IMG/VR virus record: IMGVR_UViG_3300010403_000705
Coordinates: 62,001 to 126,000 of that record
Strand: one strand, 5' to 3'
DNA length: 64,000 bases
Shown here piece after piece: positions 1 through 64,000 of the stretch (the first letter of the stretch is position 1; the number at the start of each line of letters is the position of its first letter). The notes beneath the pieces were generated by a model. That model made no database searches. It was not told the DNA's origin and worked only from the letters and a program-made list of their open reading frames with translations. A program made the translations under genes and the position numbers.

Positions 1-1
1 A

Positions 2-730
2 TTAATTAATTGTATTGGTAAAACTGGCGTACCCAATGTAGATTGGTGTGAATCTAATAAAGAAATTACTGCTACCACTAATACTGCACTTCCAATCTTA
101 TTGGCTGAAAAATGCAGCAAAAAATCAGTACATCTAATAAATATAGGTTCTGGATGTATTTATTTCGGAAAATCCTCTAATATTTATCTTGGTTCGAGTC
201 GAATAGAACATTCAGCTTCTGATATTGGTTGGAAAGAGAATGATTTTGCTAATCCAAAATCATTCTATTCTAGAACCAAATACGCTTGTGATTTAGTTTT
301 AGAGGATATGCCTCATGTAACTACTTTAAGAATTCGAATGCCTATATCAGAAAAAAATCATCCTAGAAATCTAATTAATAAATTAATAGGATATAAACAA
401 ATTATTGATATCCCTAATTCAGTTACTTTTATCAAAGATTTACAGAACTGCGTACAATGGTGTATTGAAAATAATAAAAGCGGTATTTTTCATGTTACTA
501 ATCCACAACCTTTAAGTGCAGTTCAAATTATGATGGAGTACAAAAAGTATGTTCCAGAACATACTTTTGAAGTTATTACCGAGCAACAATTAGATAATTT
601 AACTATTGCAAAAAGATCTAATTGTATATTAAATACGGATAAGTTAAGAGAAGCTGGGTTCGAAATGACACCATCACATGATGCACTTTCCTATTGTATG
701 GCTAAATATATTTTAAATAAAAATTTTTAA
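2..730 (+). CDS. NDP-4-keto-6-deoxyglucose 3,5-epimerase/4-reductase (RmlD/NRS-ER-like), 5' truncated by window edge
   Basis: Frame is open from base 2 (LINCIGKTGVPNVDWCE...). The GKTGxPNVDWCE, GSGCIY, SFYSRTK (YxxxK) and LRIRMPI motifs are typical of NRS/ER-type rhamnose synthesis SDRs. Confidence 0.85.
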   Translation, partial: LINCIGKTGVPNVDWCESNKEITATTNTALPILLAEKCSKKSVHLINIGSGCIYFGKSSNIYLGSSRIEHSASDIGWKENDFANPKSFYSRTKYACDLVLEDMPHVTTLRIRMPISEKNHPRNLINKLIGYKQIIDIPNSVTFIKDLQNCVQWCIENNKSGIFHVTNPQPLSAVQIMMEYKKYVPEHTFEVITEQQLDNLTIAKRSNCILNTDKLREAGFEMTPSHDALSYCMAKYILNKNF

Positions 731-744
731 TTTGGAGAATAATT

Positions 745-939
745 ATGTCTAATAAAAATGTTACTATCGATTTGAAATCTAGAAAAGATGTTGACGGTCA
801 AGTCTTTTATGTTGGTAAAATTAAAGCTCCTGTTTTAATTGATTGTTCAATGGGCGCTGTATTTTTGGTTTTTGTGGCTGATAAAGGTGAAGAACAATTA
901 CAAATTGCTTTAATGGATAATAAAGAATTAGATGAATAA
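745..939 (+). CDS. hypothetical protein
   Basis: 64 aa ORF with GGAG RBS, coupled to next gene. Confidence 0.6.
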   Translation: MSNKNVTIDLKSRKDVDGQVFYVGKIKAPVLIDCSMGAVFLVFVADKGEEQLQIALMDNKELDE

Positions 940-1220
940 TGTCTTTTCATTTTGAAGATCTGTGGGAGCTGTGCGAAAAGTTACACCCAACCTCTTATCA
1001 TACAACTTCAGTTCAATCAACTATAGATGAATTATTAATAAAAATTAATTTATACAAGGCAGTTGATCAAAAATTAGAATTAAGTGAAGATGAGAGAGGG
1101 AAAATAAAATCTCGATTATATGGTGAAATTTTATTTTCCCTCACTAATTTGTCAGTAATAGACAATATTAATGTTTTTGAGTGTTTAGTGAATTCTTATA
1201 ATTATCGTATAGATAAATAA
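939..1220 (+). CDS. MazG-like (all-alpha NTP pyrophosphohydrolase fold) protein
   Basis: Helical 93 aa protein; YGEILFSLTNLS...NVFECL resembles the MazG ExGDxLF segment. Confidence 0.45.
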   Translation: MSFHFEDLWELCEKLHPTSYHTTSVQSTIDELLIKINLYKAVDQKLELSEDERGKIKSRLYGEILFSLTNLSVIDNINVFECLVNSYNYRIDK

Positions 1221-1227
1221 AAACAAT

Positions 1228-1587
1228 TTAAACTGGAACTTCTACTACATTATAAGCGATGCCAGGTAATACATTTTGTTGTTGTAATGTAGTTACTACT
1301 TTTTGTATAGTTCTAAATGCATAATCGCTACTTTTACCAGGAACAAACTGTACCTTAACAGTATTTGAACTAGTACCAGGCGCTACTTCTAACCTTCTCA
1401 CTAAACTTTTAACTTGTTGTGGAAGGGCATTGCTGATAGCTTCTGCTTCTTTTTTTGTAGTAATTTGTGGGTTTAAAGAAGCGGGTGGTAAAGCATCGCC
1501 TAACGATTGAGCGATTTTTGTGATTATTTGTTGTTGTTGCGCAACTACTTTAACCAATTTGCTGATAATTTCTTTATCTTTTGACAT
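1228..1587 (-). CDS. hypothetical protein, possible virion protein
   Basis: 119 aa ORF with AAGGGA RBS in its own gap; carries an ITKIAQ (K-x-A) motif. Confidence 0.65.
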   Translation of the reverse strand: MSKDKEIISKLVKVVAQQQQIITKIAQSLGDALPPASLNPQITTKKEAEAISNALPQQVKSLVRRLEVAPGTSSNTVKVQFVPGKSSDYAFRTIQKVVTTLQQQNVLPGIAYNVVEVPV

Positions 1588-1828
1588 TTGTTATCCCTTT
1601 TAATATAGTGCCGTTACATTTATCCATGAATAAATATCTAATAAATTCAAAAATATATGTTTTTATTAGTATTGCTATAAATAAAATTTTAGTGTAAATG
1701 TATATACCGCTCTTTAATTTTTTTATGATATTTTGTGTATTTATATAAAATACTGAAAGTAACTCTCGACAAAAAGTTGGGGACTATATAATAGGGGAAG
1801 TAGTTATATTAGAGTACGTAGGTATGTT

Positions 1829-2173
1829 ATGAAAAAAGCAAAAATAGTGAATAATTATAAGTTTAAAAACATGTCTTATAGTGATATGGTGATGTTTTTA
1901 AATAAAGAATTACCTATTAATATTAAATATAATGAAGAATTGATTAATAGAATTCATTGTAAATATCCTATACTAAGTAAGTCACAAATTAGTATGATAG
2001 TTAAACTAGTTTTCCAAAGTATTAGGGATTTTTTGGTTTTGGGTAAAATTTTGAATTTTAATAAATTATTTTTTGATACTAAATTACATTTCTTTGACTA
2101 TCGCAGAAAAGGTCGTATATTAAAAGCGTTGAAAGTAAAAATTTCAACGCCTCCGCCAATAAGGAATTTATAA
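1829..2173 (+). CDS. HU/IHF-like DNA-binding protein (divergent)
   Basis: Basic; ELINRI...LSKSQISMIVKLVFQSIRDFLVLGKILNF matches the HU/IHF helix-helix-strand pattern. Confidence 0.55.
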   Translation: MKKAKIVNNYKFKNMSYSDMVMFLNKELPINIKYNEELINRIHCKYPILSKSQISMIVKLVFQSIRDFLVLGKILNFNKLFFDTKLHFFDYRRKGRILKALKVKISTPPPIRNL

Positions 2174-2493
2174 TGGATGACGATATAAACGAACTAAGTT
2201 TTTCTTTTGATATCAAGAAAATGAAAGAGAAATTACCACAGTTCTCTTCCGTTAAATTATGTGAAATGATAGTATGTGATAGATATTTTAATATGGGTCA
2301 AAATATTTCTATCCATTGCATGGAAGAATTATCGTTGCGTCGACAAAAAGGTGATCTTTTTGATTTTGAATCCTATATAGATAATAGCTACAAAGAATTA
2401 CCTTATTTAAATCTTGATACAACCGATTTAAGATCAATATTAAATCAAATTATTAAAAAAAATGAATCACCAATTAACAGAGCAAATAGTTAA
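2173..2493 (+). CDS. hypothetical protein
   Basis: 106 aa ORF in operon-like array. Confidence 0.6.
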   Translation: MDDDINELSFSFDIKKMKEKLPQFSSVKLCEMIVCDRYFNMGQNISIHCMEELSLRRQKGDLFDFESYIDNSYKELPYLNLDTTDLRSILNQIIKKNESPINRANS

Positions 2494-2998
2494 ACATATT
2501 TTTTCTAACTTAGGTATAATAAAACCAGCTGTACCATTCAATGACAGATTTCAGAAACTTGTAACTAACACATTCCTTTTAAATAAAAAAATTTCATTTG
2601 AAATGGAAGATGGATCTATAGTTAGTAATAATTTATGGGGTTGTCAATTAAAGATTGACAACCAAGAGCTAAAAATCATTGTGGGAGATGTTTCAAGGGA
2701 TGTATCTGTTACAGAATATTGTTTAGTGGTTCATTTGCAAGATTATCCAATGTACGGAATATATTATATTGTTGATGCAACTGATACACAGTCTTTAATT
2801 GGTTATTCTGTAAATGGACAGCAATGGTTAGAATGTAATACTTATTTGCAAGCTACTTTTTTAGCTGCTATGGAACAAATTAAAGAACATTTTGCTTTAC
2901 CTCAACAATGTTCTTTATATGAAGTTGAATATTCAGCTTTACTTACATTTTTAGATTTTCATTCTACAATTTTTGAGAATAATGTTTATGAAAGGTAA
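2462..2998 (+). CDS. hypothetical protein
   Basis: 178 aa ORF. Confidence 0.65.
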   Translation: MNHQLTEQIVKHIFSNLGIIKPAVPFNDRFQKLVTNTFLLNKKISFEMEDGSIVSNNLWGCQLKIDNQELKIIVGDVSRDVSVTEYCLVVHLQDYPMYGIYYIVDATDTQSLIGYSVNGQQWLECNTYLQATFLAAMEQIKEHFALPQQCSLYEVEYSALLTFLDFHSTIFENNVYER

Positions 2999-3458
2999 GA
3001 AAATAGATAATGAATTCTTAAGTGAATTCATTTCAAATTGTATTAAAAAGGGTCTTTTTTCTTCAGAGGAAATAGTAGGTTTAGCACAATCAAAAATAAC
3101 TGATATTGATCTTAAGATAAGAGAAGTAGAAAGCTTAAAACTTTTAAGATCTAAATTACTGGATGTAATTACTGCATTTAAAAAAACGAATAAAGATAAA
3201 AAAGATGATAATGAGTTACTCTCTTTTTATAAAATACAAAACGCACAGATATCTAAATTAATTTGTGATAATGTAAAAAATAAATTAAATATCATTAATA
3301 TGATTTATGATACTAAACAGTTTTCTACTACAGATATTATATTTTGTATTAAACAGTTATTAGAAAATAAAATAATTCTAAAAACTGAGGGTAATTATTT
3401 TATAGAAGGTGAAATGTTTGAACAATATTATTCTTTTTTGTTAAAAAGTAACAATTAA
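2973..3458 (+). CDS. hypothetical protein (true start probably ATG 2982 or 2988)
   Basis: 161 aa ORF; C-terminus resembles a winged helix. Confidence 0.6.
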   Translation: MRIMFMKGKKIDNEFLSEFISNCIKKGLFSSEEIVGLAQSKITDIDLKIREVESLKLLRSKLLDVITAFKKTNKDKKDDNELLSFYKIQNAQISKLICDNVKNKLNIINMIYDTKQFSTTDIIFCIKQLLENKIILKTEGNYFIEGEMFEQYYSFLLKSNN

Positions 3459-3461
3459 TGT

Positions 3462-3794
3462 ATGAAAAGTTTACCAAATAGTATTACTAAAAGAATTTTA
3501 TGGAGATATGTAAATAAGAAAATAAACAGAACTATACATCATTATCATGTGTTCAGTGTTATAACTATTCTATTTGATGAAATATTAAATGATTTAAAAC
3601 TTGGTAAGGAACTGAAGATTTTTAATTTTGGAAGATTAGTTATAAAAGAGTTACCGTCACGTAAATATTATAACATTCATGATAAAACTATAAGAATATC
3701 CAATTCTCATAAGATTTTAAGATTTATATTATCTTCAAAATTAAGAAAAGAATTAAAGAAACAATTAGATGTGGATCTTTTTTTTGAAAGATGA
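3462..3794 (+). CDS. HU/IHF family DNA-binding protein
   Basis: LFDEILNDLKLGKELKIFNFGRLVIKELPSRKYYN...ILRFILSSKLRK matches the HU/IHF signature (I-x-x-FG-x-F, arm, F-x-x-S-x-x-L). Confidence 0.8.
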   Translation: MKSLPNSITKRILWRYVNKKINRTIHHYHVFSVITILFDEILNDLKLGKELKIFNFGRLVIKELPSRKYYNIHDKTIRISNSHKILRFILSSKLRKELKKQLDVDLFFER

Positions 3795-3800
3795 ATTTGA

Positions 3801-4184
3801 GTGAAAAAAAATCAAGAGTTATATGTGTGTAGTAGTATTTATAATAACGAAATATTATCAAAGATTATTCCCGCTTCTTCCAAAAAAGAAGCGGGAATAA
3901 TCTTTGATAATAAATTTAAAATACAAGCCCAAGAAATTCTAGGACCCTTCCTTGATGTTAAAAAGAAAGTGTTAGAAACCACAAAAATTTTGAAGTTTTC
4001 TGACAATAAAATTCATAAAGCATTTTATAATGATTGGTTAGTTAATGCTTTTTATCTATTGGAGCCTGCTGACCATGCATATCTAGTTTTTATAAAAAGA
4101 ATAGATGGTATCAAAAATAATCAACCGCCTAAAGGGACAATTATAGTACCAATACACAATTTGAGGTTTATACAAGATGAATAA
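3801..4184 (+). CDS. hypothetical protein
   Basis: 127 aa ORF, GTG start; contains a long internal inverted repeat. Confidence 0.6.
   Translation: MKKNQELYVCSSIYNNEILSKIIPASSKKEAGIIFDNKFKIQAQEILGPFLDVKKKVLETTKILKFSDNKIHKAFYNDWLVNAFYLLEPADHAYLVFIKRIDGIKNNQPPKGTIIVPIHNLRFIQDE
3853..3912. repeat. perfect 27-bp inverted repeat with 6-nt loop
   Basis: TATTATCAAAGATTATTCCCGCTTCTT (3853-3879) / CCAAAA / AAGAAGCGGGAATAATCTTTGATAATA (3886-3912). Confidence 0.95.
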
Positions 4185-4527
4185 AAAATTTTTACAACAA
4201 ATGAAAGATAACCTAGTAAAACAAAAGCAAGAGTTATTAATCAGATCGAAAAACTTACCAGATATAGATATTGAAGGTGATGAAACAGACGAGGTACAAG
4301 CGAATTTATTGATTGAAGTGGCAAATCAATTATCTGCTCGTGACATTAGTAAGATATATTTAATCGACGGTGCTTTAAAAAGAATAGAAAATAATACCTA
4401 TGGATTATGTGAGGAATGTGATGATCATATTCCAGAAAAAAGATTATTAGCTAATCCATATTTTTTAACTTGTGTGATATGCGCTGAACAGAGAGAGGCT
4501 GAAGAAAAACAAAGGAAGAGGTATTGA
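4177..4527 (+). CDS. dksA: DksA/TraR C4 zinc-finger protein
   Basis: Coiled coil with DETDEV tip; ALKRIENNTYGLCEEC...IPEKRLLANP...CVIC. Confidence 0.9.
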   Translation: MNKKFLQQMKDNLVKQKQELLIRSKNLPDIDIEGDETDEVQANLLIEVANQLSARDISKIYLIDGALKRIENNTYGLCEECDDHIPEKRLLANPYFLTCVICAEQREAEEKQRKRY

Positions 4528-4528
4528 T

Positions 4529-5113
4529 TTGAATACTATTGTTACGGAAGCTACTGAACATGGCGAAATGCCTATCGATATTTATCAAAAATTGTCTAAT
4601 GATAGAATATTATTTATATGTGATGTAATAGATGATAAATTAGCTACTGATATAGTTGCTACCCTCTTATTAAAAGATCTAGAAGATTCTGAGAAAAAAA
4701 TAACCCTTTTTATAAATTCTGAGGGAGGTGATATAAGGAATGTTCTTATGATTTATGATATGATGTGCTTAATACAAGCCCCCATAGAAACGGTATGTAT
4801 TGGTGCAGCTATGGATGAAGCTGCAATAATATTACTTGCTGGTACACAGGGTATGAGATTAGCTACTCCCAATTCGATAATATCTATAAGTCAATTAGTT
4901 CATGATTGGACAAGTTATTCTGATCTAACAGATGCAAAGAAAATTCTTGATCGATCTATGCAAGATAACAAAAAAATGATGGATATAATTGCTAAAAGTG
5001 TTGGTAAAACATTAAAACAGGTCATTGAGGATTTTAATAGGCGAGTTTTTATGAATTGTAACCAAGCAGTTAAATATGGCTTAATTGATAAGGTGGTTGT
5101 TTTTAACAAATGA
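4529..5113 (+). CDS. ClpP-like subunit lacking catalytic Ser/His (ClpR-like)
   Basis: ClpP fold motifs DIYQKLSNDRILF, LFINSEGG, A..YGLIDKV; nucleophile position reads GAAMDEAA and His position reads ISISQL. Confidence 0.85.
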   Translation: MNTIVTEATEHGEMPIDIYQKLSNDRILFICDVIDDKLATDIVATLLLKDLEDSEKKITLFINSEGGDIRNVLMIYDMMCLIQAPIETVCIGAAMDEAAIILLAGTQGMRLATPNSIISISQLVHDWTSYSDLTDAKKILDRSMQDNKKMMDIIAKSVGKTLKQVIEDFNRRVFMNCNQAVKYGLIDKVVVFNK

Positions 5114-5709
5114 AAACAAAAATGAAAGATCACGATGATCAAGATAACTTGGATAATATTCCAATTTTTCCGGGTTATGTAGAGACTTACATTAAACTAG
5201 CAAAAGATAGAATCATTTTCTTAAACGAAGATGTGACAAAGCAAGCTGCTGCTAATTTATCAGCTCTTTTGTTATATTATGATAATGAAAATTCTGATGA
5301 AAGTATTAGTATTTACATTCATTGTAGTGGGGGAGATGCTGCGGGATTAGTAAATATTTATGATGTTATGCAAATGATAAAATCACCTATCAAAACTATA
5401 TGTATTGGCAAGTGTTATTCTGCGGGTGCTATAATTTTGGCTGCTGGAAACGTTGGTGAAAGGTATGCATTTAAACATTCTAAGATTATGATACATGGCG
5501 TTCAGGCAGGTTTTCCAATTTTAGGTCATGATATAACGAACTCAAAAAGCTATTATGATTTTCTAAAGGATAGTAATGATAAGATAATGAAGATATTAAG
5601 TGATCATACTGGACATTCCTTAGAAAAAATTAAGCAAGATTGTTTAAGAGATGTTTGGTTAGACGCTAAACAGGCATTAGATTATGGTTTAATTGACGAA
5701 ATATTATGA
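5110..5709 (+). CDS. clpP: ATP-dependent Clp protease proteolytic subunit
   Basis: Intact triad: GKCYSAGA (Ser), IMIHG (His), RDVWL (Asp); ALDYGLIDEI. Confidence 0.92.
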   Translation: MKTKMKDHDDQDNLDNIPIFPGYVETYIKLAKDRIIFLNEDVTKQAAANLSALLLYYDNENSDESISIYIHCSGGDAAGLVNIYDVMQMIKSPIKTICIGKCYSAGAIILAAGNVGERYAFKHSKIMIHGVQAGFPILGHDITNSKSYYDFLKDSNDKIMKILSDHTGHSLEKIKQDCLRDVWLDAKQALDYGLIDEIL

Positions 5710-6417
5710 ATAATTTATCTTTAGTATCTTTCGTTGGAGTAGATCTTCGAACAAATTTTGAAGATCTATTATCTTTTCATAACAAAAATATAAAATATGA
5801 ATTTGGTGTTTTATATTCCGACTCTAAAAATGGATTATATCAAAGATACCCTGACTATAAGTTTTCAGAGAGATTCTTAAGGTGGTGTCAAAATAATAAA
5901 GTTAATTCTTCTTTGCATCTATGCGGGACATCTATAGATAAATTCTTAAATGAAGAAGATATTATTATGAATTTATGTTTAATTGCTGATCGCATACAAT
6001 TAAACATAAATATAAAAAAATATGATAATTTTGATATATTAAGCGATAATATACTAAAGATTAGTAAAAAGAATAATTATAGTATTATTTTACAAGATAA
6101 TCAAACAAAAAAAAGAGTTTAATAAGCTTTTTTTGTCAAAGATAGATCAGGATTTTCCTTTATCATTATTATACGATTCTTCTGGTGGTTTTGGCAGGCA
6201 GATTAGTAAAGTATCTGCACCAGATAATAAGTTTTTCACTGGTTATGCTGGCGGAATTAACCCATCCAATGTGCAGAAGATAATTTCATTAATAGATATG
6301 AGTAATATTAATAATAAACCATATTATATTGATATGGAATCTGGAATAAGAATTGATAATATATTTTCTATTTCAGAATGTAATAAGATAAAAGCTTTAA
6401 TTGAGGCTCGAATCTAA
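5706..6417 (+). pseudogene. TrpF (PRA isomerase)-like TIM-barrel protein split by a +1 frameshift in an A8 run
   Basis: ORFs 5706-6122 and 6133-6417 join into 236 aa if one A is removed from 6107-6114; LLYDSSGGFG, GYAGGINPSNV, IDMESGIR motifs. Confidence 0.7.
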
Positions 6418-6449
6418 AACTAACAATAGCAATAATCACCTATTATTGT

Positions 6450-7907
6450 ATGATTAAAGTTGCCGGCAAACCGTCTTCAGATCCTATTCAAGAAAAACTG
6501 AGACAAAGCAAAAAAATTTGGAATAAGCAAGTCTCAGAATTTGCTGATGATCTTTTTCGTATCAAAGATACTATGAATGGTAAGCCTTCTAAATTTCATC
6601 CGGAAAAATCTTCAATTAAAGATCCTATTCCTGGAGATCCTGTAACTATTATTGGAGTTTTGGTAAGTGATTTTCAAGATATAGCTCAAAAAGGAAATGA
6701 TATTATAAGACAACAACTTGAATATTCTAAGACAAGAAAAAGGAAACAACCTAAACAGTCTTTAGCGCCAATGCCAACATCACCTAATAATAGTCCCTCT
6801 ACAATAGATCTGAGTAAGCAATTAACAGCAACAGCAGATATGTATCAGTTGATCGCTCTAGGATCAAATCCATTAACTAGATTTTTTGCTCGTTTACTTA
6901 ATCCATCTTTTGGAACCAGCCATAAAGCAAGGACTAGAAAATACAGAATGTCTTTGTTAAAATCTGCTGTAGAGATATTTAAAGATTTAGTCGATTTGGA
7001 AGCATTTATAGTAAAATCCTCTCCAGAAAGCATTTTTAATGCCAGCAAACTTCTTTCGAAAATAGAAGGTAACTGGAATTTTTTTAAGACTGGATTAAAT
7101 ACTTATAAAGAGACAATGACACAAGATATAGTTAATACAACTCCTATTGAAGATAAACTTAATGTGCGGACTGTTCCAAATGATAATATTACAATTACAG
7201 AGCCATCTAATAGTTACTCTTCATCACAGATAAATTCTATAATAGAAGATTATAAAAAATACAGTAACAATTTTACAGATATTAATTTAAAAAATCTTTT
7301 TTCTTTAATAGGAAAATTCTTAAGTGTTCCTATCGAGAATAAAAATAAAAAATCTTTGATAAGTTCCGAATTACAAAGTGAATATAATAAAGTATTAAGT
7401 ATTCTGAATATTAAATATAATACTAATGGTTCATCATTTAAAGAAGTTTGGGAAACTAAACAAGCGAAGGCGCAATTTCATACTGATCAATTAGAAGCGG
7501 TAGCAGATCGTTCAATCGAAAGATGGTTAGGTAAAATTAAACATCAGTTAGGTCCATCGAATAAAACATCTGCTTATAGGCTAGATATTTATAAGGCTGC
7601 TAATAAAGCTAGAGACTTAATAGATAAGATTATGGATTCTTTAGAAAAGGAAATGAATACTTCCCAGTTAGAAGGACTTGCTAATCAAATAACTGCTGAG
7701 TTTAAAATTATGGAAAGATTGATAAGGGAATTAGAATCCACTTTACGTGGTAAGAATTTTGATAAGTCTTTCATGGACCTCTTAGAAAGTGGTAAAATAA
7801 CTAATTTTGACCCTGAGTTAACTTCTGAGCAGCGGGGCAACCTTCAAAAAATGATTGAAAGAAGAAGGGTAAGAGAACTAACGGATTTTTACCAAAATAG
7901 GAAATAA
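6450..7907 (+). CDS. hypothetical helical protein, possible virion/internal head protein
   Basis: 485 aa; starts MIKVAG (K-x-A); internally repeated helical modules. Confidence 0.6.
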   Translation: MIKVAGKPSSDPIQEKLRQSKKIWNKQVSEFADDLFRIKDTMNGKPSKFHPEKSSIKDPIPGDPVTIIGVLVSDFQDIAQKGNDIIRQQLEYSKTRKRKQPKQSLAPMPTSPNNSPSTIDLSKQLTATADMYQLIALGSNPLTRFFARLLNPSFGTSHKARTRKYRMSLLKSAVEIFKDLVDLEAFIVKSSPESIFNASKLLSKIEGNWNFFKTGLNTYKETMTQDIVNTTPIEDKLNVRTVPNDNITITEPSNSYSSSQINSIIEDYKKYSNNFTDINLKNLFSLIGKFLSVPIENKNKKSLISSELQSEYNKVLSILNIKYNTNGSSFKEVWETKQAKAQFHTDQLEAVADRSIERWLGKIKHQLGPSNKTSAYRLDIYKAANKARDLIDKIMDSLEKEMNTSQLEGLANQITAEFKIMERLIRELESTLRGKNFDKSFMDLLESGKITNFDPELTSEQRGNLQKMIERRRVRELTDFYQNRK

Positions 7908-7909
7908 GT

Positions 7910-8299
7910 ATGAGAGAAGGCTATTTATATATAGATAGTAATATTTTTCCAACTTATTTGGCAATATCAAGTCAAGAACAACAACAAGGGTTAATGCATG
8001 TCGATTGGCCACCGCCGGTAATGGCATTTGTATATGCTGCTCCACAAGTTAATAAATTTTGGATGAAAAACACTCCAAGTCCTTTGGATATTGTATTTTG
8101 TTGTAGTGGAGAAATAGTAGATATTTGTAAAGGGGAGCCATATTGTACTTCAACAATTGGAAATAAATATAGTGATTTAGTTATTGAGTTACCATACGGT
8201 ACGATTTCTAAATTAGGAATTGTAGAAAAACATAAGGCAGGTATTATAACACCTAAAGCTAATGAATTGCGACAGATATTTGGACAGTTAAAATTATAA
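7910..8299 (+). CDS. DUF192 family protein
   Basis: QQGLM...MAFVY...FWMKNTPSPLDIVF...VIELPYG. Confidence 0.85.
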   Translation: MREGYLYIDSNIFPTYLAISSQEQQQGLMHVDWPPPVMAFVYAAPQVNKFWMKNTPSPLDIVFCCSGEIVDICKGEPYCTSTIGNKYSDLVIELPYGTISKLGIVEKHKAGIITPKANELRQIFGQLKL

Positions 8300-8339
8300 C
8301 ATAACCTCTCCCATCGAAGAAAGTGGTTGGGGAAAGTGT

Positions 8340-9335
8340 ATGAACAATCAACATATTCATGATTTTAATAAGATCCTTCGTAACTTTAATATTAAAGCTA
8401 CTTGTGTAAACTATAAAGCTATAGATAATTACTTTTTCTATGATTTAAAATTATCTCCTCAAACTAAAGTTCGAGATATCCAAAGATATAATGATGAAAT
8501 TTCTTTATCATTAAAGTCACCTAATAAATCAAATATTAAAATTCTTCATCAAGAAGGTATTGTGAGGTTAGAGTTTGCCGCACCTCGCACACACGTATTA
8601 AAATTATTTGATTATTTTACAAATAATAATGTGCCTAAGGGAGAACTAATGTGTCTTCTTGGTCAATCACTTGATGGTAACAAAATGTGGATGGATTTAG
8701 CACAAAATCCACACATGATCATTTCTGGGACTACCGGATCTGGTAAAAGCACCTTGTTACATAATATCATTGCAAATTTATTCAACTACAGTAAAGTTAA
8801 ACTTTATTTAGTTGATCCAAAAAATGTAGAATTTATCGAATATGATAAAAAAATTAAAAATGATGTGAATGTTTCATATACTTACCATGATGCTTTGCTT
8901 GTTTTAGACTCATTACTAGAAACGATGGAGTATCGATATTCATTGTTACATAGTAATCGAAAGGAAGAATTCCCTCCTATCGTTTTAATTATTGATGAAT
9001 TTTCAGATTTAATTATGCAGGATGTGAATAATGAATTTTATGAAAAACTTTGTCGACTCGCTCAGAAATGTAGAGCTGCAAAAATTCATATTATTCTTTC
9101 AACACAAAGACCTTCTGTAAATATTATTAATGGAACAATTAAAGCTAATTTTCCTGCTCGTATTGCGTGTAGAGTTGCAAGTCATGTAGATTCAAAAGTA
9201 GTATTGGATGCTACAGGTGCTGAAAATCTAATGGGCAAAGGCGATGCTTTGGTTAAGGATAATTATAGATCTATGGAAAGATTTCAAATAGCATATACTG
9301 ACTCTTCAGAAGTGTGTACATATTTTGGTGAATAA
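8340..9335 (+). CDS. FtsK/SpoIIIE-family DNA translocase (motor domain only)
   Basis: PHMIISGTTGSGKS, LVDPK, IIDEFSDL, STQRPS, IKANFPARI, GAENLMGKGD. Confidence 0.9.
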   Translation: MNNQHIHDFNKILRNFNIKATCVNYKAIDNYFFYDLKLSPQTKVRDIQRYNDEISLSLKSPNKSNIKILHQEGIVRLEFAAPRTHVLKLFDYFTNNNVPKGELMCLLGQSLDGNKMWMDLAQNPHMIISGTTGSGKSTLLHNIIANLFNYSKVKLYLVDPKNVEFIEYDKKIKNDVNVSYTYHDALLVLDSLLETMEYRYSLLHSNRKEEFPPIVLIIDEFSDLIMQDVNNEFYEKLCRLAQKCRAAKIHIILSTQRPSVNIINGTIKANFPARIACRVASHVDSKVVLDATGAENLMGKGDALVKDNYRSMERFQIAYTDSSEVCTYFGE

Positions 9336-10624
9336 TGAAAGAAAATAATTTATTGAATATTGATGAATTAATAGCTCTATTTATGGAAGAGCATAAGCAA
9401 GGTATTATTACTTTACATAAAACTTATTTTAGTAATAATGAATTATCAATTGAAAAATTAATTTCCGAACTAATCGTGGAACTTAGAACTGGCTGCGTTG
9501 ATTTTCTTAACAAAGAATATCCGCAGTCAGAGCTAGGTTCTTATTTATTTTATATAGCTAACGAATTCTGTAAGAAAAAATCAATACCAATTATTAAGAA
9601 AAAATCAGAATACATATGTCCAGGCTGTATGTTTTTGAACAAACATACAGGCTTGTTAGCAAGTAACAATGGTATATTTATTTGCAAAAAATGCGAATTA
9701 GGTCTGGAAAAATCTATAGATCGTAAAGATATTTTGTTGTATAAAACATTTTTTATTCACAATAAGCAAGGATATCGATGTGATAATTGTTCAAGATTTA
9801 TTCCACATCCGTTAGATAATAATACGGTTATTTCATGTCCTTATTATGATTGTATGTTTGTGGGAAGCTGGGATAAATTAAAAAGAATGCATCACCCAGT
9901 TGCTGCAGATAAAAATGATGGTGTTGAAACAATTAAATTAGTAGAAAAATTAGAACCTATAACACCAGAGAAAATTGATAAAACATTACAAGATCAGATA
10001 TGTCATTTAAAAAATATTATTAATTCACAAATAGATAGTGTGGCATATTCTAGTTCTGAATTTACTATAAAAAATAAACTTTGTTGCTATCGAGCATTTT
10101 TAAATTTGCTCGATAAATTCCCTATGGGAATGGTAAATTATTTGCTGCATAATAGTAGAAGTGGAGGTTTTCAACAAAAGATATTTCAAGAGTATATAAA
10201 TATTTTAGAAAAATCTCTTCCTTATTCTTTTAAGAAAAATAATAAAATTTATAAGATTGAATCTTTGCTGGACGAACAATTATCATTGTTCGACGGCATA
10301 AGTGTATTTGAAGGGGTCGTTTCACCAAAACTAGAAGTGAAAAATAATACTAGCGAGTTTTACATTGGTGGACGAAAAGCCTCTTACGCTAAGCCTTATT
10401 ATATTGGTAAAATCTTATCAATCTCTGATAAGAAGACTAAAGAGTCTTTAATGAATAATATTGAAGAATATGGGTTTTTTAAAATTAAATTAAAAAATGT
10501 ATCTCCTGGTATAGAGGTGATCGTAAGTCATTTGAGAATACCGCCTCATTATCAAATGGGCGGTATGGTATATGTTAATAGATTAAGAAAAAATATAATT
10601 GAACAAGCTCGTTCAGAATTTTAG
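9335..10624 (+). CDS. hypothetical protein with multiple Zn-ribbon motifs
   Basis: CPGC, CKKC, CDNC, CPYYDC in 429 aa. Confidence 0.65.
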   Translation: MKENNLLNIDELIALFMEEHKQGIITLHKTYFSNNELSIEKLISELIVELRTGCVDFLNKEYPQSELGSYLFYIANEFCKKKSIPIIKKKSEYICPGCMFLNKHTGLLASNNGIFICKKCELGLEKSIDRKDILLYKTFFIHNKQGYRCDNCSRFIPHPLDNNTVISCPYYDCMFVGSWDKLKRMHHPVAADKNDGVETIKLVEKLEPITPEKIDKTLQDQICHLKNIINSQIDSVAYSSSEFTIKNKLCCYRAFLNLLDKFPMGMVNYLLHNSRSGGFQQKIFQEYINILEKSLPYSFKKNNKIYKIESLLDEQLSLFDGISVFEGVVSPKLEVKNNTSEFYIGGRKASYAKPYYIGKILSISDKKTKESLMNNIEEYGFFKIKLKNVSPGIEVIVSHLRIPPHYQMGGMVYVNRLRKNIIEQARSEF

Positions 10625-11042
10625 TTATATGCAAAATTTGGCAAAAGTGAATTTATCTAGTTCTTTTTTTATTCGTGCTAGATGCAGTAGATGTGGACAA
10701 AAACCATTGTATTATTTTTATTCAAGAAATCCAGTTCTATGGTATGATCCAAATAAGAGTAAAAATATTTTTGATTTAATAAAACGTCACTATAAAAGGT
10801 TTTCTGTAGATGAATTTATTATAAATCATATTAGAGACGCAGCAAAGATAGGTTATTATAATCATTCTGTTAATTATAAAGGATATAAACCAAAATTACA
10901 TAGAACTAGGGGTGTAAACCCGGTTTTTGATTTTGTTGAGTTTCTTACTTGTAATTGTGGATATAGTATTTGGTCTTTCGCTGAAAAATCTATTGCTAAT
11001 AGAAAAGAAATTAATAATAGAAAAGCAAGATATAATTTTTAA
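10599..11042 (+). CDS. hypothetical Zn-binding protein (start probably ATG 10628)
   Basis: CSRC and CNC motifs. Confidence 0.55.
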   Translation: MNKLVQNFSYMQNLAKVNLSSSFFIRARCSRCGQKPLYYFYSRNPVLWYDPNKSKNIFDLIKRHYKRFSVDEFIINHIRDAAKIGYYNHSVNYKGYKPKLHRTRGVNPVFDFVEFLTCNCGYSIWSFAEKSIANRKEINNRKARYNF

Positions 11043-11076
11043 TGTTAACTACGATAATTTTTTATTTTAACAGCTC

Positions 11077-11104
11077 TTGAAATACTGAAAAATGATGTTA
11101 TCTT
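11077..11104 (+). promoter_or_regulatory. candidate sigma70-type promoter upstream of topA
   Basis: TTGAAA-N16-TATCTT with extended -10 TG; the same ATGTTATCTTA 11-mer occurs at 24939-24949, upstream of ORF 24974. Confidence 0.4.
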
Positions 11105-11160
11105 AGAATAGATAGAATAAAATAATTTATATTTTTGCTTGATAAATTTTGGGAATAACC

Positions 11161-12951
11161 ATGAAAACATTAATAATAGTCGAATCTCCTTCCAAAGGAG
11201 AAAGTATACAAAATTATCTTGGTAAAGATTTTATTGTAATGGCAAGTAAAGGTCACATTACTGATCTTGCAAAAGGTGGAAGGCATAATTTAGGAGTGGA
11301 TATTGAGGATAATTTTAAACCACGATATGTATTAATGGAAGACAAAGTTCAAACATTGAATCAACTGATTAATGCGGCAAAAAAAGTTGATCAAATTTTT
11401 GTAGCTTCTGATCCTGATAGAGAGGGAGAAGCTATTGCATGGCATCTTGCGCAAAGATTAGAAGGGGTAGGTAAACCGATTAAGAGAATGGTTTTTAATG
11501 AAATAAAAAAAGATAAACTACTAAAGGCAGTTAAAGATGTGCGTGATATTAATATGGACCTTTTTCATGCGCAAGAAGCTCGCCGAATATTAGATAGAAT
11601 TGTTGGTTTCATGGCTTCGCCGTTTCTAATGAATTTTTTTGGTCCAAAGCTTTCAGCAGGACGCGTACAATCTGTTGTAACAAAAATGGTTATTGATCGT
11701 GAAAGAGAAATAGAAGCTTTTGTACCAGAAGATTTTTGGACGATACAAGTAATATTATCTAAAGATAACAAAAATGGTTTTAGTACTAAATATTCTGGAA
11801 AATTACTAGATGCTAAAAATGCTGAATTGATGCGAGATAAATTAGCATCCGCTAGTGATTATGTGGTATCTGATGTTATTGCGGAAGAAGAGAAAAAAGG
11901 ACCTGTTGCACCATTGGTAACCTCTAGTTTACAGCGCTTAATGTCTAGACAATATGGGTTTTCGGCTGATAGAACTATGAAAGCTGCTCAATCGCTATAC
12001 GAATCTGGCTACTGCACTTATATTAGAACTGATTCTGTAAGAATAGGTGATGAGGCTTTAGCAGAAGTCCGACAATGGTTAACAGATAATAAATATGTAA
12101 TTCCTAAAAAACCAAATTCTTATAAGAATAAGGATGCGGCACAAGATGCCCATGAATGCATTAGACCATCTAATCTAACATTAATTCCAAATAATAATAT
12201 GTCAATAATTGATCCTGACGAAAAATTAGTTTATGAGTCTATCTGGAAATATTTTATTGCTAGTCAAATGATGCCAGCAGTATATAATACTTTAAAAATT
12301 ACTGCTCATGTAAAAGACGATAAAAAAGCAGAAGTTAAAGCATCTGGTAAAGCATTAAAAATAAGTGGATATTTAGATATTTTGGGAGTTGTAGATGATA
12401 GTAAAATCGATATTCCTAACCTAGACAAAGGTGATCCACTTAAACTTTTTGGTAAAATTCCAGTTAGGATGGAGAAAAAACAGACACAACCACCTCCAAG
12501 GTTTTCAGAGGATAAATTAATTAAAGAATTAGATATTAGAAATATTGGTAGACCAGCTACTTACGCAGATTTATTGAGCAAAATTTGTAATAGGAATTAC
12601 GTCGAAAAGAAAGGCAGCGTTTTCCATGCTACAGATCTAGGCAAACAAATTACTGATGTGCTGTCTGGTTATTTTGCATTTATGAATTATGATTATACTG
12701 CTAAAATGGAAAAATTGTTAGACGAAATTGAATGCGGTAAAATTAATCATACCGATATGTTAAAAAACTTTTATCCAGAATTTAAATCAGAATTAGATAA
12801 AGCATACCTTGGATATGGTGGCACATTGTGTGATAAATGTGGCAGTGCAATGGTAACAAGAACCGTTAAAATTTCTGGTAATAAATTTCTTGCCTGCTCT
12901 GCTTATCCAAGATGCAATAATACTAAGAATATGGAGAAAAATGAAAAGTAA
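11161..12951 (+). CDS. topA: DNA topoisomerase I (type IA)
   Basis: LIIVESPSK, ASDPDREGEAIAWH, SAGRVQS, catalytic YIRTDS, QDAHECIRP, GRPATY, C-terminal Zn ribbon. Confidence 0.97.
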   Translation: MKTLIIVESPSKGESIQNYLGKDFIVMASKGHITDLAKGGRHNLGVDIEDNFKPRYVLMEDKVQTLNQLINAAKKVDQIFVASDPDREGEAIAWHLAQRLEGVGKPIKRMVFNEIKKDKLLKAVKDVRDINMDLFHAQEARRILDRIVGFMASPFLMNFFGPKLSAGRVQSVVTKMVIDREREIEAFVPEDFWTIQVILSKDNKNGFSTKYSGKLLDAKNAELMRDKLASASDYVVSDVIAEEEKKGPVAPLVTSSLQRLMSRQYGFSADRTMKAAQSLYESGYCTYIRTDSVRIGDEALAEVRQWLTDNKYVIPKKPNSYKNKDAAQDAHECIRPSNLTLIPNNNMSIIDPDEKLVYESIWKYFIASQMMPAVYNTLKITAHVKDDKKAEVKASGKALKISGYLDILGVVDDSKIDIPNLDKGDPLKLFGKIPVRMEKKQTQPPPRFSEDKLIKELDIRNIGRPATYADLLSKICNRNYVEKKGSVFHATDLGKQITDVLSGYFAFMNYDYTAKMEKLLDEIECGKINHTDMLKNFYPEFKSELDKAYLGYGGTLCDKCGSAMVTRTVKISGNKFLACSAYPRCNNTKNMEKNEK

Positions 12952-13228
12952 AAGATTATCACATTTTGACCTGGAAGTTAGAAATGGTCTTTGTAATATA
13001 GATATAATTCAACACTCTGATACTAAAGAGATGGTCTCTGAAGATATTGTAGATGATACAGATGCAAATTCTTTGCAAGTATGGTGGGAAATAGTATTCG
13101 AAACTTGTCAGTATGAAACTGGTGCTGATTTTTCCAATAAAAGTTCATTTGTAATCTATAAATTAGATGATCTTAATAGATTATCAGAAGCTTTCCAGAA
13201 AGCTATTAAGGAAACTCGTAACAGATGA
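12941..13228 (+). CDS. hypothetical protein
   Basis: ATG 12941 has a GGAG RBS; preferred over the upstream TTG. Confidence 0.55.
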   Translation: MKSKRLSHFDLEVRNGLCNIDIIQHSDTKEMVSEDIVDDTDANSLQVWWEIVFETCQYETGADFSNKSSFVIYKLDDLNRLSEAFQKAIKETRNR

Positions 13229-14544
13229 GAAATAACAAAAAAAGTACAAAAACAGAGTGTATTGATTCAAAATTTTTTGAATCTCAAGAACATCTTTCTA
13301 GAGAAATATTAGATAAGATGAAGCCTCGGATTGAATCTGTGGGAGCTGACAGACCCACTGCTAATTTCATTGACTTAATGAATTGGGTAATGCATTCTTT
13401 TTCTTCCTATATGAAAGATCAAGAAAATTTAAATAAATATGTTAATAACAGAATTATCATTGATGGTCAGTTTTTAACTTTTTGTAAAGAAACTGGAGTA
13501 GATGTTAGTTGCTTATACAAAGATTCTATCATTTCTTGGAAGACTGATCACGACTTTGAAAAATTTTTTATGCAAGGCATTTTTTTAATTAAATCAAAAA
13601 ATGTGGAATTTTTACATGCCGCCTTGTTTCATAAAGGCAATCAGCATGAAGATGAAGTGAGTTTTTTTGTTGTTGTTTCAAATAATAATTATAATGAATA
13701 TGTAAAACTAAGAAATTCTTTTGATAATTGGGTTTTAAAAAGAGACAGAAGTAATCTTAATATACGAGTAATAGATGGAGAAGATATACCATATACTAAA
13801 GATTACAACTGGGATAGTTTATTTTTGCCCAGTGATATTAAAAAAGAGTTACAAAGTTTGGTTGAAAATTTTTTATCCTCTAAAGAATTTTATGAAAGTA
13901 ATAAGATTCCATGGAAAAGAGGAGTATTGTTATACGGTAAACCTGGTAATGGAAAAACTTCTATTATTAGAACTATAATATCTATGTATAATTTTAAACC
14001 TGTTACTATTGTGCCAGGAGGCAACGATGAGGCAGTTAGAGAAGCTTTTTCATATGCTGAAGAACAAAGTCCATCATTATTGTATTTTGAAGATTCAGAT
14101 TCTATGTTAGATAAAAATGTCGATACTTCTTCTTTTTTAAATTTAATGGATGGTATTTCAGCTAAAAACGGTTTATTAGTTATTGCTACTGCTAATGATG
14201 TGAAGAAACTAAAACCCAGTATTACAGATCGTCCTTCTAGATTCGATAGAAAATTTGAAATTCCTCTTCCAAATCAAGAAATGGCGTATATATATCTTAA
14301 GAGATGGTTTGGTTCTCTATTGACTAACAGTAAATGTAAAGAACTGTCTAAGTATGCAGAAAAATCAGAATTTTCTTACGCATACTTAAAAGAGCTTTAT
14401 ATTTCTGCTATGTTTGAAGCTTTAGCTCATAATCGTAAATCTCCAACAGAAAAAGATATAGAAAACTCTTTAAATCGTCTCATCAAAGATAAAAATATTA
14501 TTAACGGTAATAAAATAATAAGTACTGATAAGTATTTTAAATGA
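13225..14544 (+). CDS. AAA+ ATPase (BCS1/classic-clade-like)
   Basis: PWKRGVLLYGKPGNGKTS, LLYFEDSD, FLNLMDG, IATAN, DRPSRFDR. Confidence 0.9.
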   Translation: MRNNKKSTKTECIDSKFFESQEHLSREILDKMKPRIESVGADRPTANFIDLMNWVMHSFSSYMKDQENLNKYVNNRIIIDGQFLTFCKETGVDVSCLYKDSIISWKTDHDFEKFFMQGIFLIKSKNVEFLHAALFHKGNQHEDEVSFFVVVSNNNYNEYVKLRNSFDNWVLKRDRSNLNIRVIDGEDIPYTKDYNWDSLFLPSDIKKELQSLVENFLSSKEFYESNKIPWKRGVLLYGKPGNGKTSIIRTIISMYNFKPVTIVPGGNDEAVREAFSYAEEQSPSLLYFEDSDSMLDKNVDTSSFLNLMDGISAKNGLLVIATANDVKKLKPSITDRPSRFDRKFEIPLPNQEMAYIYLKRWFGSLLTNSKCKELSKYAEKSEFSYAYLKELYISAMFEALAHNRKSPTEKDIENSLNRLIKDKNIINGNKIISTDKYFK

Positions 14545-14570
14545 AAGTTAAAATAGGTTAGTTTACAATT

Positions 14571-14900
14571 ATGTCTCAAAATGATACGTTAAACAAAATG
14601 AAGAAAACTTTTAAACAGGCAGTAAAAGGAGGTGAAACCGCAAGCCACGACTCAAAAAATAATGAAGCTGTATTAGCTCAACCATTAGAAGTCAGAGTCT
14701 ATAATAATAATTTTGATAGAGCACTACGAGCATTTAGAGCATTGGTGCAAAAAGAACGAATACTATCAACATATAAAGAAAAACAAACTTACGAAAAACC
14801 TTCTCAAAGAAAAAGAAGAAAACGTAATGAAATGAAAAGAAAACTCTTGGAAAACTCTGATAAACAAAGAGTGTACAAAAAGAGTGAAATTATAGAATAA
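14571..14900 (+). CDS. rpsU: ribosomal protein bS21
   Basis: VRVYNNNFDRALRAFRALVQKERIL...YEKPSQRKRRK; about 38 aa N-terminal extension. Confidence 0.9.
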   Translation: MSQNDTLNKMKKTFKQAVKGGETASHDSKNNEAVLAQPLEVRVYNNNFDRALRAFRALVQKERILSTYKEKQTYEKPSQRKRRKRNEMKRKLLENSDKQRVYKKSEIIE

Positions 14901-14914
14901 TTAGGAAAAAGATC

Positions 14915-15610
14915 ATGTCTAACAGAAGCGTTAAAATATTCAGAAATTCCGACAGGGATAAACCTGAGGTACATAAAAATTATGTACCTCAATACCAAAC
15001 AATGGGTATTGAGCCAGAAGAATTCAAAAGTGCTATGATATCAGGTGTTACTTCATCAAAAGTAAGTACTGAAATACCATTAACTAATCCACGAGCTAAA
15101 AGATCAGCTGTTAGACAACCTTATGCAAAAGTGATTCCTTCCCCGGTCGGAAGGGGAAGAGGTCCTGTGCCTAATGTTGGAAATAATATGGAGCATACTT
15201 GGTCTTCTGTAAATGGTGAAATCATAGACGATTTGTCAGAAGAGTCAATTGATGATCAAAAAAAAATGATTGACAATAATGATTTCGTAACTTCTAATGC
15301 ATTAGGAATTAATGATTCTTCAGAGTCTGAGTACTCTGAGGAGTATATAAAATCTTATATGACACAAAAAGATTTGCAAGAAGTAATTGAAGAAAAAGAT
15401 ACATCAAGCTTACTTGATGTCCAAGAAGATGAATATGTTTTGTTAATTAAAGGAATACTTTGTGAGATAGGTTCTTTTGATTTTATTCAAAATGAAGTAA
15501 AAAAAATAGTATTTTCAGAACACGAACTGTATAGAGAAAATACTATTTCTGTAGATGATTTAATAGTTTTGAAAAGAATAAAAATAAAGATAGGTGTGTT
15601 TTTAGAATAA
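14915..15610 (+). CDS. hypothetical protein
   Basis: 231 aa ORF. Confidence 0.65.
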   Translation: MSNRSVKIFRNSDRDKPEVHKNYVPQYQTMGIEPEEFKSAMISGVTSSKVSTEIPLTNPRAKRSAVRQPYAKVIPSPVGRGRGPVPNVGNNMEHTWSSVNGEIIDDLSEESIDDQKKMIDNNDFVTSNALGINDSSESEYSEEYIKSYMTQKDLQEVIEEKDTSSLLDVQEDEYVLLIKGILCEIGSFDFIQNEVKKIVFSEHELYRENTISVDDLIVLKRIKIKIGVFLE

Positions 15611-15619
15611 GGAGTTATC

Positions 15620-16372
15620 TTGGAAAAAGAACCTAGAAAAGCTTCTGAAATTCTTTTAGAATTAGAAGCTAAGATTGATGTGTTAACTAGTATAGTAAGA
15701 ACACAGGATCTTAATATTAAAATTTTATCTAATAAAGTTAATTCATTATTGGAATTAGAAAAATCAGATAAAGTCACATCATCTTCTATTAAAATTGAAG
15801 CAGTTGACACTATTCCGTCTAAAATAAATTCAGAGTTTTTGGAAAGACAAGTGTTAATAAATCCTAATTCACAATTACCCCAGGAACAAGAGCCTAAAGG
15901 TTTTAGGAGAACCTCCAGACCAGAAACTTATGCTGGTGATAACAGTTATCTAAAATCACCAGTGGTAAGTAATTCTAGAATTTCAGAAGACTTTACTAAA
16001 CTACAAGAACCGGAAGTAGTAGTTCCTAAGGAGGCAATGAATTTTACGGAAGTGCCAGTGCCTCTTAAAAAAGATAAATTGTCGTCATCTACAACTATAG
16101 TGCCAGTCGTACAGAGAATTGTAGATAAAAACGGTAAATCAGTATTTTTAGCAGATGTAGAAATATTACTTATGGAGAATAAGCAGTCTATTTCTAAAAC
16201 TAGAACTAATGGTGCGGGCAAATGGATGGCTTCTTTACCAATAGGACAATACAGAATTTTTGTTCGTAAAAGAGAATCAATAAATAAAGAAAAATTAGAA
16301 GTGATGCAAGATATTCAAGTGGATGGAACACAGTCGCCATTAGAATTGAAAACAATGATTATTAAATCTTGA
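15620..16372 (+). CDS. hypothetical protein: N-terminal coiled coil, C-terminal prealbumin/carboxypeptidase-regulatory-like beta sandwich
   Basis: IVDKNGKSVFLADVEI...TRTNGAGKW...LPIGQYRI. Confidence 0.6.
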   Translation: MEKEPRKASEILLELEAKIDVLTSIVRTQDLNIKILSNKVNSLLELEKSDKVTSSSIKIEAVDTIPSKINSEFLERQVLINPNSQLPQEQEPKGFRRTSRPETYAGDNSYLKSPVVSNSRISEDFTKLQEPEVVVPKEAMNFTEVPVPLKKDKLSSSTTIVPVVQRIVDKNGKSVFLADVEILLMENKQSISKTRTNGAGKWMASLPIGQYRIFVRKRESINKEKLEVMQDIQVDGTQSPLELKTMIIKS

Positions 16373-16417
16373 TTAACTTTGAGATATTGACATATATGCT
16401 TCTTTGGAGAAAAATAT

Positions 16418-17119
16418 ATGTCATCACAATTTCAAATTATAGTTGCCGATCCGCCTTGGGATTTTAATGATCTTTTAAAAATGTCAGATGTTGCACGAGG
16501 ATCTAAATCTAATTATCTCACCATGTCAATGTCAGACATTCAACATTTACCTATAAATAAATATGCAGATCCAAACGGTGCTATTCTAGCATTATGGGTT
16601 CCGTCTTCTTTATTACAAGAAGGTTTGAATGTTCTATCAGCATGGGGATTTACACATAAACAAACTTATGTATGGGTAAAAACAAAAATAAATCCATTTG
16701 TACACATTACTAAAGAATTTTTTAATAACATAAAAAAAATTTTAGATAAGAATAGTGCGTTGAGCCCTCGTGCTATAATTTGTATAAAAAATGCATTGTG
16801 TAAAACATACTCACTGGATAATATTTTATCTTTTGGCATGGGTCGTTTATTTAGGCAAACTCATGAAATTTGTTTAATCGGAGTGAACAACAATAAAATA
16901 TATAAAAAATTAAATAATAGATCACAAAGATCTGTATCATTTGCAGAAAATTTAAAACATTCTGCAAAGCCAGAATGTTTACAAAACTCTTTGGAATTAA
17001 TGTTTCCAGATTCAAATAAATTAGAATTATTTGCCAGAAGAATCAAACCTAATTGGGTTTGTTTAGGTAATGAAGTATGTAATGGAGAAGATATTACAGT
17101 CTCTCTCGCTAAATTATAA
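16418..17119 (+). CDS. MT-A70 family N6-adenine methyltransferase
   Basis: IIVADPPW, LWV, WGF, VWVK, GMG..FRQTHEICLIG, HSAKP, KLELFAR, GNE. Confidence 0.9.
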   Translation: MSSQFQIIVADPPWDFNDLLKMSDVARGSKSNYLTMSMSDIQHLPINKYADPNGAILALWVPSSLLQEGLNVLSAWGFTHKQTYVWVKTKINPFVHITKEFFNNIKKILDKNSALSPRAIICIKNALCKTYSLDNILSFGMGRLFRQTHEICLIGVNNNKIYKKLNNRSQRSVSFAENLKHSAKPECLQNSLELMFPDSNKLELFARRIKPNWVCLGNEVCNGEDITVSLAKL

Positions 17120-17150
17120 ATAATGTTAATTAGAGGATTATTGTGTAGTT

Positions 17151-17669
17151 ATGTCTAAAAAAACACTTTTATTAAATGCAAGTTATGAAGTGCTTTCCTT
17201 TATTCCAGAACGAAAAGTTTTTAAACTATTATTCTCTCCTAAAGATAAAGTAGAGGTAATTTCTTCCTGGGATGATGAAATTGTTTGGAGTAATGGTAGA
17301 GTGAAGCATCCTTCTATTTTAAGATTAAAAAACCATGTTAAAAGAAATTATTTTAACTCTAATTTTAGTCGTAAAGCGCTTATTAAAAGAGATAGAAGCA
17401 CTTGTCAATATTGCGGTAAAAAATTAACCGCCTCTCAAATAACTATAGATCATGTTTTACCAAGGGCTCAAAGAGGTATTACATCGTTTATCAATTGTGT
17501 GGTCTGTTGTCAAATTTGTAATAATAAAAAAGCAGATAGGACACCAGAGCAAGCATCTATGATTTTATTAAAAAAACCAACACATCCGTCTTTTTCCGCA
17601 CATCATTATCTTGCAGACCCTCAAGAGTTTTGGCATAAAGACTGGGATGATTTCTTGGGCTCATCTTAA
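17151..17669 (+). CDS. HNH endonuclease (McrA-like)
   Basis: LLLNASYE, RDRSTCQYCG, TIDHVLPRAQRG, NCVVCCQICNNKK. Confidence 0.9.
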   Translation: MSKKTLLLNASYEVLSFIPERKVFKLLFSPKDKVEVISSWDDEIVWSNGRVKHPSILRLKNHVKRNYFNSNFSRKALIKRDRSTCQYCGKKLTASQITIDHVLPRAQRGITSFINCVVCCQICNNKKADRTPEQASMILLKKPTHPSFSAHHYLADPQEFWHKDWDDFLGSS

Positions 17670-17673
17670 TAAG

Positions 17674-17709
17674 GAAAAAGTGGCAATATATACATATTGC
17701 CACTTTTTC
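17674..17709. terminator. intrinsic terminator, possibly bidirectional
   Basis: GAAAAAGTGGCAATAT / ATAC / ATATTGCCACTTTTTC, 16-bp perfect arms just after the HNH stop. Confidence 0.8.
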
Positions 17710-17762
17710 ATTCAATAATTATGAATACTATATAGTTTCCTTATGATATATAGGATGGCACT

Positions 17763-18014
17763 ATGACACAACAGGTAAGTTACAACTGTATAGTTTGCGC
17801 TAAAGAATTTGATAACACTGATGAGTTGCATTCTGTAGCTTTGTCTAAAATTAATGTAACTAAATTTAAAATTTGCCAATCCTGTTTAAATATATCTGAT
17901 CCATCAGATGATTATTTACAAGTTCGTAAAATAGTAAATTCTTATGCGGAAACTACAGAAGCAAAACATTATTTTGAAGCAGTCAAAGAAATAATTGATT
18001 CTATCAAGAAATGA
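17763..18014 (+). CDS. small Zn-finger protein
   Basis: CIVC...CQSC. Confidence 0.55.
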   Translation: MTQQVSYNCIVCAKEFDNTDELHSVALSKINVTKFKICQSCLNISDPSDDYLQVRKIVNSYAETTEAKHYFEAVKEIIDSIKK

Positions 18015-18087
18015 TTATAATATTTTTTTTATCTTTGTATCTTATTTTGTGATAATAGTGACACCTTCAATATAATAGAATATTAAT

Positions 18088-18285
18088 ATGATCTGTGCAA
18101 ATTGCTCTAAACTAGCGTCTTTGAACACCAGTAAATCGTGTCTAAAATGTGGTAATAGTATATTTAATAATCTATCTGTAATATGTAATAAATGTTCGGA
18201 TGTTGACAAGCAATGTGTCGTGTGCTTAAAAAGAATGTTACCTACTAATAAATTAAGCAAAGGCTGTGGATGTGGTGGGAAATAA
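18088..18285 (+). CDS. small Cys-rich protein
   Basis: 4 x CxxC plus C-terminal GCGCGGK. Confidence 0.6.
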   Translation: MICANCSKLASLNTSKSCLKCGNSIFNNLSVICNKCSDVDKQCVVCLKRMLPTNKLSKGCGCGGK

Positions 18286-18288
18286 AAT

Positions 18289-18837
18289 ATGATTATTAAA
18301 AATGATGAAGAGTTACTAAGAATTAAATGTGATAATGTAACTGAAGATGAAGTTGGATCACTTATTGAATTGTTAGAAAATGAATTAAATGCAGCTAATA
18401 GGCTGGGTGTGGAAGGTATAGGATTATCAGCTATTCAAGTGGGTGTGCGTAAGAATATTGCTATTGTTAGATTAAAAGATATATCTTTTAACTTAGTAAA
18501 TTGCACAATCAATCAAGCTTATGATCCTGCTATTTTTAGACAAGAAGGATGTTTATCATTTCCTGGACGAGTAGAAGATACTATAAGATTCCAAGAAATT
18601 CACGTTGTTGATAATTTAGTGTATCCTCACAATTTTATAGCTACTGGTCTATTATCTGTAATATGCCAACACGAAATTGATCATTTGAATGGTGCATTAT
18701 TTATGGATCGTGTGAATAGTATAAATACAGTTTCAAGAAAAAAAAATAAGCTTGGACCAAATGATCTTTGTATTTGTGGCAAAGTAGATCCACGTACTAA
18801 ACATCCTAAAAAATTTAAAAAATGTTGCGGTAAATAG
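18289..18837 (+). CDS. def: peptide deformylase with C-terminal SEC-C motif
   Basis: GIGLSAIQ, EGCLS, QHEIDHLNG; tail KLGPNDLCICG...KKFKKCCGK. Confidence 0.93.
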   Translation: MIIKNDEELLRIKCDNVTEDEVGSLIELLENELNAANRLGVEGIGLSAIQVGVRKNIAIVRLKDISFNLVNCTINQAYDPAIFRQEGCLSFPGRVEDTIRFQEIHVVDNLVYPHNFIATGLLSVICQHEIDHLNGALFMDRVNSINTVSRKKNKLGPNDLCICGKVDPRTKHPKKFKKCCGK

Positions 18838-19160
18838 TGAATTTATATAATTTATTTAATATAAATCTTCCGGTATGTTTTTATTGTTCATCTAAATGTA
18901 TTTCTCGAGGTCACAATATATTTTGTTGTGAGATATGTAAACATGAATATTTAAAAAATGATGTTTGTTTTGTGATGCAATGTAAAGATATTTTTATTAC
19001 ACATTCTCCGTTCGTGCCTTATCATTTTTCTATAGCATATAAAGAGTGGGATACTAAAAATGATTTTTCTGTACAGATAGAAATTCCATCATTTGATATA
19101 ACTAAAATGGATGAAGAAAAACTTTATAATAAAATAAAATTATATATAACGTTTACTTGA
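18837..19160 (+). CDS. hypothetical Zn-ribbon protein with C-terminal ..KIKLYITFT
   Basis: CFYC, CEIC; GTG start overlaps the def stop. Confidence 0.55.
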   Translation: MNLYNLFNINLPVCFYCSSKCISRGHNIFCCEICKHEYLKNDVCFVMQCKDIFITHSPFVPYHFSIAYKEWDTKNDFSVQIEIPSFDITKMDEEKLYNKIKLYITFT

Positions 19161-19166
19161 GGGCGT

Positions 19167-19385
19167 ATGGATAAAAAACAAGCAAAAGAATTAACTAATG
19201 ATGTATTGATTGCTGATGTTCTAATTAGATTGAAAGCGATAGAGACTTTATTAATTGCAAAAAATATTTGTACCGAAGAAGAGTTAAAAAAGCAAATAAA
19301 GAGTGTAACAGAATTAATAACTCTTTCTATTTTGCAAAAATCAAATGTATCGGGTGATTTAAATAAAATTATTCAAGAATTGTGA
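19167..19385 (+). CDS. hypothetical protein
   Basis: 72 aa helical ORF, GAGG RBS. Confidence 0.6.
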   Translation: MDKKQAKELTNDVLIADVLIRLKAIETLLIAKNICTEEELKKQIKSVTELITLSILQKSNVSGDLNKIIQEL

Positions 19386-19388
19386 TAA

Positions 19389-19697
19389 ATGTACTATTTA
19401 ACTCAAGAATGTGATTTAATTATAAGTGATAAAGTGCAAGTTTTGTATTTTTATGCAACATGGATGCCACATCATAACAAGATGTTATCAATGATAGATA
19501 AAATGGAGCAAAAATATAAAAATGTAGAATTTATTGCAATTGATGTCGATTTTTTCAAAAATTTATGCAAACGTTTTGAAGTAGAATCTATTCCAATAGT
19601 TATTATATTAAACAACGGAAAAGCCATTAAAAGGATTGAAGGGTTAGTATTAACGAGTGCATTTAAAAATGCATTTGCTGATATATTTAAATTATAG
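19389..19697 (+). CDS. thioredoxin-fold protein lacking CxxC
   Basis: FYATWMPHH in place of FxAxWCxxC; IDVD, FEVESIP (cis-Pro), NGK...IEG retained. Confidence 0.8.
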   Translation: MYYLTQECDLIISDKVQVLYFYATWMPHHNKMLSMIDKMEQKYKNVEFIAIDVDFFKNLCKRFEVESIPIVIILNNGKAIKRIEGLVLTSAFKNAFADIFKL

Positions 19698-19700
19698 GAG

Positions 19701-20003
19701 ATGATAATGAATAAAAAAAATAAAGAACATCAATCTAAAAACAATCCACCAGCTTTGAGATCAGAATCAGAAAAAATATGGAATGAAATTAAAAACTTAA
19801 AACTAGAAATGTTTACTTTGCCTAATCAATTTGTATATATGTATTACAAACCAATTACTATTGATCCTGCTAAATTACATTTAACTGCTTTAACTTCAGC
19901 TACTTCAGTTTTACCTGCATTAGAAAATGCATTATATCCTCAATATCAAGTTGAGCAAGTTGATAGATTTATTCTTGTTACTCTAGCACCAGTAAAAAAA
20001 TGA
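19701..20003 (+). CDS. hypothetical protein
   Basis: 100 aa ORF, AGGAG RBS. Confidence 0.6.
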   Translation: MIMNKKNKEHQSKNNPPALRSESEKIWNEIKNLKLEMFTLPNQFVYMYYKPITIDPAKLHLTALTSATSVLPALENALYPQYQVEQVDRFILVTLAPVKK

Positions 20004-20009
20004 GGAATT

Positions 20010-20504
20010 ATGCCATTTGATGAAGAAGATGAAAAACCATCGAATTATCCTCCAAAGGTAGCTTTAAAAAAAGTTAGCACCCAAAAATCTATTTTTGAGA
20101 CTCAACCTAGAAAACCTTCTGCGGAAGAATTTGAAAAAAAAGTACAACAAGTTCAAGATAGAGCATTTAGTTATAAAACTAAGGCTGCCGAATTAGCTTT
20201 GCAATTTAATAAAGCAATGACTGATCGTACTCTTAAATCTAATAAAACTGTTTTTTCTATTGAGATTGAACAAGATTTGCTTGCGAAAATGATTCAATTA
20301 GCCATCGAAATAAATGCTGACCCTATAGAACAAGAAGGAATGGGATCATTAAGTTGGATTACTTTATTATTAAAAACTTGTTTTACGCAAAGGGATAGAA
20401 TAAATTTTCTAGAATATTCTTTATCGCAAATTGATAAAAAAATGGAATCAATAATTATTCGAGAGATTAATAAATCTCTTGACAAGAAAAAGAACAATGA
20501 ATAA
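20010..20504 (+). CDS. hypothetical protein
   Basis: 164 aa ORF, GAGG RBS. Confidence 0.65.
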   Translation: MPFDEEDEKPSNYPPKVALKKVSTQKSIFETQPRKPSAEEFEKKVQQVQDRAFSYKTKAAELALQFNKAMTDRTLKSNKTVFSIEIEQDLLAKMIQLAIEINADPIEQEGMGSLSWITLLLKTCFTQRDRINFLEYSLSQIDKKMESIIIREINKSLDKKKNNE

Positions 20505-20507
20505 GTT

Positions 20508-20687
20508 ATGGTAACTAAGGAATTATTATTATTTCTCATTTCCGAGGAAAAAGAAAATTTTAGTAGGTATTCACAGTTATGTACAAATTATCAAATTTCT
20601 CTGGACCCGTTAGCAGTAGCCAAACATCAGGGTATTATGGAGATTCTACAGAAACTTCTACAGGAAAAAAATTCTACCAGGACTTGA
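20508..20687 (+). CDS. small hypothetical protein missed by ORF track (59 aa)
   Basis: MVTKELLLFLISEEKENFSRYSQLCTNYQISLDPLAVAKHQGIMEILQKLLQEKNSTRT; starts 3 nt after the previous stop and ends in a TTGA overlap with the next gene. Confidence 0.55.
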   Translation: MVTKELLLFLISEEKENFSRYSQLCTNYQISLDPLAVAKHQGIMEILQKLLQEKNSTRT

Positions 20688-21205
20688 TAAGAAAAGCAGA
20701 TTCAGTACCAATAACTAGATTATTTAAACATTATAATTTACGAATTAATGATCAAAATAGAAAAATAATATGTCCTTTTCCTACTCATAAAAGTGGAAGA
20801 GAAAGTTCGCCTTCTTTTTATTTTTATCCACAAACTAATAGTTTTTGGTGTTTTGGATGTAAAATAGGAACAAGATGCTGCGATTTAATTGCTAATATGG
20901 AGAATATTTCCAGAACTAAAGCAGCATTTAAAATATTAGAGTTGTTTAAATCTGATGTAGATGATGATGCTGTTTTGATTGATAGAGATAACTTTTCTGA
21001 AAAGTTATCTCTAATGTTGAGTTTTTCTGAGCATGTTAGAAACTTTATACATTATAATAATGATGAAAAATCTTTATTATTCATCGACCATGTGTGTGAG
21101 GTTTATGATACGGTAAATGCAAAGCATCATTTGAGTAATGATGCTTTGCAATCTGTAATAAGTCAATTAAAAGAAAAGATAGATTCTTATACATTATATG
21201 TCTAA
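20684..21205 (+). CDS. stand-alone CHC2 zinc-finger (primase zinc-binding domain) protein
   Basis: CPFPTH...ESSPSF...NSFWCFGC; TTG 20684 start preferred over ATG 20579. Confidence 0.85.
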   Translation: MIRKADSVPITRLFKHYNLRINDQNRKIICPFPTHKSGRESSPSFYFYPQTNSFWCFGCKIGTRCCDLIANMENISRTKAAFKILELFKSDVDDDAVLIDRDNFSEKLSLMLSFSEHVRNFIHYNNDEKSLLFIDHVCEVYDTVNAKHHLSNDALQSVISQLKEKIDSYTLYV

Positions 21206-22397
21206 TATCATTATACTTGGAGATCCACATTTAGGAAAAAGCTTATCTCAGGGCAGAGTTGGCATTGGGTCTAACTTAAATAGTCGTATTGTAGATCAGC
21301 TTAATCTTCTTGATTGGACCTTGGATCAAGCAATAGATTTATCTATAGATCATATAGTAATAACAGGAGATATTTTCGAAGATCCTAGACCACCTCCTTC
21401 ATTAATTACTTTATTCATTTCTTGGTTAAAAAAATGCCAAGCTAATTCTGTGCATGTTCATTTAATTTTGGGCAACCATGATATACTGCGCAGTGGTTTT
21501 ATTTACTCCTCTCCATTAGATATTATTAGTGAGGTAGAATTAGAAAATGTTGATGTGTATAAAAATATTAATACAATCACTATTGATACAACTGCTATAA
21601 CTTTAATGCCGTTTCGAGATCGAAAAGCCCTAGGAGCATCAACAAATAGTAATGCTCTTTCTTTACTAAAAGAATATTTAGTATATGAATTAGCTAGTAT
21701 GCCTATTACTTATAAAAAAGTTTTAATAGGACATTTAGCTATCGAAGGCTCTATTCCTATTGGTGATGAAATTGATGATATAAGTAATGAATTATTTTGC
21801 CCATTAGATATGTTTAATGGTTATGATTACGTTTGGATGGGGCATGTGCATAAGCCCCAAATTATGAAAAAACAGAAACCATATATTGCACATATTGGTA
21901 GTATGGATATTTCTAATTTTGCCGAAATCGATCACAGTAAACATATAATTATACTTAATTGTTCTTCAAATCAAGAATTTATAACAAAAAAGTTACCGAC
22001 TAGACCATTAAAAAAAATATCTATTGTAATTCCCAAATTTGTTGAAGATACTACTAAGTACGCTATTCAATGTATTAAAGATATGAATAAAGATTTGAAC
22101 AAATCTACAATAAGAGTGGAAATTGCACTAGAAAGCCCTGAACTACAATCAATTGACAAATCTGCAATAGAAAAATACTTAATTAATCAAGGCGTTTTTA
22201 ATATTACTGGTATCTCGGAATCTAAAAAAGCTATTTTGATAAAAAAAGATAATTATAATACTCTGGATACCAAAATAGATGTACCATCCGCCATTAAAAA
22301 ATATAGTTCCATTTATGTAGAAGAAAATCAAAGGTCTGATTTTATCAACTTAGCTATGGAAATTTATAATTCTTATAAGGTTGAATTAAAAGAATGA
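21198..22397 (+). CDS. sbcD: SbcD/Mre11-like metallophosphoesterase nuclease
   Basis: GDPHLG, TGDIFE, GNHD, GHL, MGHVH. Confidence 0.9.
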   Translation: MSNIIILGDPHLGKSLSQGRVGIGSNLNSRIVDQLNLLDWTLDQAIDLSIDHIVITGDIFEDPRPPPSLITLFISWLKKCQANSVHVHLILGNHDILRSGFIYSSPLDIISEVELENVDVYKNINTITIDTTAITLMPFRDRKALGASTNSNALSLLKEYLVYELASMPITYKKVLIGHLAIEGSIPIGDEIDDISNELFCPLDMFNGYDYVWMGHVHKPQIMKKQKPYIAHIGSMDISNFAEIDHSKHIIILNCSSNQEFITKKLPTRPLKKISIVIPKFVEDTTKYAIQCIKDMNKDLNKSTIRVEIALESPELQSIDKSAIEKYLINQGVFNITGISESKKAILIKKDNYNTLDTKIDVPSAIKKYSSIYVEENQRSDFINLAMEIYNSYKVELKE

Positions 22398-24610
22398 AAC
22401 CATCAAAATTATATATTGAAAATTTCATGTGCCACGAAAAAAGTTATATTGATTTCGCGGAATTTAATTCCGCGCTCATTGTAGGAAAGATAGAGAATAA
22501 TGAAAATTATTCTAATGGTGTTGGTAAAACATCTATATTTAAGGCAATTGAATATGTATTGTTTAATCAAGCAGACATTAATTTAGAAAAAATTATAAGA
22601 GATGATACTAATTTTTGTAGAGTAGTATTTGATTTTTTTGTAGGAGATCAAGAATATCGTATTTCTCGTAAAAGAACAAAAAAAGGTGTTACTGATCTAA
22701 CTTTATTGCACAAAAATACGATTATTGGTGATGTATCAGAAGTTTATCATACTAATTATGATGAAACGTATGAGCCATTAAGTAATGAAAAATATTGGAA
22801 AGATATTTCTGGTAGAAGATCCGCTGATACAGAAAAAGAGTTAGAAAAATTAATAAAGATTAATTTTAAATCCTTTAGAAGTACAGTGCATTTTTTACAA
22901 AATGATTTTTCAGGACTTACTACTTCTACTCCAGAAAAAAGAAAAGCTTTATTTAAGGACGCTTTAAATTTAATTATTTATTCTAAATTAGAAAAAATAG
23001 CAAAAGACAAAGCTAATGTGATATCCAAAGATTTAGAAAAACATAAAATATTAATAGATTCTTTAGGTGATGTTAAAACAGATATTAACAAATTACAACA
23101 GCAATGTTTGTTACTAGAAGAACAATTGGATCATAATAATAAATTGTTAATTGATCCAACTAATCAACTAAATGTAATAAACAACAATTTATCAAATTTA
23201 AATTCTTCTTATAAAGATCTAGAAAATAAATATAATATTTTATTAGAGAAAGAAAAATCAATTTTATCTGATAAAGTAAGAATAGAAAATTCTATTACAG
23301 AATATCAAAACAAAAAAACAATAGCCATCAAAACGGCAAAAAATATTGTTGATGACATCAAAAATTCCAAAGAAACACTTAAATCATTAAGTGAAATTGA
23401 TCTAAACCAAATAGAGATCTTAAATGATAAAATAAATGAACTTAAACAAAAGATAACTTATTACAACATCATTATACAGAACAATATCGTAGAATTTGAA
23501 GAATTAAAAATACCCGTTCCTGACGAAAGTATCTGTAAACATTGTCGCCAATATATGACAGATGAGCATAAGAAAATCTGTAAGTCCAAGATCATTCAAG
23601 ATATGGATAAATGTCAGCAGAATATCTCTATGGCAAAAAAAGAAATATCTATTTTTAGTAACGAAGTAAATATTCTACAACAAAAGTTAAGTGCTTTGAT
23701 TCGATGTAAACAACAAATAGAAGATATAAATAATAAGATTTTATCAAAAAATATAGATTTGCAAAACAAAAAGAATATTCATAATGAATATTCGTTATTA
23801 GTAAATAAATTTACAGAAGATCTCAAAATAAAAGAAAGTGAATATTCATTATTAAAAAGTGAATTATCTAATTCTTCTTTATTAGAAGCTAAATTTATTC
23901 AGGAATCTATTAATGTTCAAAACCAAAATATGGTTAAAGTACAATCATGTATAGCTTCTATAAATAAAGAAATAGCGCATTTAAATGCATCCAAGGCTGT
24001 AGCGCTATATACTATAGATGAAAAAACAAAAGATTTATTAAAAATAGATTTTCTAAGGAATAAAATTCAAGAGCTAGAAAAAAAATATAGTATATATCCA
24101 CAAGTTCTGCAAGCTTTTTCCTCTACTGGAATACCAAATCTAATAATTCAAAATGTACTCGATGATTTACAAGCAAAAGCTAATACATTATTATCGCAAT
24201 TAAAACCTGGTTTACAGTTATCTTTTCTTATAGAAAAAGTAAAAGGAGATGGCACTGAAGCAGATACTTTAGATATTCATTATAATGTAAATGGAAAGGA
24301 AAGATATTATGAGCAGTTATCTGGTGCCATGAAGTTAGCGGTAACTTTTAGTTTAAAGCTTGGATTATCTTTTCTTTTGCAGGAAATGGTAGGTACTGAT
24401 ATTAAGTTCTTATTATTAGATGAAATAGATCAATCACTGGATAAAGCAAGTGTAGATGCATTTGCAGATATTGTGAAATTTTTTCAGAAAGACTTCACGA
24501 TATTAATCATTACTCATAATGATAGATTAAAAGATAAATTTTCACATGCTATATTAGTGGAACAAGATGTCAATATGATATCTAGAGCTAAGGTAGTCAG
24601 TAATTGGTAA
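22394..24610 (+). CDS. sbcC: SbcC/Rad50-like SMC ATPase
   Basis: NGVGKTS, coiled coils with CKHC hook, LSGA, LLLDE, ITHN. Confidence 0.92.
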   Translation: MKPSKLYIENFMCHEKSYIDFAEFNSALIVGKIENNENYSNGVGKTSIFKAIEYVLFNQADINLEKIIRDDTNFCRVVFDFFVGDQEYRISRKRTKKGVTDLTLLHKNTIIGDVSEVYHTNYDETYEPLSNEKYWKDISGRRSADTEKELEKLIKINFKSFRSTVHFLQNDFSGLTTSTPEKRKALFKDALNLIIYSKLEKIAKDKANVISKDLEKHKILIDSLGDVKTDINKLQQQCLLLEEQLDHNNKLLIDPTNQLNVINNNLSNLNSSYKDLENKYNILLEKEKSILSDKVRIENSITEYQNKKTIAIKTAKNIVDDIKNSKETLKSLSEIDLNQIEILNDKINELKQKITYYNIIIQNNIVEFEELKIPVPDESICKHCRQYMTDEHKKICKSKIIQDMDKCQQNISMAKKEISIFSNEVNILQQKLSALIRCKQQIEDINNKILSKNIDLQNKKNIHNEYSLLVNKFTEDLKIKESEYSLLKSELSNSSLLEAKFIQESINVQNQNMVKVQSCIASINKEIAHLNASKAVALYTIDEKTKDLLKIDFLRNKIQELEKKYSIYPQVLQAFSSTGIPNLIIQNVLDDLQAKANTLLSQLKPGLQLSFLIEKVKGDGTEADTLDIHYNVNGKERYYEQLSGAMKLAVTFSLKLGLSFLLQEMVGTDIKFLLLDEIDQSLDKASVDAFADIVKFFQKDFTILIITHNDRLKDKFSHAILVEQDVNMISRAKVVSNW

Positions 24611-24625
24611 AACAAAAGGTAAATT

Positions 24626-24895
24626 ATGAATACAGAAGAATTTGAAGCAGCGGTACGCGCAGAATGTAATACTCTTGCTGATATGTTGGTAGAAAAAAAT
24701 CGTGCTTATGGCAATAGCGCTTTATCGCCTGTACGTATTTTTTCAAAATCTCCTATTGAAGAACAAATCCTTGTGCGTATAGATGATAAATTATCTCGTT
24801 TAGCACGAGGAAACAACGCTGGTGAAGATGTAATATTTGATCTCTTAGGATATTTAATTTTGTTACGCATCGCTCGACAATCTAAAAAGCTATAA
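24626..24895 (+). CDS. nucleotide modification associated domain 1 (DUF1599-like)
   Basis: KNRAYGNS...VRIDDKLSRL...EDVIFDLLGYLIL. Confidence 0.75.
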   Translation: MNTEEFEAAVRAECNTLADMLVEKNRAYGNSALSPVRIFSKSPIEEQILVRIDDKLSRLARGNNAGEDVIFDLLGYLILLRIARQSKKL

Positions 24896-24973
24896 AATAG
24901 TATCGTTATTTTGACATTTAATAAAATGATAACAAATCATGTTATCTTAAAATAATTGAATGTGTAATACAAA

Positions 24974-25954
24974 ATGACTGTTATTAATTTAACCATTACT
25001 GAATCGACCGAACAAGTAATTGCGGATATACCAAAAACAATTACTATCACTTCTAATATTCCTGCTTCCATTTTTTATACATTAGATGGAACTATTCCTA
25101 CCTTATTTTCCAATATTTATACTGAAGCCATTTTTTTACCAATTAATAAATTATCTGTTACATTAAGTATATTTGCAAGTAATGGAGTAGATTCATCACC
25201 TATTATTACAGAGGTATATGTAACAAATGTATTAGATAATGCTAGGTTGGCACATTCTGCAACAGATGTCCAACCTAATGTTAGTATTCCGGATTTGTAT
25301 CCATTTGGAACAAATCCGCAACAACCAGTTGGGCATTATTTGAACCCAGGTGATGCTGGGGTAAATGTTAATGATCCTTCTTTACCTGTTGTTGCTTCAG
25401 GATTCGATGCTGATGGCAATCCTAGTGTTTTTACTAATCAAGATTTTACAACAGAAAATTATAATATAGTATATTCAAATAGAGATGCTATTGGGCAACC
25501 AAATGTAGGAATTTTGCCAGCTCCTGTTAAAATACAAAATGCAGTGCCGGAACCAGAAGCTAGTGAACAATTTACTACTTTATTTGATCCAAGAGCGTTT
25601 GTAATTTTTCAGGATTTTTCTAAAGAAAATCCTGAAGATCCTATACACATAAATAGACAATTCTTTACTTTAGAAAACCATGAAAAAACTCGTGATGGAA
25701 ATGCATTTTTCACTAGTGGTTTAGATGCACCTGCTGTTAGTGGTTCATTTTTAAGATCACATTATAATCCCAGGGATAATACTATTACTTATTATTATTT
25801 AGATACCTGGAGTAATAGATGGATTATTTCCAAAACACCATATCAGCCAACAGGAAGTTTTGATGGTAATTTATCTGCTATGGCATTCGCGAGAAACGGT
25901 GGTGCAGGAATAGTATTTGAATGGTTGCCTTTTACTAGAAGAGTATTATTTTAA
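24974..25954 (+). CDS. protein with N-terminal FN3-associated/CHB_HEX_C-like domain, possible virion protein
   Basis: TITITSN...ASIFYTLDGTIPT..SNIYT..I. Confidence 0.6.
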   Translation: MTVINLTITESTEQVIADIPKTITITSNIPASIFYTLDGTIPTLFSNIYTEAIFLPINKLSVTLSIFASNGVDSSPIITEVYVTNVLDNARLAHSATDVQPNVSIPDLYPFGTNPQQPVGHYLNPGDAGVNVNDPSLPVVASGFDADGNPSVFTNQDFTTENYNIVYSNRDAIGQPNVGILPAPVKIQNAVPEPEASEQFTTLFDPRAFVIFQDFSKENPEDPIHINRQFFTLENHEKTRDGNAFFTSGLDAPAVSGSFLRSHYNPRDNTITYYYLDTWSNRWIISKTPYQPTGSFDGNLSAMAFARNGGAGIVFEWLPFTRRVLF

Positions 25955-25963
25955 GTATTTAAT

Positions 25964-26290
25964 ATGAAACAAAAAAGTGGACAAGAAATATTTTATACTG
26001 ATATCAATGTTATGATAACATCTATTAAACAATTTACGCAAGATAATTGTGCATATGTAGAAATTCACGATGATCTAAAAAGATTATATTATGGTTGGTT
26101 TTGTCCAAAAACTAATACATATTTTTATATGCAAGCTTCTCATTTTAGAAATCAAAGAAAAGGTCTCGCCCTACCTTTTGATTCATATTTAAAAAGAAAA
26201 ATAGCTAGTATACCATTGAGTAATTGTAAAAATGATAAAGAATATAATTCTCTTAAAGAAAAACTTAATAAATTGAAAGCATTTTGGTGA
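25964..26290 (+). CDS. hypothetical protein with C-terminal LKAFW tag
   Basis: 108 aa, ends KEKLNKLKAFW. Confidence 0.6.
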   Translation: MKQKSGQEIFYTDINVMITSIKQFTQDNCAYVEIHDDLKRLYYGWFCPKTNTYFYMQASHFRNQRKGLALPFDSYLKRKIASIPLSNCKNDKEYNSLKEKLNKLKAFW

Positions 26291-26562
26291 CGTTTAGTAT
26301 GATTAATTATTTACCGTGGAAAAAAATAAACGAAATACTTTATGAAAAAAGGTGTATAGATAATAGTCATACATCAAGTATTAAGTTGAGATATCATTGT
26401 AATGGTTATGGTTGGGTCCCAGAATTTTATAATAAATTAATGGGAGATCTGTATATACAGTATAATCCAGATTATTATATATCTATTATTGATATACATT
26501 ATGTAACACAATATATAGACAATTTTATAAATAGATACAATAATTTATTAGTATTTATGTGA
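26284..26562 (+). CDS. hypothetical protein with C-terminal LLVFM
   Basis: 92 aa, ends FINRYNNLLVFM. Confidence 0.55.
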   Translation: MVTFSMINYLPWKKINEILYEKRCIDNSHTSSIKLRYHCNGYGWVPEFYNKLMGDLYIQYNPDYYISIIDIHYVTQYIDNFINRYNNLLVFM

Positions 26563-26605
26563 GTTATATATACTATAACACTATAAATATGAAAAGACGT
26601 GTAAT

Positions 26606-27394
26606 ATGTCTAATGAATTACGATTATCTGTTAGTAAAACAAAGACATTCTTAGATTGCAAGGCAAAATATAAATATTCATATATTGAAAAATTGCCTAA
26701 AAAAGATTGGGAATTTCATACATTTGGTAAATTTTGTCACAAGGTGTTGGAAGATTTTCATAATGCATATATTAATGGCTCATCAGAGCCATATAATATA
26801 GTAATGTCAAAAGCATTTAAAGATTCATTGAATGAATATAAATCTGTTATGACAACAGAAATGAGGCGAGATTGTTGGAAAATTATTGATCAATACTTAA
26901 AAATTGTAAGTAGTGATAAAAAAAATAATTTATCTGCCAATGTTATTGCTTGCGAAAAAAATTTCGAATTTTTAGTAGGCGGTAAAGTTATTTTAAATGG
27001 TATGATTGACAGGATACAAATTGATGACGATAATGTAATACATGTTTGTGATTATAAAACAGTCAAAAATAAAAAATATTTAAAAAATGATTTTTTCCAA
27101 TTATTAACATACGCATATGTTATAATTTCTGAAGACCCTTCAATTGAAAAAGTTCGCGCCTCATATATTTTGCTTAGACATGATTTTGAATATATTACTA
27201 CTGAATTTACTGTTCCAGAAATTTTGAAGATTCAAGATAAGTATCTTGAATATGCTAATCAGATTTTAAAAGAAAAAGAATATGCTCCCAATCCAACTGC
27301 TTTGTGTAATTTTTGTGATTATTTGAATATGTGTCCAGAAGGTAAAGCAAAGTCTTATGGGCAGAATATTTATGGAGAGGTAACGTATGGGTAA
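26606..27394 (+). CDS. PD-(D/E)XK RecB/Cas4-like exonuclease
   Basis: LSVSK..FLDC, H..LE, CEKNF, GMIDRI, DYKT, QLLTY, C-terminal CxxC...C Fe-S ligands. Confidence 0.88.
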   Translation: MSNELRLSVSKTKTFLDCKAKYKYSYIEKLPKKDWEFHTFGKFCHKVLEDFHNAYINGSSEPYNIVMSKAFKDSLNEYKSVMTTEMRRDCWKIIDQYLKIVSSDKKNNLSANVIACEKNFEFLVGGKVILNGMIDRIQIDDDNVIHVCDYKTVKNKKYLKNDFFQLLTYAYVIISEDPSIEKVRASYILLRHDFEYITTEFTVPEILKIQDKYLEYANQILKEKEYAPNPTALCNFCDYLNMCPEGKAKSYGQNIYGEVTYG

Positions 27395-27590
27395 CAATTA
27401 CTATTTTACATACGAAACTAATCAGTATAAAATATATTACATGTACGAAGCACCTACTCCACATAGATTAGATGGACCCGCAATTGAATACGCAAATGGC
27501 ACAAAAGTGTGGTGTTATAAGGGAAAAATTATATCCTGTTCTTCACAAGAACAATTTGAAAAATATTTAAAAATGAAAATTTTTTGGTAA
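27387..27590 (+). CDS. HRxDGPA-repeat small protein with C-terminal MKIFW tag
   Basis: HRLDGPAIEYANGTKVWCYKGK; ends SQEQFEKYLKMKIFW. Confidence 0.7.
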   Translation: MGNNYYFTYETNQYKIYYMYEAPTPHRLDGPAIEYANGTKVWCYKGKIISCSSQEQFEKYLKMKIFW

Positions 27591-27608
27591 AAAGGAACGA
27601 AAATAATT

Positions 27609-27968
27609 ATGAAATACAGTGAAATTGCTCATTTAAAGAAAAAAATGATGACTATGTTAGAAAATGCCGTTGATCAATGTTTAAATCAATTACAAGCTAA
27701 TGAGCATGTCCAAGCAGCTAAAGCACAAATTAAAGCTAATGAAGAAGGTCACGCTGGAACAACTGATATTGTAGATTTACAACCAGGTTATTTTGATGCT
27801 GCGTTAGCTTTAGATTTCCCAAAGGGCTACGGTACGAATGGTGAGGGATTTGTTATTGTTTGCAATCCTGTCATTACATTAAAAGATGTGTATAGAAAGA
27901 TGGATGCGCAAAATTATAGTCATAAAATAATGAGTGATAAATTGCGTCAAGCAAAAGAAAACAAGTAA
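27609..27968 (+). CDS. hypothetical protein
   Basis: 119 aa ORF. Confidence 0.6.
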   Translation: MKYSEIAHLKKKMMTMLENAVDQCLNQLQANEHVQAAKAQIKANEEGHAGTTDIVDLQPGYFDAALALDFPKGYGTNGEGFVIVCNPVITLKDVYRKMDAQNYSHKIMSDKLRQAKENK

Positions 27969-27985
27969 CATTTATTTTTTTCTAA

Positions 27986-28045
27986 GAAAATTTAAGACCT
28001 TTAAATAGTAACAAAATATCTTAGAGGGTACGAATAAATCAGATA
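27986..28045 (+). pseudogene. 3' remnant of an HNH/endonuclease VII-type homing endonuclease
   Basis: Restoring one A gives ENLRPLNSKQNILEG, like the C-terminal NL[R/Q]PL..K.N motif of that family. Confidence 0.4.
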
Positions 28046-28059
28046 TAAAGGAAAATAAT

Positions 28060-29307
28060 ATGGAGATAAATGTAAAAGAATTAGAGCCATGTAAGTTAAG
28101 CATTCAGTACATCGCGGATGCCGGAGAAATTCTTGAAAAACGTGCGCAAATTTTACAAGTCTTTAAGAAAGCTCCTGTTCCTGGATTTAGACCAGGGAAA
28201 GGAACTTTAGATGCAATTAAGATTCATTACAAAAATCAAATTGAAGAATCTTTGAAACGCGGTTTAGCAGAAGATGCTTATCATAATACTATTTTTGAGA
28301 AAAAATTAAGACCTCATGGAGCGCCATTTTTTAAGTCTCTGATGATAGCTGATGGAAAATTTACTTGTGATTTTGATTTACATGTTAAACCTGATTTTGA
28401 ATTGGCTCCTTATAAAGAATTAGAAATACCAAAACCTCACGAAGATTTTTCTTCAGTAGAATTCAGTGAGAAAATATTACAAGAATTAAGACGTAAATTT
28501 GGAGATGCTTATCCATATACAGAAAATGATTTTGTGCAAGATAGTGATAATGTAATTATTGATTATCAAGGTACTGTGGACGGTGTAAAAATAGATAATT
28601 TGTCGGCACAGGGAGAAATGCTAACTGTAGGTCGTAGTCAATTACTAAACTTTGATGATAATTTATTAGGCATGGTTTTAGGAGAGACAAGAGAATTTGA
28701 TGTTAAAGTGCCAGAGAATGGTTTACCATCTTTAGCTGGTAAACTAGTTCATTTTAAAGTTACTCTTAATATGGGTTCTAAAACTGAATTATGCGCACTT
28801 GATGACTCCTTAGCTGTAAAAATGGGAAAAAAAGATTTCTCCGAACTAAAAGAATTTGTACATGCAGCTGCTATGAGCAGAACTTCTAACAGTTCCAAAC
28901 TAGCATTAAATGAAGCCATAACAAACAGATTAGTGAATGATAACAAATTTGCGGTTCCCAATTGGTTGAGCTTATCTGAAGCGCGTTATTTAGCACATAA
29001 CTCAAAGATGGATTGGGAAACTATGAATGATGTCGATAAAGAAAAATATTTGCAAATGGCGGAAAGTAATGTTAAATTATCTCTAATTTTAGATAGAATT
29101 AGAGATTTAGAGCCAGAAGCACAAATAACTGATCAAGAAGTTTTCGATATTGTTAAACAAAATTTAACTAAAATGAATAATCAAAAATCTATTGATGATA
29201 CTATAAAAGAAATGAATAGAACTGGCTATCTGCAAATTCTATTTTCTAGAATTAAAGATGAGTTTGTGTTAGATTTTATAACCAAAAGCGTTAAAGTAAT
29301 TGAATAA
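28060..29307 (+). CDS. tig: trigger factor
   Basis: Ribosome-binding PGFRPGK, FKBP-like DNVIIDYQGTVDG...F..NLLGM..GETREF...LAGK.V.F.V, C-terminal SurA-like helices. Confidence 0.92.
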   Translation: MEINVKELEPCKLSIQYIADAGEILEKRAQILQVFKKAPVPGFRPGKGTLDAIKIHYKNQIEESLKRGLAEDAYHNTIFEKKLRPHGAPFFKSLMIADGKFTCDFDLHVKPDFELAPYKELEIPKPHEDFSSVEFSEKILQELRRKFGDAYPYTENDFVQDSDNVIIDYQGTVDGVKIDNLSAQGEMLTVGRSQLLNFDDNLLGMVLGETREFDVKVPENGLPSLAGKLVHFKVTLNMGSKTELCALDDSLAVKMGKKDFSELKEFVHAAAMSRTSNSSKLALNEAITNRLVNDNKFAVPNWLSLSEARYLAHNSKMDWETMNDVDKEKYLQMAESNVKLSLILDRIRDLEPEAQITDQEVFDIVKQNLTKMNNQKSIDDTIKEMNRTGYLQILFSRIKDEFVLDFITKSVKVIE

Positions 29308-29318
29308 GGAATAATATA

Positions 29319-29651
29319 ATGAACAAACAACATGTAGATCAAAATAATGATGTGGTGGCATTTCCAGAAAAATGGGCGAAAGTTCTTAAAGAATTGCCTG
29401 AATTTAAAGAAATTGCTGATGCTGCAAGCGCAGATGAGTTAAAAAAGATAATACTTACTTCTGAGGGAAATGTATATGTTATTGAGCAAGAGAAAGAAGC
29501 AGATGTTAAGTTGAATGCTGCTAAAGAATTGGTAAAAGAACACTCTGCTCCTTATAGAGATGCAGCAAAAGTACAAATGGCAAAAATAAAATACGCTTTA
29601 TTTCTTTTAGAGGGTAAAGGGGTTGAATTAGGAAATAAGGAAACTGAATGA
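29319..29651 (+). CDS. hypothetical coiled-coil protein
   Basis: 110 aa ORF. Confidence 0.65.
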   Translation: MNKQHVDQNNDVVAFPEKWAKVLKELPEFKEIADAASADELKKIILTSEGNVYVIEQEKEADVKLNAAKELVKEHSAPYRDAAKVQMAKIKYALFLLEGKGVELGNKETE

Positions 29652-29659
29652 TTTAAAAA

Positions 29660-29938
29660 ATGAAAGTTAAAAAGTTTACTGTTCAAGCCTGTTGTGGAAG
29701 AATATCAATTATATTTAAAACTGATCAACCTATATCTAAACATCATTTAGTAAAGTTGGTCAGTTTTGGATTCAAAGAGCATAGTCATTTTACCCAAGCT
29801 GGTATATTATATGTCGATAATTCAGATTTTATAATAACAGGACCTATAGGTTCTGATCGACTGCAAGTAAAATGTAAGATTGCAGACTGTAACCAAAAAA
29901 CCAATGATCTAGAGATACTACTTCAACAACTAGGGTAA
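29660..29938 (+). CDS. hypothetical protein
   Basis: 92 aa ORF. Confidence 0.6.
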   Translation: MKVKKFTVQACCGRISIIFKTDQPISKHHLVKLVSFGFKEHSHFTQAGILYVDNSDFIITGPIGSDRLQVKCKIADCNQKTNDLEILLQQLG

Positions 29939-29940
29939 CT

Positions 29941-30606
29941 ATGGTTAATAATGGTGCTGGATCTATTGAAGACATCAGAAAAAAAGTCACTTATACACAT
30001 GAGTTAATATCTACTGCTTATCATGAGGCTGGACATACAATATATGGTTTACTGCATTGTATGAAAGTTAATATGGTACATATTTTTGAAAATAAAAAAT
30101 CAAAAAGAGTATGTGGTTTTACCCATTTTAATTATCCTGTAGCCAGTGACGTAGATGATCCGGAATTATCTCAAAAATTAATGAAGGCTGAAATTTGTCT
30201 TAATTACGCAGGTTTAGCTGCTGAAAAATATCATTTTAAGAATGTTTCAGGATCTGATAGATTTCCAGGATATTGGAAAAATGGATCGTCTAGCGATACT
30301 ATGGCTGCGGCTGCTTTAATAAAACAATATGATTTAGTCCCTCCAGGAAAGAAAAGACATTTTTTTAAAAATAAATTAATTAAAGAAACTGAGAAACAAT
30401 TACAACAACATTGGGATGTTGTTGTAATTGTTTCTCATGCTTTATTCCGAAAAAAAAGATTATATTTTTCTGATTTAAAAAGTTTATTAACGAAGAAATC
30501 TGCAAATAAAGAATTTTGGAAAGAGCAATTTAAGCGTATTGATTATATTTTTAAAAATGGATATGACCTTGACGAGAAAAATTTAAAATTTATATTGATG
30601 CAATGA
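29941..30606 (+). CDS. stand-alone M41 (FtsH protease domain-like) metallopeptidase
   Basis: TAYHEAGH, GFT, YAGLAAE, GSSSD, LQQHWDVV..VSHAL. Confidence 0.8.
   Translation: MVNNGAGSIEDIRKKVTYTHELISTAYHEAGHTIYGLLHCMKVNMVHIFENKKSKRVCGFTHFNYPVASDVDDPELSQKLMKAEICLNYAGLAAEKYHFKNVSGSDRFPGYWKNGSSSDTMAAAALIKQYDLVPPGKKRHFFKNKLIKETEKQLQQHWDVVVIVSHALFRKKRLYFSDLKSLLTKKSANKEFWKEQFKRIDYIFKNGYDLDEKNLKFILMQ
30569..30596 (+). promoter_or_regulatory. candidate sigma70 promoter
   Basis: TTGACG-N16-TATATT, followed by TGATATAT at 30604-30611. Confidence 0.4.
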
Positions 30607-30659
30607 TATATTAGAGTTGAAATACTCATAGGGTGTAGGCACACCAGAGAGGCTTTAAC

Positions 30660-31382
30660 ATGTTACGTATTATTGAGACATTTAATCATTTACCACAAAG
30701 TTTTTATGTTGATTCAGGTTCTAAATTTGAACCTGGTCAGATTGGTTCTCTTAAAATTAAGAACGGTAAAACTATAGTTACTATTTGTGATGGAATAAAT
30801 CCAATTGGCATATTAGACGATATAAAAAACGATTTTTATCGTGTACCAATCTACAATAAACAATTAGTCGTTCCAGTCTCTAATTATAGAATAGAAAATT
30901 ATTTAATGATTTTATCAGAAGATCTTAAATTTGAATTAGATCATACAAATATTATACATGGATCTTTTAAGAGCTCTATACCAGTCATTCTGGACTCAAA
31001 AAAAGGAGTAATAACTATACCCCGTGGTACACAATTAGATGATTACTATTTTAAATCAAAAGGCATTTTGGCTGTTATTTTTAATATTAATTATGCTTTT
31101 AAGATAAAAGCAAAAAGTTTTGATGATTCCACTATATCAACAGAGCAAGCTACCGTTTGGAATAAATTATTAATAGCAGATACAAATATGTTTGATACAG
31201 CTGTTGAATATCGTAAATATGATAATTTATATGCAGATAACGGTTTGCTTACTACAAAAAAGCTAACCTATGAAGCAGAGTGTATAGGGTTTGTATTAGA
31301 TATTCCTACTAATGATAATCCGCTACTACGATTTTTATTTGATCCAAATAATCAAATAAAAATAGGGGGCAAAAATGGATAA
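30660..31382 (+). CDS. hypothetical protein, possibly structural (head-decoration-like beta-rich)
   Basis: 240 aa; FEPGQIG...CDG.NPIGILDD...NLYADNGLLTT...IGFV..IPT. Confidence 0.55.
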   Translation: MLRIIETFNHLPQSFYVDSGSKFEPGQIGSLKIKNGKTIVTICDGINPIGILDDIKNDFYRVPIYNKQLVVPVSNYRIENYLMILSEDLKFELDHTNIIHGSFKSSIPVILDSKKGVITIPRGTQLDDYYFKSKGILAVIFNINYAFKIKAKSFDDSTISTEQATVWNKLLIADTNMFDTAVEYRKYDNLYADNGLLTTKKLTYEAECIGFVLDIPTNDNPLLRFLFDPNNQIKIGGKNG

Positions 31383-31500
31383 AAGTAGCGCGACAAATGT
31401 AAATTAGAAAAGTTTTTTAAAGAGTTTAATGTTAGTCGTAAATTGTATTCCCTGATATACATACGTAATCTATATAATATAAATTATAGCGCTTTATAAT
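31375..31500 (+). pseudogene. possible decayed 5' end of a homing endonuclease
   Basis: ATG overlaps the previous stop; a shifted frame reads RDKCKLEKFFKEFN, like the KxCxxCxxEKxxxEF N-terminal Zn motif. Confidence 0.3.
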
Positions 31501-31546
31501 AAATAAGACAGATATGTAATTTCAAAATACTTTAAGTAATAAGGTA

Positions 31547-34500
31547 ATGTTTATGATAGAGTTTGTGTCTTTGCATAATCAAACGTATTTTTCTATTTTA
31601 GATTCTTTAATTTCTCCTAAAGATCTCTTTTTAAGAGCAAAAGAGTTAGGACAATCTGCTATAGCAATAACGGATCATGGTACTTTGGCATCAGCATGGG
31701 ATGCATTAAAAGCTTCTAAAGAAACTGGTGTCAAATTAATTATTGGGTGTGAATGTTATTTTCAAAATGATTCTCAAAACACTGAAGATAAATTTAGACA
31801 TATTGTACTTATAGCCAAAAACGCCATTGGATATAGAAATTTACTAACGATAAATAAGAAAGGTTTTGACCAAGGGGTTTTTCTAGGTAAAAGAGTCTAT
31901 TCTGTAGTAGATTGGAAACTGTTGAAACAATATTCTGATGGATTGATCTGTTTAACTGCTTGCGGTAACGGTATTGTTTCTCAGCTTCTAACAAATGGTA
32001 AATTTGAAGAGGCTGAAGAAACATTGTTGAAATTGAAAGATATTTTTGGTTCTAATTTAGGAATTGAAATTCAGCCCAATAACATGGATCGTGGCTCTAA
32101 TTTTTATAGTGATAAAATAGACCAAAAATTTTTAAATCGCAGACTAATAGATTTAGGAAAAAAATATGACATCAAGATTGTAGCTGCATGTAACGCACAC
32201 TATTTGAAAAAAGAAGATCATGCAATGCATGATATATTTCTAGCCATTGGCTCTCATCAGCCAGTCTATTCTAATTTTAGATTAAAATATACAGTACCTG
32301 AATTTTATCTCAAATCTGGAGAAGAGATTAAGAATTTTTTCTCTAGGAATTTTGGAGAAGAATTTGCTGAACAGATTTGTAAAAATAGTATATATTTTTC
32401 CTCTTTATGTGAGTATCCTGATTGGATAGATCCTAAATTTTCTAATCCTTCTGGAAAAGAGTTACCAATTTTTCCAGTAAAAGATGAAAAAGATTATTTA
32501 GATTTTTGTCAATGGGTGTCATGTCAGCCAGAGGAAATAAGAAAATTAGAAGAAGATAAATTATTTCTTCGTTATAGATGTTTGATAAAATTTAACTCAA
32601 AAGTAAAAAATATTAATAATGAACAACGTATTCTGTATGACAGCCGTATAGCCGAAGAGTTAGATGTATTGGAATACCATGGATTTTCTAGCTATATGTT
32701 AATTGTGGCTGATTATATTGATTGGGCAAGAAATAATAATATTGCGGTAGGAGAGGGTCGTGGTTCGGTAGGTGGATCTTTGATTGCATATTTATTAGGT
32801 ATTCATCAAGCAGATCCAATTAAATATAATTTAATTTTTGCTAGATTTCATAATAAGGAGAAATCTAGTTTTCCAGATATTGATACTGATTTTGCTCCAT
32901 CTGGACGCGCTTTAGTACAAGAGTATTTAAAGAAAAAGTATGGAGAAGATAATGTGGCACATGTTTCTAATGTAAATACTATCACTCCAAAAGTTTATGT
33001 AAGAGATATCGCTAGAGCTTGCGAATTAGGTGGCTCACGTGAAGATGCGATCAAAATTGGAAATGATGTAGCAGACTGTATTCCGGCTGATATTCATTCT
33101 ATTGAGGATGCTTTGGTGAAGGTGCCTTTGTTTGCAGAATATTGTAAAAAATATTCTGAGTTTGTCAAATACAAAGATATTTGCGGAAAATACCGAGCAT
33201 GGTCTACTCATGCTGGTGGTATTATTATTTCTGCTAGACCTTTAACCGGACTAGTACCATTAAGAAAAGATAAAGATGGAGCTTTAGCTATTGAATATGA
33301 TAAAGATAAAGCTGAAGAAAATGGTCTCGTAAAAATGGATACTTTAGGATTATCTACTTTAGATATTATTGGTCAAACTATTAAATTAATTAAAGAATCT
33401 GGGAAACCATTACCTCCTGAACCGCTTAATTATGAGGAATATGATAAATCAACTTATGATTTAGTATCTGAAGGAGATACATTTTGTGTATTTCAGTTAG
33501 GTACTAGTGGCGGGACCATTGATCTATGCCGTAGAATTAAACCAAAATCAGTTAATGATATTAGTTATGTTAATTCTTTAGCTAGACCATCTGCGCGAGA
33601 TATGCGCACGGATTTTATTGCTACCAAAGATGGTAAAAAGCCATTCTCATTATTGCATCCTAATTTAGGAAGAGCTTTTAATAACACATACGGATTTGGT
33701 CTATATGAAGAATCCTTGATGTATTTAGCACAAGATGTCGCTGGTTGGAGTTTGCATTCTGCAGATCGTCTACGTAAATTAACCAAAGAAAAAGGTAAAA
33801 ATCCTAAAAAAGCACAGCAATGGAGAAATGAATTCATTAATGATGCAACAAAAAATTCGATAGATGAAGAAATAGCAAAAAAAATCTGGGATGAAGTAGT
33901 AGATAAATTTCAAGGTTACGGTTTTAATATGTCACATAGCATATTGTATTCTATGACCAGTTATAAAACTGCTTATTTAAAAGCCCATTACCCAGTAGAA
34001 TTTTTGATGGCTAACTTAATGGCAGAGGTAAAATCTAATACCCCGGATGCCAAAGCAAATATCGAAAAAATAAAGAAAGAGTTAAGGGAGCACAAAGTCA
34101 AGTTAATGCCGCCAGATATTAATAATTCTCAACTAAGTTATACTATTTCTAAAGATAATAAGTTATTAACTGGATTGGATGCCTTGAAATTCGTAGGCGA
34201 AGATGCTATAAAAGATATAATTGAAAAAAGACCTTTTAAAAGTTTTTTTGATTTTATGGTTAGAGTTGATTCAAGAAAAGTGCGAGCAAATGCAATACAA
34301 GCTTTGGCTGCTGCAGGTAGTATGGATATTTTTGGTATCCCCAGAAAATTAGTGTACTTATATTGTTCTGATTACAGAAAAAAATTACAGGTTTGGTTAA
34401 AAAAGCATGATGTTTCCAAAGAAGAATTCATATACCCTTGGCCACAAGAATTGGAATGGAAAATACATGAATTATATGCTTTAGAACAATATTATTTAGG

Positions 34501-35074
34501 AGAATCATTTGTTTGTAAACCAGCAGATGCATATGGTAAATTTTTTAAAGAAGACCATAAAACTATTAATGATATTAAACGATCTAAAGATAGGACTAAA
34601 ATATTTCCTATTAAAGCTATAGTAAGGAGCTTTTTTGAATTTAAAGTTAAAAAAGAAACTAGTAAATATTATGGCCAATCCATGATAAAAGCCATAATTG
34701 AGGATATGAATGGAGAACAGTGTTCTTGTACTATTTTTCCAGATAGATGGAAGACGATACAAAACCGATTAAAAGAAGTACATAGTAAAGCGGTATTTGA
34801 CACTGGTTTAGCTCTTAGTTTTGCTGGAAATACAAATAACTATGAAGATGACATTGGTATAATCTTAGAAGACTTATTCAATGTGGCTCTCATTCCATCA
34901 TTGCCAAATGATCTAAAAGCTAAAAAAATTAATTTAAAAGAATTAAAGGCAAAAATTGTAAAAGAAGAAAATAGTATATCTTCCAATAAAGATTCTCTAT
35001 TAGAAGAAATTGAGGACTCCCTTATAAATGATGGCTTGTTAGATTTGGATGTGGAATTTGAAAATGATGATTAA
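31547..35074 (+). CDS. dnaE: DNA polymerase III alpha subunit (family C)
   Basis: PHP domain (AITDHG), GRGSVGGSL, FPDIDTDF, HAGG, KMDTLGL, YGFNMSHS, AYLKAHYP, OB fold. Confidence 0.97.
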   Translation: MFMIEFVSLHNQTYFSILDSLISPKDLFLRAKELGQSAIAITDHGTLASAWDALKASKETGVKLIIGCECYFQNDSQNTEDKFRHIVLIAKNAIGYRNLLTINKKGFDQGVFLGKRVYSVVDWKLLKQYSDGLICLTACGNGIVSQLLTNGKFEEAEETLLKLKDIFGSNLGIEIQPNNMDRGSNFYSDKIDQKFLNRRLIDLGKKYDIKIVAACNAHYLKKEDHAMHDIFLAIGSHQPVYSNFRLKYTVPEFYLKSGEEIKNFFSRNFGEEFAEQICKNSIYFSSLCEYPDWIDPKFSNPSGKELPIFPVKDEKDYLDFCQWVSCQPEEIRKLEEDKLFLRYRCLIKFNSKVKNINNEQRILYDSRIAEELDVLEYHGFSSYMLIVADYIDWARNNNIAVGEGRGSVGGSLIAYLLGIHQADPIKYNLIFARFHNKEKSSFPDIDTDFAPSGRALVQEYLKKKYGEDNVAHVSNVNTITPKVYVRDIARACELGGSREDAIKIGNDVADCIPADIHSIEDALVKVPLFAEYCKKYSEFVKYKDICGKYRAWSTHAGGIIISARPLTGLVPLRKDKDGALAIEYDKDKAEENGLVKMDTLGLSTLDIIGQTIKLIKESGKPLPPEPLNYEEYDKSTYDLVSEGDTFCVFQLGTSGGTIDLCRRIKPKSVNDISYVNSLARPSARDMRTDFIATKDGKKPFSLLHPNLGRAFNNTYGFGLYEESLMYLAQDVAGWSLHSADRLRKLTKEKGKNPKKAQQWRNEFINDATKNSIDEEIAKKIWDEVVDKFQGYGFNMSHSILYSMTSYKTAYLKAHYPVEFLMANLMAEVKSNTPDAKANIEKIKKELREHKVKLMPPDINNSQLSYTISKDNKLLTGLDALKFVGEDAIKDIIEKRPFKSFFDFMVRVDSRKVRANAIQALAAAGSMDIFGIPRKLVYLYCSDYRKKLQVWLKKHDVSKEEFIYPWPQELEWKIHELYALEQYYLGESFVCKPADAYGKFFKEDHKTINDIKRSKDRTKIFPIKAIVRSFFEFKVKKETSKYYGQSMIKAIIEDMNGEQCSCTIFPDRWKTIQNRLKEVHSKAVFDTGLALSFAGNTNNYEDDIGIILEDLFNVALIPSLPNDLKAKKINLKELKAKIVKEENSISSNKDSLLEEIEDSLINDGLLDLDVEFENDD

Positions 35075-35104
35075 AAATTCTATTTAATAGAGAATTCCTT
35101 AAAC

Positions 35105-35138
35105 AAGAGCGCTCGGTTCACCAGAACCGAGCGCTCTT
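35105..35138 (+). terminator. intrinsic terminator after dnaE
   Basis: AAGAGCGCTCGGTTC / ACCA / GAACCGAGCGCTCTT followed by TCTTT. Confidence 0.85.
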
Positions 35139-35151
35139 TCTTTATGAGACA

Positions 35152-35185
35152 ATTGAGAGGTTTTATTTAAATAAAACCTCTCAAT
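35152..35185. repeat. perfect 34-bp palindrome without spacer
   Basis: ATTGAGAGGTTTTATTT|AAATAAAACCTCTCAAT. Confidence 0.95.
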
Positions 35186-35290
35186 GATATATAAGATATT
35201 AATCAATAATAAAAAACAATATAAAAAGTAGTAAATAAGAAAAATGATATAAATGATATTATATGTATATGCATAACAAGGAATAAGATT

Positions 35291-36163
35291 ATGAAACTTT
35301 CAGATTGGGCAAAAAAACAGGGTATCTCTTATTTAACTGCTTATAGGTGGTTTAAGGATGGTAGATTACCTATTAAGGCGTATCAATCTGATTCGGGCAC
35401 TATAATAGTGCAAGATGAATCTGAAAACTTGGAGAATCCTATGTTGGGTTGTATGACTAGTAATCAATCAAATGATATCATGTCTCTTTTTTTAAAAAAA
35501 ACTGTAGAGTTTAGTAAAAATAATGCTACAGTTGAAGATTTTGCAGCTTACATATTATCTAATTTCTCTCTTAAATTGAACAATTCAGTGGACCATCCTA
35601 GATATTCAAGGAATAAGCCTAAATCTGAAGAAATTCAAAAGCATTTTCAACAATTTTTAAAACCTAAAGGCGAAAAGCCTAAACCTAATATGTTGATTAC
35701 TGATGGAGAAACATTTGATAAATTAGCAGAACAATCTGACACATTAGCTAGTCAAGAACTTGAAGAGCAACTTGGTAAATTATCAGATAATTTACCAAGT
35801 GTAAGTATAGTTCCAGAAGTACAGGATTTATTGAAAGATTTCACCGCTGTTTTTGCTGCCAGCCCAAGTAATAGTTTAAATTTTAACAGCTCTATTAAAT
35901 CTTATAACAGTACGAATGCCGAAGGAATTATTAATCGAAATGAACTAACTCCACAAACAACTAACTATACCGATTCAATTAATAATGCCTCCGGCAGCTC
36001 GTCAAATATTTTTAATACACAATCTGTATTAACACCCTCATCTGTTACAGTAACTGGGGCTTTTAAACCAACTCAAAAAGAATTAGAGTCAGTTGGTAAA
36101 ACAATGGAACAAGTATTAGTTAAATCTAAAAGAGGAAGAAAAACTTCCAAAATTAAAAAATAA
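35291..36163 (+). CDS. protein with IS607-TnpA/MerR-like N-terminal HTH and unrelated, partly disordered C-terminus
   Basis: MKLSDWAKKQGISYLTAYRWFKDGRLP...SGTIIV; no serine-recombinase YARVS motif. Confidence 0.75.
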   Translation: MKLSDWAKKQGISYLTAYRWFKDGRLPIKAYQSDSGTIIVQDESENLENPMLGCMTSNQSNDIMSLFLKKTVEFSKNNATVEDFAAYILSNFSLKLNNSVDHPRYSRNKPKSEEIQKHFQQFLKPKGEKPKPNMLITDGETFDKLAEQSDTLASQELEEQLGKLSDNLPSVSIVPEVQDLLKDFTAVFAASPSNSLNFNSSIKSYNSTNAEGIINRNELTPQTTNYTDSINNASGSSSNIFNTQSVLTPSSVTVTGAFKPTQKELESVGKTMEQVLVKSKRGRKTSKIKK

Positions 36164-36176
36164 ACTTGGAGATTTT

Positions 36177-36821
36177 ATGAATGAAAATTTAGAAGATGTA
36201 ACAATTTCGGTTGATGATAATGGTTTTGCCGAATTAACTAAAGTATATGAAAATACTGATGCGAAGATAGAAGAGAATTCTCAGGCAACAATCTCTTCCC
36301 ATGAAGATATTAATAAAATTGAAGAATATCCAACAATAATAAATGATTTACCCTCAGAAGAAGTAATATATGTACTATGTCCCAAAGAATTTCAAAATTT
36401 CAATGATGAAATGAAAGAAAAAAAATTAGCTATTAATAAAAATCATTTAAATGAAAATTCTCAAGCACATTTTAAAAAGTTTATCAAAGCAGAAGGAGGT
36501 AAATCAGATTATACTTTTTCAAGAGCTGGTTTAGGAGGTACAATGAGTACAGGTCGCACTCATAAATCTAGCGTAACCAATATTTTATGTGAGAAGGAGG
36601 CGGCAATAAAATGCAAGGAAGCTATTGATAATATCAATAAAATCTCTCAAAAAATTTTGCAAGAGTTTGAGTATAGTATGTCGCATACACCAGTAGAGAA
36701 AAATTTAAGCGATAAATTATCAGCTGCTCTAGACACTTTTAAAGAGAAAGCGGTAAGTGCTAAAAGAAATATTTTCTTCTCTATAGTTAATCGTGCACAA
36801 AAAATGTTAAATATTAAATAA
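36177..36821 (+). CDS. hypothetical protein
   Basis: 214 aa ORF, GGAG RBS. Confidence 0.6.
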   Translation: MNENLEDVTISVDDNGFAELTKVYENTDAKIEENSQATISSHEDINKIEEYPTIINDLPSEEVIYVLCPKEFQNFNDEMKEKKLAINKNHLNENSQAHFKKFIKAEGGKSDYTFSRAGLGGTMSTGRTHKSSVTNILCEKEAAIKCKEAIDNINKISQKILQEFEYSMSHTPVEKNLSDKLSAALDTFKEKAVSAKRNIFFSIVNRAQKMLNIK

Positions 36822-36833
36822 TTAAAAGGTAAT

Positions 36834-37685
36834 ATGAAATGTATATCTTGTGAAATGGAAATAAATCCAAAATGGAAACATGCTATTGATATTAATGTAT
36901 GTCCATTTTGCGGTCAAGGAATCATGGAAGAACAATTAAAAAATCTTTTTTCTTCTTTGTGCGATACTATGGAACAGTTATCTGAATACCCTGATCAACT
37001 TGACGATTGGATGTTGTCAAATCATAATTATATAAGAACAGATTCAGAAAATTTGTATTCTCATATTCCTCAACATCTTATAAATAAAATTGAAGAAAAT
37101 GCCTTGGAAAAATTGCAAAATACAGAGATTGCTAAAAAAGCAATTGAAAATGTAGAAGACTTTGAAAAAAGAAAAAATAAAAAATTTAAAGTGAAAGTAT
37201 CTACAGAAACTGGTGAAGAAGAAGTTACGGCAGAAAAAATTCAATCAGAAGAAAAGACTAATGAATTTTATAAAAGAGCCGAAGCAGTTAAACCAAATAT
37301 TGAAGGCTTCAAAAGTTTGTCAGAAAAGACTCAACATCTTAAAGCGATGGCGCAACAAATTAGAAGAGAAGGCGCGACCGTAGTTAATCAATCTGGTGCG
37401 AGCAGTTTAATTAGCCCAGAAATGATGGAAATGGCAGACCCTGAAGCAGTGGCAGAAATGCAATCTATGATTTCTGGAGGTGAAATAATTAATTCAGCCT
37501 TACCAGACTCTGATATAGGAGGAGATGATGACATTCCTTCAGTAGTATTAGCGATGGCAAACAGAGCTCAAGGCAGTGATAAAAATAGTCAAGCCGATCT
37601 AGCTAAATTACAGCAGTTACAGAATAAAGTATCTGGTTCTAGGCAAAAATTCTTATCTGGTGCCGGAGGTTTCTCTAGAATATAA
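36834..37685 (+). CDS. hypothetical protein with N-terminal Zn ribbon
   Basis: CISC...CPFCG. Confidence 0.65.
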   Translation: MKCISCEMEINPKWKHAIDINVCPFCGQGIMEEQLKNLFSSLCDTMEQLSEYPDQLDDWMLSNHNYIRTDSENLYSHIPQHLINKIEENALEKLQNTEIAKKAIENVEDFEKRKNKKFKVKVSTETGEEEVTAEKIQSEEKTNEFYKRAEAVKPNIEGFKSLSEKTQHLKAMAQQIRREGATVVNQSGASSLISPEMMEMADPEAVAEMQSMISGGEIINSALPDSDIGGDDDIPSVVLAMANRAQGSDKNSQADLAKLQQLQNKVSGSRQKFLSGAGGFSRI

Positions 37686-37694
37686 GGTTTAAAA

Positions 37695-37997
37695 TTGATG
37701 GCTTTTAAAATTATAGATAATAAAAAAGTAGAAATGACTCAAGATGAGTGGTTAATGTATGAGAAGATTGTAAAATCATATAATACCTTAACCAATAAGG
37801 GAGAAGATTTATTTGTAGATTTGTTTGAAGTTGATCAAAATGGAATAATTATTTTTCTTAAACCTCCATCTAAAAGGCAAACCTCTTTTGAGATTTTTTT
37901 ATTTTTGATGGCGTTAATGCAACATCAACATTTACGATTAATGCACGCTCAAATTGACGACTTATGCTCTCAAATTAAAGAAAAAATAAAGAAGTAA
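37695..37997 (+). CDS. hypothetical protein
   Basis: 100 aa ORF. Confidence 0.6.
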   Translation: MMAFKIIDNKKVEMTQDEWLMYEKIVKSYNTLTNKGEDLFVDLFEVDQNGIIIFLKPPSKRQTSFEIFLFLMALMQHQHLRLMHAQIDDLCSQIKEKIKK

Positions 37998-38025
37998 ATT
38001 GTGTATTTATAAAGGAAGATGATTT

Positions 38026-38535
38026 ATGACTCAGCAAGTAAAACTTGGTGATTTTTTAGGTTTTGATTTAGAAGAAAATTTTATGAATTTCGATTTAACT
38101 GAGATTCAGCAAGTTTTAGAAAAATTGCAGGATACTGAGGCTATAGATTTAGCTCATGCAGAACTATTACAACAACAGGCATTGCGTGGCGCTGATATTA
38201 TTACAGAATATTTAGGCAAAGTAGTAAAAACAGTAGGGTATTTAGAAGCTAAAGTAAATAGTACAAAAAATAAAGTATCATTAGATTATCAAGCACCTGA
38301 TGGAGCCCGAACTACAGCAGACATGAAAAAATGGGCAGGCGAGTCTTCCACAGAAGTTGAAAATGTACAAATAAAATTAGCAAAAGCAAAAGCAAGTAAA
38401 ATTGTATTAGAAAAAAAGTATGACATTCTAATAAGGAGCCATCATCACTACAAAGATATTGCCGCTGGATTGCGTAGAAGTATTTTGGGTTATGTTCCAA
38501 TTAGTAGAGAAAAAATTCCTGAAGGATATGAATAA
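38026..38535 (+). CDS. helical protein, possible UvsY-like recombination mediator
   Basis: Long coiled-coil helices with a T.DMK.W turn; immediately upstream of recA. Confidence 0.45.
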   Translation: MTQQVKLGDFLGFDLEENFMNFDLTEIQQVLEKLQDTEAIDLAHAELLQQQALRGADIITEYLGKVVKTVGYLEAKVNSTKNKVSLDYQAPDGARTTADMKKWAGESSTEVENVQIKLAKAKASKIVLEKKYDILIRSHHHYKDIAAGLRRSILGYVPISREKIPEGYE

Positions 38536-38615
38536 TCTAAAGAAAATATTTTTTAAAGAAGATTTATCAAGAAATAATAAATTAAATGATTAATTAAAAA
38601 AGTATAGGAGTTATA

Positions 38616-39797
38616 ATGTCGAATAAATTAGATGCATTTTTTAAAAGTTTTGCTGATTCAGAAGAGCAATTAGATTTTAGAATGGCTCATGAGACTGTGG
38701 GTCAGAAAATTCCAGCAATCCAAACTGGTTCGTTAGTATTAGATGATGCATTATCATCTGGTGGACTACCTAAAGGAAGATTAATACAATATTATGGACC
38801 CCCTGGAAGTGGTAAAACTCTTATGGCAATGATAGCTATTAAAGAAGCACAGAAAGAGGATCCGAGTGCTCAACAAGTTTTTATTGATGCTGAGCAAACT
38901 TTTTCCCCAATTTGGGCTGAAACTTTAGGTCTTGATACTACAAGAATTATTATTATTGATGGTGATACTGCTGTTAATGGACGTAAATGTTTTGAAATGG
39001 TATTAGGTGTTCCAAAAGAAGACGCAAAAACACATATTTTAAAAGGTAAATCTAAAGATGGTTTATTAGATAAAATTGCATCTGGAGAATTTAATATTAA
39101 TTTAATAGTATTAGATTCATTAGGATCAATAATACCTCCTGGAGAAGATGTATCCGCAGTGGGAAAAATGAACATGGCTTTATTGGCAAGATTTTTAACT
39201 ACAACATTTCGCAAATTGTCTTTAGAAGTTAGCAAAACAAATGTTCCATTTATTATTATTAATCATAAAAAAGCTAATATGGATCCCTATGGTGTTGATC
39301 ATACATTCTCTGGAGGTAATACATATGCACATTTCTTAAGTGCAAATGTTTATTTTGAGCCAGTTAATCGTGCGGATGCGCGTATTCTAGATGATAAAGA
39401 AAATAAGATTGGGCAAACAATCAGAGCAACTATAGAAAAGTCCAAGTTTGGACCTTGGCCACGCAAGTGTGAATTCAAAGTAGATTTTAGCATAGGTGTT
39501 ATAGATAGATTTGAGGAAATTGCACAATTATCTTTAGATTATGAAGTAGTAACCAAACCAACTGCTGTGACACATGAATATGGTGAAAAAAAATGGGTCG
39601 GTTTTAATAAGTTTTGTGAAGCCATTAAAGATGATTTAGATTTATCTTTAGAATTAGAAAATAAAATAACTGAAGCTCGTGATATGAAATGGGAAAAGAA
39701 ACGTCAAGAACAAGAGGCGTTAAAAATTAAATTAGATCAAGAGCCATCTGAGGATGAATCAGAAGGAAAAAAAAGAGGCAGAAAGGCTAAAGTATAA
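38616..39797 (+). CDS. recA: RecA recombinase
   Basis: IQTGSLVLDDAL..GGLPKGRL...YGPPGSGKT, FIDAEQ, IVLDSL, IEKSKFG. Confidence 0.95.
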   Translation: MSNKLDAFFKSFADSEEQLDFRMAHETVGQKIPAIQTGSLVLDDALSSGGLPKGRLIQYYGPPGSGKTLMAMIAIKEAQKEDPSAQQVFIDAEQTFSPIWAETLGLDTTRIIIIDGDTAVNGRKCFEMVLGVPKEDAKTHILKGKSKDGLLDKIASGEFNINLIVLDSLGSIIPPGEDVSAVGKMNMALLARFLTTTFRKLSLEVSKTNVPFIIINHKKANMDPYGVDHTFSGGNTYAHFLSANVYFEPVNRADARILDDKENKIGQTIRATIEKSKFGPWPRKCEFKVDFSIGVIDRFEEIAQLSLDYEVVTKPTAVTHEYGEKKWVGFNKFCEAIKDDLDLSLELENKITEARDMKWEKKRQEQEALKIKLDQEPSEDESEGKKRGRKAKV

Positions 39798-40114
39798 TGT
39801 CTAGCGATATAGCAATAGCAGTTACAGGTCTACCAAATGCAATGTCAACGTCAAAAAAGCCATCTTATTTAATAATTTTAGAAGATAATAATACAAAAAG
39901 TAAAGTTGTTAAAAAATTTATTACGCTTGATAAGCCAGAACTTTTGCAGGGTTTTGTTCAAGCAAAGGGTTTTTTTTCTGAAGCACCTGAAGAAGAAATA
40001 ATTAAAAATTTTTCTGAACTCTTGACTTCTACTTCTAAGGATTTAATATTAGAAGTGTTAATACCGTGGCATAAAATTTCTTATATGAGAAGTTTAATTT
40101 TTAAACAAAAATGA
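39797..40114 (+). CDS. hypothetical protein
   Basis: 105 aa ORF coupled to recA. Confidence 0.6.
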   Translation: MSSDIAIAVTGLPNAMSTSKKPSYLIILEDNNTKSKVVKKFITLDKPELLQGFVQAKGFFSEAPEEEIIKNFSELLTSTSKDLILEVLIPWHKISYMRSLIFKQK

Positions 40115-40557
40115 TATTTACTAATCAAGCGCTAAATAATGTAAAATTTTTAAATGAACTTGTGTTAATTGGGGAGGACTTTGATGCTGAAAACCACGTA
40201 ATTGAATTTTTAAATATTATTGATTTCTCTAGCAAAATAACAACACTCAAAAAATTGATTCTAGATATGGAAGTACAAATAGTTAGGTGGGATCTGGCAG
40301 CCACAGATTTATTTTTCAATTCAGATCTGTATCAATATGTTATTGATACATTAGGAAAAGATTTGTATAGAAAGAATGGTTCCATTTACTTATGGGACAT
40401 CCAGTTACATTTTTTAGACGATTTCATATCTGATAGAATCCTATGCTTGAATAGATATTTAGAGAACCTTGAAACATTGAAGACCAGATATATTTCTGTT
40501 GCAAAAATAGATACAAAAATTGTAAAAAGATTATTAGATTTAAAAGCATTTTGGTAA
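40111..40557 (+). CDS. hypothetical protein with C-terminal LKAFW tag
   Basis: 148 aa, ATGA overlap, ends IVKRLLDLKAFW. Confidence 0.6.
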   Translation: MIFTNQALNNVKFLNELVLIGEDFDAENHVIEFLNIIDFSSKITTLKKLILDMEVQIVRWDLAATDLFFNSDLYQYVIDTLGKDLYRKNGSIYLWDIQLHFLDDFISDRILCLNRYLENLETLKTRYISVAKIDTKIVKRLLDLKAFW

Positions 40558-40576
40558 GGAAAGTGAGAGTAATAAA

Positions 40577-40870
40577 ATGACATTACATAGTAAGACAAAT
40601 TTAGTTGATAATGTGGTTCTAGAAGGCGTACTTAAATCATTGGAAGATAATCAAAAATCTCAATGGCAAGGTACAATGACTGAACTTAATTCAACTTTAA
40701 ATAAAATATTTAATAGAAATCAAACAAAAATAAATAATTTACCTCGATCGCCAAGTGCACTTCGAGTGGTTATAAATAGAATAACAAATAGGCTACGTGC
40801 TAGAGGAGTTTCGGTTAAATTTGGAAGAACCAATGATCGCACTCGTACTCGTTATGTAAAATTTGCTTAA
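40577..40870 (+). CDS. basic winged-helix-like DNA-binding protein
   Basis: WQGTMTEL...PRSPSALRVVINR...LRARGVSVKFGR. Confidence 0.5.
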   Translation: MTLHSKTNLVDNVVLEGVLKSLEDNQKSQWQGTMTELNSTLNKIFNRNQTKINNLPRSPSALRVVINRITNRLRARGVSVKFGRTNDRTRTRYVKFA

Positions 40871-40954
40871 ATAAAATAGTGAAATTAATATAGATCAAGT
40901 GAGTTTAAATAGAAAAAGTACATTGTACAAAAAAAATAACATTAGGAGATCAAA

Positions 40955-41674
40955 ATGACAACATTTGGTGAAATATCATACAATGATGAAGTATATGGTG
41001 ATAGAAAAATTAATAATTCTAAAGATCTTTTCTTAAGATTAGATGAAGGCGATAATGAATTGAGATTGTTGACAAATCCTTTTCAATATTTAGTACACAA
41101 AATTAAAAAAGATCCAACAAATCCTAAGGATTTTGGACAAAAGGTACCTTGTTCGGCAATTCATGGAAGTTGTCCAGCGTGTGCTGGTGATAAAGCCAAA
41201 CCCCGTTGGTTGTATGGTGTAATAGTCCGTAAAACTGGTACATATAAAATTTTTGATGTATCATTTGCTGTATTTTCTCAAATAAGAAAACTAGCCAAGA
41301 ATCCTCGTTGGGGAGATCCTACTAAATATGATATTAATATTGTAGTAGATAAAAATGGAGGCGCAACTGGATATTATTCAGTGCAACCTATTCCTAAAGA
41401 ACCATTATCTGGCGAAGATCAAAGAACCAAAGATAATGCTGATTTGGATGATCTAAAACGTAGGGTAACTCCACCTACTGCTGATGTAGTTCAAAAAAGA
41501 CTTGACAAGATTTTTGGAGATGTATCCTTTAATGATGTGTCTGCTCAAGTAGCATCATCTACAAAAAAAGAAAATAATATTAGAAAAACCATCTCACCTA
41601 ACAAAACACAAGCTGTAAGTATGTCGGATGATGAAAATGTGGATGAATTTCCAGATTATGACGGTCAATCTTAA
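40955..41674 (+). CDS. single-stranded DNA-binding protein (T4 gp32-like)
   Basis: FLRL..GDNELRLL, H/C Zn ligands (C...CPAC), GDPT.YDI.I, acidic C-terminal tail ending DEFPDYDGQS. Confidence 0.75.
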   Translation: MTTFGEISYNDEVYGDRKINNSKDLFLRLDEGDNELRLLTNPFQYLVHKIKKDPTNPKDFGQKVPCSAIHGSCPACAGDKAKPRWLYGVIVRKTGTYKIFDVSFAVFSQIRKLAKNPRWGDPTKYDINIVVDKNGGATGYYSVQPIPKEPLSGEDQRTKDNADLDDLKRRVTPPTADVVQKRLDKIFGDVSFNDVSAQVASSTKKENNIRKTISPNKTQAVSMSDDENVDEFPDYDGQS

Positions 41675-41699
41675 ATAAAAAAATAAGCATTTTATACTT

Positions 41700-41736
41700 A
41701 AGGGATCTTGGCTGAATCAGCCAAGATCCCTTTTTT
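41700..41736 (+). terminator. intrinsic terminator after ssb
   Basis: AAGGGATCTTGGCTGA / A / TCAGCCAAGATCCCTT, then T-run. Confidence 0.88.
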
Positions 41737-41835
41737 ATTATTTTTCTCTCTATATTAGATTATAAAAAATAATATTTACATAAAATTCTATCCATATCCC
41801 TTCATTTCATTCAAATATAAAATAACTTACCACGC

Positions 41836-41932
41836 TTAGATCGTATTGTTACAAAAAGGATATGTTAAAGCTAATATAGAAGTTATATCTTATAGAGCTA
41901 ATAGGATAAAAAATAATGCTAACCTTTTCTAA
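41836..41932 (+). pseudogene. frameshifted HNH homing endonuclease remnant
   Basis: LDRIVTK-(frameshift)-GYVKANIEVISYRANRIKNNA matches the SLDRI...KGY..GN..VIS.RAN..K HNH core. Confidence 0.7.
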
Positions 41933-41972
41933 TTATAAAGCATTGTTTCATTCTTAAGAATATGGAGATAAA

Positions 41973-42536
41973 ATGAAAACGGTGCTTGGTTTTGATGTAT
42001 CTAGTTCCACAATTGGCTGGTGTGTTTTAGAAATTAGTGATGAGAGTATTATAAAATATACTGATTCTGGATATTTTAAGCCCGTTAAAAAAGGATCTAT
42101 AATTGATCGCTTGGTCGATACTAGAAAAAAAATACAAGATATTATCTATAAATATAAACCAGATTATATTGGTATTGAAGATTTAATAAAATTTATGCCT
42201 AAGAGCACTGCTACAACTGTAGTAATGTTAACAACTTTTAATCGTATGGTATGTCTAACTTCTTATGATTATTTAACTAGTAATCCAGGTTTATTTAATG
42301 TTATGAGTATTAGGCACGGATTAAAAATCTCTAAAATAATTCCAAAAAAAGAAGATATGCCAGAACTTGTGTCTAAACATCTAGGAATTATTTTTCCCTA
42401 TGAGAGAGTATTAAAAGGCAAGAAAAATGGTACAATAAAAATAGAAAATTATGATAGGGCAGATGGCATGGCAGTGGCTTTATATTATGCATTTTTGTTA
42501 ACGGGAAAAATTAAGCACAAGGGCAAGAATAAATGA
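41973..42536 (+). CDS. ruvC: RuvC-like Holliday junction resolvase
   Basis: VLGFDVSSSTIGW, KPDYIGIED, DRADGMAVA. Confidence 0.85.
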   Translation: MKTVLGFDVSSSTIGWCVLEISDESIIKYTDSGYFKPVKKGSIIDRLVDTRKKIQDIIYKYKPDYIGIEDLIKFMPKSTATTVVMLTTFNRMVCLTSYDYLTSNPGLFNVMSIRHGLKISKIIPKKEDMPELVSKHLGIIFPYERVLKGKKNGTIKIENYDRADGMAVALYYAFLLTGKIKHKGKNK

Positions 42537-43477
42537 ATCTATCAGAAGCGTATTCAATTTTAGAATTATCACCCAATTCTTCAGCGGATGAAGTTAAAAA
42601 AAAGTACAGAGAATTTACAAAAAAATATCATCCAGATATTAATAAAGAAGAAAATTCTGAGGATAGGTTTAAGAAAATTAATGAGGCTTATAACTGTATA
42701 AATAATGGGAAAAATTCGGACGCTGATTCATTTACTGGTTTTCATAACCCTTTTGTGAATAAGACTACCTTCCAAGCTGAAAATATCCAACTATATACGA
42801 CAATTTCTTTTAAAGAATCTGTTTTAGGGTGTCAAAAAGAACTATGTTTTAGTAGGAATAGTAAATGCACGAATTGTAATGGTAATGGTTTTATTCGTAT
42901 AAATAATGGATGTGATAGATGTCATGGCAAAGGACAAATTGTTGGTAAACAAGGTAACATGATATTTACACGAACATGTGATAAATGTATGGGACAGAAC
43001 AATTCTTCTCAGTGTAATATATGTTTAGGCACAGGACATGTAAATATGCAGGTGTCAATTAATGTAAATATTCCTGGAGGTGTTGTCAGTGGTAATATTT
43101 TAAGACTAAGTGGTTTCGGAAACTATATAGGTAGTTTTATAAATATGGACCAATATACTGAAGCACACCTACATATAACAGTGATTATGGATGAAGGTTT
43201 AACTTTAGAAAATAATGACGTTATATCCAGGATAAATATTACTTTATTGGAGGCGTTACAAGGATCGCAAAAAACTGTAAAAACTATTCTTGGAGATTAC
43301 ATAATCTCCATACCCCCTTTATCTAAAAACAAAGAAGAAATTAACATACCAAATTTAGGTGTTAATGGAATGGGTAATCAAAAAGTTATATTAGATGTAT
43401 CATATCCATCTAATATACAAGATGTAATTAATGTGTTATCTAATGATGAGGAGTTATTTCCGTGCCATTCTCAATGA
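42533..43477 (+). CDS. dnaJ: DnaJ (Hsp40) chaperone
   Basis: J domain with HPD, CxxCxGxG repeats, C-terminal substrate-binding domain. Confidence 0.92.
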   Translation: MNLSEAYSILELSPNSSADEVKKKYREFTKKYHPDINKEENSEDRFKKINEAYNCINNGKNSDADSFTGFHNPFVNKTTFQAENIQLYTTISFKESVLGCQKELCFSRNSKCTNCNGNGFIRINNGCDRCHGKGQIVGKQGNMIFTRTCDKCMGQNNSSQCNICLGTGHVNMQVSINVNIPGGVVSGNILRLSGFGNYIGSFINMDQYTEAHLHITVIMDEGLTLENNDVISRINITLLEALQGSQKTVKTILGDYIISIPPLSKNKEEINIPNLGVNGMGNQKVILDVSYPSNIQDVINVLSNDEELFPCHSQ

Positions 43478-43815
43478 GTTGTACTAACAAAGGTTGCGGT
43501 AAAACACAAGAACCTTATATTAATATTAAAGATGATAAAGTATATTGTTCTATCTGTGATAGAGAAATATCTAATATTAGTTATTTCGCTAAAGTACAGA
43601 TGAAAAATTTGAAACAATTTAAACAGAAAATTCCTATACCATTTTCTGTTAAATGCAATAAATGTAATAAAGAAGATCGACCTAAATTGATTAAAGATAA
43701 TTTAGTATGTACAGGATGTAATAATCCGTTAGATAATTTATCTTTGCCTTTTAAAAATATGTTAAAACAAAAATTAAAAAATCCATTATCTCAAGATATT
43801 ACAGAAGAAGAATAA
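43462..43815 (+). CDS. double Zn-ribbon protein
   Basis: CTNKGC, CSIC, CNKC, CTGC. Confidence 0.6.
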   Translation: MPFSMSCTNKGCGKTQEPYINIKDDKVYCSICDREISNISYFAKVQMKNLKQFKQKIPIPFSVKCNKCNKEDRPKLIKDNLVCTGCNNPLDNLSLPFKNMLKQKLKNPLSQDITEEE

Positions 43816-43839
43816 TGTTTATGAAAGGTTTAATTCTTT

Positions 43840-44595
43840 ATGTACAGTAAAATTATAGAATCGTGTCAATTTTTGTTACATAATTATCCAGCAGCTCAAG
43901 AATGTAAATATTATTTAGATTCTAGATTATCTTTACAAAGTCAGCATAAATTCCAATTTGGATATTTTCCAAATTTATCTAATTTATCTGCTTTGGTATC
44001 TTTAATCGGAGAAGATATACTTAAAGAGAATAAAATGTTTTATTCTAAAGAAATTAAAGATTCTTTATACCCTAGAACAATAAATTTTTCATATTTTGAT
44101 GATTATCCTTTAATAATGCCCTTCAAGGATGCTTATGGAAATATAATTGCTATTGTAGGTAGGTCTTTATTGTCTGATGCGGAAAGAAAAAATAAAAATA
44201 TATCTAAATATAAAAACACTGTATTTACTAAAGGTAATTATTTGTTTGGTATATTTGAAAACAAACAATCTATTATAAAAAATAATATAGTATATATAGT
44301 AGAAGGACAGTTTGATGTTATTAAAGCATACGAAAAAGGAATGTATAATGTAGTCGGTTTAGGAAGTTCTAATATGACTGCTTATCAATTTTCTGTTATC
44401 AGCAGATACACAAATAATATAGTACTTTTATTAGATAATGATGAAGCTGGAGAAAAAGGCAGGAAACGTATCATGGATAAATTTAGCCAATACGCTAATA
44501 TTCAAAATTTCTATTTACCAGACAATTATAAGGATATGGATGAATTTTTATCTACAAATAGTTATGAAGATTTATCTTTTATTATTAAGAGTTAA
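43840..44595 (+). CDS. dnaG: DnaG-type primase catalytic/TOPRIM domain without zinc-binding domain
   Basis: YLDSR, LIMPF, GRSL, SKYKN, IVEGQFDV, LDNDEAG, KDMDE. Confidence 0.9.
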   Translation: MYSKIIESCQFLLHNYPAAQECKYYLDSRLSLQSQHKFQFGYFPNLSNLSALVSLIGEDILKENKMFYSKEIKDSLYPRTINFSYFDDYPLIMPFKDAYGNIIAIVGRSLLSDAERKNKNISKYKNTVFTKGNYLFGIFENKQSIIKNNIVYIVEGQFDVIKAYEKGMYNVVGLGSSNMTAYQFSVISRYTNNIVLLLDNDEAGEKGRKRIMDKFSQYANIQNFYLPDNYKDMDEFLSTNSYEDLSFIIKS

Positions 44596-44606
44596 AGGAA
44601 ATATTT

Positions 44607-44774
44607 ATGCCACCTATTGTTGATTCTATAGAAGACATTGAAATACATAAAAAACACATTGATAACGATCAGTCAGAAACTTGTGATTTATGTTGGATGG
44701 AAATTCCTTTTACAAAAATAGAACTTTTTATCATTAGCGAAAATTTAGATGAAGGACATTGTTATGAATGGTGA
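44607..44774 (+). CDS. small hypothetical protein missed by ORF track (55 aa)
   Basis: AAAGGA RBS; MPPIVDSIEDIEIHKKHIDNDQSETCDLCW...GHCYEW. Confidence 0.5.
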   Translation: MPPIVDSIEDIEIHKKHIDNDQSETCDLCWMEIPFTKIELFIISENLDEGHCYEW

Positions 44775-45048
44775 GTTTAATTTAAATGATAGCCAAGGGT
44801 TATTTTTAGAATTAGTATCTGGATGTAAATTAATGAAACTAATTGGTGGGGTTTGGTGTACTTCTAATAAAAAATCTCACGAAATAGCAGAAAAATTAAT
44901 TTCCAAAGGATGGTTGATTGAAACTACGACCAAATATTTTAGTATTTCAGGAAATGATAGAAGTTTTGAGTTAACTGAAAAAGGTATGGAAAAAACTATA
45001 GGTATACAGGTTTCTGAAATTGAACCAATAATAGACAGTAGCATATAA
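44749..45048 (+). CDS. small winged-helix-like protein
   Basis: EKLISKGWLI...FELTEKG (wHTH wing motif). Confidence 0.5.
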   Translation: MKDIVMNGEFNLNDSQGLFLELVSGCKLMKLIGGVWCTSNKKSHEIAEKLISKGWLIETTTKYFSISGNDRSFELTEKGMEKTIGIQVSEIEPIIDSSI

Positions 45049-45049
45049 T

Positions 45050-45199
45050 TATAATAGTGATAGTATTATTGAAGAAAAACAAGATGTAAAATTTAATAAA
45101 TTTCTTAGTAGAAGCGAATTATCTAGACAATACAATTGTGGGAAGACAACAATAAGAGATATTTTAATAAGACATGATGTTAAAATATTAAGGAGTTAA
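45050..45199 (+). pseudogene. start-less HTH remnant, probably the 3' end of a homing endonuclease
   Basis: Open frame with no start codon: SRSELSRQYNCGKTTIRDILIRHDVKI. Confidence 0.4.
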
Positions 45200-45202
45200 T
45201 TT

Positions 45203-45646
45203 ATGGTTGAAAAAAGAACTAATCGATCAGATCGCTACCAGTGGGTACTTTTGGAGACAGTTTGTTCAAATGATATGATGGAAGCGTTTTCCAACGAAGA
45301 AAGTATTTATAACAGATTAAATCCCTTTCAATATAGTGAAGATTTAATGAATTTAGAAGATCAATTAAAAAAAGAATTTTGGCGAGTTGTAGAAACTTTA
45401 TTAACTCCTAGACAAAAAGAGGTAATTAAACTATATGCAGATGGCTATACACAAATGGAAATAGCTAAAATGTTAAATGTTAATCAGAGTTCAATTACTA
45501 AATCTTTAAATGGAAATGTTGATTATAAAAATGGAAAAAAAATATATGGCGGAGCTCGTAAGAAGATTAGAAAGATAATAGAAAATGACGATAAAATTAA
45601 AGAGATCTTGAAAAAAATGGATGAGGTTCGTGAATCAAGATGGTAA
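45203..45646 (+). CDS. sigma-70 region 4/LuxR-type HTH transcription factor
   Basis: LTPRQKEVIKL..DGYTQMEIAKMLNVNQSSITKSL. Confidence 0.8.
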   Translation: MVEKRTNRSDRYQWVLLETVCSNDMMEAFSNEESIYNRLNPFQYSEDLMNLEDQLKKEFWRVVETLLTPRQKEVIKLYADGYTQMEIAKMLNVNQSSITKSLNGNVDYKNGKKIYGGARKKIRKIIENDDKIKEILKKMDEVRESRW

Positions 45647-45778
45647 AAATACACTAATATAAATAATTTAATCAGAATACTAAAATGTAAAGCTTTTTGG
45701 TAATGACTACTAATAAAGTATAGAATTTATCAATATTTCTTTATCTATGATAGGTATATTGTATTTACTGGAGACGTA

Positions 45779-46234
45779 ATGTCAAAATTTTCAATAGATT
45801 ACTCAAGGTTAGAAAATAAAATTTACAAAAAAGCTTATAGACTTAAGGATGTAAAAGATCAGCTTGAAACGGTTGCTTTTGATGTAGTAAGATTTAAAGA
45901 CGGTGATAAGGGTGCGGATCTATGGCAAGTTCAAAGTTCTGATGATGGAGATTACATAGTGTCTTTATACCAACAGGACGAGGAAAAAACGGCTGCTTTA
46001 TGGGATGTAACAATAAGTAAAGTAGCAGGTGATTTACAAATTTCCTATAAAGGAGATCCGTTAGTAAAGATTACTTCTTCTAAATTGGGTATACCTAGTG
46101 AACAATTGATTAAAGTAAAAGATTACTTACCAGCTAGACTAGCAGAGAACAAAAAATTGGTCAAATCCTTATTAAATGAATTGCCAAATGCTGTTAAACA
46201 AGCTGTATTAAATAAATATCCAGAGTTGGTCTAA
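45779..46234 (+). CDS. hypothetical protein, morphogenesis cluster
   Basis: 151 aa, GGAG RBS; KKAY and EEKTA motifs. Confidence 0.65.
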   Translation: MSKFSIDYSRLENKIYKKAYRLKDVKDQLETVAFDVVRFKDGDKGADLWQVQSSDDGDYIVSLYQQDEEKTAALWDVTISKVAGDLQISYKGDPLVKITSSKLGIPSEQLIKVKDYLPARLAENKKLVKSLLNELPNAVKQAVLNKYPELV

Positions 46235-46252
46235 TAACATATAGGATGCTAA

Positions 46253-47878
46253 ATGAGTCTCGAAAAAATTCAGCAATTAGTAAGTTCTCTAGCTAAATCA
46301 CTAGATGATAATGAAAAATTAGCTACCCCCATTCTAGCAGCTAAATTAGCTAAGTATGTGGATGTTTACCCATATGATCAAACACTTGGTTCTATGTCAA
46401 GAGTTATTGAAAAAATGGCATCTAATAATACAATTTTTATTAAAAGATCAGATTTTAAATCATTATATAATAAATTGTATACAAGAAATACAAAAATAGC
46501 TGAGCTTTTTCAAGATGAACTTGGTATTGCTAATAACGAAGAATCTAATATCAAGACTTATGAAAGAGATGATGCTGCGCAAATAAATCCATATCAAGTA
46601 GCCGATCCTATTTTATCCAACGCTCTAAATAGTATATTTGATGGCTCTCCAGTGAAAATGTATTCACAGTCATTAGCTAATCAAGCATTAAAATCTGTCA
46701 CATCTACTTTAGATGCATGGAATTTAAAACCCTCTTCATTATTGATAAATGATGGTAATGATAAATTTTTAATGATTAAAGCCGATTATGAAACGCCTAA
46801 GGGTGTAACAAGTTTTTACGTACCTATAGAAATACATAATAATAAGATATCTGAAGCCTCTGTTTTTATGGGTAATTCAGGTCCGCAGGATTTAAATTAT
46901 ACTAATATAAAATCTTATATTACTTCTAATGCAGGCAGTAAACTAAAAGCTACTGGAACTACTATATTAGGACTATTAACAAATGCATATTCTGAAGGTA
47001 GAGAAATAAGCAATGCAGAATTGGCACTGACTAAATTAAATGCCACCAGGCAAAGTCAATCAGAATTTTTCCAGAATCAAATAGTAGGACAGAAAATAGC
47101 AGAGGCATCTACGGTAGATGTAAAAATTCCAAAATATATAATTCCTGAAATGGATAAAAACCATTTTGAGACAACCCTTAATTCCCCCGTTGGTATTGCT
47201 TCTTTTCAGTTTGGCGACGAAAAAGTAAAAATTGGCAGAGAACATATTGTAAGAGAATTAACATCTTATGGACATAAAAATGTGCAAGTAAAGGTTAATG
47301 GAAATGATGATAATACCATTTTTTATGCAGTAGCTTTAGATGCAGGAAGAGTAGGTTTTGTTGTACCCATGAAATTGTTTGAAGGAAAATTATCTAAACC
47401 CTCAGTATTGTTATGTAATGGAACTATATTTTCTTTTAGTAAAGAAGGCGTAAATCAATTATATGTTAATAATCAATCTGATTTTAAGGTAGCAGCAGCA
47501 GCTTCTCCATTATATAATCTTAAACCAAGTGATTTAATTAATAATATTAAGTTAGCATTACAAAGCGGCAATCACGAAAAAGCTGAAGATGCTTTAAATG
47601 TATTAGCAAATTCTGGTGATAATAAAGCGTATGCCATTGGTTTTCAAGCATTTATACAAGGATTATCATTTAATAAGAATGCTTCTAATAACAAGACTAA
47701 AACCTGTGAAATGATAGTTAAGAATGCATCTAGCGAACATCCAATTTGCGCCCATACAGGATTACCAGTTCATAAAACTTATATAGATAAAGATGGTAAT
47801 TGTAGACCGTTATACAGAAAAGGTATGGAAGAGGGATATGAGGGAGCTACCTTCATGAATCATAAGATATTTGGATAA
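46253..47878 (+). CDS. hypothetical protein, probable virion protein with duplicated domain
   Basis: 541 aa; two similar modules (GVTSFYVPIEI..NKI..ASV / GRVGFVVPMKL..GKL..PSV). Confidence 0.65.
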   Translation: MSLEKIQQLVSSLAKSLDDNEKLATPILAAKLAKYVDVYPYDQTLGSMSRVIEKMASNNTIFIKRSDFKSLYNKLYTRNTKIAELFQDELGIANNEESNIKTYERDDAAQINPYQVADPILSNALNSIFDGSPVKMYSQSLANQALKSVTSTLDAWNLKPSSLLINDGNDKFLMIKADYETPKGVTSFYVPIEIHNNKISEASVFMGNSGPQDLNYTNIKSYITSNAGSKLKATGTTILGLLTNAYSEGREISNAELALTKLNATRQSQSEFFQNQIVGQKIAEASTVDVKIPKYIIPEMDKNHFETTLNSPVGIASFQFGDEKVKIGREHIVRELTSYGHKNVQVKVNGNDDNTIFYAVALDAGRVGFVVPMKLFEGKLSKPSVLLCNGTIFSFSKEGVNQLYVNNQSDFKVAAAASPLYNLKPSDLINNIKLALQSGNHEKAEDALNVLANSGDNKAYAIGFQAFIQGLSFNKNASNNKTKTCEMIVKNASSEHPICAHTGLPVHKTYIDKDGNCRPLYRKGMEEGYEGATFMNHKIFG

Positions 47879-47881
47879 AAT

Positions 47882-48733
47882 ATGAGAATATTAAGGTTAG
47901 CTGAATTACTTGTTTTAAAACATGCAGATACATCTCCCCAACAACTAGAAACCAGTCTTCGTAAAGACATTCATGTTTTGTGGGACTATCCAAATAAAAT
48001 TTACAATATATTAAGAGCTTGTGCCGAGTCACATCCTAAAAATCCTAAAAGCCCACATCAAGTTAAAGCTGTGGAAGGTTTTAAATTTTGTCAAGAACTA
48101 TTAGTAATGATAGATTATTTACAATCTAATGTAGATACTATTCCATTAGGTCAAATAAGAGAAATTTTAAATAAAATAGTACTTCTTATTAAAAATAACA
48201 TTAATTTAAAATTTAATGCTAATGGAAAACCAGATGAAGAGGGGGAAAAGGCATCAGTACAATTTCCACATGTTTCTGAATTAATTTTCGAAATGATACC
48301 TGTTACCACTAAACATACTAGAACATTGCGAGACCAACAATTTAATAAAGTTAAAACTGGTTTTTCGAGAATTCTCAGTCTTTCTCTCAGTATGTTAGAA
48401 AAAATTTCAAAGTTAGAAATGTTGGTACCTGAAAAATTTCAATATGCAAATGTTACTGATATTGATATTGATCAAGAGCTTCCAAGTAGATTTACACCAA
48501 ATAGAACTACACTATCGGTATATGATATAATAGATTTCATTAGGCAACATGGGTTAGAATATGGTATATCTACTACAGAAGATTGGGCAACAGTATTTAG
48601 AGATGACCCGCAATTAAAAGAAGATATAACTACTGTTATTAATGCTATTAACAGAGGACATTATCCTAGTGGTTCTGCTGACATTAAAATGGAAATAGCC
48701 AGAATTCTAAAAGAACATGAAGAAAGAAAATAA
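47882..48733 (+). CDS. hypothetical protein, morphogenesis cluster
   Basis: 283 aa; N-terminal LVLKHA. Confidence 0.6.
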   Translation: MRILRLAELLVLKHADTSPQQLETSLRKDIHVLWDYPNKIYNILRACAESHPKNPKSPHQVKAVEGFKFCQELLVMIDYLQSNVDTIPLGQIREILNKIVLLIKNNINLKFNANGKPDEEGEKASVQFPHVSELIFEMIPVTTKHTRTLRDQQFNKVKTGFSRILSLSLSMLEKISKLEMLVPEKFQYANVTDIDIDQELPSRFTPNRTTLSVYDIIDFIRQHGLEYGISTTEDWATVFRDDPQLKEDITTVINAINRGHYPSGSADIKMEIARILKEHEERK

Positions 48734-48756
48734 AAATTTTTAAGTAATGAGGGAAT

Positions 48757-49467
48757 ATGAGAATTTCAGAAATGTTACAAGCCATTGCGTCATGGCTAGA
48801 AAGTCCAGATAATGAAGCATTACTTTTAGCAGAATATGATGAGGATTGTTTAAAAGTGGTAGCAGAATCTTGTGTAGAGGCTGCTGCTGCTTTAAAAAAA
48901 GCAGCGTATAAGGTTGAAACAATTGAGCCCGCCGAACAGTCTCATATAACCTCTGAATCACTTCAAGGATTAGCTCAAATAGCAAATGCATTTGATACTT
49001 CTGGAGATATAAATTTAAAAAAACAAGCTTCTGTTATAGATGAATTATTGTTAACCATTGCTGCGCCACCTAATGCTCAAGCGTCTCGTAAAGATCTAGA
49101 AGATAACAGGATCGAAGAGTTAAAGAAAAAATATGAAAATCCACGTAAAGAGTTAGAAAAAACCAATAAAATTGCAGACTCTGAAAAAGGTATTGAAAAA
49201 AGCAAAATGACTAAACAATATTCTATTTTGGAAGCTCCTTTGAGCTCAAGATATTGCCCAGATCATGCTGGTGCGCAAATTGCTCGTATAGGCGAGCATC
49301 TATGGCAATGCGAACTAGACAAAAAAATCTATAATTTTGAAACTGGATTCGAATTAAATAATGGAACAAAAGTTCCGGGCGGTGATGTTTCTCAACAAAC
49401 ACAGGGATTAAATGTTCCTTCACATACTATCTTCGATACTAGAGAAGGTAGATTAGGAAATAATTAA
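48757..49467 (+). CDS. hypothetical protein, morphogenesis cluster
   Basis: 236 aa; LKKQAS, CPDH motif. Confidence 0.65.
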   Translation: MRISEMLQAIASWLESPDNEALLLAEYDEDCLKVVAESCVEAAAALKKAAYKVETIEPAEQSHITSESLQGLAQIANAFDTSGDINLKKQASVIDELLLTIAAPPNAQASRKDLEDNRIEELKKKYENPRKELEKTNKIADSEKGIEKSKMTKQYSILEAPLSSRYCPDHAGAQIARIGEHLWQCELDKKIYNFETGFELNNGTKVPGGDVSQQTQGLNVPSHTIFDTREGRLGNN

Positions 49468-49482
49468 CCATGAGAATCAACC

Positions 49483-50238
49483 ATGAACAAGAATGCTTTA
49501 AAAAAAATATTGGACCATCCAGATAAAGATGAAATTATATCTAAATTAGTTATTGGTATTCCGTCTAAAAGTATACATGATTGGTTAGAATCTAAATATA
49601 CCAATATAAATGAGGCAAAATTTGTTATTGCGGAAAAGTCCATTAAATCTTTTAAAGATAATTATTTAGATCTTTATAGCATCATTCAGGAAGATTTAAT
49701 AAAAACCAAATCAGCATTAATAAATAATACTCAAGATAATCTGCAACTTTCTATTCAAAATCTGCCAACATATAAAAATATTATTTTAAAATCTGCCGAA
49801 GAAGAGTTAGATATTAGGCAAGTTATTAAAAGAATGGTTGTGGGATTAGAAACACGTTTCTCACAAGTATTCGATGAAATACAAGAAGATCCGCGAAATA
49901 TTAATACTAGAGTGGATAGATTAGTAATTGAATATGCGGAAGTTATAAGTAATTTATTAGATAAGTGTCATAAATTTACAGAGCAGCCAGCAAATCAAGT
50001 AATTCAACATAATGTTACTTTACAAGTAGTAGATCAGCATATTTCTGTATTTCATGATGTGATTAAAGAAGTTTTGTCACAAATGGATTTAGAAACTTCT
50101 TTATATTTTATGGAAGTTTTTAATGAAAAAATGGCTAAATTAAAAGCTCCTGATAAAGATATGCCTATTAGTTCAGAAATCAGATTAGCAGAAGCTAAAT
50201 TACTTAATGAAACAATTAACAAAAAAATCAATGAGTGA
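49483..50238 (+). CDS. hypothetical helical protein, possible terminase small subunit
   Basis: N-terminal HTH-like HPDKDEIISKL..G...I..WL then coiled coils; lies upstream of terminase/portal. Confidence 0.35.
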   Translation: MNKNALKKILDHPDKDEIISKLVIGIPSKSIHDWLESKYTNINEAKFVIAEKSIKSFKDNYLDLYSIIQEDLIKTKSALINNTQDNLQLSIQNLPTYKNIILKSAEEELDIRQVIKRMVVGLETRFSQVFDEIQEDPRNINTRVDRLVIEYAEVISNLLDKCHKFTEQPANQVIQHNVTLQVVDQHISVFHDVIKEVLSQMDLETSLYFMEVFNEKMAKLKAPDKDMPISSEIRLAEAKLLNETINKKINE

Positions 50239-52088
50239 ATTTTATGACAAGTACTAAACACAAACCAGAATTAAAACCTGATATACCATATTCTGAAATT
50301 GTACATAGTACTCGTGTACCAGTAGAAGATGAAATCTTAAAAGATCCTGATGTTGCTGGAAAAATTGATAAATTATTAAATTTTTTTAATGAAACAGGAA
50401 TAAGGTATGGGGATTTTGATATTGATCCTGAGCAGGATCCACTAAAAGGGCTGAGAAGAACTGACACTTATAATAAAAAAGCTTATCCTAACACAGATTA
50501 TTATGTACATATTCCTGGACAGCATAACACTGAGAAATGGTTACAAGCAGTTAAAGAAGTTTATTATAAAGAAAGAAATGGATCTAATCGTGTATTAGCT
50601 ATTAGACAGGCTACTAATGGTTGGAATCCTATGGAAACTTATGATTTTTTGAATTGGTTAAGATATTATGAAGGTGCTACACATTTAAAATATAAGTTTG
50701 CTCAATTATGGTATGAAAACGGAGCTCCTGGATATTTTCTTCATGTTAAACCAGATGCCAAAAAAGAAGAGCCTTCTGTTGAAGGAAAAGATATTGATAT
50801 GGCACGAGACGCTATTTCTAACGAAATGTCTTCATCAGAAAAAAAACACATAATAGAGAAACAGAGAAACAAAATTGTTGGAAGGCTAGATTCTGCAGAA
50901 AAATTACTAAGGACACGTGATGGTCAAGTTTTTGCAGGAAAAGAATTTGAAACATTATTGGAAGCTATTTATCAATTAAAGAAAAAGCTACAAATGGTAA
51001 ACAAAATTAGCACTTCTACAAAAATATATGATGATATGATTGTAAGAGAAGCTAATATTTTATCCAAAAAAGGTTTTGTTAAAGCGGGAAATTTATTGTT
51101 ATCATTATCACAAGCTAATAATCCTCCTCCTGAAGGTTTGGGTAACACTGTTAACAAATCACAAATATCGTTAACTCCAGTATCACCAGTACCCCCGCAA
51201 CAGGGCGCTGGTTCGGCAGGCGGCTTACCTTCTATGGGACCAGGTATACCTCAAACTCTGCCAGAAAATTCATCTAGTGAACTGCCGCCAAAAGGAATAA
51301 GTGAATTCTTAGAGAATTTAGATGTTGGGTCAAAAGATAATAATTCTTCAGATACATTGGAGATACAAGATACTTTAGATATTAATGACCTTGAAGAAGA
51401 AGTTCTCGTTACCCATGCACAAGATGTTAAACCACCTACTGTGCCAATAAACACTCCTTCTAATAAAACAGATAAAATAGATAAGCCATTGGAAATCAAA
51501 CAAAATTCACCAGAAGTAAATGGTGACAAATTATCTCCACAAAATAGAGATTTTGATAACATGATTGATTCTCTTTTTTCACACATCAGTATTAATGATA
51601 TTGTAGCGAAATTAGAAGATATTTCTAAAATATATAAAACTAGAGAAATACCGAGACAATTATCTATCATAGATATGATGTTAGATAGTAAAGGGTTAGC
51701 GGCATATTTCCCTTCATTGTCGGAAGCCATTAATAAAGCGCTAGAATCTAATAACTATATCTCTACCCGCATAGATGATATTTTAGCTAAACTAACTGGT
51801 GGTATAGAAGGTAGAGATCTTGATTTGAAGGGTGAAATGACCCCAAAAACAAATTCTCCAGAAATTGAAAATCTGAAACAAAATTTGAAATTACAAGAAG
51901 ACAAAGAAAAGGCTAGAAAGAAATTAAGAAAAGAGCAATCAGATCAAGAATTAGATTTATCTAATTCGCCTAAGGAAACTCCTGAAATAGATATTGAAGA
52001 AGATCTAAGTCGACCTCTCCCTTCTAAAGAACAAACTGCTAGTCCTCCAGCCGCTCCTGTCGCTAAACCAACACCAGTTACTAAATAA
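50235..52088 (+). CDS. hypothetical protein with Pro-rich linkers, probable head/scaffold-associated protein
   Basis: 617 aa; several K-x-A sites; low-complexity linkers. Confidence 0.6.
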   Translation: MNFMTSTKHKPELKPDIPYSEIVHSTRVPVEDEILKDPDVAGKIDKLLNFFNETGIRYGDFDIDPEQDPLKGLRRTDTYNKKAYPNTDYYVHIPGQHNTEKWLQAVKEVYYKERNGSNRVLAIRQATNGWNPMETYDFLNWLRYYEGATHLKYKFAQLWYENGAPGYFLHVKPDAKKEEPSVEGKDIDMARDAISNEMSSSEKKHIIEKQRNKIVGRLDSAEKLLRTRDGQVFAGKEFETLLEAIYQLKKKLQMVNKISTSTKIYDDMIVREANILSKKGFVKAGNLLLSLSQANNPPPEGLGNTVNKSQISLTPVSPVPPQQGAGSAGGLPSMGPGIPQTLPENSSSELPPKGISEFLENLDVGSKDNNSSDTLEIQDTLDINDLEEEVLVTHAQDVKPPTVPINTPSNKTDKIDKPLEIKQNSPEVNGDKLSPQNRDFDNMIDSLFSHISINDIVAKLEDISKIYKTREIPRQLSIIDMMLDSKGLAAYFPSLSEAINKALESNNYISTRIDDILAKLTGGIEGRDLDLKGEMTPKTNSPEIENLKQNLKLQEDKEKARKKLRKEQSDQELDLSNSPKETPEIDIEEDLSRPLPSKEQTASPPAAPVAKPTPVTK

Positions 52089-52091
52089 TAT

Positions 52092-52865
52092 ATGAAACTT
52101 CGTGAATTACTTTTTCAAATGAAAGAAGTACAAAAGAAAGCAGATACTTCTGAACCTTATATTTGTGGTGGTACACCTAGAGATAAGTATTTGAAAAGAT
52201 TAGATAATATTTCTGATTTAGATATTACCACTGGAGATAAATCTGTAGACTATCTATCTCAGATGTTTGCAGAAGAATTAAAGAAAAAATATAATGTGGA
52301 CAGAAAATCTATGGAAGATGGACATAGTACTATTTTTATTGGTAACTTAAAAATAGATTTTTCATCAAATTTTAATGTACCTAATATAGATAAGATTTTG
52401 TTTAAGAAAGGTATTAATAAACCTACTGAAATGCAGAAAGAAATGTTTAGTAGAGATTTTACTTGCAATGCATTGTTACTATCACTAGATTTAGTTAATA
52501 TTATTGATCCAACACATAAAGGATTTATTGACATCAAGGAAAAAAAAATTAAAACATGCTTAAGTCCAGACATTACTTTAACTACAAATAGAAATAGGGT
52601 AGTAAGAGCTGTATATTTGGCTTCTAAATTAGGTTTTGATATTGATAGTTCAATAATAGATTATGTACGAAAAAATCCAAATACTGTAAGAATAGCTACA
52701 GAAAAATCATTAACAGATAAATTAAATGAAGCTTTTAAAAGAGATGGTGATCGTGCTAGTTATTTTCTTACCAAAATGGAGTTATGGAATTACGTACCTA
52801 TTACAGAAATAATGTATCCATTTTATAATGTACATACCAAAGGTAAATCAAATGTCACAAAATAA
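52092..52865 (+). CDS. CCA-adding/poly(A) polymerase family (class II) nucleotidyltransferase, short form
   Basis: CGGTPRD...DLDITT, SRDFTCNAL, IIDP...G..DI, R.VRA..L..KLGF. Confidence 0.85.
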   Translation: MKLRELLFQMKEVQKKADTSEPYICGGTPRDKYLKRLDNISDLDITTGDKSVDYLSQMFAEELKKKYNVDRKSMEDGHSTIFIGNLKIDFSSNFNVPNIDKILFKKGINKPTEMQKEMFSRDFTCNALLLSLDLVNIIDPTHKGFIDIKEKKIKTCLSPDITLTTNRNRVVRAVYLASKLGFDIDSSIIDYVRKNPNTVRIATEKSLTDKLNEAFKRDGDRASYFLTKMELWNYVPITEIMYPFYNVHTKGKSNVTK

Positions 52866-53562
52866 AAAAGCATATTTCCAAGGCACTGAAGAGCCAACGC
52901 CAAAAAAGAAAAAATATAAATCAGAAAAAGCCATATTAGTACAACCTCGCTTTAAGGAACCATTTTATAGTAATTATGATTTATATGATACAGAGGGTCT
53001 AGATGGAAATACAAAATTAGGTCCAGGTGCTGGATGGCATAGCATGCATAAATATAAGAGTATCAAAGAATTTAGGGACGCAAAAAGAAAGCGTATGCAA
53101 GATAAATACAAAGCTGACGATTTTTGGATTGAAGATACAGCTTCTAACAGGAATCAGCGTATTGAAAAAATGAAAATAAGAGCCGAAATTGTTAAAAGTT
53201 TAATTAAGATAGCTATAGATTTTCCTATAGATGATCAAATAAATTCGGGCTCTATTACAGGTGATTCTGGATGCTATACTGACGGAGCACAACTAGGCGG
53301 TGAATTAGATGAATATTTAATGAAAAATGATTTTGAAGAAAAATCGCCAGATCAATTAAATTTTGGTAGAGATTATATTGAAGATCAGTACCCTAATTCC
53401 AAATTAAACAAATTACAAGAAAAATATATTCAACCAACAGAGCCGTCTCTATATGGCTTGCCAGACGGCGTAGATATAAAAGAAGATTTAAATATAGCTG
53501 GTATAGAACAATCACAGTATGGAGTAACAGATTTTGGAAATACATTTTACAACGAAATATAA
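52852..53562 (+). CDS. hypothetical protein, morphogenesis cluster
   Basis: ATG 52852 with AAAGG RBS; NKKAY and LIKIA motifs. Confidence 0.6.
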   Translation: MSQNKKAYFQGTEEPTPKKKKYKSEKAILVQPRFKEPFYSNYDLYDTEGLDGNTKLGPGAGWHSMHKYKSIKEFRDAKRKRMQDKYKADDFWIEDTASNRNQRIEKMKIRAEIVKSLIKIAIDFPIDDQINSGSITGDSGCYTDGAQLGGELDEYLMKNDFEEKSPDQLNFGRDYIEDQYPNSKLNKLQEKYIQPTEPSLYGLPDGVDIKEDLNIAGIEQSQYGVTDFGNTFYNEI

Positions 53563-53631
53563 GTCTAACTAGCTATTATTACATATAAATGTATATCAAT
53601 TAATAATGACTCTTAAGAAGGTATTTAAAAT

Positions 53632-54549
53632 ATGTCTCTAAAATCAATGGCTCAAGAATTAATAGTAATAGATCCTACTTCATTTAATCATGAAGCGCCA
53701 CCACAAGATTCTGTAATTCCTATTGTTCCATTAGAAGTATCTACTTTTAACGATTCTCCTAATGAAGAACTACAAGTATCTGATAGTGGAGACATAGTAA
53801 TTGAGTTAGGAGACTTACCAGGTGCCCCTCCAGGGACCACAGATCCTAAAGAAGAGGAAGAATCTGTTTTAGAAGTAACAGATGAATCTGCAGCTAGTGA
53901 TGAAGAGGACGCAAAAAAATCTAAGAAAAATGAAAAATGGGATTGGGAATCCCATGGACCACATGGTTTTATTGCGTGGATTAAAACAAGAATTGATGAC
54001 GTGCCGAAACATTCAGGATATGATTCGGCAGGTCTTGAAAGAGCCATGTCTTACATGGAAAGGCTAGATAATGAAATTTCTAGAGCTATGAGAATGGATT
54101 TAGATGGTGAATTAGATGCTAATAAAATAGAAGAAGTAAGATCAAAAATAGATGAAGGATTATCTAGTTTACATGCTAGGTTAGACAAAGTTAAAAAAAG
54201 TACTAAAGCTCGTCGCAAGAAAAAATCTGATTACACAGAAGAAGGTATAATTAAGGAAGGGCAAAAGATAACAGGTGTACAAGGTGTTTTTGTTACCGTA
54301 CCTTTATTGATTTCTGGAATTGGAAGAATATGTATAAATAGTATGGTATCTGCTGGTCATGACATTGAAGATGTTTATGCAGAACAGGTAAAAAAATGGG
54401 GATTGAATGATAGAGAAAAAGCAGAAGTAAGATGGTTTTTATATGATTTAGGATACCCTATGCGTGGAGATAGAGGCTACATGCCAGAAGAAGATATAGA
54501 TACTTCATCATCAAATAATTTCGATTGGGCAGCCAATTATAAAGGATAA
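53632..54549 (+). CDS. hypothetical protein, morphogenesis cluster
   Basis: 305 aa; acidic N-terminal half; IIKEGQ motif. Confidence 0.65.
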   Translation: MSLKSMAQELIVIDPTSFNHEAPPQDSVIPIVPLEVSTFNDSPNEELQVSDSGDIVIELGDLPGAPPGTTDPKEEEESVLEVTDESAASDEEDAKKSKKNEKWDWESHGPHGFIAWIKTRIDDVPKHSGYDSAGLERAMSYMERLDNEISRAMRMDLDGELDANKIEEVRSKIDEGLSSLHARLDKVKKSTKARRKKKSDYTEEGIIKEGQKITGVQGVFVTVPLLISGIGRICINSMVSAGHDIEDVYAEQVKKWGLNDREKAEVRWFLYDLGYPMRGDRGYMPEEDIDTSSSNNFDWAANYKG

Positions 54550-54552
54550 GTT

Positions 54553-55206
54553 ATGTCAAAATATACAAGATACCAATCCACTATATCACGCCATTCAGAT
54601 GCATATATAGATGAAGATAATTGGATTAATAAACTAGAAAAATCTTTGAAAAAAGATGCTGTGCAGCCAAAAAGAGTAGATCAATCTATATTTGAACAAA
54701 TTACTACTATTATGAATGGTAAATCTAAATATACTTCAGTCCAAGCAGCAGTAGATGATATGAAAAATAGAAGTGGATTGACAGCTTACCTAGATAAAAT
54801 AAATAAAATTTCTAATGACGAAAAACACAATAATAAAAAAATAGCATCAGATGACAATAAAGTTATAGATAAAAAAATAACAATGATTCCTATTGTTTTT
54901 TCAAAATGTCCTAAAATACAGCAAACGGCAGCCAACCATATAAAAACTACCAGAGGTAACTTGCCTGTACCTGCTATTATCGAGAAAATAAAATCAATTC
55001 ATCATAATGATGTTTCTGATGCTAACGATTGGGAAGACGATAAATTAATTAAACAAATTAGTAGAATGAATTTAGAAGAAAAAAGTAAAAATGGGATTAC
55101 TGAGCAAGATTATAATAATTTAGGTATGGCTGATGATAGTAATGATATGGAAATTGATCCATCAAATACCGACGCCTTTCATGCTTTAAACCCTGTTAAA
55201 TTATAA
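54553..55206 (+). CDS. hypothetical protein, morphogenesis cluster
   Basis: 217 aa; NKKIAS motif. Confidence 0.65.
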   Translation: MSKYTRYQSTISRHSDAYIDEDNWINKLEKSLKKDAVQPKRVDQSIFEQITTIMNGKSKYTSVQAAVDDMKNRSGLTAYLDKINKISNDEKHNNKKIASDDNKVIDKKITMIPIVFSKCPKIQQTAANHIKTTRGNLPVPAIIEKIKSIHHNDVSDANDWEDDKLIKQISRMNLEEKSKNGITEQDYNNLGMADDSNDMEIDPSNTDAFHALNPVKL

Positions 55207-55849
55207 TTTCTGATATATTTTTTAATAGAGATATTTTGTTATAATTACAGTTAAAACATAAAACTTGAAATTTCAGATTATGAGGAAATTTATTTTTAAT
55301 TAGCCATCTATAAAATTTTATTCCATTTTTGCATTTGATTGGTGTGTTGTTGATATCACTATATAATGTTAATTTTTCTATTTTGTCTTCTTGGCACTCC
55401 ACACACTGTCCACCATAATTATCTATAACCTTTTTTTTATCTCTGAAGGCATATTTATCTTTATAAATTTTATTTTTACTACAATTATGGCACAATACTT
55501 GATATCCATCTTTTATGATCGGATTATTATAAAGCCACTCATAAACATTATTTATTTTTTTATCATGATTATTATATACTATAGTTAATTTGTAATAATC
55601 ATCTTCGTGGCATTTAACACAACTATTACCATAAGAGAAAATAACAGCACTTTTTCTAAAATGATATCTTGCTGCTTGTTTTCTATTATAATTTATATCT
55701 GTTTTATGATATTGTCTACTATATTGTTTAAAACATGTGGTACAAATATAATTACTCCTTTTATGTAAATATTTTAACCAGTTGTTTTCAGTAAGCATAA
55801 TACCACATTTGATACAACATTTTAGACTAGATTTTTTCTGTGACTTCAT
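55196..55849 (-). CDS. HNH-like homing endonuclease with duplicated domain, possibly degenerate
   Basis: Two repeats YG..CV.C.ED....LT...YxWL......YQVLC.NC; antisense insertion before terminase. Confidence 0.75.
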   Translation of the reverse strand: MKSQKKSSLKCCIKCGIMLTENNWLKYLHKRSNYICTTCFKQYSRQYHKTDINYNRKQAARYHFRKSAVIFSYGNSCVKCHEDDYYKLTIVYNNHDKKINNVYEWLYNNPIIKDGYQVLCHNCSKNKIYKDKYAFRDKKKVIDNYGGQCVECQEDKIEKLTLYSDINNTPIKCKNGIKFYRWLIKNKFPHNLKFQVLCFNCNYNKISLLKNISEIII

Positions 55850-55876
55850 ATCAAGGCATATATCATTATTCTTACT

Positions 55877-57745
55877 ATGAATGATGATAAAAAATTATTT
55901 GAAAGATTAAAAAACGATTTATTAAATATTGATCCTGTAAGTTGGACAGAGAGATATCTTACGTTAGATGGAAAACCATTTCGTTTAACAGGAAATGGTT
56001 TTAAGCCTTTTGCAGATATTTATAGATATATTGGAATTAAAGCATTAGAACCAAACGCTATGCCAATTATCCTAGTTAAGGGTCGTCAGGTTGGAGCAAC
56101 TACTATGGCAAGTGCATTAGAAATGTACTTCATGGGATCTGGTATATTCGGTAATGGTGAAAAACCTCCAATTAGAATTATTCATGCTTTTCCACAATTA
56201 GAATTAGCAGCAGCTTATTCTAAAACAAAATTAAATCAAATGATTTCCTCTTCTTTACCATTGCCTGGAGAAGATAATAAAAAAAATAATAAAACTAAAT
56301 CATATATGCAATCACTGTTAGACCAAACAAGTGCCACCAATGATTCTTTACATTTTAAACAATTTATTGGAGGAAACCATATTTGGGTAGAATCTACTGG
56401 ACTAGATGCTGATCGAATCATGGGACGTACGGCTGATGTTATTTTTTTTGACGAAGTTCAAAAAACAACAAGTCAGGCTATTGGGAATGCATTAAAAATT
56501 TTAACAACTTCTAAATACGGAAAAATAAATAAAGGCGTTCAAGTGTATTTTGGAACTCCACGTCGAAAAGGATCTGATTATCATAAGATGTGGCAAAGCT
56601 CTACTCAACAATATTTTTACCTTGGTTGTGAAAAATGTAACAAGCATTTTCCATTGTATACCCCTGGAACTGATGAATGGGAAAATATTTGGATTCATGG
56701 GTACATAGTTAAATGTACGCATTGTGGGTATGAGCAAGATAAAAGGCAAGCAGCAGAAAGAGGAAAATGGGTTGCATTAAAATCAGAAGCAAATGATGAT
56801 TGTAAAATGGTAGGTTTTCATATTAATCAATTATATATGCCTACATTTACAAAAGAAGATTTAATTAATGAAAAACCAGGTAATCATCCTATTAACACTG
56901 AACGAGTCTATAAAAATGAAGTTTTGGGAGAGTTTTATCAAGGAGATGCCTCTCCAATTACACCAGAAGAGATTAGAGAATTATGTGGAGAACCAGGGAG
57001 AAAATTTAGAGCCAGAATTGAACCTAGTAAAGAACAAATAATAGTACTAGGTATAGATTATGGTGCTAGAGCAGATTTAGAACAATTAGCTAATCCAGAC
57101 AAAGTAAAATTATCAGGTCAATCGTATAGCACCGCTGTTGTTTTAATGGCAACTGGTCCAAACTTGTTATCTATTGAATTTGCTACAAAATTCAAACGTA
57201 ATGATATGGAAAGTAAAAAAGGTTTGATTGATCAGATTATGAGACAATATAGTATACAGTTAGCAATAGGAGATATTGGTTTTTCACAAGATTTTTCGAC
57301 TATGTTACATACTTCATATGGAGACAGGTACTTAGTTTCCAGAGCTCATAATAAGGTAAATGGATATGTTAAATTTTCTGCTGATGCTTACCCAAAAGAG
57401 ATAGTTTTTGAAAGAGATCATTATATCGGTGAGTTGTATGAACAAATGAAAAAAGGAAATATAAAATTTCCTTTTGGAGATTATGAAAAATTAGCTTGGT
57501 TAATAGAACATTGTGCTAGTATGGAAATTAAACCATCCATGTCTAAATATGGGGATCATAGTATTCACTATGTAAAAGGCGGTACACCTAATGATGGTTT
57601 CATGGCTTTATTAAACGCTTACTTAGCTTATAAATTCGTTATAACTAAAGGTTTTACTAGTAATAATCCATTATTGCAACAACAAGTTTTTAAAGAAGTG
57701 AATAAACCATTAGCACTTACTGGATATATAAGCCGTAAATTTTAA
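55877..57745 (+). CDS. terminase large subunit (lambda GpA-like)
   Basis: KGRQVGATT Walker A, FFDEVQ Walker B, GTP motif, CEKC...CTHC Zn motif, GFHINQL, NEVLGEFY, nuclease GIDYG. Confidence 0.88.
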   Translation: MNDDKKLFERLKNDLLNIDPVSWTERYLTLDGKPFRLTGNGFKPFADIYRYIGIKALEPNAMPIILVKGRQVGATTMASALEMYFMGSGIFGNGEKPPIRIIHAFPQLELAAAYSKTKLNQMISSSLPLPGEDNKKNNKTKSYMQSLLDQTSATNDSLHFKQFIGGNHIWVESTGLDADRIMGRTADVIFFDEVQKTTSQAIGNALKILTTSKYGKINKGVQVYFGTPRRKGSDYHKMWQSSTQQYFYLGCEKCNKHFPLYTPGTDEWENIWIHGYIVKCTHCGYEQDKRQAAERGKWVALKSEANDDCKMVGFHINQLYMPTFTKEDLINEKPGNHPINTERVYKNEVLGEFYQGDASPITPEEIRELCGEPGRKFRARIEPSKEQIIVLGIDYGARADLEQLANPDKVKLSGQSYSTAVVLMATGPNLLSIEFATKFKRNDMESKKGLIDQIMRQYSIQLAIGDIGFSQDFSTMLHTSYGDRYLVSRAHNKVNGYVKFSADAYPKEIVFERDHYIGELYEQMKKGNIKFPFGDYEKLAWLIEHCASMEIKPSMSKYGDHSIHYVKGGTPNDGFMALLNAYLAYKFVITKGFTSNNPLLQQQVFKEVNKPLALTGYISRKF

Positions 57746-57802
57746 TTCAATGATATATTATTTCTTGAGTATAGGGTATAGTTATTGAATTAATGAGGCT
57801 GC

Positions 57803-59626
57803 ATGGCTATAAATAAATCTACAAAAAAATGGGTTGGACCATCCAATTCAGAACAGTTTTTACAAAAAAGATCTACTGTTCCACAAGTAAGTGCCCTAAT
57901 GGCTCAAGGTATTTCGAGTGTTAGAAGAGATATTTTATCTGAAGAAGTCGATCAAGGATTTTTTAGAGACGGATCTGGTCCTTCTAATAAACAGAATGAT
58001 TTAACACATAATTCTCATGTCACCGCATCAGTAGGTGTAAAAAAATACGCACAAGTATTAAGTGGAGGTGGTAATTATCGTGGTGGTAATGGAGATACTG
58101 TTAAACAAACGCCAGAAGTATATTCTCCACTGTGGCTTAATAGTAACTTAAACCTTCCTAGAGATAGAGCAACTATTAATGCATGGTGTCGTAGTTTTTA
58201 TGCTTTAAATCCCTTCGTACATAACGCAATTAATTTACATAGTACATATCCAATTAGTAAACTAAATATTAAATGTTCGAATAAAGATATTGAAAAATTC
58301 TTCAATGATATGAGTGAAGAAATAGATTTAATGAATATTTGCGTACAAATAGCTCAAGAATATTGGTTACTAGGTGAAGCATTTGTATATTCTGAATTAG
58401 ATGAAAGTAAAGGCAAATGGAGTAGGTTATTGATTCAAAATCCTGATCATATGCTTGTTAAACGTACTGTAGTGACCACTGACCCTATAATTATGTTGCG
58501 TCCAGATGAAAATTTAAAAAACATTGTATTTTCTAATAAACCAACAGACATTGAACAACGTAAACAACTAAATCAATATATTATAGATTCTGTTAAACGT
58601 GGAGAAAATATCACACTAGATAATTTTCATGTATCTCATTTAGCAAGAAGAATTAGCCCGTATGAAATAAGAGGCACTGGTCTTCCTGTTTGTATATTTA
58701 GACAATTAATGTTATTTGATAAGTTAAGAGAATCTAAATATGCACAGGCTGATAATATGATTAATCCATTAACTCTAGTAAAAATTGGCACAGATGGACC
58801 TGAAGGCTTACATCCAACATTTGGTGATTTAGAAGCATGGAGAAATATTTTTGAAGAAGCACAATATGATAAAGATTTTAAAATCTTTACACACGCTGGT
58901 ATTGATGTGCAGAGAGTGGGGTATGGTCAAGGCATATATGATATCTCTGGAGATATCACTCAAATAATTAAAGAAATTTATGTTGGCTTACAAGTTCCGC
59001 CAGTATTGATGGATGGTGGTGCAGATACAACTTATGCTAATGGTGGTGTGGCGCTTGATGTATTAAGACAACGATACATGCAGTTCCGTAATATGATGTC
59101 TGCTTGGTTGAAAAGACAAATATTTGCTCCAATATCAAAAATTCAGGGATTTTATGATTATTCTGGTGGAGAAAAACAACTTATAGTACCAGAGATTGAC
59201 TGGAATCATATGTCATTATTTGATGCTGGTGATTATATTAATACTTTAGTTACTCTTACACAAGGTCAAGATGATCAAAAACGTGCTTCTTTACACACAT
59301 TGTATCGTTCTATGGGTCTTGAATTTGAAGATGAAAATAGAAAAATACGTAAAGAAGCAATTCAAAATGCAATTGTAAAAAAAGAAAAAATGGCTTTAGA
59401 AGCATTAGATTTAAATTCACTAAGAGCTTTAGATGAAGAAGAGGAAATTCCTCAAGCACAAACTCAACAGCCAGGAACAGAAAACGCAGTACCGGGTCAA
59501 ATGCCTTCTCCTACTAGTATGCCTGGATTAGATTTAGGTGCACCTCCTGGTATGTCAGCTTCTCCAATGCCTTCAGGACCAGCATCAGGACCTACTGATT
59601 CTGCACCTCCTCCTGTTCCCGCATAA
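57803..59626 (+). CDS. portal protein
   Basis: Directly after terminase; FYALNPFVHNAINLHSTYP, EYWLLGEAF, ISPYEIRGT; Pro-rich C-terminal tail. Confidence 0.8.
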   Translation: MAINKSTKKWVGPSNSEQFLQKRSTVPQVSALMAQGISSVRRDILSEEVDQGFFRDGSGPSNKQNDLTHNSHVTASVGVKKYAQVLSGGGNYRGGNGDTVKQTPEVYSPLWLNSNLNLPRDRATINAWCRSFYALNPFVHNAINLHSTYPISKLNIKCSNKDIEKFFNDMSEEIDLMNICVQIAQEYWLLGEAFVYSELDESKGKWSRLLIQNPDHMLVKRTVVTTDPIIMLRPDENLKNIVFSNKPTDIEQRKQLNQYIIDSVKRGENITLDNFHVSHLARRISPYEIRGTGLPVCIFRQLMLFDKLRESKYAQADNMINPLTLVKIGTDGPEGLHPTFGDLEAWRNIFEEAQYDKDFKIFTHAGIDVQRVGYGQGIYDISGDITQIIKEIYVGLQVPPVLMDGGADTTYANGGVALDVLRQRYMQFRNMMSAWLKRQIFAPISKIQGFYDYSGGEKQLIVPEIDWNHMSLFDAGDYINTLVTLTQGQDDQKRASLHTLYRSMGLEFEDENRKIRKEAIQNAIVKKEKMALEALDLNSLRALDEEEEIPQAQTQQPGTENAVPGQMPSPTSMPGLDLGAPPGMSASPMPSGPASGPTDSAPPPVPA

Positions 59627-59717
59627 CTAATAAAGAATAAATAAACTAAGTACCTTTTACGTGTATGTATAATCTTGTATTGTTTTACAGATTATATATA
59701 GATAAAGGGTTTTTACT

Positions 59718-60953
59718 ATGCAGAAAACTGCTCAAAAAAGAAGTCTTCTTAATAAACTAAAAGAAATGACAGATGTTGGCGGAATTGCCACTGAAAAATA
59801 TTTCAATCCAGAATTCAAAGAAATTATGGATCAATTACGCAACGTAGATGATGGTGCTAGAGCTATTGCGGCAGGTGAACAGGTAGGAGAGGCATCTGCG
59901 CCAGCAGACGCAATTAGTTTGAAAGATCTTTTAAAATCTGTTAAATCAAATATAAACAGACGTGAATATATGAAATCTGTAGCTGATTTAGGAAGATTTC
60001 ATAGAAAAATGTTTGATATTACACACTTGATATCTCTTTTTAATTCTAATGTAGATAAAATTCATGAGAGATTTTTATTTCAAGACTTAGATGAAGATAG
60101 TAAAAAACATTTACAGTATTTTAAAAGCAAATGGTCTAGTGCAAACATACATCAACCATATTTTATTAAAGAAGCTAATATACTAGATTTTTTTACTAAT
60201 ATAGCTACTGAGAGAGGTAGAGCACTTTCATCTTGGGAAAAAAGATATCCTAATAGGATAAAAAAATTAAAAACTGATGTAACTACTATATTAGAAGCTT
60301 CTGAAAAAAATTTAAATATATTATTGTCAGTTTTAAAAGATATGGCTAAAGCTAGAGCTTCTAGGAATCCAGACAGCTATATTGCATCTGCTAGTAAAAT
60401 TACTAGCAATTTTAAAAATTATGATGATATGTTCAAAAAATTCTATGATGAACATGTTAAAGGATTTTTAGAAAAACAAGAATTCTTTGCGCCTACTAAA
60501 ACAGATACCTCAGAAAAAACAGAAGATTTGTCAAAAAAAGATATTCAAGTAGAAACAAAAAATACTACCAATAATAATGTGCCCTTAATAAATCCTACAA
60601 ATATTATCAAACCAATAATACCTTCATTACCACCCATACCACAATTTCCCGGTCGTTCTACTTCAGTTTCAGAAACTGCTAAAAATTTAACAGTAAATCC
60701 AAATGATTTTTCAAAAACAATAGAGGAGGGTGCCCCACAATTTGAAGAAGATAAATTTGATGAAACAGCTACTATTCCAAATAGTAAAGTAGCTCCAGCA
60801 CATCAGAAATTTATGAATTCTTTAGTCTCAATAAGTGAAGAATCGCCTATTTTATTATCAGCCCATATAAATAGATACGCAAAGGCTATTCTTCCTAGAG
60901 ATCCAGAAACCGCAATAAAACTATTTAAATTAGTTAAATCTATTAAGGATTAA
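59718..60953 (+). CDS. hypothetical protein, probable internal head protein
   Basis: 411 aa; MQKTAQ and FIKEAN motifs. Confidence 0.6.
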   Translation: MQKTAQKRSLLNKLKEMTDVGGIATEKYFNPEFKEIMDQLRNVDDGARAIAAGEQVGEASAPADAISLKDLLKSVKSNINRREYMKSVADLGRFHRKMFDITHLISLFNSNVDKIHERFLFQDLDEDSKKHLQYFKSKWSSANIHQPYFIKEANILDFFTNIATERGRALSSWEKRYPNRIKKLKTDVTTILEASEKNLNILLSVLKDMAKARASRNPDSYIASASKITSNFKNYDDMFKKFYDEHVKGFLEKQEFFAPTKTDTSEKTEDLSKKDIQVETKNTTNNNVPLINPTNIIKPIIPSLPPIPQFPGRSTSVSETAKNLTVNPNDFSKTIEEGAPQFEEDKFDETATIPNSKVAPAHQKFMNSLVSISEESPILLSAHINRYAKAILPRDPETAIKLFKLVKSIKD

Positions 60954-60954
60954 T

Positions 60955-61938
60955 ATGGGTGCCAGAGTTAAACGTGTTAAAACAAATGTATCTACAGAGC
61001 AAATAACGCAAGCTGTTATTAATGCATGGGTAGAATTATTTCATGTTGTACCCTCTAAAGAACAAATAGCAATGGTTTTAGCTCAAAATGCATTAGAAAC
61101 TGGTCATAGAAAAAGTATGTGGAATTATAATATTGGTAATATTACGACAGATGGTAAAGGCGGATATGACTTTTTTGATGATTTACCAACAGACGAACAA
61201 GTGAAACCTGGTGTATGGAAGAAAATGAGTCTTAAATATAGAGCATATCCTTCTTTAAAAGAAGGTATGCAAGATTATTTAAAATTTATAAGTGGAAAAA
61301 AATATGCCAATGCTTGGCAGCATATACTACATCCTAATCCAGCAGCTTTTTCTAAAGCCTTAAAACAGTCTGGTTATTACACAGCAAATGAGGCTCCATA
61401 CACAAAAACTTTAACAAAATTATATAATCAATATTCGAAATCTAAGATTGATAAAATACAACCTGTTTTCGATAAAAATGTTATACCCCATAATGATAAC
61501 CAATTAAATCACATTTTAGATGATTATTTACAAATGGTAGCAGCTTCCGAAAAAAATAATAAAAAAATATACAAAAAACTATTACCATTTAATAATATAT
61601 TAGTAAAAATAAATTCTATCGATTATAATAATTCTATAGAATTTGCCAGGATATTATGTTCGGCACTAGAAGAAGAATTAATGGCAACTGCATATACACA
61701 TACAGATGGTAACTCTATAGAAATAGAATGTGTTATTCCTGGTCCTGCACAAGATTGTCTATATGCTACGATGCAACTAACTAGTTCAGTAGCAGATGCT
61801 TTTAGAGTTGCCACTAAAAAAATTGGTAGTATAGATGTAACTACTCAGTGTACGCTAAACAAAAAATCTTCTTATAAACAAATAGGATTCAAATCTGCTG
61901 AATGTCAACATAGAAAATTTTTAATGAAATTTATTTGA
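60955..61938 (+). CDS. GH73/FlgJ-like glucosaminidase fused to unknown C-terminal domain
   Basis: AQNALETG, NIGNI, YRAYPSL.EG..DY, LK.SGYYTA. Confidence 0.8.
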   Translation: MGARVKRVKTNVSTEQITQAVINAWVELFHVVPSKEQIAMVLAQNALETGHRKSMWNYNIGNITTDGKGGYDFFDDLPTDEQVKPGVWKKMSLKYRAYPSLKEGMQDYLKFISGKKYANAWQHILHPNPAAFSKALKQSGYYTANEAPYTKTLTKLYNQYSKSKIDKIQPVFDKNVIPHNDNQLNHILDDYLQMVAASEKNNKKIYKKLLPFNNILVKINSIDYNNSIEFARILCSALEEELMATAYTHTDGNSIEIECVIPGPAQDCLYATMQLTSSVADAFRVATKKIGSIDVTTQCTLNKKSSYKQIGFKSAECQHRKFLMKFI

Positions 61939-61945
61939 GGTAATA

Positions 61946-62329
61946 ATGGTAACAGAAATAGAAATTCAAGATTTAGTGCAAAAATTTGGAGGGGCTGAAA
62001 AAACATTTGCTGAATTTTTAGGAGAATTATTTAAAGATAAATTCATAGAAATTTATTTCGGAGAATCATATGAAGAAGTAAGCACAGAACAAGTCTCTAC
62101 TTCTTATCCAGCCGTTTTTTGTGGAAAAGTAATAGCAGCTTATAAAACATGCTTGATTGTTAATGGGGCATATGTAAATAATAAAAAAATGCAGATTGGC
62201 AACATAATTTTTATAAACGAAAGTGCTATTAAAGCTGTAACAGAGATTGACGGTAAAGGCATTTTAGAAGAGTTATTATTAAGAAGCAAAGAATCTTTAA
62301 ATGTAAAAACAAATTTTATAAATAAATAA
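61946..62329 (+). CDS. hypothetical protein
   Basis: 127 aa, GAGG RBS. Confidence 0.6.
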   Translation: MVTEIEIQDLVQKFGGAEKTFAEFLGELFKDKFIEIYFGESYEEVSTEQVSTSYPAVFCGKVIAAYKTCLIVNGAYVNNKKMQIGNIIFINESAIKAVTEIDGKGILEELLLRSKESLNVKTNFINK

Positions 62330-62333
62330 TAAC

Positions 62334-63074
62334 ATGTATAACCTAGATCAAATTACGAAGATGGCGTATATGTATGAAAATGTATGCTTATCTTTTACTA
62401 AAGAAAGTCGTATTGTAAAATTACCTAACGATAAGTACCGTGTACTTTCTGAAAAAGGTAAAAATCTAGGTACTTCTAATTCAAAAGCCGAGGCTAAAAC
62501 AAGATTAAAACAAATAGAATATTTTAAGCATAAAGATGATAATAAGGCAGAAGATAGTCAACATTTAGACTTAACTAAAACAGATGAATTTTCTTACTCA
62601 GCTATTATGCGATGTTTAAGACAACAAGCTTCAAAAGAACAAGTGGTGGATTTTTTGAAACTCTTTAAGAAAGAGTTTGATAGAGCTGTGAAAAATAAGT
62701 TACAAAGACCAGAAAAAATAGCTCTACAAAATTCTTTAATAAAATTAAACAAGATTCATCCAATAAAAATAAATAGAAAATTAGTTAAAACAGCGGCTAT
62801 TAGTGAATTAGGAGATCCTATATGGGTTGGAAAATATCTAGCGGATATTATTAGATTTAGTTTAAATAGAATATCTGCTGACAAACGTCCTCTGGCATTG
62901 AATAGATTAAGAAATAAAATTTATAATATGAATGAAAATGAGATTGGATCCAAGAATATGCCAGCCACCTCTTCTATGGGGCAATCCATTACTTTCGTCA
63001 AACATGTGCTATTTAATCATGATCCACAATATGTACGAGCTGTGTTAAATAACATAACTAGGAATTTGGTATGA
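62334..63074 (+). CDS. hypothetical protein, probable head protein
   Basis: YRVLSEKGKNLGT..SK.EA..RLKQIEYFKH module; ITKMA, FTKES, LVKTA motifs. Confidence 0.6.
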   Translation: MYNLDQITKMAYMYENVCLSFTKESRIVKLPNDKYRVLSEKGKNLGTSNSKAEAKTRLKQIEYFKHKDDNKAEDSQHLDLTKTDEFSYSAIMRCLRQQASKEQVVDFLKLFKKEFDRAVKNKLQRPEKIALQNSLIKLNKIHPIKINRKLVKTAAISELGDPIWVGKYLADIIRFSLNRISADKRPLALNRLRNKIYNMNENEIGSKNMPATSSMGQSITFVKHVLFNHDPQYVRAVLNNITRNLV

Positions 63075-63802
63075 TTCAAAAGCTACAAAAAGTTACTAAC
63101 GGTTTATATCGAGGTGGCGCCCCAACTCCTAAAGATGTGCTATGGCTCAAAGAGAATTTACATATTAATAAAATAATAAGTTTAGATCAAATGGCAGGTA
63201 CTAAAATTAATCGTGTATGTGAGATGTTACATATACAACATATTAATTTACCTATTGATAGCTCTCGCCAATCATTATTAAATGTGCTACAACATGATTT
63301 AAAAAAATTATTATTAAACAATGGACCTACTTATATCCATTGTCAAGCAGGCAAAGATCGCACAGGTTTAATTATCGCTTTATTCAAATGTAAATATATG
63401 AATGTTGATCCAGAAGTATCTATCAAAGAAGCTAAATCTTTAGGTTTTGGAATTGGAATTGATCCTCGTATTACTCAATTATATGAAAAGATAATTAGAA
63501 AATGCAAACCATCTAGAGATATAAATAATTCAGATATAGTCTCTAATGAAAGAGAATATAAAAACGATAACCAGGATTCTTTCTTAGAAACAACGTATCA
63601 AGGATCTTTTTCAACATATTTAGATACCACTATACAAAATTCTATGGATGATGCATATAATTATATGAACGTACAAGTCTATGAGCCAATAAAAATGCAT
63701 CAATCTAAGAATAATATACCGCAAGTAGGAATATTTAATAACGATGCTGGAGTAAAAGGTTTTGGTCCTACTGAAAATTATGGTGGGTTTTTTTATGATT
63801 AA
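63071..63802 (+). CDS. protein tyrosine/dual-specificity phosphatase
   Basis: LYRGGAP, IISL, P-loop HCQAGKDRTG. Confidence 0.88.
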   Translation: MIQKLQKVTNGLYRGGAPTPKDVLWLKENLHINKIISLDQMAGTKINRVCEMLHIQHINLPIDSSRQSLLNVLQHDLKKLLLNNGPTYIHCQAGKDRTGLIIALFKCKYMNVDPEVSIKEAKSLGFGIGIDPRITQLYEKIIRKCKPSRDINNSDIVSNEREYKNDNQDSFLETTYQGSFSTYLDTTIQNSMDDAYNYMNVQVYEPIKMHQSKNNIPQVGIFNNDAGVKGFGPTENYGGFFYD

Positions 63803-64000
63803 AAAATCTTATTCAGTTCAAATGACATATGATGTGTCAGATTCAGAGAAGCTACAAGCAGAGCGCGCCTTATTATGTTTTAATCATGTATTAAAATTAT
63901 TGGACATTGCTTCTAATCATTTAGATATTATGAAAACGCCATTCAAAAATAATCCAGAGATGTCTCCCGAAGAAGTAATGAAAGCTCGTGCGGCTATTAG
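63795..64000 (+). CDS. hypothetical protein, 3' truncated by window edge
   Basis: MIKKSYSVQMTYDVSDSEK... open to the end of the window. Confidence 0.6.
   Translation, partial: MIKKSYSVQMTYDVSDSEKLQAERALLCFNHVLKLLDIASNHLDIMKTPFKNNPEMSPEEVMKARAAI

What the first reader, a model, noticed from the sequence alone, without database searches (positions are those of the whole stretch)
4529..5709. Tandem catalytically dead ClpP (ClpR-like) and active ClpP in a phage
Seen: the first copy has Asp at the nucleophile Ser position (CIGAAMDEAA versus CIGKCYSAGA in the second) and Ser at the catalytic His position (ISISQL versus IMIHG). The second copy has the full Ser-His-Asp triad. The genes overlap by ATGA, suggesting translational coupling. 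Established: inactive ClpR subunits form hetero-oligomers with ClpP in cyanobacteria, plastids and apicoplasts. Inference: a phage ClpP/ClpR hetero-complex, or an inactive subunit that poisons or redirects host ClpP.
Basis: partly seen in the sequence, partly recalled or inferred. Interest (0 to 1): 0.7.

Follow-up and report, generated by a model that had tools for sequence, protein, structure and literature searches.

The report
Dead-plus-live ClpP pair in huge phage
A 433-kb soil phage and its many relatives carry, in one tightly packed operon, a working ClpP protease gene preceded by an old, well-conserved copy that has lost all three catalytic residues. The dead copy is most likely a non-catalytic partner subunit of a virus-encoded protein-degrading chamber, something so far described only for cyanobacteria, plastids and apicoplasts.

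Summary
ORF 4529-5113 (194 aa, TTG start) and ORF 5110-5709 (199 aa) are both full-length ClpP homologues that overlap by ATGA. The first has Asp/Ser/Arg at the Ser/His/Asp triad positions, so all three residues are lost. The second keeps the triad.

The window lies in a 432,844-bp IMG/VR virus record from soil that encodes TerL, a portal protein, 40 tRNAs and a tmRNA.

The lesion is old. All 120 nearest homologues, 25 of 25 related huge-phage genomes and about 35 clusters at 50% identity (down to 32% identity) lack the triad. They form one clade (support 100/99). The dead copy evolves under purifying selection and slightly more slowly than its active partner.

The operon DksA-like zinc finger, then dead ClpP, then active ClpP is conserved throughout. 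Sister phage lineages have a single intact ClpP at the same syntenic position, so the pair arose by tandem duplication inside phages. It is an analogue of ClpR, not a member of that family.

Features were partitioned after duplication. The dead copy keeps the canonical N-terminal beta-hairpin and part of the C-terminal tail. The active copy keeps the triad, but its N-terminus is divergent and modelled as disordered.

A 2+2 complex model supports binding (0.80 against a best control of 0.31). The phage encodes no ClpX/A/C-type unfoldase.

Best reading: an obligate heteromeric phage Clp core that uses host unfoldases. Assembly and activity are untested.

The parts
4177..4527 (+). DksA/TraR-type C4 zinc-finger protein (116 aa), first gene of the conserved three-gene operon. 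Its stop codon TGA (4525-4527) lies 1 nt before the TTG start of the dead ClpP.
   Evidence: Pfam zf-dskA_traR, 4.7e-09. NCBIfam DksA_like, 2.4e-15, below the cut-off. It sits directly upstream of the dead ClpP in 25 of 25 genomes and in distant contigs L035, L036, L048 and L085. It also sits upstream of the single intact ClpP in sister lineages.
4514..4521 (+). Shine-Dalgarno-like GGAAGAGG inside the 3' end of the DksA-like gene, 7 nt before the TTG start of the dead ClpP.
   Evidence: Read from the sequence. An AAGAGG-like motif and the TTG AAT AC start are conserved across the related loci.
4529..5113 (+). Catalytically dead ClpP paralogue (194 aa, TTG start). It has no propeptide, a canonical N-terminal beta-hairpin, and a short C-terminal tail ending in FNK.
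4814..4816 (+). Codon GAT, Asp96, at the position of the nucleophile Ser97 of E. coli ClpP. It is followed by Glu97, which is Glu in 78% of the dead clade, at the oxyanion Met98 position.
4889..4891 (+). Codon AGT, Ser121, at the position of the catalytic His122.
5042..5044 (+). Codon CGA, Arg172, at the position of the catalytic Asp171.
5110..5113 (+). ATGA overlap: the stop of the dead ClpP and the start of the active ClpP.
   Evidence: In relatives the junction is either an overlap or a 6-12 nt gap with a TAAGG/TGAGG motif.
5110..5709 (+). Catalytically intact ClpP paralogue (199 aa). Triad: Ser104 (5419-5421), His129 (5494-5496), Asp181 (5650-5652). Its N-terminal 20-24 residues are divergent, poorly conserved and modelled as disordered. 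It has no C-terminal tail.
3462..3794 (+). Context only: an HU/IHF-like DNA-binding protein, part of the conserved synteny block around the operon.
   Evidence: Pfam Bac_DNA_binding. The same position is occupied in L085, L087 and L090.
6450..9335 (+). Context only: a conserved downstream block of a 485-aa protein of unknown function (6450-7907), DUF192 (7910-8299) and an FtsK/SpoIIIE-like ATPase (8340-9335).
   Evidence: The same order is seen next to the ClpP pair or the single ClpP.

Best explanation
The two genes encode the two subunits of a phage-made Clp peptidase core. An ancestral huge phage already carried one intact ClpP gene directly after a DksA-like gene. That gene was duplicated in tandem. 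The upstream copy lost the Ser-His-Asp triad but stayed under purifying selection as a structural or regulatory subunit. It kept the axial N-terminal beta-hairpin and part of the C-terminal tail. The downstream copy kept the active site but let its N-terminal gating region degenerate, possibly into a propeptide. The two are translated from one coupled message and assemble into a mixed tetradecamer; whether rings are mixed or stacked as 7+7 is unresolved. The phage has no ClpX/ClpA/ClpC-type unfoldase, so the core most likely docks to host Clp ATPases and redirects host ATP-dependent proteolysis during infection. SHOWN: loss of the triad, its age and universality, purifying selection, the conserved operon, the single-copy sister state, and the absence of a phage Clp unfoldase. 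INFERRED: hetero-assembly, the division of labour, and the use of host unfoldases.
For: Triad lost in the first copy and kept in the second. The dead state holds in 120/120 close homologues, in 25/25 related genomes, and in about 35 clusters at 50% identity down to 32% identity. The dead proteins form one clade with support 100/99, and the active partners form one clade with support 99/97. The topologies of the two subtrees are congruent. Selection: mean pairwise identity is 0.65 (dead) against 0.61 (active), and the dead copy is the more conserved in 82% of pairs. dN is 0.28 against 0.32, and dN/dS is 0.11-0.36 wherever dS is unsaturated. The DksA-like, dead, active operon is conserved, with TTG and ATGA-type junctions. 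Single intact ClpPs occupy the same DksA...DUF192-FtsK synteny. Together with both paralogue clades, they are separated from 26 canonical ClpPs by a 96/96 branch. A sister relationship of the dead and active clades is not rejected (AU p = 0.446). Features are retained in a complementary way. The AF2 model of the dead copy has pLDDT 92 with an N-terminal hairpin (strands at 4-9 and 12-17) and TM 0.93 to M. tuberculosis ClpP1P2 chains. Residues 1-20 of the active copy have pLDDT below 50. Complex model (2+2 chains): ipSAE 0.80 against a best-of-3-controls value of 0.31. That mark was reached by 58 of 80 solved complexes and by 2 of 110 mismatched pairs. The runs agree in at least 57% of contacts and the partner pLDDT is at least 82. 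Both the lateral and the handle contacts are heterotypic. The genome has no ClpX, no AAA_2-type ATPase over the cut-off, and no ClpS. The one weak AAA_2 hit is an intein-bearing MoxR/AAA_5-like ATPase.
Against: No experiment or transcript data exist; no RNA run was listed. The complex score may reflect memory of solved ClpP assemblies, and any two ClpP homologues might pass; homo-oligomers were not scored. The 4-chain model cannot distinguish mixed rings from stacked homo-heptamers. The docking pocket of the dead copy carries Thr in place of Leu114 in 82% of the clade, whereas the pockets of the active copy look more canonical. It is therefore unclear which face binds an unfoldase. A classic-clade AAA ATPase similar to YjoB/VAT lies 8 kb downstream (13225-14544) and could be an unrecognised partner. 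No dedicated prohead protease was identified, so a role in virion maturation is not excluded.
Confidence: 0.6

Rival explanations
1. Decoy or poison. The dead subunit acts on the host rather than with its neighbour. It either co-assembles with host ClpP and lowers its activity, or forms inert rings that soak up host ClpX/ClpA/ClpC. This would protect phage proteins or block host responses that depend on proteolysis. The active copy would then have a separate job.
For: The dead copy keeps a canonical N-terminal hairpin and largely hydrophobic docking pockets. Its fold is almost superimposable on cellular ClpP (TM 0.93). The phage encodes no Clp unfoldase of its own.
Against: In every genome and contig examined (25 related genomes plus contigs L035, L036, L048 and L085) the dead copy is followed by, and usually translationally coupled to, the active copy. 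The two subtrees are congruent. Features are split between the two copies in a complementary way. The hosts of these diverse phages must differ, yet the dead copy is highly conserved. That pattern fits a constant viral partner better than variable host ClpPs.
Confidence: 0.15
2. Virion maturation. The pair is the phage's prohead (head-maturation) protease, or a packaged virion protease, of the ClpP-related S14 type. The dead copy would serve as a scaffold-like or regulatory partner.
For: PHROG head-maturation-protease families are hit weakly (phrog_94: 6e-13 and 4e-28). No S77 (T4 gp21-like) or S78 (HK97-like) prohead protease was found. The ORF after the portal gene could not be assigned. [quoted passage not shown]
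Against: Both proteins are full-length cellular-type ClpPs. They score 166-167 bits on the NCBIfam ClpP subfamily, against 48-58 bits on the ClpP-related head-maturation model, whose cut-off is 120. They lie 51 kb from TerL and the portal gene, in a block of DNA-binding, DksA, FtsK, topoisomerase and replication genes. This synteny is conserved. They are not fused to, or adjacent to, scaffold or capsid genes.
Confidence: 0.12
3. Unfoldase-independent open-gate peptidase. Because the N-terminal gate of the active subunit has degenerated, the mixed core would have a permanently open pore. It would degrade unfolded, nascent or tmRNA-tagged polypeptides without any AAA+ partner, like ADEP-activated ClpP. 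This would feed amino-acid recycling or host shut-off.
For: Residues 1-20 of the active copy are poorly conserved and modelled as disordered. There is no phage Clp unfoldase. A phage tmRNA with an ...AQAA/...ALAA tag lies 7-12 kb upstream in 6 of 6 genomes.
Against: The variable N-terminus may simply be a cleaved propeptide, as in many ClpPs. The docking pockets are conserved in both subunits, which argues for a partner ATPase. Linkage to the tmRNA may only reflect shared ancestry.
Confidence: 0.1

Closest known systems
ClpP3/ClpR cores of cyanobacteria, ClpP/ClpR cores of plastids, and ClpP/ClpR of apicoplasts (review PMC7966870)
   Same: Both have a ClpP homologue that lacks the catalytic triad, is maintained by selection, and works (here: is predicted to work) with a catalytic ClpP paralogue in one tetradecamer. 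As in Plasmodium, the inactive subunit has no prodomain, while the active one carries an N-terminal extension.
   Different: The origin is independent: a tandem duplication of a phage ClpP inside a DksA-linked operon. The pair is encoded by a virus, and no cognate ClpC, ClpS or ClpT is encoded. Triad replacement residues vary widely within the clade. Neither protein reaches the cut-off of any NCBIfam ClpP equivalog.
Bacterial ClpP1/ClpP2 hetero-tetradecamers (M. tuberculosis, Listeria, P. aeruginosa, Chlamydia; for example PMC9067928, PMC12451819, PMC9257651, PMC9823225)
   Same: Two co-encoded paralogues are specialised, and the cores are functionally asymmetric, with unfoldases docking on one subunit type only. 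The best structural matches of the dead-copy model are M. tuberculosis ClpP1P2 chains.
   Different: In those systems both paralogues keep the catalytic triad, apart from Asn in place of Asp in Listeria ClpP1 (recalled from my own knowledge, not checked in the cited papers). Here one paralogue has lost all three residues in every member.
Stand-alone ClpP (sometimes with ClpX/ClpA/ClpS) of jumbo phages (Iyer et al. 2021, PMC7824862; phage G, PMC12484599)
   Same: In both cases a cellular-type ClpP is encoded by a very large phage, outside the head module, and is thought to act on host or phage proteins.
   Different: Those are single, catalytically intact genes; the lone ClpP of LR756504 is an example and groups with canonical ClpPs. 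No dead paralogue is described in the papers found. No GenBank phage holds a relative of the dead copy above 40% identity.
ClpP-related prohead proteases of tailed phages (NCBIfam NF045542, PHROG 94/1684/2976/133)
   Same: Both are phage-encoded members of the S14 superfamily.
   Different: The scores fall far below the family cut-off, the genes lie outside the head module, and they are full-length ClpPs with a handle and an N-terminal region.

Membership tests
ClpP / peptidase family S14 (Pfam PF00574) | Sequence and fold of the ClpP subunit over its full length | tested here: met
   Both ORFs score above the Pfam cut-off of 20.2 bits (156.9 and 167.4 bits), covering model positions 3-179 and 8-179 of 182. 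PDB phmmer E-values are 6.5e-34 and 5e-37. The AF2 model of the dead copy has TM 0.93 to solved ClpPs.
ClpP / peptidase family S14 (Pfam PF00574) | Ser-His-Asp catalytic triad (E. coli S97, H122, D171) | tested here: not met
   The dead copy (4529-5113) has Asp96, Ser121 and Arg172 at these positions, so it is a non-peptidase homologue. The active copy (5110-5709) has Ser104, His129 and Asp181 and meets the criterion.
ClpR (non-catalytic Clp core subunit of cyanobacteria, plastids and apicoplasts) | A ClpP homologue lacking the catalytic triad and conserved as such | tested here: met
   The triad is absent in 120/120 close homologues, 25/25 genomes and about 35 clusters at 50% identity. dN/dS is 0.11-0.36.
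ClpR (non-catalytic Clp core subunit of cyanobacteria, plastids and apicoplasts) | Assembles with a catalytic ClpP paralogue into one tetradecameric core | tested here: inconclusive
   The pair is always co-encoded and translationally coupled. The 2+2 complex model scores 0.80 against a best control of 0.31; 58 of 80 solved complexes and 2 of 110 mismatched pairs reach that mark; the runs agree in at least 57% of contacts; the partner pLDDT is at least 82. There is no biochemical evidence, and the pass may come from the model's memory of ClpP structures.
ClpR (non-catalytic Clp core subunit of cyanobacteria, plastids and apicoplasts) | Common descent with the cyanobacterial/plastid ClpR lineage | tested here: not met
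   The dead clade groups with its active partner clade and with single intact phage ClpPs from the same synteny block. A 96/96 branch separates them from 26 canonical ClpPs. A sister relationship of the dead and active clades is not rejected (p = 0.446). All NCBIfam ClpP equivalogs score below their cut-offs. Caveat: no named ClpR reference sequence could be put into the tree.
ClpR (non-catalytic Clp core subunit of cyanobacteria, plastids and apicoplasts) | Works with a ClpC-type chaperone and ClpS/ClpT accessories | not testable with these tools
   The phage encodes no ClpX, no AAA_2-type ATPase and no ClpS. The host is unknown.
ClpP-related phage head-maturation protease (NCBIfam NF045542 / NF045540) | Score above the family cut-off | tested here: not met
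   The two proteins score 48.3 and 57.6 bits against a cut-off of 120, and 43 and 55 bits against a cut-off of 475.
ClpP-related phage head-maturation protease (NCBIfam NF045542 / NF045540) | Encoded in the head module, next to portal, scaffold or capsid genes, or fused to them | tested here: not met
   TerL lies at 55877-57745 and the portal gene at 57803-59626, about 51 kb downstream. The neighbours are HU, DksA-like, DUF192, FtsK-like and topoisomerase genes.
ClpP1/ClpP2-type bacterial heteromeric cores | Two co-encoded ClpP paralogues, both with catalytic residues, forming stacked homo-heptameric rings | tested here: not met
   The paralogues are co-encoded (met), but one of them is fully non-catalytic. 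Ring arrangement cannot be decided. The 4-chain model places unlike subunits side by side and also across the handle.

The most novel reading that the evidence does not exclude
After duplication, the phage split one ClpP into two obligatory halves. One is a gate-and-dock subunit with no active site. The other is a cutting subunit with no gate. This builds an asymmetric, virus-controlled degradation chamber that captures host unfoldases. The chamber would form a functional unit with the co-translated DksA-like RNA-polymerase factor, either as its timer substrate or as an adaptor. It would also work with the phage's own tmRNA a few kb upstream. Together these would make a viral pathway for tagging and destroying proteins during takeover. 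A variant of this reading is that the degenerate gate makes the core unfoldase-independent, a natural counterpart of ADEP-deregulated ClpP.
Probability: 0.2. Interest if true: 0.8.

Novelty: new variant of a known kind. Interest (0 to 1): 0.62.

Why it matters
Non-catalytic ClpP-like subunits were known from cyanobacteria and the organelles derived from them. Here the same solution has evolved independently in a virus. The intermediate state, a single intact ClpP in the same operon, is still alive in sister lineages. This makes it a natural case study of how a homo-oligomeric protease becomes an obligate hetero-oligomer. The family is large: more than 700 clusters at 90% identity, on contigs up to 467 kb. 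It belongs to a huge-phage lineage with no close relative among deposited phage genomes. It points to a widespread viral strategy of taking over ATP-dependent proteolysis. If the dead subunit is the docking face for host unfoldases, it is also a ready-made tool for probing or redirecting ClpX/ClpA/ClpC.

Tried and rejected
- **DNA search of GenBank phages (3000-9000):** no match.
- **Protein searches of GenBank phages:** the dead copy reaches at most 40% identity and TerL at most 26%. The lineage is therefore not among deposited phages.
- **Phage-encoded Clp unfoldase or adaptor:** ClpX (TIGR00382), AAA_2 and ClpS gave nothing over the cut-offs.
- **The weak AAA_2 hit:** it lies in a 718-aa ORF that I suspected of being an intein-split ClpX. 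It proved to be an intein plus a MoxR/AAA_5-like ATPase. I rejected it as a partner.
- **SmpB:** absent.
- **Dedicated prohead protease:** Pfam S77 and S78 gave nothing. The ORF after the portal gene was uninformative in PHROGs, Pfam and the Atlas. The prohead-protease rival is therefore weakened by location and scores, not excluded.
- **Bacterial genomes, dead-copy alignment:** pattern scan A1 found no relative. Alignment A2 was too diverse to search with.
- **Bacterial genomes, active-copy alignment:** it found mostly ordinary Bacteroidota ClpPs at 31-38% identity. It also found one 383-kb contig, binned in a Chitinophagales MAG, that carries the full module.
- **Expression:** one soil DNA run holds the locus, and no RNA run was listed.
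- **Rooted placement against ClpR:** I could not include a named cyanobacterial ClpR sequence, because no tool gave one by reference. Independence from ClpR therefore rests on synteny and on the phage-internal clade.
- **Synonymous sites:** they are saturated for most genome pairs, so dN/dS is reported only for pairs with dS below 2.
Full report
**1. What is in the sequence**

Two ORFs lie on the + strand at 4529-5113 (TTG start, 194 aa) and 5110-5709 (ATG, 199 aa). They share the four bases ATGA.

Both match Pfam CLP_protease over almost the whole model (E 6.5e-46 and 3.8e-49). They are 35% identical to each other.

Alignments to solved ClpPs and to E. coli ClpP taken from NC_000913.3 place the residues as follows:
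- First protein: Asp96 at the nucleophile Ser97 position, Ser121 at His122, and Arg172 at Asp171.
- Second protein: Ser104, His129 and Asp181, so the triad is intact.

From here on I call the two proteins D (dead) and A (active).

**2. Where it is**

The window is bases 62001-126000 of a single 432,844-bp IMG/VR virus record. CheckV estimates it at 97% complete, and IMG/VR flags it as 'provirus'. The record has 33% G+C, 40 tRNAs, a tmRNA and a CTA-anticodon suppressor tRNA.

TerL (55877-57745) and the portal gene (57803-59626) lie in the window. Nearly all ORFs are on one strand. One public run, a soil metagenome, holds the locus.

A related record of 451,956 bp has direct terminal repeats, so these are free phage genomes. 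No GenBank phage is close: TerL reaches at most 26% identity and D at most 40%.

D and A are the only ClpP genes in the genome.

**3. The lesion is old and universal**

- Among the 120 nearest homologues of D (70% identity or more, on contigs up to 467 kb), the Ser position holds D/N/G/A, the His position S/N/G, and the Asp position R/K/T/V. None has the triad.
- In 24 IMG/VR loci plus the window, every genome has the tandem arrangement with D first and A second. D is dead in all 25. A has Ser and His in all 25, with Asp in 20 and Glu in 5.
- An exhaustive search of 1.84 billion cluster representatives at 50% identity shows that the roughly 35 best clusters, down to 32-40% identity, are all dead. 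Their replacement residues vary widely. Ordinary Ser-His-Asp ClpPs follow after them.
- In trees, all dead proteins form one clade: SH-aLRT 99 with 51 rows, and 100/99 in the careful tree.

**4. D is under selection**

D is slightly more conserved than A. Mean pairwise identity is 0.65 against 0.61, and D is the more conserved in 82% of 293 genome pairs. Mean dN is 0.28 against 0.32.

Where synonymous sites are not saturated, dN/dS is 0.11-0.36 for D, the same range as for A. D is therefore not a decaying pseudogene.

D-specific residues that became fixed include Glu at the oxyanion Met98 position (78%), Arg at position 71 on the substrate-binding strand (84%), and Thr at pocket position 114 (82%). 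I infer, without a test, that Arg71 and Glu98 fill the former active-site cleft.

**5. A conserved three-gene operon**

In all 25 genomes a DksA/TraR-type zinc-finger gene (window 4177-4527) ends 1-3 nt before the conserved TTG AAT AC start of D. An AAGAGG-like motif lies inside its 3' end.

D and A either overlap (ATGA or TAATG) or are 6-12 nt apart with a TAAGG-like motif.

The same order is seen on contigs carrying very distant D proteins:
- L035, 40% identity
- L036, 32% identity
- the contig of P0131
- L085
- L048, a 383-kb contig binned in a Chitinophagales MAG

The wider block is also conserved: HU-like, one more gene, DksA-like, D, A, a protein of about 500 aa, DUF192, then FtsK-like.

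**6. Origin**

Four Ser-His-Asp ClpPs branch near the pair (P0159, P0218, P0260, P0213). They sit as single genes in this same synteny: DksA-like, then ClpP, then a protein of 500-670 aa, then DUF192, and in one case FtsK.

In the careful tree, 26 canonical ClpPs form one side of a 96/96 branch. These include E. coli ClpP and the lone ClpP of a 636-kb phage. D, A and the syntenic single ClpPs form the other side.

The order among D, A and the singles is unresolved. An AU test does not reject D and A as sisters (p = 0.446).

The simplest history is a tandem duplication of a phage ClpP that was already linked to the DksA-like gene, followed by loss of catalysis in the upstream copy. The stem branch of D (0.67) is about twice that of A (0.32). 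This fits a burst of change followed by constraint.

D is therefore an analogue of cyanobacterial/plastid ClpR, not a member of that lineage. The caveat is that no named ClpR sequence could be added to the tree. All NCBIfam ClpP equivalogs score below their cut-offs.

**7. Features were partitioned after duplication**

The single-copy phage ClpPs have three features together: a more or less canonical N-terminal loop, the triad, and a C-terminal tail of the form ..VPFRKEIPPLIK followed by basic residues.

D keeps the first and part of the third:
- It has a canonical N-terminus with no propeptide. Asn2 is present in 94% of the clade and Glu at the Glu8 position in 84%; Gly13, Glu14, Asp18 and Tyr20 are retained.
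- It keeps the start of the tail (..VVFNK).

A keeps the second and loses the other two:
- It keeps the triad.
- It ends right after the last helix, with no tail.
- Its N-terminus is longer and poorly conserved, and only a Gly-Tyr..Thr-Tyr motif remains.

AlphaFold2 models agree with this. D has mean pLDDT 92.4 with a beta-hairpin at residues 4-17, and TM 0.93 to M. tuberculosis ClpP1P2 and S. aureus ClpP chains. A has mean pLDDT 86.4, with residues 1-20 below 50 and no hairpin.

The A extension may be a propeptide. This would parallel Plasmodium, where ClpP has a prodomain and ClpR has none (PMC7966870).

The hydrophobic docking pockets are kept in both subunits and look somewhat more canonical in A. 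I therefore cannot say which face binds an unfoldase.

**8. Do D and A bind each other?**

A model of two A and two D chains scored ipSAE 0.80 (median of three runs), against 0.31 for the best of three controls. In the tool's calibration, 58 of 80 solved complexes and 2 of 110 mismatched pairs reached that mark. The runs agree in at least 57% of contacts, and the partner pLDDT is at least 82.

The contacts include the lateral, within-ring interface (A 81-88 with D 91-93 and 113-116). They also include the handle-helix interface across rings (A 142-151 with D 136-147). The model therefore puts unlike subunits next to each other in both directions.

This supports binding but does not show it. 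ClpP assemblies are in the training data, and homo-oligomers were not scored.

**9. Partners**

The genome has no ClpX (TIGR00382), no AAA_2-type ATPase over the cut-off, no ClpS and no SmpB. The one weak AAA_2 hit is an intein-bearing MoxR/AAA_5-like ATPase.

A classic-clade AAA ATPase most like B. subtilis YjoB and archaeal VAT lies at 13225-14544. It shows no IGF/LGF-type loop on reading, and nothing links it to ClpP.

The likely unfoldases are therefore those of the host. This is inference.

**10. Rivals**

- **Poison or decoy acting on the host Clp system.** This is possible, because D retains its docking features. It is disfavoured by the invariable pairing with A.
- **Prohead protease.** No S77 or S78 protease was found, and phage G packages ClpP and ClpX. 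However, the scores for the head-maturation family are far below its cut-off, and the genes lie 51 kb from TerL and the portal gene in a conserved non-structural block.
- **Unfoldase-independent open-gate core.** The disordered N-terminus of A suggests it. The conserved docking pockets weaken it.

**11. Literature**

Full-text searches found:
- ClpP noted in some jumbo phages (PMC7824862)
- ClpP plus ClpX in phage G (PMC12484599)
- CLP_protease among the common domains of Jug phages (PMC12880540)

They found no description of a catalytically dead phage ClpP paralogue or of a DksA-ClpP operon. The search covers open-access texts only.

**12. Verdict**

This is a new, independently evolved viral variant of the ClpP/ClpR principle. 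It is widespread in an undescribed huge-phage lineage, and the evolutionary intermediate still exists in sister lineages. Assembly, activity and the identity of the unfoldase remain to be tested.

Noticed in passing
Outside the window: G000:C1:55645-55997 (about 6 kb before the window start). Related loci L040-L044.: The phage encodes a tmRNA with the tag ANDNAFVPMAQAA. A tmRNA lies 7-12 kb upstream of the DksA-ClpP module in all 5 related genomes searched; ARAGORN called a tag in two of them (one identical, one ANDNAFAPMALAA). No SmpB was found. A link to the ClpP pair through degradation of tagged proteins is possible, but only synteny was shown.
   Followed up: partly
window 5706-6122 and 6133-6417: A PRAI (TrpF)-like gene directly after the active ClpP is split into two frames at a run of eight A's near 6108-6117. 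In relative L005 the two parts are in one frame. The gene is present only in the window, L003, L005 and L022. It could be a homopolymer assembly error, a real frameshift, or a pseudogene.
   Followed up: partly
L048 (JAIXLO010000160.1, 383,427 bp), module at 4059-5531: A 383-kb contig binned in a 'Chitinophagales bacterium' MAG carries the full DksA-like, dead ClpP, active ClpP module and the downstream conserved gene. It is probably a huge-phage genome binned with a bacterial MAG. This is a weak hint that the host is in the Bacteroidota.
   Followed up: partly
Outside the window: G000:C1:58637-58710. TAG-ending ORFs, for example window 19389-19697.: A suppressor-type tRNA with anticodon CTA is present (ARAGORN calls it tRNA-Pyl). 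TAG is the rarest stop codon (42 of 439 + strand ORFs of 100 aa or more). Three TAG-ending ORFs continue in frame for 100 aa or more. Some TAG readthrough or recoding may occur.
   Followed up: no
Outside the window: G000:C1 about 34201-36357 (L027 166-2322): A 718-aa ORF made of a LAGLIDADG-type intein (residues about 25-390) inserted near the N-terminus of a MoxR/AAA_5-like phage ATPase.
   Followed up: partly
window 13225-14544: A 439-aa classic-clade AAA ATPase. Its best solved relatives are B. subtilis YjoB and archaeal VAT/Cdc48, and it has a 200-aa N-terminal domain of unknown kind. No tie to the ClpP pair was shown, and its conservation in relatives was not checked.
   Followed up: partly
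window 8340-39797, 52092-52865 and 63071-63802: The rest of the window is rich in cell-like functions. It holds an FtsK-like ATPase, a topoisomerase IA-type enzyme (11149-12951) and an MT-A70 methyltransferase (16418-17119). It also holds an HNH endonuclease, SbcCD (21198-24610) and a 1175-aa DnaE-type polymerase (31547-35074). Further along are a UvsX-like recombinase (38616-39797), a CCA-adding/poly(A)-polymerase-family enzyme and a tyrosine phosphatase.
   Followed up: no
window 59718-60953: The 411-aa ORF right after the portal gene has no Pfam or PHROG match and a low-confidence Atlas model. It may be a scaffold or prohead protease of an unrecognised kind. This matters for the prohead-protease rival.
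   Followed up: partly

Follow-up and report, generated by a model that had tools for sequence, protein, structure and literature searches.

A shared C-terminal tail on small accessory proteins of uncultured megaphages

Short peptides at or near the C-terminus serve as docking or address signals in several systems. Sliding-clamp-binding peptides, including the bacterial beta-clamp motif QL[S/D]LF (or QLxLxL), the PIP box Qxx[L/I/M]xx[F/Y][F/Y] of PCNA- and gp45-type clamps, and the gp45-binding tails of the polymerase, gp33 and gp55 of T4/RB69, are hydrophobic-aromatic elements, often C-terminal, shared by many unrelated clients of one hub. In AAA+ proteases and proteasome activators, a constant C-terminal peptide with a critical penultimate or terminal hydrophobic residue docks different proteins to one machine, as in the ClpX-binding peptide of SspB (..LRVVK) and the HbYX motif, while ssrA-type degrons end in ..LAA and the acidic tip of SSB ends in ..DDDIPF after a flexible linker. 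Encapsulin cargo-loading peptides and microcompartment encapsulation peptides follow flexible linkers and address unrelated cargo to one proteinaceous structure, which in encapsulins has a phage-capsid (HK97) fold. Poxvirus ankyrin-repeat proteins with a PRANC/F-box-like domain form expanded viral paralogue families in which a variable repeat binder is paired with a constant short C-terminal docking element; that system is eukaryotic and ubiquitin-dependent, its docking domain is longer, and it has no sequence relationship to the tail described here. A clade of ~450-kb uncultured megaphages places a tail of different sequence (..R-L-x-K-L-K-A-F-W, then stop) on dozens of otherwise unrelated small accessory proteins, and this tail looks like a new address or docking label.

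The window analyzed is a stretch of 64,000 nucleotides from IMG/VR record IMGVR_UViG_3300010403_000705, part of a ~447-kb megaphage genome. A preliminary description of this window had pointed out that three dissimilar small proteins end in K[A/I]FW, that two others end in looser variants, and that the DNA encoding the ending recurs at four sites. This observation was confirmed and proved stronger than first described: all five C-termini and all four DNA sites are exactly as given, and the pattern AAA-NNN-TTT-TGG-TRR occurs 4 times on the + strand and 0 times on the - strand. Residue composition gives a probability of 4.6e-6 per terminus, and hence 4e-4 expected in 88 genes, whereas three were found (P(>=3) ~1e-11); only 8 of 20,000 residue shuffles gave even one such terminus. 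A 12-residue PSSM built only from relatives scored the three genes at 22–25 bits, whereas the best of 19,099 internal windows of the window's proteins scored 6.8.

The first of these genes, at 25964..26290 (+), encodes a 108-aa accessory protein (family F4) ending in ..EKLNKLKAFW, with the tail coded by about 26243-26287 (PSSM 23.6 bits). It occupies a variable slot between a conserved 326-aa gene and a PDDEXK nuclease gene, has no Pfam or PHROG hit, and has an orthologue only in the relative L210 (41% identity, tail ..NKLKAFW kept; relatives are designated here by L numbers); the same slot in L211 holds a MORN-like tail gene, and most relatives have none there. The second, at 27387..27590 (+), encodes a 67-aa probable MORN-variant protein ending in ..SCSSQEQFEKYLKMKIFW, with the tail coded by about 27543-27587 (22.3 bits). 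It belongs to an expanded paralogue family in which the tail is canonical (C-S-S-Q-E-E-F-E-R-L-I-K-L-K-A-[FL]-W), with invariant C51, S53, Q54, F57 and W67, and its AF2 model (pLDDT 80) comprises predicted beta-hairpins plus a helix at residues 54-65, with FW outside the helix. The third, at 40111..40557 (+), encodes a 148-aa accessory protein (family F1) ending in ..IVKRLLDLKAFW, with the tail coded by about 40510-40554, and is inserted after RecA and a 105-aa gene. Orthologues occur in L010-L013 and L016 at 21–34% identity, in which 4 of the 13 invariant columns are K-A-F-W, but the gene is absent from the same place in L003-L008. The AF2 model of this protein (pTM 0.73) shows a core of pLDDT 83–91 and a helix at 135-147, whereas the last four residues have pLDDT <50, so that in the model the tip is not packed.

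The fourth DNA site, at 45683-45703, is not the end of a gene. It lies in an 18-codon stretch at 45647..45703 (+), ending in ..NLIRILKCKAFW, which is by chance in frame behind the TAA stop of a sigma-70 region-4-like gene at 45203..45646 (+; 147 aa) and which scores 18.2 bits with the PSSM. Programmed read-through of the sigma-like gene is not supported, because all 120 listed homologues stop at the same W at about 146–147 aa, apart from a few called with longer N-termini. Instead, the stretch aligns with the last ~50 nt of an intact gene in L010/L012/L013, only these nucleotides being kept, indicating that it is the 3′ remnant of a deleted gene of family F0 (module LYDILxDExKLxxLVxKLKxKAFW). 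The sigma-like gene itself does not carry the tail, but the slot just downstream of it is a hot spot for tail-bearing genes and homing endonucleases in relatives.

In relatives of this megaphage (GC 0.28–0.45), the tail sits on at least 15 sequence-unrelated scaffolds (17 BLAST-unrelated clusters) and on large arrays of MORN-variant paralogues, and at least 12 carriers, three of them ..AFL/..VFL variants, were found in about 84 kb sampled from the window's own genome. Its position is locked to the terminus: KAFW is terminal 24 times and internal 0 times in 1,592 ORFs; 91 of 5,596 ORF ends score >=15 bits with the PSSM, against 2 of 648,108 internal windows; all 79 hits with E<=1e-3 among 1.84 billion proteins end at the last residue; and all 43 IMG/VR matches to a degenerate DNA pattern are in frame at ORF ends. 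The ending is absent from tail-less members of the MORN-variant family, and no match was found in 185,579 cellular genomes. Profile-profile comparison (hhalign) of the carrier families aligns only the last 6–18 columns, and the probability falls to <2% after trimming 6 residues, while the tail is the most conserved part of its carriers, as seen in the F1 and F0 alignments.

A core dNMP kinase gained the tail in one sublineage: in L210/L211 the kinase domain ends near residue 193 and is followed by ..SADEFRRILKLKSFL, whereas seventeen other relatives have the gene in the same slot without it. This tail ends in L, not W, however, and could be a decaying fusion remnant rather than a functional gain. 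The tail genes lie between SbcCD, PDDEXK, DnaE, RecA, sigma, UvsW, DnaB, RNR, RNase T and dUTPase genes, and none lies in the structural part of the window.

One condition named in advance as fatal to the idea of a portable tag, that the carriers prove to be full-length homologues of one family, is fulfilled only in part: 27387 belongs to the MORN-variant family in which the tail is native, and 25964 shares a weak ~18-residue C-terminal similarity with it, but 40111 and most other carriers are unrelated. The protein 27387 and most carriers have HRxDGPAxE..G.K.W repeats, as in MORN-variant repeat proteins (Pfam DUF6745/MORN_2-like, "YwqK-type" immunity proteins); the repeats are obvious in the alignment, although DUF6745 gave only faint or sub-threshold hits (24.2 against a cut-off of 27) and 27387 itself had no Pfam hit.

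The codons of the tail bear on whether selection acts on the peptide or on the DNA. The third position of the Ala codon is fully randomized (GCA 4, GCC 5, GCT 7, GCG 5), all six Leu codons are used, Leu and Arg codons differ at first and third positions, and carriers span GC 0.29–0.45, indicating selection on the peptide. The proposal in the preliminary description of a conserved 3′ recombination end for gene cassettes is not supported, as there is no DNA conservation beyond the codons of the peptide, the tail DNA of two genes in one genome is only 37/66 identical, and the flanks are unrelated. A DNA- or RNA-level element (cassette end, homing site or regulatory signal) that only happens to be translated is therefore very unlikely, although homing endonuclease genes share the same variable slots, a 3′ remnant survives in the window, and TAA stops are used in 20 of 23 cases. 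In addition, Lys(-3) is biased (AAA 68 : AAG 5, against 40 : 15 at Lys(-5)) in a manner not explained by codon-pair context, which hints at some additional nucleotide- or translation-level constraint; the bias for TTT at Phe, in contrast, is explained by the general TTT-TGG codon-pair preference.

The best explanation of these observations is that the tail is a clade-specific C-terminal module of about 13–18 residues, with the consensus [S/D]-x-E-E-F-E-R-L-[I/L]-K-L-K-A-[F/L]-W-COOH, forming a short helix that ends in two large hydrophobic residues at the free carboxyl end. In this view, it is native to the expanded MORN-variant family and has been grafted onto many unrelated small accessory proteins, probably by in-frame fusion to 3′ ends of existing tail genes. 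Most likely it is a docking signal: the variable N-terminal part (MORN hairpins, zinc ribbon, other small folds or, in one lineage, a dNMP kinase) would do the specific job, and the constant tail would tether it to one common partner through a pocket that reads the terminal aromatic residue and the carboxylate. The existence of the tail, its strict terminal position, selection at the protein level, portability, clade restriction and genomic setting are established by the sequence analysis, whereas binding to a common partner is inferred by analogy; the docking reading as a whole is regarded as about as likely as not. The interpretation in the preliminary description, a portable tag that recruits diverse cargo to one hub (capsid-loading or injection machinery, a clamp, or the phage ClpP/AAA protease), is accordingly supported in part, for the portable protein-level element but not for any hub. 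The leading candidates for the partner, which remain conjectural, are a replication or nucleoid hub such as a sliding clamp, or a protease or chaperone machine.

With respect to clamps, the tail's [L/M]-K-A-[F/L]-W can be matched to the h-x-x-a-a core of a PIP box, and the carriers lie among replication genes. In a profile of 87 unique tails, L/M/I occupies the h4 position in 64 and an aromatic pair-like F/L-W is present, but the Q position is L/K/I and W rather than F/Y is terminal. The bacterial beta-clamp pentapeptide does not fit: with F/L at -1 taken as its final residue, -5 is K (52), -4 is L (49), -3 is K (69) and -2 is A (60), an extra invariant W follows, there is no Q, and only the L and F positions agree. 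Furthermore, the context is basic rather than acidic or neutral, most carriers are tiny MORN-like proteins in tandem arrays, and no clamp gene (no DnaN-family Pfam hit) was seen in the ~125 kb of this genome that was annotated.

A C-terminal degron, marking early or accessory proteins for timed destruction by a phage or host AAA+ protease, is a possible but unlikely alternative. The strict need for the free C-terminus, the hydrophobic or aromatic end preceded by basic residues, and the carriers being small accessory proteins of the early/replication region are compatible with it, as are the candidate machines: a pair of ClpP-family proteins at 4529-5709, a classic-clade (VCP/YjoB-like) AAA ATPase at 13225-14544 and an M41-like (FtsH-protease-like) fragment at 29941-30606, or host ClpXP, Lon or FtsH. 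However, the tails end in [F/L]-W and do not resemble ssrA-type ..LAA ends. The HbYX motif does not fit either, the penultimate residue being F (46) or L (40), and Y only once in 87 tails, nor does the SspB ending, and there is no evidence of an unfoldase-ClpP pairing. The protein after the ClpP pair resembles virion proteins, albeit only weakly (score 0.73, below the lead threshold of 0.9), so ClpP could be a head-maturation protease. A degron on a core dNMP kinase is hard to rationalize, and it would seem costly for more than 30 tandem paralogues all to keep a perfect one.

Equally tentative is a capping or oligomerization helix that arose in the MORN-variant family and stabilizes small domains, or makes them dimerize or co-assemble, without any separate hub. 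No Gly/Pro-rich flexible linker precedes the tail (in the 15 residues before it, Pro is 0.8% and Gly 6.6%, against 4.2% and 7.4% in the protein bodies); in the model of the MORN member the helix follows the last strand directly with fair confidence (block pLDDT 89, then 73); the hydrophobic moment is low with a broad hydrophobic surface; and the similarity between families extends to 13–18 residues, a whole helix rather than a 4-residue tip. The helix could therefore be an integral structural or self-association element. Against this, a purely structural helix need not end exactly at the last residue in every one of >100 cases, nor keep an invariant terminal Trp across unrelated folds; KAFW has pLDDT <50 in the F1 model, and the dNMP kinase folds without the tail in 17 relatives.

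The tail might also be an address label for a phage-built structure, loading cargo into the capsid for injection or directing it to a replication compartment, although this appears still less likely. One short terminal helix on many unrelated cargo proteins is the logic of encapsulin and microcompartment targeting peptides, there are many carriers per genome, and the genome encodes a tubulin/TubZ-like protein. However, the consensus differs from those of such peptides, no linker precedes the tail, the carriers sit in replication and nucleotide-metabolism regions rather than with head genes, no shell gene lies next to them, no shell or chimallin gene was identified, and a dNMP kinase is an odd capsid cargo. 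In the most far-reaching reading, considered unlikely, these megaphages would run their own protein-addressing system, in which a linear C-terminal "zip code" is read by a single phage-encoded receptor and directs dozens of diversifying small effectors, and occasionally enzymes, to one phage-built site such as the replication factory, a tubulin-positioned compartment or the capsid interior, new cargo being recruited simply by in-frame fusion to a tail. If true, this would be the first portable linear targeting signal of its kind described for a bacteriophage.

A membrane-targeting amphipathic helix, like the C-terminal helices of MinD or FtsA, is very doubtful. The helix is Lys/Arg-rich, ends in Trp and has a mean net charge of +1.4 over the last 14 residues, but the mean hydrophobic moment is only 0.26 +/- 0.10, 29 of 87 tails have a net charge <=0, the canonical MORN tail is neutral, and the conservation of K-A-F-W is far tighter than lipid binding requires. 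The basic or neutral charge and the lack of a linker likewise distinguish the tail from the acidic tip of SSB, although a separate gp32-like candidate at 40955-41674 does carry an acidic ..FPxYD tail.

The two looser variants in the preliminary description are not counted as members. The 92-aa gene at 26284..26562 (+), ending in ..NNLLVFM, is marginal: it scores only 7.0 bits against the internal maximum of 6.8, and its one orthologue, in L210, ends in ..KLLVFL. It is possibly a degenerate variant, since ..LLVFW, ..LLVFL and ..IFLF occur in clear family members. The 107-aa gene at 18837..19160 (+), ending in ..KIKLYITFT, scores -9.6 and belongs to a second C-terminal class, ..[KR][IM]K[TL]x[IV][TN]F[STG]; the same ending occurs on 188–204-aa paralogues in L137 and L194, with 4 terminal matches against 1 internal match in 720,856 residues.

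The 64-kb window has a GC content of 29%, carries nearly all of its genes on the + strand, and belongs to a 447,666-bp metagenomic contig (ENA ERZ27256657 k141_5300428), of which a 100%-identical 432,844-bp contig is present in IMG/VR. No DNA similarity to deposited phages was detected, and single-protein scans of IMG/VR with the products of genes 40111–40557 and 25964–26290 found only the window's own genome. Precomputed Pfam hits for the called genes, together with our own scans, identified HU, a DksA-like protein, two ClpP-family genes, an FtsK-like ATPase, topoisomerase, a classic-clade AAA ATPase, ribosomal protein S21, an MT-A70 methylase, peptide deformylase, thioredoxin, SbcD and SbcC, a PDDEXK nuclease, trigger factor, an FtsH-protease-like fragment, a DnaE-type polymerase, RecA, RuvC, DnaJ, DnaG primase, a small sigma-region-4 protein, a CCA/polyA polymerase and a large terminase. 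Outside the window, the same genome also encodes a tubulin/TubZ-like protein, a class-I release factor, an IF1/eIF-1a-like protein, a SET-domain protein, ThyX, RNR, PhoH and a second sigma-like protein. Hundreds of relatives exist in metagenomes, with contigs of up to 506 kb and GC contents of 0.28–0.45, indicating that this is an uncultured megaphage clade.

In a preliminary description based on the sequence alone, the genes at 25964–26290, 27387–27590 and 40111–40557 were said to share a C-terminal ending, with looser variants at 18837–19160 and 26284–26562 and matching DNA ends at 26270–26290, 27570–27590, 40537–40557 and 45683–45703. This observation was confirmed, as the five C-termini and the four DNA sites are exactly as described. 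The enrichment of K[A/I]FW at C-termini, which had been set beforehand as a test, is far beyond chance: the motif occurs at three of 88 termini, whereas 4e-4 are expected from composition (P ~1e-11), and only 8 of 20,000 shuffles produced even one such terminus. A 12-residue scoring matrix built only from the tails of relatives gives 22–25 bits to the three genes, while the best of 19,099 internal windows of the window's proteins scores 6.8. Apart from the ending, the three proteins are not detectably related to each other; BLASTP found nothing for two pairs and only a weak alignment anchored on the tail for 25964 against 27387.

The site at 45683–45703 is not the end of an intact gene, but lies in 18 codons that follow, in frame, the TAA stop of the sigma-like gene (45203–45646). 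When the two pieces were searched separately, all 120 listed sigma homologues were found to end at the same Trp at about 146–147 aa, apart from a few called with longer N-termini, and there is no conserved read-through extension; read-through of the sigma stop was therefore rejected. In close relatives (loci L010, at 10445–10630, L012 and L013), a separate small gene begins just after sigma and ends in KLKMKAFW, and the 18 codons of the window align with only the last ~50 nt of that gene, its 5′ part being deleted, so that the gap at 45647–45778 holds a relic. Frameshift and promoter readings of TTTTGGTAA were considered by eye and dropped, because no consistent downstream frame or −10 element follows. 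The slot downstream of sigma is a hot spot, in which relatives hold one to three tail-bearing genes as well as GIY-YIG homing endonucleases (loci L004:10483–11169 and L005:9284–9991).

To examine the tail in relatives, 80 sigma-centred and 24 nuclease-centred loci (designated by L numbers), plus others, were retrieved. In the window plus an initial set of the sigma-centred loci (1.17 Mb), KAFW is terminal 24 times and internal 0 times, and over 5,596 ORFs from all loci used, the matrix reaches 15 bits or more at 91 ORF ends and at 2 of 648,108 internal positions. As an independent test, a profile built from 32 flush-right 30-residue ends of all families was run against 1.84 billion representative proteins; this search gave 79 hits at E<=1e-3, every one of which ends at the last residue of the protein. 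The residue before the terminal Trp is F in some lineages and L in others. A degenerate DNA pattern for F-E-[K/R]-h-h-[K/R]-h-K-A-F-W-stop has 0 matches in 596 Gb of bacterial and archaeal genomes, but 43 matches in IMG/VR, all in frame at ORF ends, on contigs that include known members of this clade; a scan of the same cellular genomes with the MORN-plus-tail alignment also found no relative. A scan with a 15-nt pattern gave at least seven long-ORF hits with a helix-plus-tail ending, including two elsewhere in the window's genome (L127, L154), one in a 446-kb relative (L137), two shown by synteny to be clade members (L129, L194), and a sixth (L104) that comes from the same sample as the clade loci L012/L211 but lacks synteny evidence. 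A protein search with a 40-residue tail region, intended to find bigger annotated carriers, returned only the query.

Among 23 unique tails, the Ala codon is GCA in 4, GCC in 5, GCT in 7 and GCG in 5; all six Leu codons occur, Arg replaces Lys through AGR or CGN, and the flanks are unrelated. In addition, two tails within one genome share only 37 of 66 nt. These observations indicate that selection acts on the peptide, and a nucleic-acid element is regarded as a remote possibility. One oddity remains, in that the Lys three residues before the end (e.g., window 26276–26290 and 40543–40557) uses AAA 68 : AAG 5, while the Lys two residues further upstream uses 40 : 15; the per-locus expectation was 7.5 AAG against 1 observed, and general Lys-Ala codon-pair usage (36% AAG) does not explain it. 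TAA is the stop in 20 of the 23 unique tails. This unexplained bias may reflect the start region of the closely following gene, whereas the TTT preference is explained by the general TTT-TGG pair bias.

After removal of the last 14 residues, the carriers fall into 17 BLAST-unrelated clusters. Profile-profile comparison of five families aligns only their last 6–18 columns (probabilities 12–87%), and nothing remains once six residues are trimmed (<2%). The largest cluster is a MORN-variant family to which 27387 belongs; most members end in C-S-S-Q-E-E-F-E-R-L-[I/L]-K-L-K-A-[F/L]-W, and some members lack the ending. This family forms tandem arrays, with more than 30 copies in 28 kb of L205/L206, eight just upstream of sigma in L061, and 19 or more matches on one 91-kb contig. 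The arrays in L205 (ENA ERZ27279678, a 42.7-kb contig), L206 (16.6 kb), L061:5042–9154, L243 and L248 comprise up to about 20 small (70–200 aa) paralogues, separated by 0–5 nt and all ending in the tail, interspersed with LAGLIDADG, HNH and GIY-YIG genes, an OmpA-like gene and a Kelch-repeat gene. The other carriers are a family just downstream of sigma with a ~30-residue module, LYDILxDExKLxxLVxKLKxKAFW, on quite different N-terminal parts; the 40111 family, in which only 13 columns are invariant at 21–31% identity, four of them being K-A-F-W; a zinc-ribbon protein; the 25964 family; and about ten singletons. The window's own genome holds at least nine more carriers in two other sampled regions, three of which are AFL or VFL variants. 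Pfam and PHROGs searches with 25 or more tail-bearing proteins gave nothing except the dNMP kinase described below.

A core enzyme has gained the tail in L210 and L211, the closest relatives of the window. Their dNMP kinase is well identified (Pfam DNMK 6e-15; PHROG 139 2e-38, matching residues 1–193 of 213) and continues into VKFDSADEFRRILKLKSFL, whereas 17 other relatives have the kinase in the same slot after SbcC, ending about 19 residues earlier with unrelated sequence. This shows directly that the module can be added to an existing protein, although this copy ends in Leu rather than Trp and may be decaying. Together with the relic in the window, it suggests in-frame fusion to surviving 3′ ends as the route. 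The kinase gene, which is found after SbcC in 19 of the 23 loci of nuclease-centred relatives (L208–L230, at about 5,000–6,600), is missing at that place in the window (24611–24973), where an 89-aa ORF (24626–24895) sits instead.

An AlphaFold2 model of 27387 with 26 homologues (pLDDT 80) gives MORN-like hairpins followed by a predicted helix at 54–65, with the final F-W outside the helix; Foldseek found nothing with this model. In a model of 40111 with 5 sequences (pTM 0.73), the core has pLDDT 83–91, the tail helix at 135–147 has about 65, and the last four residues are below 50. Foldseek matches of this 148-aa protein are weak (E 1e-3 to 0.3) but are almost all HK97-fold major capsid proteins and encapsulins, plus small uncharacterised proteins of jumbo phages, suggesting a truncated HK97-like domain; an ESM Atlas search with 40111 gave only weak LRR/F-box-like feature neighbours. 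No Gly/Pro-rich linker precedes the tail, the hydrophobic moment is low (0.26), and net charge averages +1.4, with a third of tails at or below zero. The predicted picture is thus a short helix attached directly to the domain, with an unpacked aromatic tip, which is neither a classic flexible-linker peptide nor a membrane helix; the membrane-helix reading is regarded as very unlikely, while a structural or self-association helix is unlikely but ranks, with a degron, first among the alternatives to docking.

The carriers sit in variable slots between core replication, recombination, transcription and nucleotide-metabolism genes: SbcCD, PDDEXK, trigger factor, RecA and sigma in the window; UvsW, DnaC-like, DnaB and RNR in L127; and RNase T, dUTPase, IMPDH and ThyX in L154. 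These slots are often shared with homing endonuclease genes, and no carrier is located in the terminase and structural part of the window. An address for the capsid or a compartment is considered less likely than a degron or a structural helix.

The strict end position and invariant terminal Trp, the conservation exceeding that of the carriers, the portability and the clade restriction argue for a functional peptide read from the free C-terminus. The most economical reading, held with moderate confidence, is a docking signal that would tether variable modules to one partner. The existence of the tail, its terminal position, the selection on the peptide, its spread over unrelated carriers, its restriction to one clade and its genomic setting are established by the analysis, whereas binding to a common partner is inferred, the mechanism is unproven, and no partner was identified. 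The preliminary interpretation, that the ending is either a portable tag recruiting diverse cargo to one hub or a conserved 3′ recombination end for gene cassettes, is partly supported, since the ending is portable at the protein level but the recombination end is not supported. A clamp-type replication hub fits several points, namely the h-x-x-aromatic-aromatic core, the genomic setting and the kinase, and it parallels T4, in which polymerase and late sigma share a clamp-binding tail. However, the beta-clamp consensus is not matched, and no clamp gene was seen in the parts of the genome annotated. Profile searches of PDB sequences for a clamp or SSB with three conserved neighbouring genes (35291, 36834 and 40955) were not significant. 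Protease or chaperone machines are also encoded (ClpP twice, an AAA ATPase, DnaJ and trigger factor), and the tail might alternatively be a degron, although this is unlikely. The two adjacent ClpP-family genes (4529–5709) are followed, after two small ORFs, by a gene for a 485-aa protein (6450–7907); an Atlas search with this protein as a possible unfoldase or receptor gave only weak neighbours, the nearest being virion structural proteins with a score (0.73) below the lead threshold, and the ClpP pair could be a head-maturation protease rather than a cytosolic protease.

Shared C-terminal docking peptides are already known as a kind; what is new here is the sequence, its scale within a genome, its coupling to tandem MORN-variant arrays and its restriction to one megaphage clade. 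Literature searches found no paper containing the motif string and none linking MORN repeats or DUF6745 to such arrays in phages. If the tail is a docking or address signal, it gives a handle on a large block of "dark" genes in huge phages, because dozens of otherwise unannotatable small proteins per genome would share one partner, the discovery of which would place them all in one pathway, and it would also provide a ready-made 16-residue tag for recruiting arbitrary proteins to that partner. The pairing of a variable small binder with a constant tail, amplified in tandem arrays, parallels the repeat-plus-docking families of large eukaryotic viruses and suggests a general route to genome gigantism. 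Even if the tail proves to be a degron or an assembly helix, it is a sharply defined and easily testable sequence rule, restricted to one viral clade and absent from the cellular genomes scanned.

The gene at 18837–19160, which had been listed as a looser variant of the tail, instead carries a second, different ending, [K/R]-[I/M]-K-[T/L]-x-[I/V]-[T/N]-F-[S/T/G]-stop, preceded by LP(L/S)(I/F) about 20 residues upstream; it is found on proteins of 107–204 aa, including ORFs of 188 and 204 aa on the − strand of L137 and L194:12214–12798, and is terminal 4 times and internal once in 720,856 residues. Several core DNA and transcription proteins (window 45203–45646, 22394–24610 and 26606–27394, and orthologues in L003–L088 and L208–L230) keep a Trp as, or next to, their last residue across the clade: sigma ends in R[D/E]EKW, SbcC in VVSSW, and the PDDEXK nuclease in GEVNW (GEVTYG in the window). 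In the window, W is the last residue of 6 of 88 proteins, against about 0.8% W in the pooled proteins of the window and relatives. A conserved 239-aa protein (40955–41674 and orthologues) has an invariant C-x4-H-x2-C-x2-C cluster and an acidic C-terminus, DDE..FPxYD, and is possibly a gp32-like zinc SSB with its own docking tail, although its PDB profile search was, as stated, not significant. Finally, the DnaE-type polymerase gene, which is one ORF of 1,170–1,184 aa elsewhere, is split into two ORFs of about 900 and 415 aa in three relatives (L213:11434–15534, L220:11459–15663 and L226:11416–16326), with an extra 351-aa ORF between them in L226, which could represent an intein or homing-endonuclease insertion, or a split gene.

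What the first reader, a model, noticed from the sequence alone, without database searches (positions are those of the whole stretch)
35291..36163. IS607 transposase DNA-binding domain apparently domesticated on a new protein
Seen: the first ~42 aa (MKLSDWAKKQGISYLTAYRWFKDGRLPIKAYQSDSGTIIV) look like the N-terminal HTH of IS607 TnpA. No serine-recombinase catalytic motif follows and there is no neighbouring TnpB; the rest is an unrelated helical segment, a Ser/Thr/Asn-rich region and a basic KRGRK tail. Upstream are 9-bp-phased repeats: AAATGATAT x2 at 35242-35259, and CAATGATAT/ATAAGATAT at 35182-35199. Established: the IS607 TnpA HTH binds short direct repeats near element ends. Inference: a transposon-derived regulator or origin-binding protein that recognises TGATAT motifs.
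Basis: partly seen in the sequence, partly recalled or inferred. Interest (0 to 1): 0.6.

Follow-up and report, generated by a model that had tools for sequence, protein, structure and literature searches.

The report
Megaphage regulator built from IS607 transposase
A soil megaphage gene right after its DNA polymerase has kept the DNA-binding head of an IS607 transposase, lost the cutting domain, gained an AT-hook tail, and sits behind two conserved, helically phased pairs of TGATAT repeats that it most likely binds to control its own operon.

Summary
ORF 35291-36163 encodes a 290-aa protein. Its first ~45 residues are an IS607-TnpA winged helix: 24 of the first 25 residues match a complete IS607 tnpA, and the profile match has probability 99.7%. 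There is no resolvase domain. The 433-kb phage genome holds no tnpB and no second IS607 copy.

The gene is not a relic:
- The profile search found 170 relatives, at 50% clustering, among 1.84 billion proteins. Nearly all share one architecture: HTH, a helix pair, a disordered stretch and a C-terminal AT-hook.
- dN/dS is 0.01-0.12 in the folded parts.
- dnaE lies directly upstream in 43 of 44 loci.

The upstream repeats are real. Within this window alone they are only marginally beyond chance. Their weight comes from comparison:
- Two TGATAT-N3-WGATA sites are conserved across relatives.
- The motif is about 260 times denser there than in the rest of the same loci, and it is almost unique in the genome.
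- The two sites lie 50-51 or 59-61 bp apart, never between, with at least 4 independent switches.
- Site 2 overlaps an extended -10-like element.

Best reading: an autoregulating, cooperatively binding transcription factor derived from a transposase. Origin binding is not excluded. DNA binding itself is untested.

The parts
35291..36163 (+). Gene for the 290-aa protein P0001 (stop codon included). It is the first gene after the dnaE terminator and heads a tightly packed run of + strand genes that leads to recA.
   Evidence: ORF list and translation. 569 full-length homologues. Conserved gene order.
35291..35419 (+). Residues 1-43: IS607-TnpA-type (MerR-like) winged helix-turn-helix with topology b-a-a-b-b.
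   Evidence: AF2 pLDDT 94-97. Foldseek's best matches are BldC, RacA, Xis and MerR proteins. hhalign against the IS607 TnpA alignment gives 99.7%. The positions invariant in the family (K2 L3 G11 Y14 T16 R19 W20 F21) are also invariant in IS607 TnpAs. dN/dS 0.01-0.10.
35462..35695 (+). Residues 58-135: family-specific conserved helical module (LKKTVEFSKNN..EDFAAYILSNF, then PKYSRNKPK..QKHFQQFLKPKGEKPKP).
   Evidence: Alignments A1 and A4. AF2 places helices at residues 59-76, 81-91 and 112-123 with pLDDT up to 95. No Pfam, PDB or Atlas match; best structural Z is 4.6. dN/dS 0.02-0.12.
35696..36058 (+). Residues 136-256: a long predicted helix followed by a variable, Ser/Thr/Asn-rich, predicted-disordered linker. 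It holds short conserved motifs (PE..DL.KDL and EGVV.R.VDLTPQ..NYTGS).
   Evidence: pLDDT below 50 for residues 191-256. Length and sequence vary across the family. dN/dS 0.15-0.9.
36059..36160 (+). Residues 257-290: conserved FKPTQKE motif plus a basic AT-hook-like tail. The tail reads KRGRKTSK here, KRGRKPSK in most relatives and canonical RGRP in some.
   Evidence: F258, P260, G282, R283 and K284 are invariant. Canonical RGRPRK or RGRGRP sits at the same position in L036, L042, L043, P0287 and P0293. KKRGRKP is AT-hook 2 of MeCP2, a weak AT-hook (PMC5028900).
35185..35216 (+). Site 1: two 9-bp-phased direct half-sites (TGATATATA, AGATAT) followed by a conserved A/T block (AATCAATAATAAAA).
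   Evidence: Conserved in 27 or more relatives as TGATATATA[ACT]GATAtt + AgatAATAAtAAAAt. In most relatives the TGA is the dnaE stop codon.
35245..35262 (+). Site 2: two 9-bp-phased direct half-sites (TGATATAAA, TGATAT). The second half together with TAT reads TGATATTAT, an extended -10-like element (TGnTAnnAT).
   Evidence: The A2 and T6 positions of the putative -10 hexamer are kept in nearly all the upstream sequences read (my reading of the alignment). Sigma-70-type promoters with an extended -10 occur elsewhere in the window.
35266..35290 (+). Conserved leader: TATATGCATAAC, then the Shine-Dalgarno AAGGA, then ATG 13 nt after the block. An IS607 tnpA (L048) shares this leader.
   Evidence: L048 carries AATATTAT-N4-TATATGCATAGC-N13-ATG.
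35105..35148 (+). Intrinsic terminator of dnaE: a 15-bp G+C-rich stem, a 4-nt loop and a T-rich tail.
35152..35185 (+). Perfect 34-nt palindrome (18-nt overlapping arms) that abuts site 1. Its role is unknown. It is not conserved in relatives.
   Evidence: Relatives carry different hairpins between site 1 and site 2 instead.
31547..35074 (+). dnaE (DNA polymerase III alpha, 1175 aa), the conserved upstream neighbour.
   Evidence: Pfam PHP, DNA_pol3_alpha, finger and HHH_6 domains. Upstream of the gene in 43 of 44 loci, and also in the most distant relatives.

Best explanation
P0001 is a domesticated IS607 transposase. It keeps the N-terminal TnpA winged-helix DNA-binding domain and the proximal tnpA leader. 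The serine-recombinase domain is replaced by a family-specific helical module, a disordered linker and a C-terminal AT-hook. It is a conserved single-copy gene of a clade of ~430-480-kb soil megaphages. It always follows dnaE and heads the gene run that leads to recA, ruvC and dnaJ.

Proposed mechanism (inferred):
- Several copies bind head-to-tail to two pairs of TGATAT direct repeats phased 9 bp apart. This is how IS607 TnpA DNA-binding domains bind tandem motifs about one helical turn apart in a transposon end.
- Site 1 lies at the end of dnaE. Site 2 lies 50 or 60 bp downstream and overlaps an extended -10-like promoter element of the protein's own gene.
- The whole-turn spacing lets the two sites be occupied cooperatively on one face of the DNA, by looping or by a short filament. 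[quoted passage not shown]
- Occupancy of site 2 would shut off the gene's own promoter, giving negative autoregulation of the gene and probably of the downstream replication-recombination genes.

What is shown: the homology, the architecture, the selective constraint, the gene order, and the conservation, uniqueness and phasing of the motif.
What is inferred: that this protein is the one that binds, the sign of regulation, and the oligomeric state.
For: Origin of the DNA-binding domain
-. 24 of the first 25 residues are identical to the TnpA of a complete tnpA-tnpB element (L048).
- The same invariant residues are shared with IS607 TnpAs.
- The leader is shared with L048: AATATTAT-N4-TATATGCATA[AG]C-N13-ATG.

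Not a transposon
- No resolvase domain.
- No TnpB and no second TnpA in the genome.
- Fixed gene order in 43 of 44 loci.

Functional constraint
- dN/dS 0.01-0.12 in the HTH and central domain.
- One architecture across nearly all 170 representatives found among 1.84 billion proteins.

Cis element
- Conserved blocks sit in an otherwise diverged spacer.
- Motif density is 2.29 per kb upstream against 0.0087 per kb in the rest of the same loci.
- The strict motif occurs only 3 times in 433 kb, and 2 of those are here.
- The distance between the sites is 50-51 bp in 10 loci and 59-61 bp in 17, never between. The protein tree requires at least 4, and by parsimony 6, independent switches.
- The second half of site 2 reads TGnTAnnAT. 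The phage elsewhere uses sigma-70-type promoters with an extended -10.

Precedent
- IS1535 TnpA binds tandem motifs about 10 bp apart, cooperatively over about 70 bp of the left end. [quoted passage not shown]

AT-hook
- A canonical RGRP core sits at the same position in divergent members.

Regulatory rather than replicative role
- A related composite of the TATGCATA block plus the TGATAT tandem precedes a tRNA array in G000 and in G005.
Against: - No binding data and no transcript data exist. The only public run holding this DNA is the source soil metagenome, and there is no RNA run.
- The promoter assignment is a consensus match only.
- TGATAT resembles an extended -10 element, so part of the conservation could reflect RNA polymerase contacts rather than this protein.
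- The subclade with a changed recognition helix (RWF to RHF, Y to N; L031, L037-L041, L044) keeps nearly the same DNA motif. No protein-DNA covariation therefore ties the HTH to the sites.
- The window protein has T where relatives have the AT-hook proline.
- The L048 IS607, whose recognition helix is identical, has no TGATAT upstream. TTATATATT-like repeats do occur near both of its ends, but that is only a lead.
- The homodimer prediction gave no verdict.
Confidence: 0.55

Rival explanations
1. Replication-origin protein. The two repeat pairs plus the conserved A/T block would act as iterons and an unwinding element, and the protein would be the initiator that recruits the replisome next to dnaE.
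For: - Direct repeats with helical phasing and an adjacent conserved A/T-rich block, AgatAATAAtAAAAt, resemble iteron origins.
- The gene keeps its position next to dnaE even in the most distant members.
- The motif is nearly unique in the genome, as an origin would be.
- Iteron-binding initiators commonly repress their own gene as well (general knowledge, not tested here).
Against: - Cumulative GC skew rises monotonically over all 433 kb, with no inflection at 97 kb. This is weak evidence, because nearly all genes share one strand.
- There are only four half-sites.
- Site 2 coincides with a promoter-like element directly before the gene.
- A related composite lies before a tRNA array in two genomes, which suits transcription better.
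- No helicase loader or other initiator-type domain was found in the protein.
Confidence: 0.17
2. The conserved upstream blocks are promoter, terminator and leader signals read by RNA polymerase or by another factor. P0001 would bind elsewhere, for example as a general binder of AT-rich DNA through its AT-hook, or at sites not yet seen.
For: - TGATATTAT fits an extended -10 element.
- No covariation links changes in the recognition helix to changes in the motif.
- Within the window alone the repeat is not beyond chance under an AT-rich null.
Against: - One promoter does not need four half-sites in two 9-bp-phased pairs held a whole number of turns apart.
- The bipartite motif is not used at other promoters of this genome.
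- The most conserved part of the protein is a sequence-specific HTH of a type known to bind tandem motifs beside its own gene (PMC6188088).
Confidence: 0.15
3. Anti-transposon decoy. A derivative carrying only the DNA-binding domain would compete with incoming IS607 TnpA for transposon ends and so protect the megaphage genome. Truncated transposase inhibitors of other elements work this way.
For: - The DNA-binding domain is almost identical to that of a live IS607 found in a viral contig.
- IS607 elements do invade huge phages (L003 and L048).
- G000 itself carries none.
Against: - Conservation of the gene's own phased sites, of its fixed position after dnaE, and of the helical module and AT-hook is not needed for a decoy.
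- No TGATAT motif is seen at the L048 element's ends.
Confidence: 0.05
4. A decaying remnant of an IS607 insertion with no function.
For: The catalytic domain is lost and much of the C-terminal half is low-complexity.
Against: - Intact full-length ORFs in 569 homologues.
- dN/dS 0.01-0.12 in two domains.
- A conserved C-terminal motif.
- Conserved gene order and conserved cis sites.
Confidence: 0.02

Closest known systems
IS607-family serine transposase TnpA (IS607, IS1535, ISC1926)
   Same: - N-terminal MerR-like winged helix with the same invariant residues.
- Tandem short motifs about one helical turn apart lie just upstream of the gene, in the position of a transposon left end. TnpA binds such motifs cooperatively over about 70 bp (PMC6188088).
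- The proximal leader sequence is shared with one IS607 tnpA.
   Different: - No serine-recombinase domain and no nucleophile motif.
- No tnpB.
- Single copy at a fixed place in the genome.
- Extra helical module, disordered linker and AT-hook.
- Under purifying selection as a phage gene.
BldC of Streptomyces, and Xis / recombination directionality factors (Pukovnik Xis, RdfS)
   Same: - Same small MerR/excisionase-type winged-helix fold. Foldseek against BldC: probability 0.96, target TM 0.62.
- According to the literature (recalled, not checked here) these proteins bind direct repeats head-to-tail and oligomerise on DNA. That is the mode proposed here.
   Different: - Those proteins are single-domain and 50-80 aa long.
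- The Foldseek E-value is only 0.19.
- There is no sequence-level relationship as close as the one to IS607 TnpA.
- No integrase partner was seen among the genes examined beside this one.
MerR-family transcription factors
   Same: The fold of the DNA-binding domain. A role at a promoter.
   Different: - No Pfam MerR hit.
- No long dimerisation coiled coil directly after the wing, and no effector domain.
- The sites are direct repeats, not a palindrome inside an over-long promoter spacer.
Regulators derived from a transposase DNA-binding domain (Tn5 Inh, IS1 InsA, IS911 OrfA, P-element KP repressor; from memory)
   Same: A transposase DNA-binding domain without catalysis that binds the element's own sequences and represses.
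   Different: Those are still encoded by the mobile element and control its transposition. This protein is a fixed phage gene with new C-terminal modules.
AT-hook proteins (HMGA; MeCP2 AT-hook 2, KKRGRKP)
   Same: An RGR core in a basic tail (PMC5028900). The canonical RGRP core is present in some family members.
   Different: The window protein reads RGRKT. The RGRKP form binds AT-rich DNA only weakly in MeCP2. There is a single copy, at the extreme C-terminus.

Membership tests
IS607-family transposase (TnpA) | N-terminal MerR-like winged-helix DNA-binding domain homologous to TnpA | tested here: met
   NF033518 is the only NCBIfam hit, in 26 of 38 members. BLASTP 2e-21 against L048 TnpA. 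hhalign probability 99.7%.
IS607-family transposase (TnpA) | Serine-recombinase catalytic domain (PF00239) with the Y-x-R-V-S nucleophile motif | tested here: not met
   No Resolvase hit at E<=10. 0 of 48 members hit at E<=1. hhalign of the central domain against the TnpA catalytic domain gives probability 0.9%. The region aligned to the motif is variable and gapped in the family. The model is all-helical.
IS607-family transposase (TnpA) | Part of a mobile unit: adjacent tnpB, variable location or multiple copies | tested here: not met
   No TnpB (PF07282) and no second TnpA in G000. Fixed position after dnaE in 43 of 44 loci.
IS607-family transposase (TnpA) | Binds tandem motifs about 10 bp apart next to its own gene | tested here: inconclusive
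   Suitable conserved, phased motifs exist. Binding itself cannot be tested with these tools.
MerR-family regulator | MerR HTH followed by a dimerisation coiled coil and an effector-binding region; palindromic operator in a 19-20-bp promoter spacer | tested here: not met
   No Pfam MerR or MerR_1 hit. The sites are direct repeats. Only the fold of the first 45 residues resembles MerR proteins.
Xis / RDF / BldC-type small winged-helix proteins | Single-domain protein of about 50-80 aa with this fold | tested here: not met
   The fold match is weak (E 0.19, probability 0.96). The protein is 290 aa with further conserved modules.
AT-hook | Core R-G-R-P in a basic context | tested here: inconclusive
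   RGRKT in the window protein, RGRKP in most relatives, RGRP or RGRGRP in L036, L042, L043, P0287 and P0293. Minor-groove binding is not testable here.
Iteron-type replication initiator | Binds repeated sites at an origin that shows replication-associated signals | tested here: inconclusive
   Repeats and an A/T block are present. There is no GC-skew inflection at the locus. Origin activity is not testable here.

The most novel reading that the evidence does not exclude
An IS607 left end and the DNA-binding head of its transposase were domesticated together and now form the replication origin and initiator of a whole clade of megaphages, or else a TnpA-like nucleoprotein filament that couples the end of dnaE transcription to the start of the recombination operon. 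A transposon-end complex would then have been turned into a core replication or expression switch.
Probability: 0.15. Interest if true: 0.8.

Novelty: new variant of a known kind. Interest (0 to 1): 0.58.

Why it matters
Domesticated transposase DNA-binding domains are well documented in eukaryotes. To my knowledge they are rarely shown in phages, and my paper searches found no described case for IS607.

Here the protein head and part of its own leader DNA appear to have been kept together. The predicted operator has a clear, testable architecture: 2 x 2 half-sites, with spacing that changes only in whole helical turns.

The family has no Pfam or NCBIfam family for the whole protein. In PHROGs only the first 45 residues hit, weakly, a transposase family. 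No source gives the protein a meaningful name. It is nevertheless a fixed member of the replication-recombination block of uncultivated ~450-kb soil phages, for which I found no regulator described.

It gives an entry point for studying megaphage gene control in vitro without the phage. It also offers a natural experiment on how the IS607 DNA-binding domain recognises tandem motifs.

Tried and rejected
- Degraded resolvase. Tested by profile-profile comparison of the central domain alone against the IS607 catalytic domain (probability 0.9%) and by scanning 48 members against Pfam. Not supported. When the whole proteins are aligned the match runs on past the HTH, but that extension is carried by the HTH score. 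Two faint colinear resemblances remain and have no statistical weight: KKTVEF..VED against the start of the catalytic domain, and DL.KDL against a conserved TnpA stretch that I take, from memory of the TnpA structures, to be the helix E region.\n- General phage promoter motif. Rejected. The bipartite motif is essentially confined to this locus, and other promoter-like sites in the window look different.\n- Fold of the central domain. Foldseek against PDB, VIA-align wide (best Z 4.6), ESM Atlas by shape and by features, and PDB sequence and profile searches gave nothing meaningful.\n- Homodimer of the central domain with complex prediction: no verdict. This is evidence neither for nor against.\n- Expression. 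The only public run with this DNA is the source soil metagenome and there is no RNA run.\n- Origin by GC skew: no inflection.\n- PADLOC: no hit for the protein.\n- Names from public sources: none.\n- Downstream neighbours (214, 283, 100 and 169 aa): no informative family or PDB match.\n- Covariation between recognition helix and motif: looked for by eye in the RHF subclade and not seen.\n- Operators' notes. No alternative genetic code was used.
Full report
**Setting**

The window is bases 62,001-126,000 of a 432,844-bp IMG/VR virus record with about 30% G+C and CheckV completeness 97%. Nearly all genes lie on the + strand. The only public run that holds this DNA is a soil metagenome. Around the finding lie a PD-(D/E)XK nuclease, trigger factor, an M41-like peptidase, dnaE (31547-35074), the gene in question (35291-36163), four small genes of unknown function, recA, ruvC and dnaJ. 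This is therefore a megaphage, not a bacterium, and the dnaE is the phage's own.

**The observation**

The repeat finder joins the repeats into one 19-nt unit that occurs twice, 60 nt apart, with 17 of 19 bases identical. Between dnaE and the repeats lie a strong intrinsic terminator (35105-35138 plus a T tail) and a perfect 34-nt palindrome. Within this window alone the repeat is only marginally unusual. It turns up in 2 of 400 shuffles under the composition of the whole spacer, but in 70 of 400 under the composition of its AT-rich part.

**The N-terminal domain is an IS607 TnpA DNA-binding domain**

- Pfam finds nothing. The only NCBIfam family hit is IS607 transposase (E 9e-4 on residues 1-60), and 26 of 38 family members hit it. 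PHROGs gives a transposase family for residues 1-45.
- tblastn finds 62% identity over 45 residues to an annotated IS607 TnpA of Thermus phage YS40.
- The viral-contig scan returned true IS607 TnpAs (L048-L055, also L003), with the HTH followed by the Y-x-R-V-S motif and a Pfam Resolvase domain.
- L048 is a complete tnpA-tnpB unit; its second ORF carries the Cas12f1-like TNB domain. Against this TnpA, P0001 scores 2e-21, and 24 of the first 25 residues are identical.
- Profile against profile, the probability is 99.7%.
- The positions invariant in the new family (K2, L3, G11, Y14, T16, R19, W20, F21) are also invariant in the TnpAs.
- AlphaFold2 (AF2) models residues 1-42 as a b-a-a-b-b winged helix with pLDDT 94-97. 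The nearest solved folds are BldC, RacA, Xis and MerR proteins.

**The rest is not a resolvase**

- No Resolvase hit appears at E<=10, and none in 48 members at E<=1.
- The central domain alone against the TnpA catalytic domain alone gives hhalign probability 0.9%.
- The segment that would align with the nucleophile motif is variable and gapped in the family.
- The model is all-helical.
- The genome holds no TnpB and no other TnpA.

**A real, constrained family with one architecture**

The word search found 569 full-length homologues on contigs of up to 480 kb. The exhaustive profile search with the central domain found only 170 representatives among 1.84 billion proteins. In nearly all of them the domain starts at residue 42-60, directly after an HTH-sized head. 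The few exceptions are hits that begin at residue 1-10, which are probably fragments, and one chimeric-looking protein, P0279.

Of the eleven divergent hits whose sequences were read, ten keep the HTH and the helix pair LKKTVEFS..EDFAAY; the eleventh is P0279. Most of them also keep a C-terminal basic motif. That motif is KRGRKPSK in most proteins. It is a canonical AT-hook (RGRPRK, RGRGRP) in L036, L042, L043, P0287 and P0293. KKRGRKP is AT-hook 2 of MeCP2, which binds AT-rich DNA only weakly (PMC5028900).

dN/dS by region:

| Region | dN/dS |
|---|---|
| HTH | 0.01-0.10 |
| Central module | 0.02-0.12 |
| C-terminal tail | 0.09-0.23 |
| Linker | 0.15-0.9 |

dnaE lies directly upstream in 43 of 44 loci; the exception is cut off by a contig end. 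The 283-, 100- and 169-aa genes and recA lie downstream in 42-44 of 44 loci. The most distant members also follow dnaE.

No fold or family was found for the central module.

**The cis element**

In relatives with 37-64% protein identity, the dnaE-to-gene spacer keeps two blocks, while the sequence between them is free to change.

- Site 1 reads TGATATATA[ACT]GATAtt and is followed by AgatAATAAtAAAAt. In most loci its TGA is the dnaE stop codon. Where an HNH endonuclease ORF has been inserted, as in L039, the TGA serves as the stop of that ORF instead.
- Site 2 reads AAAATGATATAnaTGATAttATtTGTATAt. The block (AATC)TATGCATAAc, a Shine-Dalgarno sequence and the ATG follow.

Numbers:
- The bipartite pattern is 2.29 per kb in the 400 nt upstream and 0.0087 per kb in the rest of the same loci, on both strands.
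- In G000 the strict pattern occurs three times, two of them here, against 1.35 expected.
- The exact 14-mer pattern has four hits in G000. Relatives have about as few hits as the control pattern.
- The distance from site 1 to site 2 is 50-51 bp in 10 loci and 59-61 bp in 17. No locus has 52-58 bp.
- On the protein tree the two spacing classes switch at least 4 times, as forced by well-supported branches, and 6 times by parsimony.

Length changes in this spacer are therefore accepted only in units of about one helical turn. This is expected if both sites are occupied together on one face of the DNA.

The second half of site 2 plus the next three bases reads TGnTAnnAT. The A2 and T6 positions of the -10 hexamer are kept in nearly all the upstream sequences I read from the alignment. 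Other promoter-like sites in the window combine a TTGACA-like -35 with an extended -10.

**The leader is shared with IS607**

The L048 tnpA carries AATATTAT-N4-TATATGCATAGC-N13-ATG. The window carries GATATTAT-N4-TATATGCATAAC-N13-ATG. This match was noticed after the fact. My rough estimate of its chance probability, allowing for the eight TnpA loci inspected, is of the order of 1e-4 to 1e-3. It suggests that the 5' part of an IS607 unit, and not only a protein domain, was retained.

**How it probably works**

IS1535 TnpA binds tandem motifs about 10 bp apart and spreads cooperatively over about 70 bp of the left end. [quoted passage not shown] By analogy I propose that P0001 oligomers occupy the four half-sites, which together span about 75-80 bp, with the AT-hook in the neighbouring A/T tract. 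Because site 2 overlaps the -10-like element, the simplest outcome is negative autoregulation of the gene and of the tightly packed genes behind it. Activation from about -27 at a promoter without a -35 element remains possible.

A related composite of the TATGCATA block plus a TGATAT tandem lies in front of a tRNA array in G000 and, immediately before the first tRNA, in G005. In G005 the 13-nt AATCT..GCATA block occurs only at these two places in the genome. This hints at a small regulon and favours a transcriptional role.

**Rivals**

- Origin binding is not excluded. The repeats, the A/T block and the dnaE adjacency fit it. GC skew shows no feature at the locus, and the promoter overlap and the tRNA-leader site fit regulation better.
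- The blocks might be read only by RNA polymerase or by another factor. That reading does not explain four half-sites held a whole number of turns apart, or the uniqueness of the motif.
- An anti-IS607 decoy role and a dead remnant are unlikely given the constraint and the fixed gene order.

**Weak points**

- There are no binding data and no transcript data.
- No covariation links the changed recognition helix of the RHF subclade to its sites.
- The window protein has T in place of the AT-hook proline.
- L048 has no TGATAT upstream. TTATATATT-like repeats near both of its ends are only a lead.
- The homodimer prediction gave no verdict.

**Verdict**

This is an unannotated family: an IS607 TnpA DNA-binding domain, together with its leader, domesticated as a fixed gene of a megaphage clade. 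Its predicted, helically phased operator is directly testable.

Paper searches found no description of such a protein. I rate it a new variant of a known kind, namely a DNA-binding regulator derived from a transposase.

Noticed in passing
L039:4223-4888; also L019, L032, L042, L045, L046 and L081, upstream of the homologous gene: In at least seven relatives another ORF separates dnaE from the gene. In L039 it is 221 aa, carries an HNH-type motif (DHIIP...NLRPLSAKQN) and ends on the TGA of site 1, which is otherwise the dnaE stop. The ends of the ORFs in the other loci carry the same motif. It looks like a homing endonuclease that inserts at one precise spot.
   Followed up: partly
G000:C1:400,942-401,126 (outside the window) and G005:C1:41,157-41,185 (L066, L076): A TGATAT-N3-TGATA tandem plus the block AATCT[AG][TG]GCATAG lies in the leader of a tRNA array. 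In G005 it sits directly before the first tRNA, downstream of a good TTGACG-N17-TGGTATACA promoter. In G005 the 13-nt block occurs only there and upstream of the P0001 homologue. This may be a second target of the protein.
   Followed up: partly
L079:992-4878: In a distant relative, dnaE is split into two pieces by about 1.5 kb that holds a 316-aa ORF (faint ROS_MUCR hit). It could be an intein, an intron or a mobile insertion.
   Followed up: no
G000:C1:250,001-350,000 (outside the window): G+C rises from about 30% to 36-52% over roughly 100 kb of the same record. IMG/VR classes the record as a provirus. This could be a compositional island, host DNA or a chimeric assembly.
   Followed up: no
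window 11095-11105 and 24939-24949: The same 11-mer, ATGTTATCTTA, occurs twice (0.09 expected). Each copy forms an extended -10-like element 17 nt after a TTGAAA or TTGACA hexamer, so these are probably a class of phage promoters.
   Followed up: partly
window 36177-36821: The 214-aa gene directly downstream evolves very fast. It is detectable by tblastn in only 6 of 44 syntenic loci, while its neighbours stay 45-87% identical.
   Followed up: partly
window 28060-29307, 29941-30606 and about 42533-43477: The phage encodes a full trigger factor and an FtsH-like M41 peptidase fragment. Relatives have a DnaJ after ruvC; for the window's own ORF at about 42533-43477 that identity is inferred from position only and was not scanned. 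This is a chaperone and protease set inside the replication block.
   Followed up: no
window 35152-35185: A perfect 34-nt palindrome with an AT-rich centre abuts site 1. It is absent from relatives, which carry various hairpins between the two sites instead.
   Followed up: partly
G000, whole record: GC skew is positive in all but one of the 10-kb bins (230-240 kb is slightly negative), and the cumulative curve has no clear turning point over 433 kb. 534 of 589 called ORFs lie on one strand.
   Followed up: partly
L048:4860-4900 and 6825-6850: The IS607 with the closest HTH has TTATATATT-like repeats near both presumed ends. These could be its TnpA motifs and relatives of the TGATATATA half-site.
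   Followed up: no
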